Both the position numbers and the translations under genes were made by a program. From positions 1 through 42,199 of the IMG/VR virus record IMGVR_UViG_3300049012_000007: a stretch of 42,199 nt of DNA; one strand, written 5' to 3'. Positions 1 through 42,199 of this stretch are shown one piece after another. The number at the start of each line of letters is the position of its first letter. Position 1 is the stretch's first letter. This DNA is from a virus (Duplodnaviria > Caudoviricetes). Below the pieces are notes generated by a model. The model did not search any database and had not been told where the DNA came from. It saw only the letters and a list, made by a program, of their open reading frames with translations.

Positions 1-126
1 CTGACCAAATTTTGTCAGTATTGACGCATCCTGATATACTCAAGACGATTACAGAAAGCGATAGTTCGAATTTACACATTGACCCGCAGGCCTCGTGCTT
101 TATAGCTTGCACCGTAGATTATGAAC
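1..126. repeat. Terminal direct repeat (copy 1); circularisation overlap
   Basis: 1-126 is identical to 42073-42198; base 127 (T) differs from 42199 (C). Confidence 0.95.
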
Positions 127-440
127 TATCCGCTGTTTTTATTTTCGACAAGATAGGCGCTTGCGTATGTGACATACATGCTCATGTGCTACCAGCCAAA
201 AGACCACACTCCAAAGACATCGGCGCTGCAATACTCAGTCATTTTTTTGACGTTGCGCCTTGGGCTGCAAAACTCACTGCCTTAATTCCTGTTTGCTATC
301 CAAACGTAATCGCTTACGCACATCAGTTTGGATTCATCAACGAGGGCGTTAACCGGCAAAGCTATTTATTCCAAGGTGATTTGATAGACCAAGCTTACCT
401 TGGCGCAACCAAAGATGAGGTTCTCAATGGGTTGGGTTAA
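12..440 (+). CDS. P22 gp14-like / GNAT-fold virion assembly protein, 3' part (true start at 42039, across the junction)
   Basis: In frame with ATG at 42039 (MERIVAFRTFDTDQILSVLTHP); GNAT-like 'FGFINEGVNRQSY'; lies between gp26-like and gp7-like genes. Confidence 0.7.
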   Translation: MSVLTHPDILKTITESDSSNLHIDPQASCFIACTVDYELSAVFIFDKIGACVCDIHAHVLPAKRPHSKDIGAAILSHFFDVAPWAAKLTALIPVCYPNVIAYAHQFGFINEGVNRQSYLFQGDLIDQAYLGATKDEVLNGLG

Positions 441-2658
441 AGATACGTTTTTCGGCGGTGCTGAAAAGGATGCTGCAAAACAGCAGATTGCCGCTGGCGA
501 CCGCGCAATGGCTACTCAAAAAGAGTACTACAACCAAGCGCGCAACGACATCATGCAATTGTTCCCGCAGGCTTACCAAGGGCTGCAGACATCCTATCAG
601 CAAGCAATCGACCAAATCGGCGCTGGGAAAGCGTCATCTGCTGACATTCTCAAGCAGGCATTTAACCAATCTAACCAAATCCAGCAAAGCGGCTCCAATG
701 CTGCTATTTCCGCTCTACTAGGGAGACCGCAGCAAATGCAATTACCACAAGCAATGCCACAACCTGTTGCTCAAACGATGCAATCTAAAAACATGTTTCA
801 GACCGGCGTGGCTCCGACAGGCTTGCGCAGCGGTCAGATGATGCAGACTAATCAAATGATGCAGCCTGGACAGGTTGGCGTGTTAGGCGGCGGCTACTCC
901 ACCGGCATGAAATCACCAGATGGCGGTCAGTTTGAAAACTTCGGCGGCGCATCACCGCAGCAGATGATGCAAACAGGCGTGACTGGCACTGTCGGAATGT
1001 CAAATCCGAATGCTCCAACAATGACAACCGGTCAAGGCTTCAATGCTCCATTGGCGCAGACACAAAACCTTGGTGCAACTCCGCAAGTGCAAAACAATGT
1101 TGATATGTCAGGCATCGGTTTGTCCGGTGCCGAATCAGCATTAAACGCAGGTATGCAAGGTCAGTTAAACGCACTGCAAGGCGGCTCGCAGCAAGCGCAA
1201 GGTACGTTACAGCAAACTCTAGGCGGTCAGCTTGGCTCTTTGCGTGGCGGCTTTGGCGGCGCTGAGGAAGCGTTAAACGCATACGGCTCGCAAGCGCTAG
1301 GTGCGGCTCAGCAAGGCTTTAACCAAGGGCGCGGTGATTTGGCTGGCGCATTAGGTGCGGCGCAAGGTTCAATCGGTCAAGGTATTGGTCTACTGGCAAA
1401 TGCTCAGAATCAAGGACTTGGCCGGATTGACCAGTCTACCGGTCAGGCTGTTAATTACCTGAACCCATACGCAAGCACAGGTCAGGAAGCTCAGCAGCGT
1501 GAAGCGGCATTATCTGGCGCTTTAGGTGGTGCAGCTCAACAGCAAGCGCTTCAGGATTTCCAAGAATCTCCAGGTCAAAAGTTCCTGCGTGAACGTCAAG
1601 AGCAGGCATTACTGCGAAACGCATCAGCCACTGGAGGATTGCGTGGCGGCTCTACGCTGTCAGCACTGCAAGAGCAGGCGTCAGGCATTGCGGCACAACA
1701 ACAACAGCAACAGCTTGAAAACATGCGCAACATCGCACAGCGCGGTCAACAGGCAGCAACACAACAAGGTCAGTTCAGCCAAACAGGCGGTATCAGTGGC
1801 GCTAACTTAATCGGGCAGATTGCCGGTCAACAAGCTGGTTTGCTCGGCCAACAAGCAGGCATGCAAGCCAACACCGGTTCTCAAATGGCTAATCTTGCAG
1901 CACAGGGCGGTCAGTTTGCTGGCAACGCACTGAACAACTTAGGCAGTCAAGTAAGTGGCCTGCGCTCAGGTTTGGGCCAGTTAGAATCCGGCGCTATCGG
2001 AAACGCCGGTGGGAATGTCGCAAACCTGCAAAACCAGCTTGGCGGCAACGCTGCAAACGTGTTTGGCAATACGTCAAACAACTTGGCTGGTCTACGCTCG
2101 CAGGCAGGTCAACAAGTTGCTGGTCAACTGAACAACCAAACCAACCAGCTGTCAAACAACCAACTCAACTTAGGCCAGTTGCTGGCTGGTTTAGACACCG
2201 GCACAGCATCACAACTTGCCAACCTGTTAACGTCAGGCGGCACAGCTGGCTCGCAAAACCAAATGAACTTGGCAACGCTGCTGGCTAACTTGGCAACAGG
2301 GCAAGGCTCTAACCTGTCTCAAATTCAAATCGGTCAAGGTAACGCTCAGGCTGGCGGAACAATTGGCAGTGCCGGCGGTGCGCGTGAAGGAGTAGGTACA
2401 GCAACCAACATTCTTGGCTCCCTATTCTCTGACGAGCGCTTCAAAGACAACATCACGCCACTAGCTGATGGCCCTATCGGTCTGTTTGCGTGGACTTGGA
2501 AGCATATTAAAGAAATTCCAGAGTCATTGCGCGGCGCTTGGTCAGTCGGTGTTATTGCGCAAGAAGTCCAAGAGAAATACCCAGATTGCGTAGTAGAGCG
2601 CAGCGGCTTCCTTGCTGTAGACTATGCTAAGTTATCTCAGGAGGTGGCAAATGTTTGA
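427..2658 (+). CDS. DNA ejection (pilot) protein, gp7-like, Gln/Gly-rich, with C-terminal Peptidase_S74-type intramolecular chaperone domain
   Basis: GAGG RBS at 417-420; 'FQESPGQKFLRERQEQALLRNASATGGLRGGSTLSAL' pilot-type motif; C-terminal 'SDERFKDNI...GVIAQEVQ...VDYAKL'. Confidence 0.75.
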   Translation: MGWVKDTFFGGAEKDAAKQQIAAGDRAMATQKEYYNQARNDIMQLFPQAYQGLQTSYQQAIDQIGAGKASSADILKQAFNQSNQIQQSGSNAAISALLGRPQQMQLPQAMPQPVAQTMQSKNMFQTGVAPTGLRSGQMMQTNQMMQPGQVGVLGGGYSTGMKSPDGGQFENFGGASPQQMMQTGVTGTVGMSNPNAPTMTTGQGFNAPLAQTQNLGATPQVQNNVDMSGIGLSGAESALNAGMQGQLNALQGGSQQAQGTLQQTLGGQLGSLRGGFGGAEEALNAYGSQALGAAQQGFNQGRGDLAGALGAAQGSIGQGIGLLANAQNQGLGRIDQSTGQAVNYLNPYASTGQEAQQREAALSGALGGAAQQQALQDFQESPGQKFLRERQEQALLRNASATGGLRGGSTLSALQEQASGIAAQQQQQQLENMRNIAQRGQQAATQQGQFSQTGGISGANLIGQIAGQQAGLLGQQAGMQANTGSQMANLAAQGGQFAGNALNNLGSQVSGLRSGLGQLESGAIGNAGGNVANLQNQLGGNAANVFGNTSNNLAGLRSQAGQQVAGQLNNQTNQLSNNQLNLGQLLAGLDTGTASQLANLLTSGGTAGSQNQMNLATLLANLATGQGSNLSQIQIGQGNAQAGGTIGSAGGAREGVGTATNILGSLFSDERFKDNITPLADGPIGLFAWTWKHIKEIPESLRGAWSVGVIAQEVQEKYPDCVVERSGFLAVDYAKLSQEVANV

Positions 2659-3889
2659 AACCGGATTTTACAATCAAGGGCGAGGTCTAGAGTCTGGGCT
2701 TCGCGCAGGCGCAGCAATCGGCAACACCATTCAAAATGTGCAGTCTGGCAACGCCGTAAAACAAGCAGCTGCACGCATCCAAGCAGGCGAAGACCAGCAA
2801 AAAGTCATTAGTGAGCTGATGTCGCAATCTCCGCAAGCTGCACAGCAACTAATGAACCTGGTTCGCGGTCAGCAAGATGTCGATGCTGGCGTGCAAGAGG
2901 TCAATGCGCTTAAGCAAAAAGTCGGAATGCAGACACTGCAAACCGCAGCCCTGCCAATCTTCGGCGCATTAATGACAGATGACGACAAAGCGCGTGGTGC
3001 GTTATTAAACGAATCCGCTGCAGTGTTTGAAAAGCAATCACCAGAGACCGCCAATATCATTCGCCAGCTTGGCACAATGAAGGGTCAGCAGCAATTCGAC
3101 GCGATTGGCGGATTGGTTAAAACCCTTCGAAATGCCGGTGTGTTTCCTGATGATCCAACTCAGCTTGGTCAAGGCACGGCGCTAGGTCAAAACCTTTCTC
3201 TGTACGACCAAGCAATTGCTGCCGGTGACACTGACAGAGCTGAGCTGATTAAGCGCAACATCGACCCATACTCCCGATCATTCTCTGGCGGCATGGGTGC
3301 TGGTGAAGCACGATTAGCCACAGAGCAAGGGTTAAACCCTATCCTTGGACAGCGTGAAGCGGTAAAAACGCAAGCGGTTGAGGGTACGGCAACAGGTCAA
3401 GCTGAACTGCAACAGAAGCAGCAGACAGTAGCAAAAGGCGAGCGAGAAACCGCAGAAGCCGCAAGAGGGAAAGAAAACGCTGTAGCGTCTATTAATCAAC
3501 AGCTGCAGCAACTTAACTCACTAGGTAAACATCCTGGATTCGAATCTGCTGTCGGATTCTCAAGTTACGCGCCATCTATTCGTGGCGGGGCTGCATACGA
3601 CTTTGAGCGACAGTTAGAGAAATTTGACGCACAATCATTTATGGCAATGATTCCAAACCTGTCAGGCATGGGCGCACTGTCTAACGCTGAAGGTGAGAAA
3701 GTATCGGCTGCATTGTCAGCGCTTCGCACCGGCATGTCAGAAGAAGAGTTCAAGCGCGAGATGGGAGTTATTCAAAACACGCTTATGCAAGCCCGTGACC
3801 GCATAAAAGCGGGCAACCTGTTAAAGCCTGAGCAGCAGTCATCTCAACAGCCTGCATCAGTTGGTCGCTTTAAAATCGAGGTTCAGTAA
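2651..3889 (+). CDS. DNA ejection protein, gp20-like position
   Basis: GAGGTG RBS before ATG 2651; helical Ala/Gln-rich sequence; 'GALSNAEG' motif; synteny. Confidence 0.6.
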   Translation: MFETGFYNQGRGLESGLRAGAAIGNTIQNVQSGNAVKQAAARIQAGEDQQKVISELMSQSPQAAQQLMNLVRGQQDVDAGVQEVNALKQKVGMQTLQTAALPIFGALMTDDDKARGALLNESAAVFEKQSPETANIIRQLGTMKGQQQFDAIGGLVKTLRNAGVFPDDPTQLGQGTALGQNLSLYDQAIAAGDTDRAELIKRNIDPYSRSFSGGMGAGEARLATEQGLNPILGQREAVKTQAVEGTATGQAELQQKQQTVAKGERETAEAARGKENAVASINQQLQQLNSLGKHPGFESAVGFSSYAPSIRGGAAYDFERQLEKFDAQSFMAMIPNLSGMGALSNAEGEKVSAALSALRTGMSEEEFKREMGVIQNTLMQARDRIKAGNLLKPEQQSSQQPASVGRFKIEVQ

Positions 3890-5745
3890 TGCCTACATAC
3901 AAAGTCACCGACCCAGCGACAGGGCGCACAGTAAAGCTAACCGGAGATTCTCCACCGACAGAGCAAGAGCTTGAGGAAATATTTGCTTCTTTGTCGAAAA
4001 TGGAACAGCCACAAACTCAGCCGGTAGATGATGGCGGCGAGCCGTCATTGTCAATGTTTGAAAAGCCAGCACAGCCAATGCAAAAGCCAGAAGAGTCTTT
4101 GGCGGATAAAGCGATTGGCGTTGGTGAGTCAGCTTTGTCGATTGGATCCGGTTTAACTACTGGTGCTGCTGGCGGATTGATTGGGACTATTGAAGGTATC
4201 GCTCAAGCTGTGCGAGAAGGAAAGATTGGCGAGCCTGAAGCGCAGCAAATCATTCAACAGAGAATGGCTGAAGGTGCTCAGGCTGGAACATACATGCCGC
4301 GCACAGAAACAGGGCAAAACATTGTAAAAGGCGTTGGTGAGGCGCTAGGCGCATTACCTCCAGTTATTGCAGGGTTTTCACCAGCTCAAGCTGCAGGTGC
4401 ATCACAAGCGCTAGGCGCTACTGCGCAGGCTGCTCGCGGATTAATGCCGCAATCTTCGCCAAAGGCAATGCAAGGCTTATCAGTTGGAGCTGCAGAGGTT
4501 CCTGTTGAGCAAGTAAGGCTGCAGCAAGCCGCAGAGCTTCCTGTGCCGATAAAGCTAACCAAAGGACAGGCTGGAAAGGATTTTGAGCAGCAGAGATTCG
4601 AGCGTGAAACTGCAAAGGCTAACGAGGTAGGCGACCCACTTCGTCAGCGATACTCTGAACAGAATATGCAGCTGCAGCAAAACCTAGACGCCTTCATCGA
4701 TTCCACCGGCACAGAATTGCCAGAAACAAATTACATGCTTGAAACTGGCAGGATGGTTGACAATGCTATTCGCTCACGCGCAGCCACAGATAAGAATCGT
4801 ATCCGGCAAGCATACAAGGATGCAGAAAAAGCTGGTGAAATGGCATCTCCGGTCAATATGTCTCCACTTGCAGAATACCTAAACGAAAATAGAGCTGGTA
4901 GAACATCAGCGCCAATTATGAAAACTATTGCTGATGAACTGGAAGTTCAAGGCGTTGGCGCTGGCAGGATAGATGATGGCTCTTTGCAGCTTGGAGAATT
5001 AACGCTTGGTCAGGCTGAAAAGCTAAGACAAACAATCAACAAGTTTGCCAAAGATAACGACCCTAACGATTTGCGCGTTGCCTCAGAAATGAAAGGCATT
5101 ATCGACGGTGTTACCGAGTCAGCTGGTGGAGATGCTTACCGCAGAGCCAGAACGCTGCGCAGGCAGTATGCGAATCAATATGAAAACATCGGCATCATCC
5201 GTGACATTATTGGCAAGAAGCGTGGCTCAGATGATCGCAAAATTGCCACCGAAAACATTGTCAATAAAGCAGTGTTTGGCGGCACTGTGGACGAATTGAA
5301 GTCAGTTCGTAAAACACTGCAGACGCAAGGTCAGGAAGGCATGGCAGCATGGAAAGAAATACAAGCTGCAACACTTCGACAAATCCGAGATGAAGCAACA
5401 AAGAATATGCAGCGAGACCAAAACGGCAATCCAATTGTATCGGCTGCAGGACTTAACCGCATCGTCAGCTCTCTTGATAAAAACGGAAAGCTGGTAAACT
5501 TGTTTGGCGCAAAAGGCGCTGAACAGGTTAGGCTGTTAAACGATGTAGCAAAAGACATTTTGATTTCACAGCCTGGCACAGTGAACAGCAGTAACACTTC
5601 GACAGCCCTGCTTGCAGCTCTGGAGATGGGTACTTATGGTGGGCCATTTGTATCTGTGCTAAAGTTTGCGCGTGACAAGGTGAAAGACCGAGCAATCAAA
5701 AACCGCGTTGAGCGTGCGCTTAACGTGTCGGAGCGTGAAAAATGA
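3889..5745 (+). CDS. Large DNA ejection protein, gp16-like position
   Basis: 618 aa; N-terminal 'MPTYKVTDPATGRTVKLTGDSPPTEQELEEIF' typical of podovirus ejection proteins; TAATG coupling. Confidence 0.6.
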   Translation: MPTYKVTDPATGRTVKLTGDSPPTEQELEEIFASLSKMEQPQTQPVDDGGEPSLSMFEKPAQPMQKPEESLADKAIGVGESALSIGSGLTTGAAGGLIGTIEGIAQAVREGKIGEPEAQQIIQQRMAEGAQAGTYMPRTETGQNIVKGVGEALGALPPVIAGFSPAQAAGASQALGATAQAARGLMPQSSPKAMQGLSVGAAEVPVEQVRLQQAAELPVPIKLTKGQAGKDFEQQRFERETAKANEVGDPLRQRYSEQNMQLQQNLDAFIDSTGTELPETNYMLETGRMVDNAIRSRAATDKNRIRQAYKDAEKAGEMASPVNMSPLAEYLNENRAGRTSAPIMKTIADELEVQGVGAGRIDDGSLQLGELTLGQAEKLRQTINKFAKDNDPNDLRVASEMKGIIDGVTESAGGDAYRRARTLRRQYANQYENIGIIRDIIGKKRGSDDRKIATENIVNKAVFGGTVDELKSVRKTLQTQGQEGMAAWKEIQAATLRQIRDEATKNMQRDQNGNPIVSAAGLNRIVSSLDKNGKLVNLFGAKGAEQVRLLNDVAKDILISQPGTVNSSNTSTALLAALEMGTYGGPFVSVLKFARDKVKDRAIKNRVERALNVSEREK

Positions 5746-5810
5746 CAATCACAGGTTTTGCTATTTTTATCTGCCTATTGGTAGCTTTAAGATTTTTTGA
5801 GGGTCGCTAA
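5742..5810 (+). CDS. 22-aa hydrophobic peptide (MTITGFAIFICLLVALRFFEGR)
   Basis: ATGA overlap with the upstream stop; fills the intergenic gap; not in the ORF track. Confidence 0.45.
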   Translation: MTITGFAIFICLLVALRFFEGR

Positions 5811-5812
5811 TA

Positions 5813-6697
5813 ATGCCACGCTACATATCACCACAACCACAGTATTTTACTGACTTAGGTTTGCCGCTCACCGGTGGCAAACTTTACTTTTATGAGCCGT
5901 CCACGCTGGTTCCGAAGAACACGTACAGCAACACGGCTTTAACCATTGCAAACTCAAACCCGATTATCCTGGCGACAAACGGCAGTCCATCAACTGACAT
6001 CTGGTTAAATGGCGTTTATCGCGTCCGGTTGTTTGATGCAATTGGCAATCTGCTGTGGGATAAAGACCCTGTAGGCGGCGATTCTGGTAGTTTAATCGCC
6101 TACTCAGATTGGGCAAGCGGTATTGAATATCCTGTCGGCGAAATCGTCACCGGCTCAAATGGTCGCTATTACGTTGCAATCCTTAGCCCTAACGTTGGTC
6201 AGAATCCAGTTTCATCGCCGGCGTATTGGTCTGAGACTCGTTTGCTTCGTGTTTACAACGCAAACGAAACCTATCAGATTGGCACTGTAGTTCAGGACTC
6301 TAACGGATTTTTATGGAAAGCTAAAGCGTTAACCGCTGGCAGTGCTCCTGCGTTAGGTTCTGCGTTTTGGGATCCAGCTGTTGACGGCATTGACGAGCTA
6401 AACCGGCTTACCGCGCCAACCAATATCACCGGCGCTGTAACTCTGGCAAAGTCGATGTATTACCGCATCACGGACTCGCTGGTTAAAACACTTCCGGCAG
6501 TTGCTACGGTCGCCATTAACGAGCCAATCTATCTGATTAAAGACCCTGCGCAGTCTCCAAACGTTGCGGCGCAAACAGGTGAGAAGATTAGGATTGGCAA
6601 AGACCCAACATCAACACAGCTGTTTGACAACTTCAATTTTAACGTAAACACATCCATTACGCTTGTAAGCAATGGCACAGAGTGGGAGCTTAGTTAA
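5813..6697 (+). CDS. Tail fibre/adaptor: head-binding-like N-terminus plus two CBM5/12-like repeats
   Basis: 'QYFTDLGLPLTGGKLYFYEPST..KNTY' virion-anchor motif; repeats 'WASGIEYPVGEIV...NPVSSPAYW' and 'YNANETYQIGTVV...APALGSAFW'. Confidence 0.7.
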   Translation: MPRYISPQPQYFTDLGLPLTGGKLYFYEPSTLVPKNTYSNTALTIANSNPIILATNGSPSTDIWLNGVYRVRLFDAIGNLLWDKDPVGGDSGSLIAYSDWASGIEYPVGEIVTGSNGRYYVAILSPNVGQNPVSSPAYWSETRLLRVYNANETYQIGTVVQDSNGFLWKAKALTAGSAPALGSAFWDPAVDGIDELNRLTAPTNITGAVTLAKSMYYRITDSLVKTLPAVATVAINEPIYLIKDPAQSPNVAAQTGEKIRIGKDPTSTQLFDNFNFNVNTSITLVSNGTEWELS

Positions 6698-7113
6698 TGG
6701 CTACGGCAGATTTAAAACTTATTTACGGTAGCGGCGGCGGCGATTTAAACCCGTCATTTTTCAGTGGCCCATTGCAGATTGCTTCAGGCTCTACCGGCAC
6801 ATTACTTACTTTGACAGCTCCTGCAGGGAAGTTGGTTAGATTGACTGGATTGATTTCTGCAGCAACTAGCGAGGCAAATATCACCATTGTTCGTGATGGT
6901 GTAACGGTTGTAACTGCATTGACATTGGCAGCGACAAGCGGCCCTTCCGTTGTTGGTGAGTTTGTTGTTGGAGCTAATATGTCAAACACCCCAACATCTG
7001 CAGGGAGTGGAGTTGGCATTCTTCCGTTCGTACAAGGCTCTGTGATTGTCATTTCAAAATCAGGCGGCTCGACTGCAAGCATTATCAACTACTCATATGT
7101 GTACGGTGACTAG
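6697..7113 (+). CDS. Beta-rich tail-fibre-associated protein
   Basis: 138 aa, Gly/Ser/Thr-rich; TAATG coupling to the fibre gene. Confidence 0.55.
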   Translation: MATADLKLIYGSGGGDLNPSFFSGPLQIASGSTGTLLTLTAPAGKLVRLTGLISAATSEANITIVRDGVTVVTALTLAATSGPSVVGEFVVGANMSNTPTSAGSGVGILPFVQGSVIVISKSGGSTASIINYSYVYGD

Positions 7114-7114
7114 C

Positions 7115-7243
7115 ATGTACCAATACTATGACGAGACTTTGGGAAAGTGGGTCAACGGCAAGCCAACAAAAACAGGCCAGCTGTATCGATACACTGATGC
7201 GGCTGGAGGTATTGTTGAATCGTACTGGGTTGAGCCGGAATGA
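7115..7243 (+). CDS. Small protein (MYQYYDETLGKW...), possibly fibre-assembly related
   Basis: ATG 7115 directly follows the previous stop; ATGA overlap with endolysin. Confidence 0.55.
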   Translation: MYQYYDETLGKWVNGKPTKTGQLYRYTDAAGGIVESYWVEPE

Positions 7244-7593
7244 GCTACTTCAGTGATTCTGAAACGATGTGCCGATGTGGTTGCGGAATGAATATCACTA
7301 GGCAGCTTTTGATTAAGCTGAATGAGGCGCGGGAGGTTTCTGCGGTGCCGTTTGTAATCACTTCTGGCGCACGATGTGTATCGCACAATAGAAGTGTAGG
7401 CGGCACACCGAATAGCTCGCATATACGCGGGTTGGCTGTAGATATTGCGTGCCCTAGTAGTCAAGCAAGGTTTGCAATCTTAAAAGGTCTTTACGCCGCT
7501 GGATTTCGTCGAATTGGCTACAATCAGGCTAAAAACTTCTTCCACTGCGACATTGACGAATCATTGACGCAAGATGTGTTTTTCGAGTATTAA
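7240..7593 (+). CDS. Endolysin, peptidase M15 family (Zn peptidase)
   Basis: 'CRCGCG', 'ITSGARC..HN..VGG...SSH..GLAVDI' and 'FFHCDI' motifs. Confidence 0.9.
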   Translation: MSYFSDSETMCRCGCGMNITRQLLIKLNEAREVSAVPFVITSGARCVSHNRSVGGTPNSSHIRGLAVDIACPSSQARFAILKGLYAAGFRRIGYNQAKNFFHCDIDESLTQDVFFEY

Positions 7594-7595
7594 GC

Positions 7596-7856
7596 ATGAC
7601 TTGGCTAGAGGCGATAGATAACGTGTTTGGCTTCATGGTTAAGCAGCCATTGCACATTACGCTGCGCCAGATGCGTATAGTGCCGGTTGGCTTGATTATA
7701 AGCTCTCAACTGCTCCTGTGGGAGATTGTACGAATGCTTAAAATACTAGATCCAACTCAGGCGGCTATGGCGTATAGTGCCATCGGTCTAGCTTTGATTA
7801 CAAGCATTTGGCAAGGGTTAAAGCATATAACCGATAGCACTTCAAAAGACGATTAA
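7596..7856 (+). CDS. Putative holin
   Basis: 86 aa, two hydrophobic segments, charged C-terminus, adjacent to endolysin. Confidence 0.6.
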   Translation: MTWLEAIDNVFGFMVKQPLHITLRQMRIVPVGLIISSQLLLWEIVRMLKILDPTQAAMAYSAIGLALITSIWQGLKHITDSTSKDD

Positions 7857-8434
7857 GAGTATTTTCTGATTAGAGCCTCGGCAACTCTTTTGTCTGTTTT
7901 CATTGCTGCGATCAATTTAGCATGTTGCAGCTTTCTTCTCTTCCAAGCCATGTGAGCATCACGCTCAAAAAGAAAAAGACCAAGATACTCATTTTCACCA
8001 GTAAAAGGGTTCGAGCAACGAGATCTAAATTTGTTACACTGAGCGTGCTTATCAGTGCCAATTAAATATTTTCCTCTGCCATTTTTGTAATCATTGGCAA
8101 AGGTGTTTGTCAGAGGGCTTATAAATACGCATGTCTCAGGTGAGTAAATCTTGTTGCCTTCAAACAATATATCTTTGTCTAAATGCTTGCCTTGCCAATC
8201 TTGCTTTTCCATCCATGACCTAAACTTACTGAATGTCAACCACTCATTGCAGACTGAGCAGCCTTCGTATGTTGGGTTTTTAATTAACCATTTTTTACTA
8301 TGACACCTCTCTATCATGCCAGACCACGATGCGTAAAACGGGCAACAAGACTGCGCGTTTGCTGGTCCGCTTTTTACTGCATAATCAGCGTCGTTTACTC
8401 CAAATCCATAAACAAGCTTATTTTTAGCTCTCAT
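7853..8434 (-). CDS. HNH-type (His-Me finger) homing endonuclease with C-terminal AP2-like DNA-binding domain
   Basis: 'WSGMIERC...YEGCSVCNEWLTFSKF..WM...LDKDIL...KIYSPETCVF'; 'YLGLF..ERDAHMAW'; inverted inside the lysis cassette. Confidence 0.8.
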   Translation of the reverse strand: MRAKNKLVYGFGVNDADYAVKSGPANAQSCCPFYASWSGMIERCHSKKWLIKNPTYEGCSVCNEWLTFSKFRSWMEKQDWQGKHLDKDILFEGNKIYSPETCVFISPLTNTFANDYKNGRGKYLIGTDKHAQCNKFRSRCSNPFTGENEYLGLFLFERDAHMAWKRRKLQHAKLIAAMKTDKRVAEALIRKYS

Positions 8435-8443
8435 AAAAACCTC

Positions 8444-8568
8444 AAAAAATTAAACCCGCAGATAGTTAGGAATGGACTGTAGCAAGTCACCTATCGCGGG
8501 TTCAAAATCGTGCTACCTGTCTTCGGCTTTTAGCCTGCAATCAATTCGGTTCCTACGCCTATTTGATT
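8444..8568 (-). ncRNA. Structured leader RNA resembling P1 C4 / P4 CI antisense-RNA architecture
   Basis: Long stem 8453-8465/8491-8502 displays UGCUAC (loop) and UUCCUA (bulge), complementary to upstream GUAGCA (8516-8511) and UAGGAA (8555-8550); U-rich tail follows. Confidence 0.6.
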
Positions 8569-8573
8569 AGTCT

Positions 8574-8602
8574 ATAATAGTCCAATGGCTACACCGGAGC
8601 AA
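8574..8602 (-). promoter_or_regulatory. Sigma70-type promoter for the HNH cassette
   Basis: TTGCTC (8602-8597), 17 bp, TATTAT (8579-8574). Confidence 0.65.
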
Positions 8603-8610
8603 CATAAAAG

Positions 8611-9081
8611 ATGATGAATAGCCTATACTTTAAACTTGGAGCTTTGGCTGTCGCATTCGCTGGCGGATTTTGGCTGAATGGCGTGCTGTGGGAATCCAAG
8701 TGGTCAGAGCGCGACAAAGCAGACGCCTTGTCAATCGTTGCGGCGCAAGAAGCTGAGCGAGCTAAGGAGCGTCAATGGCAAACAGATATTCAGAGAGTGC
8801 ATGATGATGCAAAGAAACGGCAAGAAACTATTGCAGCTGATGCTGCTGAGTTGTCTGTTACAGCTAACCGGCTGCGCGACAAAATCAAATCAATGTCAGC
8901 AGGTCAGCAAGGCGGAAATTCCACCGCTACCGACATCAGCAGAGGTGCCGCCACAGATAAAGTCGTGTATTCCGTCATGCTCGAAAGCGTTATCGTTAGA
9001 GCTGAACAATATGCTGGATACGCTGACAGAAACAGAGAAGCCGCATTAACTTGCAATGCGGCTTATAATGCGCTAAGGTAA
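8611..9081 (+). CDS. Rz-like inner-membrane spanin
   Basis: N-terminal TM helix, coiled-coil body, C-terminal 'TCNAAYNALR'. Confidence 0.8.
   Translation: MMNSLYFKLGALAVAFAGGFWLNGVLWESKWSERDKADALSIVAAQEAERAKERQWQTDIQRVHDDAKKRQETIAADAAELSVTANRLRDKIKSMSAGQQGGNSTATDISRGAATDKVVYSVMLESVIVRAEQYAGYADRNREAALTCNAAYNALR
8801..9049 (+). CDS. Rz1-like outer-membrane lipoprotein spanin embedded in Rz
   Basis: Alternate frame: MMMQRNGKKLLQLMLLSCLLQ-LTGC lipobox, then Pro/Cys-rich mature part. Confidence 0.75.
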   Translation: MMMQRNGKKLLQLMLLSCLLQLTGCATKSNQCQQVSKAEIPPLPTSAEVPPQIKSCIPSCSKALSLELNNMLDTLTETEKPH

Positions 9082-9116
9082 TCTTGTTTCCTTCCCCAGC
9101 TGTACTTTCTCCAGCC

Positions 9117-9680
9117 CTACTCACTTTGAGCTAGGGCTTTATTTTTTGCGTTGTAGACCGTCTGCAATGCGCAATTGAGCTGCTTTGATATTTCTGTGGC
9201 TGCAACACCGGCAGACACCAACTGCATAATCCTTGCGTGTCGTGGTGAGCCTCCACGAGTTCTGAGCTTGACGCCTAGCGACTTTGCAATAACGCACGGT
9301 AAAGACGCATCGCATCCGTATTTGTTGGCGATAAACTTCAGCGGATAGCCCTTGGCGTAATCTTCGGCAATCTGCTTGCGCACTTCCGCCTTACTAAATT
9401 CTTTGACGCGAGACAGTCCGATTTTGCTGGCGTGGTAGTGAACACCCTGCGCAGTCAATCCGACAGCTCTCGCTATTTCAGCATATGATTTATTGGCATC
9501 AAGCATTGCGTACAGCTCTGGTAGGTGCTTTCGCGCTGCACGGTTTTGCTTTTTGTAGTCAGCACCATAACGCCTGCGCACCGATATAACCGAGTTATAC
9601 GTTACGCCCAACTTATCCGCCACCTGCTGGCAAGTCATGCTATCCGGCATGGACAGAATCAGCTTAGTTGTTTCCTTCAT
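9117..9680 (-). CDS. Multi-HTH DNA-binding protein
   Basis: About four HTH-like units (MTCQQVADKLGVTYNSV; SYAEIARAVGLTAQGVHYH; LKFIANKYGCD; ATEISKQLNCALQTVYN); GGAG RBS. Confidence 0.75.
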   Translation of the reverse strand: MKETTKLILSMPDSMTCQQVADKLGVTYNSVISVRRRYGADYKKQNRAARKHLPELYAMLDANKSYAEIARAVGLTAQGVHYHASKIGLSRVKEFSKAEVRKQIAEDYAKGYPLKFIANKYGCDASLPCVIAKSLGVKLRTRGGSPRHARIMQLVSAGVAATEISKQLNCALQTVYNAKNKALAQSE

Positions 9681-10014
9681 TGCGCATCTCCCTCCAGGCT
9701 TGCCTAACGTAAATCGGTGAACAGCCAAGCTCTGCCGCGACCGCTTTTTGATCCTGACCGCCGAATTTCATCGCAATCATAGCTGCCAAACCTCTATCTT
9801 TTGGCCTTGTGTTATGCGGCACACCATCCCGCCCAGCATCCGCCCGCACTTGGCGCAGGCAGCTCTCAAGCATATTTGGCGGATTCCTCTGCAAATCAAT
9901 AATTACTGCGTTTGCTTTTTGTAGTTCAGCAAGGTATGCGTCGCGCTCATCTTTCAGCTTTTGAATCTCTTGTTGCTGCTCAAGCAGTGTGTCACTGTTG
10001 TAATAGTTCATCAA
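9664..10014 (-). CDS. Coiled-coil protein with C-terminal HTH-like motif
   Basis: 'QKAVAAELGCSPIYVRQAW'. Confidence 0.55.
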   Translation of the reverse strand: MMNYYNSDTLLEQQQEIQKLKDERDAYLAELQKANAVIIDLQRNPPNMLESCLRQVRADAGRDGVPHNTRPKDRGLAAMIAMKFGGQDQKAVAAELGCSPIYVRQAWREMRNEGNN

Positions 10015-10145
10015 ACATTCCTCACAAATTCATATGTACTAGCATGGTAAAAATTACCAGCTGCGTCTATTGCGCCATTGCCGTATGACTTCACGACAAT
10101 TTCTTTGCCGGTGGCGATGATGCGGACTAGTGATTTACGAATCAT
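10011..10145 (-). CDS. Hypothetical protein, 44 aa (MIRKSLVRIIATGKEIVV...)
   Basis: Translated by hand; 4-nt overlaps with both neighbours. Confidence 0.55.
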   Translation of the reverse strand: MIRKSLVRIIATGKEIVVKSYGNGAIDAAGNFYHASTYEFVRNV

Positions 10146-10297
10146 AACTTTACAACCTCAACCCGAAACCCGTCACCGATGTTAATTTCAAGACCTCTGG
10201 CTAATCTCGTTGCTTTTGAGATTCCAATAACCGCTGACTGTTTTACGACGTAGCCAGTGGCTATCTCAATAACGCTTACAGAATATAAAAAATTCAT
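10142..10297 (-). CDS. Hypothetical protein, 51 aa (MNFLYSVSVIEIATG...)
   Basis: Translated by hand; coupled to neighbours. Confidence 0.55.
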   Translation of the reverse strand: MNFLYSVSVIEIATGYVVKQSAVIGISKATRLARGLEINIGDGFRVEVVKL

Positions 10298-10512
10298 CAC
10301 ATCCGCTCCCACTGGCGAGCCGCAAAGCCCAAAACCTCTGACACTTTAGCTTTTGACTGGCGACTCGCAATCACTGCATTGTCAGACAGGCTCAAATCAC
10401 TGCTGTAGCTAAACCGGCACTTTTCGCAAAACGCCTCGACTACTGCCATCACTTGAGACTTACACCGACAGCCGGTTAACGCTGCTTTTGCTTCTATTAA
10501 GTTGCTGCTCAT
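10297..10512 (-). CDS. Hypothetical protein (MSSNLIEAK...)
   Basis: GGAGGGG RBS before ATG 10512. Confidence 0.55.
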   Translation of the reverse strand: MSSNLIEAKAALTGCRCKSQVMAVVEAFCEKCRFSYSSDLSLSDNAVIASRQSKAKVSEVLGFAARQWERM

Positions 10513-10634
10513 AAAAACCCCTCCACAAGTAAAACAACAAACGCCCAAACCAGACCACAGTAAGCCAATCCAAGCACCCAAACCGTCACGCGAATCAGTC
10601 TATCTAACTTCGCCTTATCATCACATCTGCGCAT
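10509..10634 (-). CDS. Small membrane protein, 41 aa
   Basis: MRRCDDKAKLDRLIRVTVWVLGLAYCGLVWAFVVLLVEGFL; coupled to both neighbours. Confidence 0.5.
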   Translation of the reverse strand: MRRCDDKAKLDRLIRVTVWVLGLAYCGLVWAFVVLLVEGFL

Positions 10635-10834
10635 CATTGCAGCCACCCTAAGCGGTTAGCCGCTTCAAGTAATGCAACAGCACCAGACACGCACGCTACG
10701 ACAGCAAACCAGCGCGCAATCATCACCATGTTGCTGCGGCGTGGCGCGTTGATGTCGATTAACGGTTTGAATCCTTTCATAAGCTCACCTGCCTTGGTTC
10801 TTTCGTTTGGGTATGTAAGTTTTACATTATTCAT
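10634..10834 (-). CDS. Small membrane protein, 66 aa
   Basis: GAGGTG RBS; C-terminal hydrophobic helix. Confidence 0.6.
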   Translation of the reverse strand: MNNVKLTYPNERTKAGELMKGFKPLIDINAPRRSNMVMIARWFAVVACVSGAVALLEAANRLGWLQ

Positions 10835-10869
10835 ATAGCACCTCTTGGTGCCGTACTGCGCAGCTCGGC

Positions 10870-11043
10870 TTAGTAAATTTCTGAAAGCTCAAATTCAAGC
10901 TCGTCAACAGCATCTTCATCAGCGACTAAATCGTAAGATTCGCCATCAACTAAATACCATTGGCTATCAATTTTCATAAAGGTTTGGTCGTTGAACTTAA
11001 CCTTAATCTCAACTCCGAGTAATTCCATCTTATTTATCTCCAT
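10870..11043 (-). CDS. Small acidic protein
   Basis: Very acidic C-terminus (DLVADEDAVDELEFELSEIY). Confidence 0.55.
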   Translation of the reverse strand: MEINKMELLGVEIKVKFNDQTFMKIDSQWYLVDGESYDLVADEDAVDELEFELSEIY

Positions 11044-11386
11044 AAACCAGCTTCTCAAGCTGCATTTTGATTAATTGCATTTCTGCGGTGTTTGATGTTC
11101 TCGCAATCAGCTTTTTGTCAATCGTTGACTTTCCAAGCGTTAGAAAAATCAAGCTCAAGCTGTATGCTGACAACTCAAAACACACCCACTTAGATACAGA
11201 TTCACACACCCAATTCTGCGCATTATACAAATAACACAGCCGCGCAATCTCACAGACTAACTGCCACTCAAGCGAGGTGACGTCTGCTTCTGCTTGGATG
11301 GTTTTCCGGTGGCGCTTTGCTGAATCCCAGCGATTAACCGCCTGGGTGCTGATGCCGTAAAATTCTGCTAACTGCTTACTGTTCAT
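11030..11386 (-). CDS. HTH DNA-binding protein
   Basis: AAGGAG RBS; 'SKQLAEFYGISTQAVNRW' HTH. Confidence 0.7.
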   Translation of the reverse strand: MNSKQLAEFYGISTQAVNRWDSAKRHRKTIQAEADVTSLEWQLVCEIARLCYLYNAQNWVCESVSKWVCFELSAYSLSLIFLTLGKSTIDKKLIARTSNTAEMQLIKMQLEKLVYGDK

Positions 11387-11411
11387 TTTTATTCTCCTTT
11401 GTTTCGGTAAA

Positions 11412-11443
11412 GAAACTATAGTTTCCTGAAACGTAAGTTGCAA
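11412..11443 (-). promoter_or_regulatory. Sigma70 promoter with a palindromic operator over the -10
   Basis: TTGCAA (11443-11438), 17 bp, TATAGT (11420-11415); perfect palindrome GAAACTATAGTTTC at 11412-11425. Confidence 0.7.
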
Positions 11444-11455
11444 GCATTATTTTAC

Positions 11456-12445
11456 TCATCGTACCAGTGGATGCATCTGCCTAAAAATGTGCGCTATAAC
11501 GTCAACCGTCCAGCCGTTGCCAAGCATCTTGTATCTCTGAGTGTTGCTAACGTGGGCAGTATAATTTTCTGGCACAGTCTGAAGCCGCTCAAACTCTATT
11601 GGCGTAAACATTCTGGCCCTTACTGTTCTGCTAAAGCAAAGTTTGCCACTTGGAGTTGTGTATATTTCCGCTCCATCAAACACAACGCAGTCTGTTTGGC
11701 TGTGATTGCCAGCGCTATTGGCGCCAGCCGTTAGAGCGCCAGCCGTTAGAGCGCCAGCTTTTAGCTGGTTAGATTTTGCCTTTGTAGGCTTTCCTTTTTG
11801 CACAATAACAAAGTTGTTATGTTCCCATGCAGATGACGATATTGAGCCGACCTTGCCGTCAATACTCCTGACTCCACCTTTATTATTCCCGCGAGGCGTT
11901 AAGTAGCTGCACACGGCACCATCGATGATGTCTTTTAGAAATATGCCTTTATCTTCAGGTTGTCCAACTTTCCAGTTGCACCAATAATAACGCTGGCGAT
12001 TTTGGGCGCTAACCAAATTTGAGTTGATAAAAACAGGCTCAACGACGAGCGTTTCAGTAATAACCTGCAAACTTTCTCTCTTCATCTTGACGTTTTCAAG
12101 CAGGAATTTAACGCCAGGATTAACGCTGCGGATATGGTTTAAAATATCCACATAAACAAAAAACAACTTGCTGCGCGGGTCATCAAAAGCCAGCTGCTTA
12201 CCTGCAAAGCTAAATCCTTGACACGGGCTTCCACCAATAAGTAAATCGATGCCGGACCAGTCAATGTTCCAGCTGCGCCAGTTTGTAACATCTCCGAGAT
12301 GTTCAATATCATTCCAGTTGGCTTTCGACACTTGAATAGCAAACTTATCTATTTCGCTGGCGTAATATTTTTCAGGTGTGATGCCTGCTCGTTCCAGCGC
12401 TATGCGACCACAAGACATCCCATCGAATAAACTTAAAACTTTCAT
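11456..12445 (-). CDS. DNA (cytosine-5) methyltransferase
   Basis: Motif I 'LSLFDGMSCG', IV 'GGSPCQGFS', VI 'ENV', VIII 'QNRQRYYW', X 'YKMLGNGW'. Confidence 0.95.
   Translation of the reverse strand: MKVLSLFDGMSCGRIALERAGITPEKYYASEIDKFAIQVSKANWNDIEHLGDVTNWRSWNIDWSGIDLLIGGSPCQGFSFAGKQLAFDDPRSKLFFVYVDILNHIRSVNPGVKFLLENVKMKRESLQVITETLVVEPVFINSNLVSAQNRQRYYWCNWKVGQPEDKGIFLKDIIDGAVCSYLTPRGNNKGGVRSIDGKVGSISSSAWEHNNFVIVQKGKPTKAKSNQLKAGALTAGALTAGANSAGNHSQTDCVVFDGAEIYTTPSGKLCFSRTVRARMFTPIEFERLQTVPENYTAHVSNTQRYKMLGNGWTVDVIAHIFRQMHPLVR
11721..11758. repeat. 15-bp tandem duplication (about 2.5 copies) in the methyltransferase variable region
   Basis: GCGCCAGCCGTTAGA x2 + GCGCCAGC, encoding AGALT-AGALT-AGA. 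Confidence 0.9.
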
Positions 12446-12469
12446 ATCATTCTCCGCTGTAAAAACAAA

Positions 12470-12509
12470 ACCGTATCACACTCGCCTATTGATAATGGTC
12501 AGACCACTA
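12470..12509 (-). promoter_or_regulatory. FadR-like box + extended -10 promoter A (drives methyltransferase)
   Basis: Minus strand TAGTGGTCTGACCATTA (centre 12501); TGTGA-TACGGT (-12 at 12475); 26 bp. Confidence 0.7.
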
Positions 12510-12635
12510 CCTAACCCACTCCGGATAAATCCGGAACCGCTGAAATATCGCCTCGGGAACTTCTTCTGGTGGTATGTCAGTGATGTATGGAAATGGTCGT
12601 TCATAGTTTGGAAGTTTAATTGTGTATTTCTTCAA
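12507..12635 (-). CDS. Hypothetical protein, 42 aa (MKKYTIKLPNYERPFPYITD...)
   Basis: TTG start with GGAG RBS overlapping the upstream TGA; translated by hand. Confidence 0.5.
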   Translation of the reverse strand: MKKYTIKLPNYERPFPYITDIPPEEVPEAIFQRFRIYPEWVR

Positions 12636-13564
12636 AATAGCTCCAGTTGATTCGCAAACGCCTCGCATGACTCCGTGCATCCACCCGGTTCTTTGCGCTT
12701 CATGCTGCGGATTGAATCATAAATTTCATCGCGGCTGTGCAGTGCAAATTTTGCAATGATTGACTCCATACTGTTACTGCCTCGATACATAACTCCCTTT
12801 TTGATGTGCTGTGTGTGTGTTTCTTGAAATAGACCATCCGTGGTTTTTTCGATAGGCTGGTTTAGCCTATCGGATGCTGAGTCAATAGCGCCAAGCCAAT
12901 CAGCAAGCAACTCTGGCTCGTCACGCGAAGCTAGGGCCAATTTGTTTATCGACTTCTTGATGCAGAAAACGCAGTTGCCTTGATGCTCCTGTATTTCTAA
13001 ATCGAATGGCATGCCAGACCAAAAGTCAAGAACGTCATCTTTTTCAAAGTCTGTTATTTCTGCCATATAGCGAATGCCGCGAGCATTTCCTATTTTTAAT
13101 CGCGCCGGCTCATCGTATCGAATACCAAGCCATGTTGAGTAATTTCCTTTGCCGTATTTGTCGTTACAGTATTTATCGTGCGTTTCTTCTTTCATGCGGC
13201 TGGTACACCATGCAGACATTACGGTTGGCGCGCCATATTTCCGCATAAGCTGGGCAAATGGTCCGTTCTGCATATCGTATTTAATTTCGCTAACATCAAT
13301 AACTTCGTAGGTGTGACCGACGCCAACCGGCTGATTAAAATCACCACGCAAACAGGTCAACTCAATTCCAAAATGCTCAACACACTTTTTGATAAACTTA
13401 TAAGTCTTTGGATGCTCTGCGCCAGTATCCATGAAGATATACTCTACTTGCGCAGTCCATTCACCAGACTTACGCATAGACTCAATCAGCCAAACCATAT
13501 ACGCAGACGTGCGTCCGCCTGAAAAGCTAACTACCTGCACTTTTGAGTTATCTATTTTAATCAT
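12632..13564 (-). CDS. PAPS-reductase-like PP-loop protein with Cys cluster
   Basis: 'SFSGGRTSAYM', 'DTGAEHPKTY', 'WCTSRMK', 'GIRYDE..R', 'GNCVFC', 'GCTESC'; GGAGGT RBS. Confidence 0.85.
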   Translation of the reverse strand: MIKIDNSKVQVVSFSGGRTSAYMVWLIESMRKSGEWTAQVEYIFMDTGAEHPKTYKFIKKCVEHFGIELTCLRGDFNQPVGVGHTYEVIDVSEIKYDMQNGPFAQLMRKYGAPTVMSAWCTSRMKEETHDKYCNDKYGKGNYSTWLGIRYDEPARLKIGNARGIRYMAEITDFEKDDVLDFWSGMPFDLEIQEHQGNCVFCIKKSINKLALASRDEPELLADWLGAIDSASDRLNQPIEKTTDGLFQETHTQHIKKGVMYRGSNSMESIIAKFALHSRDEIYDSIRSMKRKEPGGCTESCEAFANQLELF

Positions 13565-13584
13565 TCCCACCTCCAAAAATAAAA

Positions 13585-13624
13585 ACCATACCACAACAAA
13601 TCACTCTATCTGGTCTGACTTCAT
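13585..13624 (-). promoter_or_regulatory. FadR-like box + extended -10 promoter B (drives PAPS-reductase-like gene)
   Basis: Minus strand ATGAAGTCAGACCAGAT (centre 13616); TGTGG-TATGGT (-12 at 13590); 26 bp. Confidence 0.65.
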
Positions 13625-13754
13625 CCGCTCCAGTGCGATCTCCACAACCAGCACAACCAGCATCCTCAACATAGCCGTATCATATCGACTAAACCCTGCT
13701 GCGTATGGGTAGTTTAGTTCCGGCAACACTAATTGGTTTGGCTGGTGGGGTTGG

Positions 13755-14237
13755 CTATTCATTGCAGTCAGAATCCATTATTCCAAGAATTTTCCTTGCT
13801 TTATCGTAATGGATTAATAGCATTCCATTCATTGCATCTGTTTGCACAAAATTCTCTTTCTGCTCATCAAGCATGTCTGAGTCATCATCAAGTATTAAAT
13901 AATTCTCGATTTCTTGGTGGCGATTTAACCACTCTGCAATTTCATCTCCGCGTTTTACGCAAAATCCGCTCATCTGCTTTGTTTGCCAGTCCGCATGAAA
14001 CGCGTTTGCAATAGCCTTAAATCCGCAACACCTGAAAAGTTGCTTCAGCTGCCTGTCAGTTGCGCCAATTCTCCAGCTTGAACTGATTACAATTTTAGCT
14101 TTTGCATCCAAAACAAGGCGTTGAACCATATGCATTGCCGCTGGCTCAAAAGCGCTTAGCCAGCCAGTTTCATTAATTGCCACACAATATCTAGGCGACT
14201 GAATAACGCCATCAATATCAAGAAAAATTACATTCAT
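13755..14237 (-). CDS. HAD-superfamily phosphatase (Swiss-army-knife RNA-repair-like HAD)
   Basis: 'IFLDIDGV', 'IVISSSWR', 'RGDEI..W', 'YLILDDDSDM'. Confidence 0.85.
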   Translation of the reverse strand: MNVIFLDIDGVIQSPRYCVAINETGWLSAFEPAAMHMVQRLVLDAKAKIVISSSWRIGATDRQLKQLFRCCGFKAIANAFHADWQTKQMSGFCVKRGDEIAEWLNRHQEIENYLILDDDSDMLDEQKENFVQTDAMNGMLLIHYDKARKILGIMDSDCNE

Positions 14238-14277
14238 CTCTCACTCCAAAAGGCGACACGCAGTCGCCGGTGGTTGG

Positions 14278-14472
14278 TTAATTCCTCGCCATCATAGATA
14301 GCGCTGACTCTAACTTGTTAAGTGCGCTATCAAGCAAATCAGCGCATGGGTCGCACTCATCCAAATCAAGCGCAGTTCCTTGCAGGTTTGCTGGGTCAAT
14401 CTTTGCCTGGCGAATGGCATATTGAATAGAATCAATTTCGCTAATCGCCTCAAGCAGTCGTTTCTGGTACAT
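14278..14472 (-). CDS. Hypothetical helical protein
   Basis: AGGAG RBS; 64 aa. Confidence 0.6.
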   Translation of the reverse strand: MYQKRLLEAISEIDSIQYAIRQAKIDPANLQGTALDLDECDPCADLLDSALNKLESALSMMARN

Positions 14473-14481
14473 GGCGCGCTC

Positions 14482-14889
14482 CTAAAATGGAATATCGTCA
14501 TCGAAATCCGGCAAACCTGCTGGCTGCTGTGCTGGTGCTGGACGCGCAGGCGCTGACTGTTGTGGTGCTGGACGTGCCGCTGCTTGCGGTGCAGCTTCTG
14601 ACTTACCTCCAAGCGTTACACTGTTACAGCGTAGCGTGATGTAGGTTTTGCCTTCATGCTCTCGCGTTCCAAGCTCGCCAGACACAACAACAAACTGACC
14701 TTTTTTCAGATACTGCACCAATCCGGATTCAGCCTGCTTTCCCCATACTGAGCAGTCCAGCCAAATAGTTTGCGCTTTGTCGCCATAGCCTGATTTCATT
14801 GCCAGGCTAAAACCTGCTACTGCTGTGCCGCCAGCATTACGCACTTCTGCGTCGCGGCCAATGTTTCCTGATGCGGTTAATACGTTCAT
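14482..14889 (-). CDS. ssb: Single-stranded DNA-binding protein
   Basis: OB fold 'GNIGRDAE...WGKQAE...YLKKG...V.GEL'; acidic tail 'DFDDDIPF'. Confidence 0.95.
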   Translation of the reverse strand: MNVLTASGNIGRDAEVRNAGGTAVAGFSLAMKSGYGDKAQTIWLDCSVWGKQAESGLVQYLKKGQFVVVSGELGTREHEGKTYITLRCNSVTLGGKSEAAPQAAARPAPQQSAPARPAPAQQPAGLPDFDDDIPF

Positions 14890-14920
14890 TTCTAATCCTT
14901 AATGGTTGTTGGAGCTGTGA

Positions 14921-15517
14921 TCACAGCTCCGGTTCTTCTGGTGATTCTTCAATAACAACTGGAGCTACCCGCTCAAGTTCGGATAGCTGAGCTGATGTTA
15001 ACTGACCTGTTTGTTGGCACTTTGCAACTACTTGCTGAAGTGTCATCTCTCCTGACTGCATTTTTGCCGCCATAGTCTGCAGTGCTGCTGCAAACTTGTC
15101 ATCTGGATATGCTGGCATCTGCGTATCAAGGTATGAGACATTGACTGGAACGCGCTGCTGCCTGTTTATTGCTTCAACAACAACCATTCCGCGCTTATCA
15201 ATATCTGACATTGCTTTTACGCGAATGCCGCCAACTTCTTTGCCTGCGTATTTCACTGATGCGTCAAAATGCAGTTTTACTGACTTGCCAATCCAATTAT
15301 CAGATTCCCAGCCCCAGCCAGCAGCCAATACTCGCCGCATGCCTTTGCTTGGCTTCCACGGGCGGTTGTTGTCGCCGTCGAAGTAAACTGAAACTGGTTG
15401 CTCTTTACCGCTACCAACAGCGACATTGCGGATCCGAATAACCAAATCAATCCCCATGATGTCAGTAGCATTGAGCTGGTCTGACTTCGCTTCTAGCGTT
15501 CCTCTTACGTCGGCCAT
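14921..15517 (-). CDS. Putative recombination/ssDNA-annealing partner protein
   Basis: Between exonuclease and SSB; 'KSDQLNA.D...PWKPSKGMRRVL...WG...W.G...GGIR' phage motif. Confidence 0.5.
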   Translation of the reverse strand: MADVRGTLEAKSDQLNATDIMGIDLVIRIRNVAVGSGKEQPVSVYFDGDNNRPWKPSKGMRRVLAAGWGWESDNWIGKSVKLHFDASVKYAGKEVGGIRVKAMSDIDKRGMVVVEAINRQQRVPVNVSYLDTQMPAYPDDKFAAALQTMAAKMQSGEMTLQQVVAKCQQTGQLTSAQLSELERVAPVVIEESPEEPEL

Positions 15518-15518
15518 A

Positions 15519-16364
15519 TTAAAACTCTCCTAATAGTTCAGGGTCTGCCGCCCAGTTCGGTAAAGTAATGTATTCCAAGTTGCCAGCAGGCATCGGCCAA
15601 TCGTTGCGCTGCAAGCAATCTGCGTACAGGTCAAGCGCTTGGCGGTACAGCTTGCGGCCATAGTCAACTGATGGTGTATCAAGCCGGAATATGCGGCTTG
15701 CGTTTGGCGCTTCTTTCTCAACAGCTAAGAAGTCAAATGACTCTAACTGCAAACCAGTCGCCCACGCAAACACATCGGAGTAGTACGCCTGCTGCACATG
15801 GTAGCGATAGTTGGCAACTGACTTGGCAAAGTCTCGCAAGTCTTGTGTTGTCTTCAGGTCAACGCTTCGCAGGTCTGCCAGCAACTTGTCGAACTTGCAC
15901 TTGACCAATACTCCGGTAATTGGATCCGTTGCGAATACAGCAATCTCAACATATCCAGATGCGTCAAGTAGCTCGACAGCTGCACTGTTCAAGCGCACTG
16001 ACTCACGCATGCCAATCACTGAGTCAGCCTCTGTGCCTGTCAGTACGTTATCAGCGCCAAACTGCTCTGCCGCTTGCTTATATACAGAGCTGCGCCGGTC
16101 TGTTACGTCACGCAGTAGCATATACTGCTTGTCGAACTCTGCAGGCTCAAGGATGGCTGCATGCGTTGCGCTACCTATTACCATAGCGCGTGTTGGTTCA
16201 GTCGCTGCGCGATATGCGTAGTGCGCTGGGCTGCGTGCAATCAGGTCAAGACCTGACTTGCTGATGCCAAAACCGCTGTGATAAGCATCGTTTGGCATAC
16301 CAGTCACCAAGCAACCAGCCGCAGCCAGCTCAGGTGTTAACTCTTCGTATTTGATTATCTTCAT
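15519..16364 (-). CDS. RecE/exonuclease VIII-like PD-(D/E)XK nuclease
   Basis: 'YH...ISKSGLD...SPAHY', 'GSATHAAILEP', 'KCKFD...DLKTT', 'YHVQQAYY'. Confidence 0.9.
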   Translation of the reverse strand: MKIIKYEELTPELAAAGCLVTGMPNDAYHSGFGISKSGLDLIARSPAHYAYRAATEPTRAMVIGSATHAAILEPAEFDKQYMLLRDVTDRRSSVYKQAAEQFGADNVLTGTEADSVIGMRESVRLNSAAVELLDASGYVEIAVFATDPITGVLVKCKFDKLLADLRSVDLKTTQDLRDFAKSVANYRYHVQQAYYSDVFAWATGLQLESFDFLAVEKEAPNASRIFRLDTPSVDYGRKLYRQALDLYADCLQRNDWPMPAGNLEYITLPNWAADPELLGEF

Positions 16365-16380
16365 TGTGTCGCTCCGTTGG

Positions 16381-16421
16381 TTGACGTGCTCAATATAATG
16401 CGTATATTATGCTTATGTCAA
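16381..16421. promoter_or_regulatory. Overlapping divergent sigma70 promoters
   Basis: Plus strand TTGACG (16381), 18 bp, TATTAT (16405); minus strand TTGACA (16421-16416), 18 bp, TATATT (16397-16392). Confidence 0.7.
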
Positions 16422-16442
16422 CAATAAAACGGAGCCATTAAA

Positions 16443-16622
16443 ATGAATATCTCGAAAGCATACAAAGAAATTAGCGAGGCACTGACCAAGCATGACAACC
16501 TGATGGAGATTAGCCGCAAGTCTGGCGTTGCTTACAACACGCTGCTTGCTATCAAGGCAGGAACAGCAAACCCTACCATTGGCACGCTTGAGGCTGTTGC
16601 GACAGCGCTGGAGGCACAATGA
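16443..16622 (+). CDS. Cro-like XRE-family HTH regulator, 59 aa
   Basis: MNISKAYKEISEALTKHDNLMEISRKSGVAYNTLLAIKAGTANPTIGTLEAVATALEAQ; GGAG RBS; ATGA overlap with helicase; absent from the ORF track. Confidence 0.85.
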   Translation: MNISKAYKEISEALTKHDNLMEISRKSGVAYNTLLAIKAGTANPTIGTLEAVATALEAQ

Positions 16623-18085
16623 GCTTCCAGCTTTACGAAGACCAGGAAGAGTTTGTCGCCAAGCTGCGCGAGGCTCTAAAGTCTGGTATCAAGTCAGTGC
16701 TAGGAGTCGCAAGCCCAGCATTCGGCAAGACAGTGGTGGCTGCGCACATCACACAACAAGCAAGGTTGCGCGACCAATCCTCAAGCGTCTGGTTTCTTGT
16801 GCATCGCAAGAACTTGTTGCGTCAAACAAGCAAGTCGTTCTGGTCTGCCAAGATAGAGCACGGACTCATCACAAGCGGAAAAATGCGTACAACGCAACCG
16901 ATACAGGTTGGCACTATTGGAACTGTTCACAGCAGACTGAACACACTGAAGCCGCCAAAGATTCTGTTTATTGATGAAGCCCACTTAGCAAAAGGAAATA
17001 TGTTTCAAGCCGTCATAGCCTGGGCGCGTGATGCTGGCGCTATCGTTATCGGGTTAACCGGTACGCCGGTTCGGTTGGATGGAAAAAGTCTTGGAGATTT
17101 GTTTGAAATAATCATTGAAGCCAAGTCAACCAAGTGGCTTATCGAGCAAGGCAGGCTGTCTGAGTACGTCGCTTATACAACGCCAGTAAAACCAGACCTG
17201 TCAGCAGTCAAGACGCTTGCCGGTGATTACAACATAGGCGACTTAGCGCAGGCGATGGACAAGCCAACGATTGTTGGTGATGCTGTTGCGCATTGGAAGA
17301 AGTACGCAAACGGCAAGCGCACAGTTGTATATTGCTGTAACGTAGCACACAGCAAGCACACTGCAGATGCTTTCAACAGTGCTGGCATACCGGCTGCGCA
17401 CGTTGATGCAAGCACAACAGAGCAAGAGCTGAAGACCATCTGTGAATCTTTGGCTGACAGGCGCGTTCTTGTGCTGGTCAACTGCGAACTGGTTATAGAG
17501 GGCTTTGACCTATCCGCGCAGGTAGGTCGTGATGTTACGTTAGAGTGCTGCATCTTGTTGCGTCCAACGCAATCAGAGGCGCGTTATCTGCAGATGGTGT
17601 TCCGTGCGTTGCGTCGTAAGGAAGAGGCTGCAGTCATACTTGACCACGCCGGATGTATTTTGAAGCACGGACTTCCATGCCAACAGCGTGAATGGTCGCT
17701 ACTTGGACAAGTGAAAGGTAAGCGCAAAAAAGCAAACGAAGAGCCAGACGTTAACGTGCAGCAATGCGGCAAGTGCTACGCAGTTTTTTTGCCAGGTCCA
17801 GATAAATGCCCGTACTGCGGTGCTCCAGTTGAGAAGAAAGTGCGCAAGATAAACGAAGCGGACGGCGAGCTCGAAATAATAGATAAGGCGCTCATCAGCA
17901 AGCAAAACAAAAAAGAGCAAGGTCAGGCACGCACGCTGCGAGACTTGGTTGCGCTTGGCATGCGTCGCGGCATGGGTAAGGCTTCGCAGTGGGCTGCTAT
18001 TACTGCAGCTGCGCGTGAAGGACGCAAACCAACTCCTGCAGACTTTAACGAAGCGCGTAGGATCCAGATGGAGTTAACGCAATGA
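16619..18085 (+). CDS. SF2 DEAH helicase with C-terminal Zn ribbon
   Basis: 'SPAFGKT', 'DEAH', 'GLTGTP', 'EGFD', 'CGKC...CPYC'. Confidence 0.92.
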   Translation: MSFQLYEDQEEFVAKLREALKSGIKSVLGVASPAFGKTVVAAHITQQARLRDQSSSVWFLVHRKNLLRQTSKSFWSAKIEHGLITSGKMRTTQPIQVGTIGTVHSRLNTLKPPKILFIDEAHLAKGNMFQAVIAWARDAGAIVIGLTGTPVRLDGKSLGDLFEIIIEAKSTKWLIEQGRLSEYVAYTTPVKPDLSAVKTLAGDYNIGDLAQAMDKPTIVGDAVAHWKKYANGKRTVVYCCNVAHSKHTADAFNSAGIPAAHVDASTTEQELKTICESLADRRVLVLVNCELVIEGFDLSAQVGRDVTLECCILLRPTQSEARYLQMVFRALRRKEEAAVILDHAGCILKHGLPCQQREWSLLGQVKGKRKKANEEPDVNVQQCGKCYAVFLPGPDKCPYCGAPVEKKVRKINEADGELEIIDKALISKQNKKEQGQARTLRDLVALGMRRGMGKASQWAAITAAAREGRKPTPADFNEARRIQMELTQ

Positions 18086-18438
18086 ACCCAGAAACAAAAC
18101 TCATGCGCCTCATCATGCTGGCGCTGACCAAGGCTGGCTGCATCTGCTGGCGTAACGAGACCGCTGGTGCATACGTTGGTCGCGTAATACATAAAGACCA
18201 GCGCATTGTTACTCTTGCGAACGCGCAGCTGATGACGTTCGGGTTGTGCGTTGGCTCTGCTGACATCATCGGCATACACAAGGCAACAGGCCGCTTTCTA
18301 GCGGTGGAGGTGAAGACAGAAAAAGGCAAACCAACACAGGAGCAGATTAACTTCATTGAACAGGTCAGAGCAGCTAACGGCATTGCCGGTATTGCGCGGT
18401 CTGTTGAAGAAGCGCTAGACTTACTTCCCCGCAGCTAA
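18082..18438 (+). CDS. VRR-NUC nuclease (Holliday-junction resolvase-like)
   Basis: 'GSADIIG...FLAVEVKT..GK...EQ..F'. Confidence 0.9.
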   Translation: MNPETKLMRLIMLALTKAGCICWRNETAGAYVGRVIHKDQRIVTLANAQLMTFGLCVGSADIIGIHKATGRFLAVEVKTEKGKPTQEQINFIEQVRAANGIAGIARSVEEALDLLPRS

Positions 18439-18489
18439 GCGGGATAACAATTAGGGGTTTGCGAACTCCGCACTTTTCGAGGTGATACC

Positions 18490-18723
18490 ATGAGTCAGAA
18501 TGATTGCGATCATGTTGATTTTCTACGCTACGCAAGACGCAAGTTTGAAAACGGAGCTATTCATTACTGCGTGCAGTGCAGCAACTGCGGCAAGGTGGTG
18601 AAGACCAAGCGCCACAACGGCAAGCTGTTTATTAAGCATTCCGAAATACCAACCGGCTACCAGATCCACGAGTTTATGCATACTCAGGACGGCAGCTGGC
18701 AGGGAGGTTTGTTTGATGAGTAA
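18490..18723 (+). CDS. Small Zn-finger protein
   Basis: 'CDH...QCSNCG'; GAGGTG RBS. Confidence 0.6.
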   Translation: MSQNDCDHVDFLRYARRKFENGAIHYCVQCSNCGKVVKTKRHNGKLFIKHSEIPTGYQIHEFMHTQDGSWQGGLFDE

Positions 18724-20944
18724 GTTAACCGCATCGCAGTACGCTAAGATTTACGCAGAGCGCTACAACTGGCATCTGGTGCCGATTGAGCCTGGCAGGA
18801 AGTACCCAACAAGAAACGACTGGGGCAACACGGCGCTGACTGAACCGGCGCAAGCGTTCGCCTATTGGGAGCTGCACAAAGACTGGAATATGGGTGCTGC
18901 ACTTGGCCCAAGTCGCATGTGTTCGCTTGACATAGACGACGCTGAAGGCTGGGCGCTTATCCTTGAAGAGTTCGGCATTCCAGCTGATGCGCTAGACGCA
19001 TATCCGACCATTAAAGGGCGCGGCAAGCGCGTGATGTTTCGCGTGCCTGATGATATGCACTTGCCATACTGCAAGGTCAACTGGCCGCGCAAAGAAGACA
19101 GCAAGAAGCATTACACCATAGTTGAGCTACGCGCAGCCTGTGACGGATCACAGAAGCAAGACGTTCTGCCGCCATCCATACATCCTGACACAAAAGAGCC
19201 TTACGAGTGGATTGTTAAGCCTCCAAAGCAGATAGACGAATGGCCTTGCCCGCCTGATTGGTTGCTTGCGATCTGGTCTGCTTGGGATGCCTTCAAGCCT
19301 CAGCTGCAAGGAGTCTGCCCGTGGGTAGAGAAAGAAGCAACACGGCAAGCACCGGCACAGCAGCGTCAACACTCAGGCGACTTGCCAGACGTACAAGGCG
19401 AGTACAACGCACGTAACGACCTGCTGAGCGCGCTTGAGCGTTACGGGTATAGCAAGCGCGGCAAGCGTTACTTGTCACCGCACTCAGGAACTGGTCTTGC
19501 TGGTGTTCACATCCTAGACGCGCAGCACTGTTGGATCCACCACGCATCAGACCCGTTGTGCTCTGAGTCATCCGGCAAGCCTGTTAGCGCATACGACCTG
19601 TTTGCGTACTACGACTGCGGCGGAGACTACAAGCAAGCGTTTCGAAAAGCAGCTGAGCAGCTGGGAATAGCGCTCAAAGCGCCAGCCAAGGTCAAGCCAA
19701 GCAACCAGCCGCAGCCACTACAACCCGCCGCTGAGCCGGTTGTATACGACGCACAGCCTGATGCGCCGTTGCCGTACTGCTCAGAGAAAGGAATTCCGGT
19801 GGCGCACATTGCCAACTTACAAGAGGTCTGTCGCAGGCTTGGTGTTGTCGTGCGTTATAACGTCATCAGCAAGGAAGAAGAGGTCTTGATTCCTGGCCAG
19901 TCATTCAGTTTGGATAACGAGGGCAACGCATCGCTTGCTTGGCTTGAGTCTGAATGCAGCCTGTTCAAGATGCCAACAAGCAAGCTGCCTGCGTTTGTGA
20001 CATACATCGCAGACCAGAACCAGTACAACCCTGTTGCAACGTGGGTTATGTCAAAACCGTGGGATGGGCAAGACCATCTTGGGCAGTTGCTTAATACGGT
20101 AAAGATTAAAGACGCTGGAAACATGGAAGCGGTGCTGCTGAAAGATACACTTATCACACGCTGGATGATTTCCGCTGTCGCTGGCGCGTTCTCACCTGAT
20201 GGCGTGTCTGCTGCAGGTGTGCTTGTGTTTCAGGGCGACCAGTACGTTGGCAAAACTAAGTGGTTTAAGTCGCTTGTGCCGGATGAGCTGAACGTCATCA
20301 AGGACGGAGTGATACTGAAACCAGATGATAGAGACAGCGTAAAGCAGGCTGTTAGCTTTTGGTTGGTTGAGCTTGGTGAGTTAGACAGTACGTTCAGAAA
20401 GGCTGACATAGCGGCTCTGAAGGCGTTTCTGACTAATAAGAAGGATGTACTGCGAAGAGCTTACGCACGCAAAGAAAGCCAGTATGCGCGTCGGACGGTG
20501 TTCTTTGGCTCAGTGAACCCTAAGCAGTTCCTGCATGACCCGACAGGCAACCGGCGTTACTGGACTATCGAGGTATCGCATCTTGACCATAGCCACACGG
20601 TTGATATGCAGCAGGTCTGGGCGCAGGTCTATCACGATTGGATGAATGGCGCTTCTCACTATTTGACTGCAGATGAGATGAACCAGCTGAACAGTCATAA
20701 CGAAGACTTTACTGCGTCAGACCCGATTGATGAGGTTGTGCAGCAGACATTCGACTGGGATTGCAAGCAAGAGCATTGGCGGTGGATTACTGCCACTGAT
20801 GCTGTGCGTGAATGCGGTTATGAGCGCCCCACGAAGATGGATTGCAACACTGCAGCAGTCGCAATTAGGAAGCTAAATGGCAACCAGGGCAAGCGAACTA
20901 GCGCAGCAAAACTGCTGCTTGTTCCGCCTAAGCGCTTCAACTAA
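18716..20944 (+). CDS. Bifunctional primase-polymerase (Prim-Pol) fused to VirE/VapE-type ATPase/helicase
   Basis: N-terminal 'LDID...PPSIHP'; C-terminal 'QGDQYVGKT', 'ELGEL', 'RRAY', 'DPTGNRRYW'. Confidence 0.9.
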   Translation: MSKLTASQYAKIYAERYNWHLVPIEPGRKYPTRNDWGNTALTEPAQAFAYWELHKDWNMGAALGPSRMCSLDIDDAEGWALILEEFGIPADALDAYPTIKGRGKRVMFRVPDDMHLPYCKVNWPRKEDSKKHYTIVELRAACDGSQKQDVLPPSIHPDTKEPYEWIVKPPKQIDEWPCPPDWLLAIWSAWDAFKPQLQGVCPWVEKEATRQAPAQQRQHSGDLPDVQGEYNARNDLLSALERYGYSKRGKRYLSPHSGTGLAGVHILDAQHCWIHHASDPLCSESSGKPVSAYDLFAYYDCGGDYKQAFRKAAEQLGIALKAPAKVKPSNQPQPLQPAAEPVVYDAQPDAPLPYCSEKGIPVAHIANLQEVCRRLGVVVRYNVISKEEEVLIPGQSFSLDNEGNASLAWLESECSLFKMPTSKLPAFVTYIADQNQYNPVATWVMSKPWDGQDHLGQLLNTVKIKDAGNMEAVLLKDTLITRWMISAVAGAFSPDGVSAAGVLVFQGDQYVGKTKWFKSLVPDELNVIKDGVILKPDDRDSVKQAVSFWLVELGELDSTFRKADIAALKAFLTNKKDVLRRAYARKESQYARRTVFFGSVNPKQFLHDPTGNRRYWTIEVSHLDHSHTVDMQQVWAQVYHDWMNGASHYLTADEMNQLNSHNEDFTASDPIDEVVQQTFDWDCKQEHWRWITATDAVRECGYERPTKMDCNTAAVAIRKLNGNQGKRTSAAKLLLVPPKRFN

Positions 20945-20950
20945 CAAACA

Positions 20951-20976
20951 AGGCCACCTTCGGTGGCTTTTTTATT
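20951..20976 (+). terminator. Intrinsic terminator
   Basis: GCCACC-TTC-GGTGGC followed by a T-run. Confidence 0.85.
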
Positions 20977-20990
20977 TCTGCTGCTACGTA

Positions 20991-21270
20991 AATAGTTGGT
21001 CACTTTTTAAAATAGTTGGTCACTAAATAAGTTATTGATTTTACTATGTGTTTTTTGATTAGTGACCAACGTGACCAGTGACCAACTACTTTCAAACTCT
21101 ATAACGGGTTTACGCGCAATATGGCGCTTATATGGCTATTAACTGTATTTGTATTTTATATATATACTTGGTCACTTGGTCACTAAATAGCTGTAAGCCA
21201 CGAAAGACGCGGGCTGCAGGCGTGACCAACTCAAAAAATAGTTGGTCACCTTGGTCACTGGTTGGTCACC
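20991..21270. repeat. Iteron array / putative replication origin
   Basis: TGGTCAC at 20997, 21017, 21169, 21177, 21243, 21252, 21263; inverted GTGACCA at 21062, 21071, 21078, 21222; AT-rich spacers; just downstream of Prim-Pol/VirE. Confidence 0.8.
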
Positions 21271-21273
21271 GCT

Positions 21274-21313
21274 AGCTGGTCATACCACTACCACCTAAAA
21301 AAGCTGATACAGT
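21274..21313 (+). promoter_or_regulatory. FadR-like box + extended -10 promoter C (drives the 21345 operon)
   Basis: AGCTGGTCATACCACTA (centre 21282); TGA-TACAGT (-12 at 21308); 26 bp. Confidence 0.65.
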
Positions 21314-21344
21314 TTGTATTGTGATTAATTGATGGGGAAGAGAG

Positions 21345-21629
21345 ATGAAACGAATGAGTGAGGTTTTTGAGTTGCCGTTATCGCAACTACCAGAGGCTGA
21401 CGACCAGATACAAGACGCTAACGAAGATTGGGCGCTGGTTGTCAGACTGCCATGGCGCACAGATTACGTTGTTAACGCAATCAACAACGTCGATGCGCTG
21501 GCTGATGCTTTGGAGGATGTCGTAAAAGCATGGAGATTTCTATGCGCTTGCAATGGGTACGATGAAGACCATTTGGTTGAGTTTGAGAATGCAAAGAAAG
21601 CACTACAAGCATACCGAGGCACAAAATGA
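21345..21629 (+). CDS. Hypothetical protein
   Basis: 94 aa; first gene of a translationally coupled cluster. Confidence 0.65.
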   Translation: MKRMSEVFELPLSQLPEADDQIQDANEDWALVVRLPWRTDYVVNAINNVDALADALEDVVKAWRFLCACNGYDEDHLVEFENAKKALQAYRGTK

Positions 21630-21898
21630 ACCCATGCTACAACAGTATTGCGCTGGCAAGGCACCAGCACGATTTAGACCGGCAAGAAGCCAAAGAGCAT
21701 TGGGTAGCTGCGGCTGTGGATAGGATGCTTGCGGATGACGATTGGCTCCTTGAGACAAAAAAGAAATGGTTTTACTGCGAGGAAGACGTCATTTATTCCT
21801 TGATTGAAACAGAAGCCAAAGAGCAAGCCAACCGAGAATACCAACAACACCTATCTGCACTCGAGCAGGCGCGGATTGATGGCATGGTGTCGGAATGA
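21626..21898 (+). CDS. Hypothetical protein
   Basis: ATGA coupling. Confidence 0.6.
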   Translation: MNPCYNSIALARHQHDLDRQEAKEHWVAAAVDRMLADDDWLLETKKKWFYCEEDVIYSLIETEAKEQANREYQQHLSALEQARIDGMVSE

Positions 21899-22131
21899 AG
21901 TTCTGCGCCATAGAAATCCAAAAGATGCTAGACAGAGGAATGTCTAGAGCGCAAATCTCTAGAGAGATTAAATGCAGCAAATCTAATGTTAGTAAATATG
22001 TCGGCACAGCCTGCGACACCGAGCAATGGGAGCAAGAGCGCCAGCGCCACGCAGATTTCTTCTCCGGATTAACTCCGCAGCAAGAGTACGACTTACACAC
22101 AAAACGTAGAAAGGAGATGGATGATGAGTAA
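21895..22131 (+). CDS. HTH-containing protein
   Basis: 'GMSRAQISREIKCSKSNVSKYV'. Confidence 0.7.
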   Translation: MKFCAIEIQKMLDRGMSRAQISREIKCSKSNVSKYVGTACDTEQWEQERQRHADFFSGLTPQQEYDLHTKRRKEMDDE

Positions 22132-22792
22132 TACAGTGGATTGGAGTAAAGCGCCTGAGGGGGCTGAGTTTTATGCATACGGGTGCTTCAGAAAAGACGG
22201 CGAGGTTTGGAATGGTTGCTTATGGCTTTACGGCATTAGCCGTGCCGAAGCCTCTGCAAGTGGTGACTACCAACCACGCCCAACACCACAAGAAAAACCA
22301 ATGAAATACGAATACGGCGTAGAGTATCCAACAAACGGCGTAAAGCCTGATTTGCCGGATGATGTGTTGGTTGAGGTTCAAACCGGTAAATTCAATTTTG
22401 GCGAGCTGACTGAATTTCCAGCGCATAGAGTGAAGTGGGAAAACTCAACAGCATTCCGAATCGTAGACCAGCGCTACAAGCCTGCCACTGCTACGGTTGC
22501 ACCAACAACCGCCGCAGAATACCTATCTGCATGCGCTCAGGTTCAATTAGAGCGTGGCAAGCAATGCGACGCTAGCGGTACAGGCGAGCGCAGCTTTGAC
22601 GCAGCGGCAGAGGCGTTTAATTGCATTACAGGAAAACACCTTCGCGGCAGTGATGTTTGTTTAATCCTGGTGATGGTGAAGCTGGTTCGGCAGTACAGCG
22701 ACCCGACGCGACTGCATGCTGATTCTGTGCTGGATATGATTAGCTATGCATCGTTATGGGCTGAAGAGTTAACGAAGGAGTTGAGTAAGTGA
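22121..22792 (+). CDS. Mosaic protein with C-terminal DUF6378-like domain
   Basis: 'DWSKAPEGAE' N-terminal module; C-terminal 'ERG..D...ERSF...A.AF...MVKLVR...H.DS.LD..SYA'. Confidence 0.6.
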   Translation: MMSNTVDWSKAPEGAEFYAYGCFRKDGEVWNGCLWLYGISRAEASASGDYQPRPTPQEKPMKYEYGVEYPTNGVKPDLPDDVLVEVQTGKFNFGELTEFPAHRVKWENSTAFRIVDQRYKPATATVAPTTAAEYLSACAQVQLERGKQCDASGTGERSFDAAAEAFNCITGKHLRGSDVCLILVMVKLVRQYSDPTRLHADSVLDMISYASLWAEELTKELSK

Positions 22793-22986
22793 AAATAACG
22801 CCAATCGATGTTGTGGGGCAAAACGGAAACAGTGCATTGCACTACACATGGACAATCCATGGCACTGAATACCGCCTTGGGCCTCATGCGTATGCTTTGT
22901 ATCTGAAGGGTGGCGAGTGGCGCGAAAGTGCTACTTTGACGAATCAAGAGTTGTTGCGGATAGCGGCGGAGGAAGCGCAATGCTAA
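22789..22986 (+). CDS. Hypothetical protein
   Basis: GTG start with AAGGAG RBS. Confidence 0.55.
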   Translation: MKITPIDVVGQNGNSALHYTWTIHGTEYRLGPHAYALYLKGGEWRESATLTNQELLRIAAEEAQC

Positions 22987-23192
22987 ACCAGCAAGCCACC
23001 ACAATCTGCATAGCACGGAGACTAGCGCAGCACTACAAAGAAAACCAACAGGCGGTTATCGTACAGACTGCCGCAAGGTTGCTGCCTGAATCTGACGCAG
23101 AGACAAAGGACGCACTGATGCAGTTGATTGCAGCCAGTCCAGCGCAAAGACAGGAGATAGTCAGCCGGGCTGAGCGCGACATTCTGGTATGA
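22980..23192 (+). CDS. Hypothetical protein
   Basis: GGAGG RBS before ATG 22980. Confidence 0.55.
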   Translation: MLNQQATTICIARRLAQHYKENQQAVIVQTAARLLPESDAETKDALMQLIAASPAQRQEIVSRAERDILV

Positions 23193-23251
23193 CCACTAAA
23201 CAAGAAGAGATGAGTTATGATTGACGAGAAATCAGTTTTTAGAGTTGGGAG

Positions 23252-23506
23252 ATGGAAATGAGTGAACGGTTTACGAAAGGAAACTGGCATACTGAGCAAA
23301 GAGCAAAGGGCGTTATCATTCTTGCTGATAGTGAAGACTTAAACGCTGGGTTCTCAATTTGCTCGGTCAATGGGCCAGAATCAGAAGCCAACGCCGCGCT
23401 AATCGAATGCGCACCGGAGATGTATGAGATGCTTGTTGAGGTTAACAAGTATTTAGACAGCTCAAAAATTGATTGGCTACTCGCCAAAGCAAGAGGTGAA
23501 TTATGA
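23252..23506 (+). CDS. Hypothetical phage protein
   Basis: 'FTKGNW...EANAALI..APEMYE' motif common in phage accessory genes. Confidence 0.65.
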   Translation: MEMSERFTKGNWHTEQRAKGVIILADSEDLNAGFSICSVNGPESEANAALIECAPEMYEMLVEVNKYLDSSKIDWLLAKARGEL

Positions 23507-23667
23507 GCCTCCACAGAAACATCCGCCGCAACGCAGCAAAGCGCCCTATCCGACTTGATGAGTTAGGGCCAAATAGCAGAGAGGTGGCAAAGAGGATGAT
23601 TAAAGATGGCGAGCTGCTGCCATCAGGCAATGGATACATTCTAAACGAAGCCAAGAAGCCTGCATAA
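23503..23667 (+). CDS. Small basic protein, 54 aa (MSLHRNIRRNAAKRPIRL...)
   Basis: GAGGTG RBS, ATGA overlap; translated by hand. Confidence 0.55.
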   Translation: MSLHRNIRRNAAKRPIRLDELGPNSREVAKRMIKDGELLPSGNGYILNEAKKPA

Positions 23668-23683
23668 GCAGGCTTTTTTATTT
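23656..23683 (+). terminator. Intrinsic terminator
   Basis: AAGCCTGC-ATAA-GCAGGCTT followed by a T-run. Confidence 0.85.
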
Positions 23684-23732
23684 ACTCTGCACAAGCTATA
23701 CTAATCACATAGACAACACAGAGATAAAGACC

Positions 23733-24116
23733 ATGCCAGGCGGTAGACCTACCACGTACGACCCCAAGTATTGCCAAGCTGTCATTAGCCATATGTCAGA
23801 AGGTGCAAGCCTCACATCATTTGCAGCATCAGTCATGTGCTCGCGCTCAACCATCAACGAATGGATGGCTGCAAACCCAGAGTTTTCGGAATCCGTAAAA
23901 ATCGGCAAGGCTTTATGCGCCACTTGGTGGGAGAAAGTCAGCCGCACAAATGCCGTTGAAGGTGGCGGAAATGCTACGCTTTGCATCTTCGGACTTAAGA
24001 ACATGGCACCTGATGAGTGGCGCGAGAAGCAAGAGATTGAACACTCAGGCTCTATCGACATCAACAAGATGTCAGACGAAGAGTTAGAGCGCAAGATTGC
24101 TGAATTGAGCAAATGA
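23733..24116 (+). CDS. terS: Terminase small subunit
   Basis: 'GRPTTY', HTH 'RSTINEW...PEF', 'IFGLKN...WREKQEIEHSG'. Confidence 0.9.
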   Translation: MPGGRPTTYDPKYCQAVISHMSEGASLTSFAASVMCSRSTINEWMAANPEFSESVKIGKALCATWWEKVSRTNAVEGGGNATLCIFGLKNMAPDEWREKQEIEHSGSIDINKMSDEELERKIAELSK

Positions 24117-25798
24117 CCCGCGAAGAAAAAATACAGCTAATCCAGCTTCTTGAGGAAAAGAAGCGGCGTGAACAACTAAGCCGCTCAACAGTGTTTGGCA
24201 TCGTATGCCCGACACAAGGCTTGCTTAAATGCGTTCAGAAGGTTGTCGGCGACTGGAAGGAAGTAAACAAGAAGCCTGATATGTACATTGCAAAAGCGCT
24301 TGAGCCTGTACTGTACAGCAATAAGCGCTTTATCATCATCTATGGTGGTCGAGGCTCTGGTAAGTCAATCCAGCTCATCGACATCTGCCTTGCTGGCATA
24401 ATGGACTATGGCGACAAGGTTTACTGCCTGCGAGAATTCCAGAACTCTATCAGCGAATCAATGCACTCAACTATCAAGGATGAAATAGAGCGCCTTGGTG
24501 TTTCTGGCTTTGAAGTACTTAACAATGAGATAAACCACGGAGAGGGCGGATTTAGGTTTAAGGGCTTAGCCAGGAATCCGTCATCAATCAAGTCTGCGCA
24601 AGGCTTCCGGAGATTCATTGTTGAGGAATCGCAGTTCATCTCTGAAGAATCATTAACGTGCTTAACGCCAACAGCCCGAAATAAAGCTAGGGCTGGATTG
24701 CCGGCAAAGTTCATCGTAGAGACTGAAGCGGATGAGAATAAAGAAATCGCGGAGCTGAATAACGTTCAGATGATTTTCATTGCCAACCCTGCGTCAAGTG
24801 AAGATTCATTTAGTAAGCGCTTCCTGAAGCCATTCCAAGCTGATTTGGATAGGCGCGGCTACGCAGAAGATGACATTCACCTGATAATCAGGATGAACTA
24901 CAACGACAACCCTTGGTATGAGGATTCTGGACTTGAGCAAGAGCGCATCTATGACTATAGAAATCGCCCACGCGCACTGTACGACCACATCTGGCTTGGA
25001 AAGTACAACGACAGCGTTGATGGCTCAATCATCCTTCCAGAGTGGTTTGACGCATGTGTAGACGCACACAAGAAGCTAAACTTTAAGCCAAGAGGCGCAA
25101 AAGTATTCACATTTGACCCAGCTGACACAGGGCCGGACGCTAAAGGCTATGCAGGGCGCTATGGCTCAATATTCTTTGCCGTTGGTGAAATTGACCAGCC
25201 AGATATAAACAGCGCAGCAGATGAAGCGGCAGAGCTTGCGATTAGCTATGACATTGACTTGTTTGCATGGGACTGTGACGGCATGGGTGTTGGCTTAAAG
25301 CGACAGTTCGACACCTGGTTCCACGGGAAAGGTATGCAGGTTAGGCAATTCAGAGGCTCTGGCATGCCATCAAATCCAGATACGATATACATGCAGCCAG
25401 ACACAGCAGTGGAAGCAAACTACATCGACAAACCAAAGACTAATCGCGAGACATTTAAAAACCGCAGGGCGCAAAATTACTGGCTGCTGCGCGACCGGTG
25501 TTATCGCACATTCAGAGCGGTTGCTCATGGTGAGCATTGTGATCCAGATTACATGATTAGCTTTAGCAGCAACATAAAGACGCTTGATAAGTTGCGCTCC
25601 GAGATTTGTCGCATCCCTAAAAAGCCAAATCCATCAGGTCTTATTCAAATGATGAGCAAGGAAGATATGAAAAAGATGGGGATTGCATCACCAAACATGG
25701 CAGATTGCGTAATGATGGCAATGGAAATCCCCGATATTTATGAGCAAGAAGAATACTTTGAGCGCCACATTAGCGCTGCTGGTAGTCTTGGTTACTAG
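24113..25798 (+). CDS. terL: Terminase large subunit
   Basis: Walker A 'GGRGSGKS', 'CLREFQNSI', Walker B 'IVEESQ', nuclease 'DPADTGPD...SPNMAD'. Confidence 0.95.
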   Translation: MTREEKIQLIQLLEEKKRREQLSRSTVFGIVCPTQGLLKCVQKVVGDWKEVNKKPDMYIAKALEPVLYSNKRFIIIYGGRGSGKSIQLIDICLAGIMDYGDKVYCLREFQNSISESMHSTIKDEIERLGVSGFEVLNNEINHGEGGFRFKGLARNPSSIKSAQGFRRFIVEESQFISEESLTCLTPTARNKARAGLPAKFIVETEADENKEIAELNNVQMIFIANPASSEDSFSKRFLKPFQADLDRRGYAEDDIHLIIRMNYNDNPWYEDSGLEQERIYDYRNRPRALYDHIWLGKYNDSVDGSIILPEWFDACVDAHKKLNFKPRGAKVFTFDPADTGPDAKGYAGRYGSIFFAVGEIDQPDINSAADEAAELAISYDIDLFAWDCDGMGVGLKRQFDTWFHGKGMQVRQFRGSGMPSNPDTIYMQPDTAVEANYIDKPKTNRETFKNRRAQNYWLLRDRCYRTFRAVAHGEHCDPDYMISFSSNIKTLDKLRSEICRIPKKPNPSGLIQMMSKEDMKKMGIASPNMADCVMMAMEIPDIYEQEEYFERHISAAGSLGY

Positions 25799-26073
25799 AG
25801 TTTTTCCACCTCACGACGCTGCAGCTCATGAGTCTTCCCTGAGTGTGTTTTGCACATAACAATTATCTGCACTGACCTGTCGCCTCTAAAAGTCTCGGCG
25901 ACAGCTTTGCACGATACAACCTCAGCAGTTGCATCTGTGCGAAGGATTAAAACGCGATCTCCTTCGCGCAAATCTATTTTTTCTGACTCTTTCAATTCGA
26001 TGATTCTGAGTATTTTATCCTCTATGTCATCCTGCTGCTTTTCCAGCTCGGCTATTTGCTCTTCGTAGTTCAT
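25795..26073 (-). CDS. Moron-like hypothetical protein (coiled coil + SH3/KOW-like part)
   Basis: Opposite strand between terL and portal; GGAG RBS; own promoter D. Confidence 0.65.
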   Translation of the reverse strand: MNYEEQIAELEKQQDDIEDKILRIIELKESEKIDLREGDRVLILRTDATAEVVSCKAVAETFRGDRSVQIIVMCKTHSGKTHELQRREVEKL

Positions 26074-26098
26074 TTTCATCTCCAATTAAACCCAATTC

Positions 26099-26139
26099 AC
26101 CATACCACAAACACCACGCTTTCACTGCTCCGACCACTG
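26099..26139 (-). promoter_or_regulatory. FadR-like box + extended -10 promoter D
   Basis: Minus strand CAGTGGTCGGAGCAGTG (centre 26131); TGTGG-TATGGT (-12 at 26104); 27 bp. Confidence 0.65.
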
Positions 26140-26174
26140 CGCTATACTAACCAAAACTCCAAAGGGCTTGACAA

Positions 26175-28301
26175 ATGCGCCAGTTACTATCTTACATCGA
26201 CAACCCGAATATTGCTGAGGACGTTAGCGAAGACCGCTTAAAGAAAATCGGCGAGAAAGTCTGCGAGGACTACGGTAAAGACCGTGACTCTATGTCTGAT
26301 TGGTCTAAAGCTGTTGACCGAGGTATGCGCATTGCCAAGCCAGCTGACGCGCCAAAATCGTTTCCGTGGGACGGCGCGAGTAACTACAAGTCTAGCCTGA
26401 TTTATGAGGCGGTTATTAGCTTTGGAGACCGTGTTGCGAGTGAGATTCTGTCAGAGAAAGCCTTGGTCAAAGGCTGCTTAACCGGCGTCGAGTCAGAAGA
26501 AAAGAACATGCGTATGACTCGCGTCGCTAAGTTTATGAACTGGCAGTTCAACTACGAGATGAAAGAGTGGCGCGATGAGCAGGAGCAGGCGCTTTACGCA
26601 TTAGCCGCTTGTGGCGCATTCTTTAAGAAAACATTCTTCGACCCGACTGAAGGGAAGAACGTCAGCTATCCAATCTTTTACCCTAACTTCGCTGTCAATC
26701 AGAATGAGAAATCGATGTCAGCAATGACTCGGTTTACTGAGTGCAAAAACTACACTGACAACGAGATAGAAGAACGCATTCGTGCAGGCATTTGGATTGA
26801 CCAAGACTACAATCAGAATGACGACGACAAAGACAACGAGGATGGCGATGAGGCTGGAAAGCAGGAAATCACTGACAACTTCATTGAGCAATGCACATCG
26901 ATTGACTTAGATGATGACGGGTACGCAGAGCCTTATATTGTCACGGTACACAAGCAATCGGGCATGGTTGCGCGTATCGTTGCTCGCTTTGACAAGTCAT
27001 CAATCTTGGTTAAAGTTCAGGATGGTGTGGTTGCGCCACTGAATCAGATTGAGCCACAGATTAGACAGCAGGTGGCGCAAGAGAAGCTTCAAGAAGTACT
27101 GCAGATGCAGCCGGAAGATGCTGAAACAATGACTGAAGACAAGCTGATGTCCGAAGTCGATGATGCAGTTTACGGAAAAATGCAGATTGTCAAAATCAAG
27201 CCAACTGGATTAATCACTAAATACGGTTTCGTTGTTGCACCTGATGGCACATTCCTCAACTGGGGATACTGCCATCTGTTAGCGTCACAGTCAGAGCTTA
27301 TCAACACGACAACAAACCAGCTGATTGATGCTGGCTCTTTGGCAAACCTTCCGTCCGGATACAAGTCAAAAGAGTTCCGCCAAAACAAAACGCCTATGCG
27401 CATGAAGCCTGGCGAAATTACGCAAGTTGATGTGCCTGCAGACGTACTTAAAAACGGCCTGCTGTTCAACCAATTCCGTGAGCCATCTGCCGGATTGATG
27501 CAACTCAATGAAATGACCAAGGCAGAAGCTCGCAACATGACTGCCATTGTCAATCTCGAAGGCACTATTGCACCTAACGCCCCTGCAGCGACCACGCTTG
27601 GCATTCTGCAAGAGAAGATGATGCCAACCACAACTCTGATTGGTCGCGTGTTACGGTCGATGTCTGAAGAATTCAGCAAGATGTTTGACCTAAATGCTAA
27701 GTACACAGACCCGCAGTTGTATCAACAGGTTTTAGACGACCCGCAAGCTGACTATCAGCAAGACTTCACGCGCCAAGGCTATGACATTGAGCCAACCGCA
27801 GACGCAAGCAAATCAAGTCAAATGCAACAGATGCAAACGGCAACGGTATTGCTTGAGCTGTTGCCAATCTTTGACGCACCAACGCCTGCCAAGATTGCTA
27901 TTGCTGAGCGCGTGTTGAATACCATTGGAGAAACCGAGCTATTGCCAAAACTTCTGCAACAACCACAGCAAGACCCGCAGATGATGGCGATGGAGCAGGA
28001 GCGCCTACAGGTCGAACAGATGAACATGCAGCTACAGCAGCAGAATAACGACCTACTGACCAAGCAGCATGAAATCAAGATGGCAGAGCTTGAGATTAAC
28101 AGGATGAAACTGCAGCTAGACCAACAAGAGCTGCAACGGAAGCTGAAAGAAGGTAATGACAATCTCGCAGTGCAGGTTGCTAAGTTGGAATCAGAAGCTG
28201 AGCGCAATCAAGCTGATGCCGGACTGAAGAATGCACAAGAGATTAAGACCTTAGCGGAGGCTGCGCAGATAGGCAGAGAGCCTGAGCGTGAAGAGATGTA
28301 G
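26175..28301 (+). CDS. Portal protein
   Basis: 708 aa after terL; 'FPWDGASN', 'FKKTFFD', 'NQLIDAG.LANL', 'AATTLG'; Gln-rich C-terminal coiled coil. Confidence 0.9.
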   Translation: MRQLLSYIDNPNIAEDVSEDRLKKIGEKVCEDYGKDRDSMSDWSKAVDRGMRIAKPADAPKSFPWDGASNYKSSLIYEAVISFGDRVASEILSEKALVKGCLTGVESEEKNMRMTRVAKFMNWQFNYEMKEWRDEQEQALYALAACGAFFKKTFFDPTEGKNVSYPIFYPNFAVNQNEKSMSAMTRFTECKNYTDNEIEERIRAGIWIDQDYNQNDDDKDNEDGDEAGKQEITDNFIEQCTSIDLDDDGYAEPYIVTVHKQSGMVARIVARFDKSSILVKVQDGVVAPLNQIEPQIRQQVAQEKLQEVLQMQPEDAETMTEDKLMSEVDDAVYGKMQIVKIKPTGLITKYGFVVAPDGTFLNWGYCHLLASQSELINTTTNQLIDAGSLANLPSGYKSKEFRQNKTPMRMKPGEITQVDVPADVLKNGLLFNQFREPSAGLMQLNEMTKAEARNMTAIVNLEGTIAPNAPAATTLGILQEKMMPTTTLIGRVLRSMSEEFSKMFDLNAKYTDPQLYQQVLDDPQADYQQDFTRQGYDIEPTADASKSSQMQQMQTATVLLELLPIFDAPTPAKIAIAERVLNTIGETELLPKLLQQPQQDPQMMAMEQERLQVEQMNMQLQQQNNDLLTKQHEIKMAELEINRMKLQLDQQELQRKLKEGNDNLAVQVAKLESEAERNQADAGLKNAQEIKTLAEAAQIGREPEREEM

Positions 28302-28324
28302 AAAGGGGCTTACGCCCCTTTTTT
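28302..28324. terminator. Terminator between convergent genes (probably bidirectional)
   Basis: AAAGGGGC-TTAC-GCCCCTTTTTT. Confidence 0.8.
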
Positions 28325-28762
28325 GTCACTTGAGCAATACTCACGCTTGAATATCTCCTTCATTCCCTGCATTTCAATCTTGCTTGGCATTCTGTCGAAT
28401 GGCGAAGACCTCAACAACTCGGCGTCAGATAGCTGTCTCTCTGCCTCTTTAAACGTAGCAAGATTTCCGCTGCCATCAACCAAAGAAAACGCTCTGTTTA
28501 TATTAATTCCTGCATTAAGATTATCCATCATTCGCTTTCTTGCTTGCTCTACGTCAAGCTTACCTATTTTAGCCTCTTTCTCCATCTGCCTAACTCTGCG
28601 CTGCCAAGAGGCTTCAAGCCACACATTTATAATAGGTGAGTTTCCACCATAGCCTCCTCTGTCCATAACCTCCTGCACCATAGCTTTGAATGCCATTTCG
28701 TAATCATCGGCTTGATTTGACCCTCTGCACATATAAACATCATAGGATTTGCTCATAATCAT
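28310..28762 (-). CDS. Moron-like hypothetical protein
   Basis: 150 aa on the opposite strand within the head region. Confidence 0.65.
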   Translation of the reverse strand: MIMSKSYDVYMCRGSNQADDYEMAFKAMVQEVMDRGGYGGNSPIINVWLEASWQRRVRQMEKEAKIGKLDVEQARKRMMDNLNAGININRAFSLVDGSGNLATFKEAERQLSDAELLRSSPFDRMPSKIEMQGMKEIFKREYCSSDKKGA

Positions 28763-28947
28763 TACCTAGAGGCAAAACAAGCTGCAAAAAAAGATATTGT
28801 AAATATTACGTGCGCAGCAACAAGTGATTTGTCGATGACGGAATTGGAGTGTCGGTATCTAGCGTAAAGCCAATCAAAAAGAATTAGCCATAATCCCAGA
28901 ACGCACAGCGACAAAGCGGTAAAAATAAAAGCAAATAAAAATTCCAT
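28762..28947 (-). CDS. Small two-TM membrane protein
   Basis: GGAGGG RBS; two hydrophobic helices. Confidence 0.65.
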   Translation of the reverse strand: MEFLFAFIFTALSLCVLGLWLILFDWLYARYRHSNSVIDKSLVAAHVIFTISFFAACFASR

Positions 28948-28969
28948 AATTCCCTCCAATTAAAACCGC

Positions 28970-29009
28970 ACCATATCACACCTCTACATCTAACGTGGTC
29001 CGACCACAG
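28970..29009 (-). promoter_or_regulatory. FadR-like box + extended -10 promoter E
   Basis: Perfect GTGGTC-C-GACCAC at 28995-29007 (centre 29001); TGTGA-TATGGT (-12 at 28975); 26 bp. Confidence 0.75.
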
Positions 29010-29079
29010 CTTGACAATTATTTGACGCTGCGCCAAAATATTGACACAAAGATTCCCCATAGACAAAGAGACCAAAGAT

Positions 29080-29319
29080 ATGACCGACCCGCTAGGTATC
29101 GACGCACTAATAGACCGCAAGCGTCACGAAATAAACGACTTCACCCAACCGGAAGAAGTTTGGCAAGTTTGGCACAACCATCCCATCACGAAACATCTAT
29201 TCTCCACACTTCAAATGGAACTCTACAACCAGAAAGAATCCGGCGCAGCTGTCACATGCCCGCAGGTTATCGGCTTGCTTGAGCGCTATTTGGCATTTGA
29301 TGAGGGGAATAGCAAATGA
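29080..29319 (+). CDS. Hypothetical protein (conserved position before GroES-like gene)
   Basis: 'EEVWQVWHNHPITK' motif; synteny. Confidence 0.6.
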   Translation: MTDPLGIDALIDRKRHEINDFTQPEEVWQVWHNHPITKHLFSTLQMELYNQKESGAAVTCPQVIGLLERYLAFDEGNSK

Positions 29320-29633
29320 TTAACCCTACCGGATATTTCGTGCTCATCGAAACAGACGAGCCAGAAGTTAAATCTAATGGCGGCATTGTCTTAGCTACAG
29401 CAGAGATTGCTGACCGTATGGATGAGGCTGTGTCAACTGGCCACATTAAGGCATTTGGCCCAATGGCGTTTAAGGGGTTGTCCTGCGGCTGCAACTCACC
29501 TGAAGATTGGGGTGTGAAGGTGGGCGATAAGGTTGAATTCCTGAGCTACGACGGCAAGAGACCACAAGCGGCAGGGCGCAAGACTAAGCTACGCTTAATC
29601 ACTGACCAGCACATCATTTGCAAGGTGGAATAA
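29316..29633 (+). CDS. GroES-like co-chaperonin
   Basis: 'PTGYFVLI...KSNGGIVL...G.IKAFGP...VKVGDKVEF..Y.G...LITDQHIICKV'. Confidence 0.9.
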   Translation: MINPTGYFVLIETDEPEVKSNGGIVLATAEIADRMDEAVSTGHIKAFGPMAFKGLSCGCNSPEDWGVKVGDKVEFLSYDGKRPQAAGRKTKLRLITDQHIICKVE

Positions 29634-29872
29634 TGAGATATATCAGGAAAAACGCATTTATCAATGCCACTCAGTGGACTGGAGAAAACTACGACGATTT
29701 ATTTGAGCTTACAGATAAAAACGTAGTTTTTTCAGACCACACCGGACTGCTCTACTTTGACGGATGTAAGTGGGGTCCTGTCGCAGTCGGCAGCTACTTC
29801 ATCAAGCGGAATGGCGCATTCTCAGTATTCTTAGAGGGTGAGTTCAACTCAATGTATGAGGTTGCAGAATGA
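29633..29872 (+). CDS. Hypothetical protein
   Basis: 'INATQWTGEN...GSYFIK..G.F' phage motif. Confidence 0.65.
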   Translation: MRYIRKNAFINATQWTGENYDDLFELTDKNVVFSDHTGLLYFDGCKWGPVAVGSYFIKRNGAFSVFLEGEFNSMYEVAE

Positions 29873-30804
29873 GCGATTACCAAGAAGAAATCACCGAATC
29901 GTCCAGCTCTCACCAGGATGAAGCTATCCGCTCAGCGTTTGGTCTTGAGCCTGAAGATGTAAAGCCAGAGCCTGAAGATAAGCTAGAAACGGACAGCGAG
30001 CCTGAACTGCAGCAGGAAGAGGCGGCGCCAGACCCTGAAGAATCCAAAGCCAGACAGCACGGCTGGACTAGCAAATCTGAATGGGTTGAGCAAGGCAAGA
30101 ATCCAGACGATTGGGTTAACGCCAAACACTTTAACGACAAAGGCGAGTTAATCCGCCAAAGTCGAGAGCTGAAAAATCTGGAAAAGACGTTTACTGAGCG
30201 CGTGCAAAACGTTCAGAAGCTAGCTCAAATGCAGGCGCAAATCCAATTGCAAAACCTGCAGCAAGAGAATGAAAAGCTGAAGTTTGAGCGTCGGCAAGCT
30301 ATCAACTACGGCGACGTAGATGCAGTTGAGAAGCTAGACAGCCAGCTGATGAACAATGCGATTACGCAGGTTAACATTCAGCAGCAAATCCAGCAGCCAC
30401 AGCAACAAGGCCCGTCACAAGACGAGCTTGCAGTAGAAGCTGACTTTGAGCGCAACAACTCATGGATTTCAGTTACTGACCCACTGAGTCCTGACTTTGC
30501 TAAAGCCGAATACGCACGCCGCGCATATCAGCAGCTGTTGACCAGCGTGCCAGATGTCAATCAGCGCCTGCAGTTATTGCAACAAGAAATCACCAGCAAA
30601 TTCCCAACAAAACCGGCAGTGAATCCAAACCGAGACAAGGCGCCAATGACTGATTCAAAGTCTGGTCGCGTTAGCTCTAGTGGCGAATTAACTTGGGCTG
30701 ACCTGTCACCTGATGAAAAACATCAGTGGAACTCGTTTGGAGAATCAATGTTCGGTGACAAGAAATCATTCCTTAAAGCTGTCAAAGACAGCCGGAGAGC
30801 TTAA
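29869..30804 (+). CDS. Putative scaffolding protein
   Basis: Acidic N-terminus, 'A...GW....W' motif, coiled coil, upstream of capsid genes. Confidence 0.7.
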   Translation: MSDYQEEITESSSSHQDEAIRSAFGLEPEDVKPEPEDKLETDSEPELQQEEAAPDPEESKARQHGWTSKSEWVEQGKNPDDWVNAKHFNDKGELIRQSRELKNLEKTFTERVQNVQKLAQMQAQIQLQNLQQENEKLKFERRQAINYGDVDAVEKLDSQLMNNAITQVNIQQQIQQPQQQGPSQDELAVEADFERNNSWISVTDPLSPDFAKAEYARRAYQQLLTSVPDVNQRLQLLQQEITSKFPTKPAVNPNRDKAPMTDSKSGRVSSSGELTWADLSPDEKHQWNSFGESMFGDKKSFLKAVKDSRRA

Positions 30805-30806
30805 TC

Positions 30807-31229
30807 ATGGTAGGACGTCCACGCAGTACAGAAGCAGCAGCAAATAAAGCTGAAACACAACGCGATGAGCGCAAAACTGAGCGCGTGTCAATGGCTCAGA
30901 GTGAAATTCTTGCATATCAGCAAGAGGCGGGCTATCATTATCGCTGGTTTAACGCAAAACAAGAAGGTCGCATCGAGCAAGCAAAGCGCGCTTGGTACGA
31001 ACCAGTCTTAAATGCGGAAGGTGGCGAGGTGCGAGCGCACAAAAACGGCTCAGAGATGCTGTTAATGCGCATTCCGCAATCGTACTACCAAGAAGATTTC
31101 GTTCGTGGACAAAACAAAGTCAACGAGCAAACAGGCGAAAAAGTAGAGACCTTAAACACCTCAGGCGCAGTGCCTGATTATATTCCCGACGGGCAGAAAC
31201 GCGTTGCCCAGCGCGAGTATGACATCTAG
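30807..31229 (+). CDS. Head morphogenesis-associated protein
   Basis: 'GYHYRW.N...GRI..A....YEPV...LLMRIP'; synteny. Confidence 0.6.
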   Translation: MVGRPRSTEAAANKAETQRDERKTERVSMAQSEILAYQQEAGYHYRWFNAKQEGRIEQAKRAWYEPVLNAEGGEVRAHKNGSEMLLMRIPQSYYQEDFVRGQNKVNEQTGEKVETLNTSGAVPDYIPDGQKRVAQREYDI

Positions 31230-31318
31230 AGACCACAATAGCTCGCCGTGCATTCTGCATTATTGGCAACGAGCAAAACCAAACAATCTCAATTTGACAA
31301 ACTCACGAGGGTTTAAAC

Positions 31319-31864
31319 ATGGGTTACTCCGTATATAATGCGGGTGGCAACACATCAGAAAATGCGGGCAAGGTTCGCCGTGTTTATGTTGATGCTGCAC
31401 ACGCTACATTGATCGCACCTGGCGATTTAGTCCGCGCAACTGGCACCGCTGACGCCGAAGGCACTGCAGCTGTTGACGCTTTAACCGCAACCGGCCAACA
31501 AGTTTTTGGCGTCGTTGCATCTGTTGATTATCGAGTTGCAGGCGAAGCACTAAGCCGTACCGGCTTACCTGCTGGCACCGCTGGCTATCTGTACGTACAG
31601 TGCGACCCTGCGCTGTGGATGGAAGCTCCGGTAGCTAACGGTCCATTGCTGGTTACTGACGTTGGCCTGAACGTTGACTCTACATTCACCGCAGCAACTA
31701 ACAGCGGCTTGTTAGACATCAGCAACATGGTCATCAACGCAACTGGCAAAAACACCACTGCAACACTGCAATTACGTGTGCAACAGTTACTGCCAGACGC
31801 TAACGGTGTGTTGGGCAACCGCGCACTCGTTTCTATCAACAACCAATCAGCGACGGGGGTATAA
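31319..31864 (+). CDS. Putative capsid cement/minor capsid protein
   Basis: Beta-rich, directly upstream of major capsid protein; GAGG RBS. Confidence 0.6.
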   Translation: MGYSVYNAGGNTSENAGKVRRVYVDAAHATLIAPGDLVRATGTADAEGTAAVDALTATGQQVFGVVASVDYRVAGEALSRTGLPAGTAGYLYVQCDPALWMEAPVANGPLLVTDVGLNVDSTFTAATNSGLLDISNMVINATGKNTTATLQLRVQQLLPDANGVLGNRALVSINNQSATGV

Positions 31865-31867
31865 GTC

Positions 31868-32788
31868 ATGGCTGGTACTATTACACGTGGTAATTTTCCC
31901 CGTCTATTACAAGATGGTTTAAAGTCGGTCTTTGGCCAGACTTACGACAAGCACCCAGAAGAATGGTCAAAAATCTTCGATAAAGAAACCTCGAAAAAGG
32001 CTTTCGAAATCGACCAGATGATTGAAGGTTTCGGCTTGGCGGCAGTTAAGGCTGAAGGTTCTGACGTTGCGTTCGACGACTTCCGGCAATCATTTGCACC
32101 AAAGTACAACCACGTAACAGTGGGTAAAGGCTTCGTAGTGACTGAAGAAGCGTTAGAAGATGAGCTGTACGGCGTTATGAACAAGAAAGCTCGTATGCTG
32201 GCGTTCTCGATGCAGCAGACCAAAGAGATTTTCCACGCCAACATCCTGAATCGCGCATTCAACAGCGCTTTCACTATGGTTGATGGCGATGGTCAATCAC
32301 TGAACTCTACTGCTCACCCGCTTGGCCCTTCAGGCGGCACGTTCAGTAACCGTTTAGCAATCGACGCGGATTTATCAGAAGCCTCTATTGAGGACATGCT
32401 GATCCAAATTGGTAAAGCAGTTGATTCTCGCGGCTTAAAAATCAAGCTGCAAGGTAAAAAACTGATTATCCCAGTTGACCTGCAATTCGAAGCTGAGCGC
32501 ATTCTGAAATCAACGCTGCAGAATGACACTGCAAACAACGCTATCAATGCAATCAAGTCTACCGGCATGCTGTCTGAAGTCGTAGTTAACCACTACCTGA
32601 CCTCTGCAGACGCTTGGTGGATTAAAACTGATGCAATGTATGGCTTGCAGCACATGATGCGTCGTGCGATTGATTTCGGTGAAGACAACAGCTTCCTGAG
32701 TGGCAATGCTCGCTTTAAAGCGACTGAGCGCTACTCTGCTGGCTGGTCTGACCCTCGCGGCCTTTACGGCACCGCTGGTACTGCGTAA
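31868..32788 (+). CDS. Major capsid protein (Mu gpT-like family, HK97 fold)
   Basis: 'GFGLAAVKAEG', 'TEEALED.LY', 'L.STAHP', 'ERYSAGWSDPRG.YG'; followed by a terminator. Confidence 0.9.
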   Translation: MAGTITRGNFPRLLQDGLKSVFGQTYDKHPEEWSKIFDKETSKKAFEIDQMIEGFGLAAVKAEGSDVAFDDFRQSFAPKYNHVTVGKGFVVTEEALEDELYGVMNKKARMLAFSMQQTKEIFHANILNRAFNSAFTMVDGDGQSLNSTAHPLGPSGGTFSNRLAIDADLSEASIEDMLIQIGKAVDSRGLKIKLQGKKLIIPVDLQFEAERILKSTLQNDTANNAINAIKSTGMLSEVVVNHYLTSADAWWIKTDAMYGLQHMMRRAIDFGEDNSFLSGNARFKATERYSAGWSDPRGLYGTAGTA

Positions 32789-32794
32789 CAATGG

Positions 32795-32822
32795 TGGGCG
32801 GCGAAAGTCGCCCATTTTCTTT
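32795..32822 (+). terminator. Intrinsic terminator after the capsid gene
   Basis: TGGGCGGC-GAAA-GTCGCCCA followed by TTTTCTTT. Confidence 0.85.
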
Positions 32823-32846
32823 GCTGTAAAATAGGACGCTGAAGCA

Positions 32847-34061
32847 ATGGGTTACATCATATTCGCAACCGGCAGGCGGGTAACTATTGCCACAGCGATT
32901 ACCGGTAACGCAGGCACATCTACATACAGCTTTCGCATCAGGTCTGGCCCTAACGGCATCACAGTGCCTGCAAGCGGTATTGCTGGCTTCATTGGTACAT
33001 CTCAAGCAACCGGCTCAAACGGTCTTGTTGTTAACTCATCAGGTCAGATTCGGGTATATCGTAGCGGCACAAACCTATATGGCTCGACATCTGCACTTAT
33101 CACTAGCGGCGTTCAGTTTGACTACACATTAAGCCATACTGCCGGAACTGGCGCGTGGGACATATTCAACAACTTAACCGGAACTCCAACCGGCGAAAGC
33201 GGCACGTATACAACGGCTCAGTTGTGGACCAGCGGTACAAACGGCTTAAACCAGCTTGGACGGTCTAGCAGCACCAACACAGTTTACCTTGTCGGCGATA
33301 TGGAAATCATTGCCATCACCGGCTTAACCAACAGCCAGGAATACGACGCAAGCCTATCCGGCGGCACAGGCTTAACTCTGCCAACAACGAGCGGAAGCAA
33401 CCAAGGCACACTTGATGGATTTGGCGCAACAGACGCAGATAACTGGGGCGGCTTTGGCCCGTCTGCAACATTTGCCGGAACCTTACCAAAACTAACCGCA
33501 GCTATTTCAGCGACAGTATCGAGTGGTATCAGTGCATCGTTTAGTGCAACGCTTCCCAAGTTAACTGCCGCAATATCAGCCGATACAACAATTGGCGTTA
33601 ATGCTTCATTCGCCGGTACGCTGCCAAAACTTAGAGCAAGCATCAGCGCAACAGTCAGCACTGGCACAGATAGCTTATCTTTCAGCGGCACGCTTCCAAA
33701 GTTAAGAGCGAGTATATCAGCGACAGTTAGTGCTGCACCGAATAGCTTATCTTTCGCAGGGGCACTGCCGAAACTCAGAGCGTCTATCTCAGCAACGGTA
33801 TCACTGCCGCCACCGCTAGTTGCATTCTCTGGCACATTGCCGAGATTAAGAATGCAAGCGGCAATGACCATCCAAGTGCCTGAGCCTGCAGGTGATCCAC
33901 TTGCGCTAAAGCAAGCATTAGTAAACGCACGACGCGCAGAAGAAAACAGAAACAATGAATACGTGCCACCGGTCGTTATCGTTCCGGAGTGGTACATTAT
34001 CCAGCAACGCGCTCTTGGCTTAAAACAAGGCGAAGTCAACAGAGCAAGAGACGAGGAATAA
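32847..34061 (+). CDS. Virion fibre-like protein: lectin/LamG-like N-terminus + six tandem 23-24 aa repeats
   Basis: Repeat consensus F(A/S)GTLPKL(R/T)A(S/A)ISATVS. Confidence 0.6.
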   Translation: MGYIIFATGRRVTIATAITGNAGTSTYSFRIRSGPNGITVPASGIAGFIGTSQATGSNGLVVNSSGQIRVYRSGTNLYGSTSALITSGVQFDYTLSHTAGTGAWDIFNNLTGTPTGESGTYTTAQLWTSGTNGLNQLGRSSSTNTVYLVGDMEIIAITGLTNSQEYDASLSGGTGLTLPTTSGSNQGTLDGFGATDADNWGGFGPSATFAGTLPKLTAAISATVSSGISASFSATLPKLTAAISADTTIGVNASFAGTLPKLRASISATVSTGTDSLSFSGTLPKLRASISATVSAAPNSLSFAGALPKLRASISATVSLPPPLVAFSGTLPRLRMQAAMTIQVPEPAGDPLALKQALVNARRAEENRNNEYVPPVVIVPEWYIIQQRALGLKQGEVNRARDEE

Positions 34062-34063
34062 AA

Positions 34064-34456
34064 ATGGCGATCACATTAGGTTTAATTTTACAAAACGCAA
34101 TGGCAAATCAGGTAACAACAACTATTGGTACTGATGAGTTTATTTTGTACTCAGGTACGCCACCAGCTAACGCTAAGGCTGCATTGTCTGGCAATACCGT
34201 ACTATCTACGCATACATTGACAGGTTTTGGCGCTGCGTCATCTGGCACAATCACAGCCAACGCAATCACGACAGTTAACGGCTCAGCCACCGGCACAGCT
34301 ACGTTCTGTCGAGTTGTAAAGGCGGGCACTGCGCAAGTTCAAGGCTCTGTAGGTTTGTCAGGCTCAGGCGCTGACTGTATCGTGACAAATACCACAGTGA
34401 CATCAGGTCAGCCGGTTGCTGTTACATCGTTTACATTTACAATGCCTGATGCGTAA
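34064..34456 (+). CDS. Small beta-sandwich virion protein
   Basis: GAGGA RBS; 'LYSGTPPANA...FGAASSG...GTATF.R...QGSVG.SG.D...V.VTSFT.T'. Confidence 0.65.
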   Translation: MAITLGLILQNAMANQVTTTIGTDEFILYSGTPPANAKAALSGNTVLSTHTLTGFGAASSGTITANAITTVNGSATGTATFCRVVKAGTAQVQGSVGLSGSGADCIVTNTTVTSGQPVAVTSFTFTMPDA

Positions 34457-34471
34457 TTTGAGTGGTGCGAT

Positions 34472-35074
34472 ATGAACCAAAAGACACGAATCAACGGCGA
34501 GAACTACACGCAGTTGCCAAGGCTAATTAGCCAAAAGATGTTCAACGGACGTGCAGGCTCGACGCTGGAAGTGTCTTTTACTGATGCCACTATGCAGTCA
34601 GGTGCGCCGATAGACACGCCTAAACAAGTGAAGTATGGCGCGCCCGCAACGTCACCAAGCGGCATTGTTGCTATTGATGCTATTGGCAACTTAACGGTGC
34701 TGCAAACTGGGCCATTGTTTATCAAAAGCCGATTGCGTGTCGGCAGAACTGGCGCATCTGGCATTTCGTCCATCTTCTTTTGGGTTGAAATAAGCCTAGA
34801 TGGTGGCGTAGTGTGGAATATTCTCGGCAACTCAATTGATGTAAGGCTAGACAACTCGACAGAAAACGATGTTTTCTTTGACTTCTCGACGCTGTTTTTG
34901 GACAAAGGGATAAAGCTGCGATCAATGTTTGCCAGGAGCTCAACCGGTGACAACTCAGGCGACTTGATGCCGTCAACGCCTAGCGCTGCGCTTCAGGCTT
35001 ATGGTGTGCCGATTGCGCCTAGTGCTCAGATTAGCATTTACAGGAGCAGAGATTACTTGTATCAACAGGAGTAA
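34472..35074 (+). CDS. Hypothetical beta-rich (probably virion) protein
   Basis: 200 aa in the structural operon. Confidence 0.55.
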   Translation: MNQKTRINGENYTQLPRLISQKMFNGRAGSTLEVSFTDATMQSGAPIDTPKQVKYGAPATSPSGIVAIDAIGNLTVLQTGPLFIKSRLRVGRTGASGISSIFFWVEISLDGGVVWNILGNSIDVRLDNSTENDVFFDFSTLFLDKGIKLRSMFARSSTGDNSGDLMPSTPSAALQAYGVPIAPSAQISIYRSRDYLYQQE

Positions 35075-35076
35075 AC

Positions 35077-35148
35077 ATGAAAGACAAAAAACCAGCCAAA
35101 GAAATGCCAGCCAAAGGGCGCAGACCAGCTAAACGAAAACCGTGCTAG
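35077..35148 (+). CDS. 23-aa basic peptide MKDKKPAKEMPAKGRRPAKRKPC
   Basis: AACAGGAGTAAAC RBS; translated by hand. Confidence 0.55.
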   Translation: MKDKKPAKEMPAKGRRPAKRKPC

Positions 35149-35185
35149 TGGTCTGACCACGTAAATCCCACCAATGGTTTATGCT
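35146..35185 (+). promoter_or_regulatory. FadR-like box + -10 promoter F
   Basis: Perfect GTGGTC-T-GACCAC at 35148-35160 (centre 35154); TATGCT at 35180 (26 bp); alternative extended -10 TGTGA-TAACCT at 35205-35215. Confidence 0.55.
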
Positions 35186-35205
35186 GTTGGTGGGTTTTTT
35201 ATTTT
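35167..35205 (+). terminator. Intrinsic terminator
   Basis: CCCACCAA...TTGGTGGG followed by TTTTTTATTTT. Confidence 0.75.
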
Positions 35206-35244
35206 GTGATAACCTAAGCGCTCCATCAAAACAGGAGTAAATCA

Positions 35245-35316
35245 ATGACCGGCACAGACACCAATCCAAAAGATAAGAAGCCAAATGCTAAGTCTAAACG
35301 GCCTAGAAATAAGTAA
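35245..35316 (+). CDS. 23-aa basic peptide MTGTDTNPKDKKPNAKSKRPRNK
   Basis: AACAGGAGTAAATCA RBS; overlaps the start of the membrane protein gene. Confidence 0.5.
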   Translation: MTGTDTNPKDKKPNAKSKRPRNK

Positions 35317-35755
35317 TTTTACAATAGCCATGCTTGTTGTTTGGTGCTTAGTCAGCATCCGCAACAAGCATGCTTTTATCATGGTTGCTTGCTTAGTAAT
35401 TTACACGCTAGTTCAAGCAATCTCTCCGTACAACTTTCCAGACTTCCTAACTACATCAGTCCTATTTTTCGTCGCATCAATATCCAATATCAATCTTTCA
35501 TCACAATTCCGTAAGGCTTTCTTGTGTTTCGGTTTCGTATACTTTATAGGTGCGGTAGACCAAGCAATCTACTATCATATTGAGGTTAATGCTTATTTTG
35601 ACGTTATCCAGCCATACATAATCACCGCAATCAATGCGTATTTGTTGGCTCACTTGCTGAGCAATGGAGGTAAACAAGGTGCCAACATCTACAGAATGCG
35701 TGCTACTGCTTTTTGTCGTAGGATTTTTAGGCTATCATTGCGCAAAGAAAGTTAA
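35285..35755 (+). CDS. Multi-pass membrane protein
   Basis: About 4-5 hydrophobic segments; visibly AT-rich. Confidence 0.65.
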   Translation: MLSLNGLEISNFTIAMLVVWCLVSIRNKHAFIMVACLVIYTLVQAISPYNFPDFLTTSVLFFVASISNINLSSQFRKAFLCFGFVYFIGAVDQAIYYHIEVNAYFDVIQPYIITAINAYLLAHLLSNGGKQGANIYRMRATAFCRRIFRLSLRKES

Positions 35756-35781
35756 ATCTATTATTGCCAACGAGGCTGCGC

Positions 35782-36075
35782 GTGAATCTAAAGCATCTAA
35801 CCGAACAGATGATACATGACCTACCGACGTATTTAGGGAGCATTCAGCACAAGATTGTGACCGCCGCTGGAGGTACATCTGCAGTTTACAACATTAGAGA
35901 TTACCTTCCATCGCCGGTACATGACGTCATTCAGGCTGTATCAGAATTCCCGTGGGTAGATACCGTCTCATTCCTTGCATTACTTCTTCTATTTATCGAG
36001 CGATGCTTCATTCTGTACGCATGGTATAAGCGAGTAAAGCGCGGAGACTATGACGAAGGAAAGCCGCAAAAGTAA
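35782..36075 (+). CDS. Membrane protein, holin-like
   Basis: GAGG RBS + GTG; C-terminal TM helix followed by 'WYKRVKRG'. Confidence 0.5.
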   Translation: MNLKHLTEQMIHDLPTYLGSIQHKIVTAAGGTSAVYNIRDYLPSPVHDVIQAVSEFPWVDTVSFLALLLLFIERCFILYAWYKRVKRGDYDEGKPQK

Positions 36076-36087
36076 AGCGCCAAAACT

Positions 36088-36116
36088 TTGACGCAAAAAT
36101 ACTGGCGGTATATACT
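36088..36116 (+). promoter_or_regulatory. Sigma70 promoter
   Basis: TTGACG, 17 bp, TATACT. Confidence 0.75.
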
Positions 36117-36167
36117 CGTTGTGACCTTGCGCCATGTCGGCGTGCTGGTAATCAGTGAGGTATAAAA

Positions 36168-36617
36168 ATGGCTAAATATCGTCAAACTCGTTTTAATAAC
36201 GTCGGCTTGCAGGGTCCACTGCAGCAGCGCGACAATCAAACAAACACTACAAACACCGTAGACACCTTCATCAAGACTTTTGAGATTCCGTTAACTCGCG
36301 TTGCATCTGGCGCAGCTCAGACTACCGTTGTTGAAGCTGGTACTAAATGGCTGCAAATCATCAGCGCTGTTATTGTCGTTGATGTCGCAGAAGCTACCGG
36401 CACAACCAAGACAGTCAGTGTCGGCATTGGTGGTGCGGCAGCTAACGTCATGGCGGCTACATCTGTTGCGGCAACTGGCGCCGTCGGCTCACCTATCGTT
36501 GCTGCCATTCCGGTGACTACTGCAAATAACAAGTTTACCTACACTCTTGGCTCAGCGAACTTTGCCGAATTCCAAGGCCGTGCAATCGTGACCGCAATCT
36601 GCGCTAACGTGCTGTAA
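36168..36617 (+). CDS. Putative head decoration protein
   Basis: GAGGT RBS; N-terminal arm 'TRFNNVG..GP' + Ala/Thr/Val-rich beta sandwich. Confidence 0.55.
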   Translation: MAKYRQTRFNNVGLQGPLQQRDNQTNTTNTVDTFIKTFEIPLTRVASGAAQTTVVEAGTKWLQIISAVIVVDVAEATGTTKTVSVGIGGAAANVMAATSVAATGAVGSPIVAAIPVTTANNKFTYTLGSANFAEFQGRAIVTAICANVL

Positions 36618-36627
36618 GGGGTAAGTC

Positions 36628-36912
36628 ATGGCTCAGCGTAGCATTACCAAGCCAACGGCAGCGGCGGTTTATTATCCTGTAAACCATCGCGCCACAATTG
36701 ACAGCATGACGATTCAAAACCTGACTGGAGCGAATCTCACTGTAAAGCTCACAGCCGGTAAAATCCAGCAAGGCGCAGTGACGTATTCAGACCCGTTTGC
36801 CGGTGTTTTGACTATCGCCGCAAATGCAACAGGCGTTATTTCTCAGCCATGCACAGCGCTGGAGTTTAGCGGCACTGGCACCGGCTTAGTGAATGTCGTT
36901 GAGGAATTCTGA
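36628..36912 (+). CDS. Small beta-rich virion protein
   Basis: 94 aa; synteny. Confidence 0.55.
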   Translation: MAQRSITKPTAAAVYYPVNHRATIDSMTIQNLTGANLTVKLTAGKIQQGAVTYSDPFAGVLTIAANATGVISQPCTALEFSGTGTGLVNVVEEF

Positions 36913-37259
36913 TGACTCAAACCCGCGCTCGCCGTTATGTACCTGGAGGCCACAAGGTGTTATGCGACTTGTGCGGGTTAACCTATATGCGCTCAGAAAC
37001 ACGCCTGCAGTGGAATAACCTGCTAGCTTGCTCTGAGTGCTTCGATCCAAAACATCAACAGCTAAACATTCGCGGTAAATCTGACCGGCAAGCGGTTGAT
37101 ATTGCTCGTCCAGAGTCAGAAAACGACAATGATTTGACATTCTACGCACCGCCTAGCCCATTTTTGCAATACAGCGGCTTTGTTACTGACGAAGCTGGCA
37201 GGATAATTACAACAGGCGCGATATTCGATAACGGAGCAATAATTAATGCCAATCTCTAA
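36912..37259 (+). CDS. Zn-ribbon virion morphogenesis protein
   Basis: 'CDLCG...WNNLLAC.EC.DPKH.Q......D......RPE'. Confidence 0.65.
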   Translation: MTQTRARRYVPGGHKVLCDLCGLTYMRSETRLQWNNLLACSECFDPKHQQLNIRGKSDRQAVDIARPESENDNDLTFYAPPSPFLQYSGFVTDEAGRIITTGAIFDNGAIINANL

Positions 37260-39417
37260 ACTAACATCACTCCCGTTTCCGCCTCCGGCAGTTCCGCCAT
37301 TTAGCGCGTCTGGTCAGGGCTTGGTTGCGTCTGTTAATCAGTTGATTGACACCAGCGTTGCCAGTTTAAAGTCTCTACCAACCAGCCCGCAGACTGACAC
37401 GGTTTATAATGTGATTGGATTTTATGCGAACGGCGACACTGGCGGCGGCAAGTTTATTTACGTTCCAAGCATGTCAAAAACGCTGCATAACGGCGGCACC
37501 GTTATCACCTTGGAAGCTGTCGCAGCGTGGAGTGGGTTGCAATCTGATTTGCCAACATTTTTAAACTGGACAGGCTCAGGCTCGGGTTGCTATGTGCGTC
37601 TAGACGTTGACGGCATGTATGACGTTACTTGGTTTGGCGCTATTGGTGATTATTTAAACTTTGATGATAGCAATGCGGCTCAAGCTGCTATCAATACCAT
37701 CCAAGAAAACCCAGCCTACAACGTAGACAATACAAAAATCGGCTACGGCGGGATTGTGTTTTTTCCTCCAGGCAGATACCACGTTCAAAGCCTTGTCGTT
37801 TCCAAGTTCAACATTCAGGTTGAAGGTATTGCAGGTGCATCTTTCTTAGTCAACAAGTCAACGACGCTGGACGTATTGACTGCAGCGTGGGATGGCGGCT
37901 CTAGCACAATTGGCGGCTTGGCATTTGTTGACATTGAAGTGATCAACATTGTTGACAGGGCAGATGGTGCTCCGCCCTTGGTTACTCTAGACAAAGCTGT
38001 GCGCTCCGAGTTTCGCAGATTCAGGCTGACTAGCTCAGATTTCACGACTGGCGCACAAGTATCGAAAAAAGGCGACGGTATCAAGTTGATCGCGCCGTTT
38101 GAAGTTATTGGTGATATTGAAGTTTACGGGTTTACCGGTATAGGTATGGACGTAATCAGCGGCCCTCAGTCTGACTCATTCGAGCTGCAAGGTTTGTTCA
38201 GATATAACTCTGTCGGTCTTGTTGGCTTTCGTGGCGCTGGCGGGTCAGGCAATAACAACTTTAAGTTTGGCGGCAAATTCCTTGGCTCACAAGGCGGATT
38301 CTACGTTTCAACCGGCCAAGACTCTTATGGCGAGACTACGGTTGTGTCGACAGCCGGAAACGTCTTAACAGTTGCAAGCTCAACCAATATGCAAGTTGGT
38401 CGCGCTGTTGTTGTTGGCAGAACAAACACCATGCAGATTGCGATTATTCGCTCAATCTCCGGAAATGACTTAACTCTTGATAGACCAATCACTCTTTCTG
38501 CTGGCGAGATTGTTGTATCAGGTCGCTTCGGCTGTATCACGAGTGAAATGAGAAACCCTAGCTTTAGCGGCATTCAGTTTGAAGGGTGCGACGTTGGTCT
38601 ATACACAACCAAAGGCACCACTCGCGTAACCGTTCAAGACTATGTATTCAGCTCATGTTCTAAGGCTGCAATCCTCAACTGCCAGTTTAGAAAGGCGGTT
38701 TTTCAAAATGGTGTAGCTGCAGCTAGCGGGACTTTGCGCAATGGCGTTACATGGAAATTTATCACGCTGCTTGATATTGAGGACCGGTTTAGTTATCTGT
38801 ATCTTCTGGACAACCCAGCTGAAGGCTCAGCGTATTACAGCGGCACTCGTGCATCATTGGTTGACAACCGCAGCGGATTCTTCCCATTTCAACGCATGGA
38901 TAATCGCACGGAAGGCACGGTATTTGACGCAAAGAATTCACAGCCTGCAATCACGTTTGAGGATAATACATACCTGACGTTTAGTAGGACTGCCACAAAT
39001 AAATTCTGTCGCGCATCATGGAAAGAGGGAGTTACTGACAAATGGTTTTTGGATTTCACTAGAACAAATGGTGACTTAGAATTCCGCAAGTCAGGAGAAA
39101 CCATCGCATCAATATCATTTAGCGGTGCAACAGGAGTTCCTACTCTTGGAGATGGTGCATGGGATGGCTTGCCATCAAAAATAGGCTCTCAGTATGTTTG
39201 GATTGACACCAACCTAAAAGTTCGCAGCAAGAACGGCGTTCCAACAAGTGACTTAGATGGCGAAATACTTGGAGATTACGAATCAGAGTGGGACTCACCA
39301 TCCAAACTGAAGCTGGGTGTTTACCGATTCTGGCTTGACTCATCAGGTCGTTTGAGAACAAAAAGCAGCGAGCCAACCTCTGATACTGATGGCGTTATCA
39401 TTGGCGCACAGTCTTAA
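37246..39417 (+). CDS. Tailspike / depolymerase (pectate-lyase-like beta-helix)
   Basis: 'GFYA.GD.GGG.F', 'VTWFGAIGD...DDS.A.QAAI', 'VFFPPGRY'; duplicated C-terminal 'W.D....R.K...PTSD.DG'. Confidence 0.85.
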   Translation: MPISKLTSLPFPPPAVPPFSASGQGLVASVNQLIDTSVASLKSLPTSPQTDTVYNVIGFYANGDTGGGKFIYVPSMSKTLHNGGTVITLEAVAAWSGLQSDLPTFLNWTGSGSGCYVRLDVDGMYDVTWFGAIGDYLNFDDSNAAQAAINTIQENPAYNVDNTKIGYGGIVFFPPGRYHVQSLVVSKFNIQVEGIAGASFLVNKSTTLDVLTAAWDGGSSTIGGLAFVDIEVINIVDRADGAPPLVTLDKAVRSEFRRFRLTSSDFTTGAQVSKKGDGIKLIAPFEVIGDIEVYGFTGIGMDVISGPQSDSFELQGLFRYNSVGLVGFRGAGGSGNNNFKFGGKFLGSQGGFYVSTGQDSYGETTVVSTAGNVLTVASSTNMQVGRAVVVGRTNTMQIAIIRSISGNDLTLDRPITLSAGEIVVSGRFGCITSEMRNPSFSGIQFEGCDVGLYTTKGTTRVTVQDYVFSSCSKAAILNCQFRKAVFQNGVAAASGTLRNGVTWKFITLLDIEDRFSYLYLLDNPAEGSAYYSGTRASLVDNRSGFFPFQRMDNRTEGTVFDAKNSQPAITFEDNTYLTFSRTATNKFCRASWKEGVTDKWFLDFTRTNGDLEFRKSGETIASISFSGATGVPTLGDGAWDGLPSKIGSQYVWIDTNLKVRSKNGVPTSDLDGEILGDYESEWDSPSKLKLGVYRFWLDSSGRLRTKSSEPTSDTDGVIIGAQS

Positions 39418-39433
39418 GCAATAAGGAACAGCC

Positions 39434-40354
39434 GTGTCAACAACAGCATTAACAATCATCAAGAAGGCTTTGCGCCTAGTCAGGGTGCTGGACAGAAACC
39501 AGCCGCTGCAGGATGACGATAGAAACGACGCGCTAGAAGCGTTTAACCAGATGATTCTGCATATCCAGACCAACTACAACAACCTGTGGACAATGAAGCA
39601 GGCTGTTGTTTTGATGGAGCAAGGCAAGCAGTTTTACAAATGCGGTCCTGCTGGTGATCGCGTTGTTTCGCGTGATGATTTGCGCACGCAAACATTATCT
39701 GGATATACAGCAACCGGCGCGACGTCAATCGTGTTGTCTGGCGCGCTGAATGTGGTCAATGGTAATTCCGTTGGCATCCAGTTAACTGACAACTCGTTTT
39801 TCTGGACCGCTGCATCTGTATCGTCTACCGGAACAACAATCACACTGTCATCAGCATTAACTGCTGACGCTAACGCATCGGCGCGAGTCTATGTATACAC
39901 CGACATCATCGATAGACCGTTGCGCATCCTTAACGCGCAGTCTGCTTGGTCAATTACTGATTCAGAAATCCCGCTGGAGACATTTAGCAGGAAAGAGTAT
40001 TTCGACCAGCCTGACAAAGCCACGCAGGGACAGACAAGTAACTATTACTACTCTCCTCAATTAACTGCTGGTGAGTTGTACGTATGGCCCACAGCGCAAA
40101 GCAGTCTAAATGTATTACGCATGACCTATGTCGAGCCAATTGAAACGATGATTACCAACATCGATGCGCCGCAATTCCCTGATGAATGGCAGGAGTGCTT
40201 GGCTTATATGTTGGCAACTCGCATCATGGACGAGTACGGCGTAGAGCAAGACCGGCAAATGCTTCTGAAAGCGAAAGCTGATGAAATGCTTAACGACAAC
40301 TTAGCGTTTGATAACGACGCAGACCCAATGGTTGTTGAACTTTACAGGGGGTAG
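39434..40354 (+). CDS. Head-tail adaptor, P22 gp4-like, with inserted beta domain
   Basis: 'TALTIIKKALRL......PL...D..DALEAFN.M'; 'FPDEW...L.Y.LA'; AAGGA RBS + GTG. Confidence 0.75.
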   Translation: MSTTALTIIKKALRLVRVLDRNQPLQDDDRNDALEAFNQMILHIQTNYNNLWTMKQAVVLMEQGKQFYKCGPAGDRVVSRDDLRTQTLSGYTATGATSIVLSGALNVVNGNSVGIQLTDNSFFWTAASVSSTGTTITLSSALTADANASARVYVYTDIIDRPLRILNAQSAWSITDSEIPLETFSRKEYFDQPDKATQGQTSNYYYSPQLTAGELYVWPTAQSSLNVLRMTYVEPIETMITNIDAPQFPDEWQECLAYMLATRIMDEYGVEQDRQMLLKAKADEMLNDNLAFDNDADPMVVELYRG

Positions 40355-40355
40355 G

Positions 40356-41819
40356 ATGCGAACCGAATTGCCAATCGCTACAGGTTTTTACATTTCGTCA
40401 AGCATTCCGGTGGCAGCTCAGGAGTGTACAAATATGTACGTGTCCATTCCTGAGACTGCTGCGTACACGAAAGCGCAACTATTTCCGACACCCGGCATTA
40501 TCGAGATATTAAACACCGGTTCAGCCAATAAAAGCCGTGGCGCTCATGTCATGGCTGGCGTGCCTTACTTTGTTTGCGGGCAGCGGTTATTTCGGTTGAA
40601 TCGGTTGGTTTCTGTTGACGGCATCGAGTCTTACACCACAACAGACCTTGGCGAGATTGATGGCGCTGACTATGTGTCGATGGCGGATAACGGCGACCAG
40701 CTTTGTATTGTAGTGCCAGGAATTAAGGGCTACATCTTTAACCGCGCATCAGGCACGTTAAAAACCATCACAAGCGCAGCGTATAACGATTTAGGGCCAT
40801 CTCAGCAGGTTGTCTATGCAGATGGTTACTTCATCCACCAAGCCGCTAAAAACGTGTTTAACAGCGCGTTAAACGATGGGTTAACTTATTCAGGAATTGA
40901 TTTCGCAGAGGCAGAGGCAGACCCTGACGATATTACTGGCATTCATGTTAGCCGTGGTCAGTTGTTTATCGGCGGTAGCGAGACGACGGAGGGCTGGCAA
41001 AACGTTGGTGCTTTGAACTTTCCTTATCAGCGAATTGCCGGTTACATCTTGCCAATCGGCATTAAGGCCAAAAACTCCATCGTTGATACCGGCAATACTT
41101 TCTGCTTCGTTGGTAACGACATCGGTGGGCAGGCTGCTATCTACCAATACAGTGGCAACAACTTTGACAAGATTTCTACGGCATCCATTGAGTCTTTACT
41201 GCTGAGATACACGCAAGAAGAAATTCAAGACATTATCGGGTTTCAGTATTCCCAAAATGGCGCGGTATTCGCCGGTTGGATTTTGCCAGATACCTGTATT
41301 GTTTATGACGCAAAAGCATCTCAGCTTGCGCAGAAACCTATCTGGCATGAGCGCAAATCGTTTATTAACTCAGAACAAACCAGATGGCGAGCTAATTGCG
41401 TCGTGCAGGCTTACGGGCGTTTCTTTGTTGCTGACTACAGGAGCGGGCGAATTGGCGTATTGTCTCTTGACACTTATACGGAATTTGGCGAGTACATCCG
41501 GCGAAGATTCTCAGCAGGGCCATTCAACAATGTCGGAGGCGCAACCTTCTGGAGTTCAGTGCAGCTAATCGTTGAGGCTGGCACCAATACGGTTTTAGAC
41601 CGTGGTCCTACGATTGATATGTCGTACAGCGATGATGGCGGTAAGACGTTTAATAACGAGGTAACGCGCTCAATCGGCAAGATTGGCGAGTGCACCGTAC
41701 AGCCTACGTGGAATCGTCTTGGCTTGTGCCGTAATGCTCGGGTGTATCGATTCGACTATGCAGACGACGCAAAGCTGGTCGTTATCGGCTTAATCGGAGA
41801 TTTCAGCGGTGGCAGATAA
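40356..41819 (+). CDS. Tail hub / DNA stabilisation protein, P22 gp10-like
   Basis: 'VSMADNG.QL', 'DGYFI', 'DFAEAEADPD', 'WHER', 'SDDGGKTF', 'W.RLG..R.'. Confidence 0.9.
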   Translation: MRTELPIATGFYISSSIPVAAQECTNMYVSIPETAAYTKAQLFPTPGIIEILNTGSANKSRGAHVMAGVPYFVCGQRLFRLNRLVSVDGIESYTTTDLGEIDGADYVSMADNGDQLCIVVPGIKGYIFNRASGTLKTITSAAYNDLGPSQQVVYADGYFIHQAAKNVFNSALNDGLTYSGIDFAEAEADPDDITGIHVSRGQLFIGGSETTEGWQNVGALNFPYQRIAGYILPIGIKAKNSIVDTGNTFCFVGNDIGGQAAIYQYSGNNFDKISTASIESLLLRYTQEEIQDIIGFQYSQNGAVFAGWILPDTCIVYDAKASQLAQKPIWHERKSFINSEQTRWRANCVVQAYGRFFVADYRSGRIGVLSLDTYTEFGEYIRRRFSAGPFNNVGGATFWSSVQLIVEAGTNTVLDRGPTIDMSYSDDGGKTFNNEVTRSIGKIGECTVQPTWNRLGLCRNARVYRFDYADDAKLVVIGLIGDFSGGR

Positions 41820-42054
41820 CAAGGTAATTCCGCCAAGCCGGCAGCTGCAAATCACATCCGGCGGATTACCTGAGCAAAGGTTTTCTGCTTGGTGCGAGGC
41901 TATCACGCGACAGATTAACGGTTATGAGCTGGAAGGATTACCAGAAGGCGTATTAGATGCACCACGGTTTAGCTTGTGCGCCAATATTTTGACAGATACA
42001 CTGTACATTAAGACAACAAGCGCCGGAATTTTGACAGGATGGAAAGAATTGTAG
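41809..42054 (+). CDS. Short tail needle/plug, gp26-like position
   Basis: 81 aa after the gp10-like gene; 'G.PEGVL.A...L......LYIK......TGW'. Confidence 0.55.
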   Translation: MADNKVIPPSRQLQITSGGLPEQRFSAWCEAITRQINGYELEGLPEGVLDAPRFSLCANILTDTLYIKTTSAGILTGWKEL

Positions 42055-42199
42055 CATTTCGCACATTCGACACTGACCAAATTTTGTCAGTATTGACGCA
42101 TCCTGATATACTCAAGACGATTACAGAAAGCGATAGTTCGAATTTACACATTGACCCGCAGGCCTCGTGCTTTATAGCTTGCACCGTAGATTATGAACC
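42039..42199 (+). CDS. 5' part of the gp14-like gene (continues at the window start)
   Basis: ATG 42039, MERIVAFRTFDTDQILSVLTHPD..., in frame with 12..440. Confidence 0.75.
   Translation, partial: MERIVAFRTFDTDQILSVLTHPDILKTITESDSSNLHIDPQASCFIACTVDYE
42073..42198. repeat. Terminal direct repeat (copy 2)
   Basis: Identical to 1-126. Confidence 0.95.

Follow-up and report, generated by a model that had tools for sequence, protein, structure and literature searches.

FadR-type operators in place of -35 elements suggest that a tailed phage borrows a host fatty-acid regulator

Box promoters and their genes

We analyzed a window of 42,199 nucleotides, the whole stretch of IMG/VR virus record IMGVR_UViG_3300049012_000007 (Caudoviricetes). 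It holds a leftward early operon, genes for a C5 cytosine DNA methyltransferase and a PAPS-reductase-like protein, a probable origin with iteron-like repeats, several morons, and eight copies of a symmetric box, each upstream of a -10 element (Table 1). An initial annotation had described six of these (A to F) as a 13-bp pseudo-palindrome at a fixed distance from a -10 element. All six 17-mers are present at the positions and on the strands listed, and the spacing from box center to the first base of the -10 element is again 26 bp in A, B, C, E, and F and 27 bp in D. The symmetric element is real but extends to a 17-bp dyad, and the count of six was incomplete, with boxes G and H added here. 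Box H is the weakest (score 6.1); its homologue in another phage (G004) is near-perfect.

Table 1. Positions of boxes, associated genes, and other features in the window
Feature	Position	Strand	Details
Leftward early operon		-	Downstream of box H; includes HTH ORF 11386-11030 and downstream genes
Box H	11453..11469	-	-10 TACGTT at 11435-11430, distance 26; additional to first six
C5 cytosine DNA methyltransferase (PF00145)	11456..12445	-	Downstream of box A
Box A	12493..12509	-	TG-extended -10 TACGGT at 12475-12470
PAPS-reductase-like gene	12632..13564	-	Downstream of box B
Box B	13608..13624	-	TG-extended -10 TATGGT at 13590-13585
CC PAM and protospacer	14761..14794	+	Protospacer 14763-14794, in SSB gene; matched 30/32 by type I-F spacer of G346
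Divergent recombination/replication promoter region	16364..16443	both	Canonical TTGACA/TTGACG -35, no box (contrast)
Iteron-like TTGGTCAC repeats	20989..21269	both orientations	10 copies; probable origin
Box C	21274..21290	+	TG-extended -10 TACAGT at 21308-21313; adjoins iteron cluster; upstream of ORFs 21345-23192
Box G	23182..23198	+	-10 TATGAT at 23216-23221, distance 26; additional to first six; upstream of ORFs 23252-23667
Box D	26123..26139	-	-10 TATGGT at 26104-26099, distance 27; upstream of moron ORF 26085-25795
Box E	28993..29009	-	TG-extended -10 TATGGT at 28975-28970; upstream of moron ORFs 28947-28762, 28762-28310
Box F	35146..35162	+	-10 TATGCT at 35180-35185
Terminator-like hairpin and T run	35167..35204	+	Hairpin 35167-35194; loop is -10 of box F

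Matches to TGGTCNGACCA with at most one mismatch occur seven times in the window, compared with 0.71 ± 0.84 in 100 shuffled sequences, none of which reached seven. One of the seven (at 32744) lies in coding sequence and lacks a -10 element, and box B has two mismatches and thus falls outside this set. We also built a matrix from 36 boxes in eight phage records other than the window and combined it with a -10 model (score of at least 5 and TAnnnT required at 26 or 27 bp, thresholds picked after the data had been seen). It finds eight sites in the window, whereas 100 first-order Markov sequences yield 0.21 on average and 1 at most. A box with a score of 15.4 at 18359-18375 is likewise coding and without a -10 element.

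The regulon proposed initially would cover accessory early genes rather than the complete phage program, as the divergent recombination/replication promoter has canonical -35 hexamers. Two downstream genes are corrected: the first ORF behind box F encodes a 23-codon basic peptide (at 35245), and the ORF behind box B starts with ATG at 13564. The -10 element annotated for box F is present, although it is located in the loop of a terminator-like hairpin; this overlap recurs in the phages G002, G003, and G004. Box D is overlapped on the plus strand by TTCACT-16-TATACT (26121-26148), which faces a 708-aa ORF. The TTGGTCAC iterons and the box have TGGTCA in common.

Recurrence and spacing of the box promoters

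Each of twelve other uncultured phage contigs, representing several capsid types, contains at least three such promoters (single-box contigs were left out of the count), and the box and its spacing thus recur in other phages, a point that the initial annotation had proposed to check. A TAnnnT motif is found at 26 bp in 46 of 67 boxes from 12 phage records (9 at the next best distance), and in the same boxes the extended form TGnTAnnnT occurs 33 times at 26 bp versus twice at all other distances combined. Among 81 unique boxes, from which the matches used in contig finding had been left out, 49 lie at exactly 26 bp and 14 at 21 bp, with all other distances at 8 or fewer. The distance-21 class shares a T with the same -10 element. 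None of 86 promoters at 26 bp has more than two of six matches to TTGACA, in agreement with the lack of a canonical -35 element noted initially; 60 of them are TG-extended, and 26 have neither TG nor a -35 element.

The same matrix and -10 model found no box promoters in the closest kin of the window, G005 (terminase, 76%) and G010 (Cro, 70%; helicase, 84%; primase, 74%). In G005, the orthologue of the box G slot reads TTGACA-17-TATATT and the slot matching box E reads TTGCGG-17-TATGTT, both without a box. Any box promoter was present at 4 of 80 terminase-related loci. Thirteen cultured phages were tested (Vibrio, Pseudoalteromonas, Shewanella, Aeromonas, Alteromonas, Pseudomonas, Thalassomonas, Idiomarinaceae, and Colwellia phages), of which nine have no box and four have one, never more. 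Megablast returned no close cultured relatives of the window, and short blastn with one promoter gave chance matches only. Among the sequencing runs listed as containing the sequence, none was of RNA, and the one run with all of it may be the source sample. The strict box plus TG -10 pattern was absent from 400 other host-family genomes and occurred only twice in a GTDB scan; one of these two cases, a single-box Bacteroidia contig, was treated as chance. About one third of the 46 rows of the box-promoter contig scan may be chance, judging from an off-geometry control scan that constrained one position fewer and returned 119 loci across four spacings. A protein cluster of 18 contigs was rejected as a marker of box phages, since it chains small early proteins and is present in box-less phages too.

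Promoters of the fabA/fabB/fabH type have a box that covers the -35 position and keeps a constant spacing to the -10 element, an arrangement also found in the window. The E. coli fabA and fabB boxes are located 27 bp from the -10 element, as are 27 of 30 boxes in host-family fabA promoters, and the spacing of 26 bp at seven of the eight window sites is one base shorter. The best match upstream of fabH has a spacing of 26 bp with TG, with a weak matrix score of -2.9 at a site that is itself presumed.

These distances bear on whether bound FadR would activate or repress. Because an extended -10 promoter can be functional on its own, the box could be neutral or repressing. In one scenario, the promoters are active alone and are held down by FadR until acyl-CoA rises, a form of lytic deferment that has been proposed for CtrA and shown for Spo0A. 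The many TG-extended promoters, the 1-bp offset from fabA, and boxes that approach the consensus more closely than activating sites in nature do (6.9 for fabA on the phage matrix) would all be compatible with repression. We nevertheless regard it as improbable: the spacing varies by no more than 1 bp among unrelated phages, the box stands in place of the TTG-type -35 elements of G005 in matching slots, the promoters without TG also have no -35 element, and the known repressing FadR sites described in PMC9329746 overlap -10/+1.

Candidate proteins and a candidate host

No GntR match was obtained among 42 ORFs of the window, in agreement with the initial annotation, or among 120 ORFs of three other box phages. 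No window protein matches all of the phages G001, G002, and G003, and screens of chosen ORF subsets by blastp/phmmer, which a small divergent phage binder could escape, found no regulator gene common to box-sharing phages. The window does contain four HTH genes (9117, 11030, 16443, and 21895), suggested earlier as possible activators, and the iterons that adjoin box C share TGGTCA with it. It is nonetheless very unlikely that one of these proteins, or an iteron-reading primase, binds the box and that its likeness to a FadR site arose by chance or convergence. The box phages do not share any of the candidates, and two of these also occur where box promoters are absent: G010 encodes a protein 70% identical to that of 16443 (the 16443 and 21895 comparisons are from blastp only, both having been missed in a phmmer re-check), and G005 encodes a homologue of the 11030 protein. 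G001 to G003 have neither an iteron cluster nor a homologue of the window primase, yet they carry 8-13 boxes. In addition, the box variants copy those of natural FadR sites, namely fadD/fadR-type ATGAG and fabA-type TTGTT right halves.

A CRISPR spacer points to a member of Thalassotalea's family as the host. The link consists of one old spacer of genome G346 with two mismatches and of genome-binned contigs, for which misbinning is possible; the next best of the 96 G346 spacers have 6-7 mismatches. The search of 60 G346 relatives added no spacer; it matched a phage contig and otherwise gave short hits. A cluster look-up and a homologue search yielded no host names. Box-bearing phage contigs are also located within a Thalassotalea MAG (L190) and within G430, a relative of G346. 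The initial annotation had named a host lineage lacking FadR as a counterargument; the candidate host G346 encodes an intact FadR that scores above the TIGR02812 (NCBIfam) cut-off. Arg-35, Thr-44, Arg-45, Thr-46, Thr-47, Arg-49, and His-65, the DNA contacts defined in PMC4259882, are all kept in FadR of G346 and of the Thalassotalea MAG. In G346, the only box with at most one mismatch precedes fadE, and the fabA box is found at 27 bp. Of the eight best boxes in L190, six lie on its phage contig, one lies before fadE, and one lies before an acyl-CoA dehydrogenase gene.

The phage box matches the 17-bp consensus aaCTGGTCnGACC(T/A)Gtt of gammaproteobacterial FadR operators, as published in PMC9329746. 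On the phage-built matrix, the E. coli operators of fadI, fadB, fadE, and pdhR score 19.9, 19.8, 17.5, and 12.7, respectively, and the fadI and fadL sites are the two highest-scoring matches across 31 kb of E. coli sequence. A HutC-subfamily operator was rejected, as it is an even dyad that needs 4 nt between GT and AC where the box has 3 nt; the FadR subfamily of GntR proteins has a common GT-N3-AC core (both from PMC4494728). Another host member of this subfamily, chiefly PdhR, might for this reason bind the box, and PdhR operators indeed share the TGGTnnnACCA core, with one host-family pdhR operator scoring 14.6 on the phage matrix. Positions -6 and +6, however, are C/G in 36 of 36 boxes (chosen on the 11-bp core), and the corresponding bases are T and A/T in the four operators found upstream of host-family pdhR; the PdhR flanks AATTGGT-N3-ACCAATT are not present in the phage box, and the host sites with the phage pattern are located upstream of fadE and an acyl-CoA dehydrogenase gene. 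The box thus fits a FadR operator better than a PdhR operator, in line with the matrix comparison suggested initially, and binding by PdhR or a similar protein appears highly improbable. It is hardly credible that the boxes act mainly as a sponge, numerous strong sites on replicating genomes that titrate FadR, derepress host fadE, and shift lipid metabolism, with promoter position secondary, for although several phage sites equal or beat the single site of G346 with at most one mismatch, a sponge needs no fixed -10 distance, and 100 of 138 strong boxes lie at 26 or 27 bp.

Proposed role and known systems

Eight boxes that replace the -35 element, in a layout common to a dozen other uncultured phages, therefore make the borrowing of FadR likely. 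We consider it probable that host FadR serves as a fabA/fabH-type activator of accessory early phage genes. FadR dimers would likely bind the eight boxes, each 26-27 bp upstream of a -10 element without a usable -35, and recruit sigma-70 polymerase from over the -35 position, as they do at E. coli fabA/fabB/fabH, and the TG extension would provide the other polymerase contacts. Long-chain acyl-CoA would pull FadR off the DNA, and the box promoters would go quiet. The output would be an accessory early layer of the methyltransferase, the PAPS-reductase-like gene, the leftward HTH operon, the post-origin genes, and the morons, while recombination and replication genes would run from ordinary promoters. 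The accessory early genes are thus likely switched on via borrowed FadR and would respond to the fatty-acid state of the host; we infer that lipid sensing may be the selected trait.

FadR might also act as a dual switch, with early and moron promoters on and an opposite-strand virion promoter blocked. Acyl-CoA release, or titration by replicating genomes, would then flip the phage to late expression, and host lipid status would time infection. A strong opposite-strand -10 element is found 7-15 bp from the box center at 13 of 38 divergent versus 5 of 62 tandem sites (Fisher p 0.002, from related phages and automatic gene calls). Some of these have a TTGACA-like -35 element; in the window, opposite-strand overlap occurs only at box D. 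We regard this extension as doubtful.

Activation by FadR would add a lipid-metabolism sensor to the regulators of DNA damage, sporulation, cell cycle, and phosphate known as inputs; phage promoters using FadR were not found in the literature searched. Recurrence in podo- and siphovirus-type genomes with few common genes suggests repeated adoption on one host family. The box is a sequence marker that may help to assign hosts to uncultured phages, and the approximately 100 predicted FadR-activated promoters could be a natural library for GntR-protein activation.

The closest parallels are E. coli fabA, fabB, and fabHDG and Shewanella oneidensis fabA (PMC9329746, PMC3896788, PMC4273635, PMC4537474), in which a 17-bp FadR dyad likewise covers the -35 position at a distance of 26-27 bp from the -10 element. 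Release by long-chain acyl-CoA would be expected in the phage too. Unlike these fab promoters, the phage has eight copies, before genes unrelated to lipid synthesis; its boxes are near-consensus, spaced at 26 bp with a TG extension rather than 27 bp, and no adjoining FabR-type sequence was seen at them. In the cyanophages P-SSM2 (pstS) and S-PM2d, a host metabolic regulator that is not phage-encoded, PhoB, likewise drives chosen genes of a lytic phage (PMC10976474). That case involves a phosphate two-component system documented there by EMSA and transcriptomics, whereas the present case concerns an acyl-CoA-sensing GntR protein and is proposed from sequence; not all predicted Pho boxes in a cyanophage were bound by PhoB in the same paper. 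Sites for CtrA, Spo0A, and LexA were likewise gained convergently at promoters of unrelated phages of one host group (PMC9437464, in which FadR has no occurrence). Those regulators track cell cycle, sporulation, and DNA damage, and Spo0A and LexA hold phage genes down, whereas the box geometry here points to activation.

Boxes and promoters in the phage genome

The window, a 42.2-kb phage record from IMG/VR classed as linear, encodes head, ejection and closure functions of podovirus type, several HTH proteins and a helicase/primase module, as judged from PHROGs and Pfam. No integrase was matched in the window when 61 ORFs were compared with PHROGs and 42 with Pfam, nor was a GntR-type gene, whose absence had been noted from the sequence. 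The terminase is 55% identical to that of Pseudomonas phage AH02 and 40-47% identical to those of Aeromonas, Vibrio, Shewanella and Sortsne-like phages; no cultured close relative was found.

All six FadR-type boxes (A to F) described in the initial annotation are present. Their 11-bp core, allowing up to one mismatch, occurs seven times in the window versus 0.71 expected. A matrix was derived from 36 boxes in eight further phage records; it detects all six sites and, in addition, boxes G and H (see table). With thresholds fixed post hoc on data already seen, eight boxes in the window are followed by TAnnnT at 26 or 27 bp (box centre to first base of the -10), versus 0.21 in random sequence.

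The -10 of F forms the loop of a terminator-like hairpin (35167-35204). This arrangement just 3' of a box recurs in three other box-bearing phages (G003 12596, G004 3312, G002 44285), where the stems differ in sequence and TAnnnT is retained in the loop. F thus probably serves both as a promoter and as a stop for the upstream transcript. It begins at the stop codon of the first of two small basic ORFs, the second of which is conserved in G010, a close box-less relative. Box C adjoins a cluster of TTGGTCAC repeats, probably origin iterons, and TGGTCA is common to both. The cluster was not found in G010, despite a primase 74% identical to that of the window.

Features of the window and of other box-bearing phages
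Feature	Location	Strand	Remarks
HNH endonuclease gene	window 7853-8434	minus	among lysis genes
Box H	window 11453-11469		extra site from matrix; weak
HAD_SAK_2-domain gene	window 13755-14237		upstream of box B
Ten TTGGTCAC repeats	window 20989-21269	both	3' of primase gene
Box G	window 23182-23198		extra site from matrix
GroES-like (Cpn10) gene	window 29316-29633		among head genes; also in G005
Two tandem 23-codon ORFs	window 35077-35148, 35245-35316		very basic; strong RBS
Long-geometry sites	G001 35450; L224 10945		box 36-37 bp from -10 on one strand, overlapping -10 on the other
TTGACA-18-TATACT	L002 2130		box filling spacer; ahead of scaffold/capsid genes

Distribution among phages

Other box phages were reached by pattern scans of IMG/VR and GTDB. 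Whole records G001, G002 and G003 contain 13, 13 and 8 core matches, versus 0 in the reversed control. At least three distinct boxes at 26 or 27 bp are found in 14 of the 44 stretches examined; two of these are parts of one contig, giving 13 contigs including the window. TAnnnT is located exactly at 26 bp in 49 of 81 boxes, seed matches excluded. A 336-aa capsid common to G001 and L002 and a 385-389-aa capsid common to G002, L110 and L190 do not match the window capsid. Only four to five window proteins are shared with any one of G001-G003, and no window protein occurs in all three. An off-geometry control scan returned 119 loci over four spacings, showing that chance matches are frequent; lone matches in the collection scan, often due to chance, were therefore left out of the counts. 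Counting against spread, box promoters are absent from all but 4 of 80 terminase-related loci, and the 13 cultured phages carry one box each at the most. One terminase-related contig (L021) carries two box promoters.

Box and spacing, whose conservation had been proposed for testing initially, recur in 12 contigs besides the window but not in its closest kin: no box promoter was found in G005 (head genes 55-84% identical) or G010 (Cro-like protein, helicase and primase 70-84% identical). In G005, the orthologue of the gene after box G has TTGACA-17-TATATT, and the moron slot corresponding to E has TTGCGG-17-TATGTT. The box therefore occupies the -35 place of relatives.

Box recognition and the candidate host

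PMC9329746 gives the FadR consensus as aaCTGGTCnGACC(T/A)Gtt. The proposed FadR identity held up in comparison with PdhR: the fadI, fadB and fadE operators of E. coli score higher than pdhR on the phage matrix, and positions -6 and +6, C/G in 36/36 boxes selected on the core alone, are T and A/T in pdhR-upstream operators of E. coli and three host-family genomes. No GntR domain was found in 120 selected ORFs of G001-G003.

The GTDB scan matched a phage contig that carries five boxes at 26 bp and lies within a Thalassotalea MAG. The FadR of this MAG contains all DNA-contact residues listed in PMC4259882. Outside the phage contig, the two best boxes of the MAG are located ahead of fadE and of a further acyl-CoA dehydrogenase gene. 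We compared window positions 9001-29000 with 401 genomes from the GTDB family of this MAG. A 30/32 match in genome G346 is a spacer of a 97-repeat array adjoining csy1-4, and the protospacer is directly preceded by CC, which we take to be the type I-F PAM. G346 encodes FadR and PdhR and has a single box with up to one mismatch, located before fadE, as well as a fabA box at 27 bp. In its relative G430, two boxes at 26 bp are found on a phage contig. One old spacer and binned contigs together provide moderate evidence for this host link.

Activation, repression and a possible FadR regulon

In E. coli fabA and fabB the box is located 27 bp from the -10, as is the fabA box in 27/30 host-family genomes. 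The fabA promoter order of FadR box, FabR-like sequence (identified by the motif quoted in PMC4273635) and -10 is likewise kept in 27/30 of these genomes. Upstream of fabH, the best matrix match, a weak one, lies at 26 bp with a TG extension and corresponds to the phage layout; a FadR-dependent promoter has been reported inside plsX (PMC3896788). For E. coli accB and fabI, the matrix match and TATAAT are 36-37 bp apart, a further helical turn, and the sites in G001 and L224 match this geometry.

The -35 position of 86 phage promoters never matches TTGACA at more than two of six bases. The fixed spacing and the missing -35 argue for activation. FadR may instead repress these promoters, as the TG extension and the spacing one base off that of fabA would allow, but a fixed spacing without a -35 speaks against this, as does the overlap of known repressing sites with -10/+1 (PMC9329746). 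The L002 site has a clean repression geometry.

A strong -10 overlapping the box on the other strand and facing virion genes occurs at 13/38 divergent sites versus 5/62 tandem ones, counts from non-independent sites and automatic gene calls. Within the window this overlap is seen only at D, where TATACT is conserved in box-less G005. TATACT lacking a clear -35 is found at ~23700, upstream of the small terminase, and at 26143-26148, upstream of a 708-aa ORF, with conservation in relatives (G005, G002). These sites suggest late promoters that depend on an activator of the phage; a late-activator PHROG is weakly matched by the 9117 HTH protein.

The observed parts are the boxes, their spacing, the missing -35, the spread, no detected phage partner and a FadR-bearing candidate host. 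Host FadR would bind the boxes and recruit polymerase to the phage promoters, and would let go as acyl-CoA rises. The window boxes would serve accessory early genes, and the recombination and replication promoters are canonical; such a switch would therefore tune rather than gate infection. The trait under selection may be acyl-CoA sensing, or FadR as merely a dependable activator in growing cells. Judged from sequence, the box set is real and conserved, and probably represents a host-FadR regulon on phages. No prior paper on FadR sites in phages was among the matches listed for FadR and phage literature, a coverage mostly outside subscription journals. Such a regulon would be a variation on host-regulator co-option.
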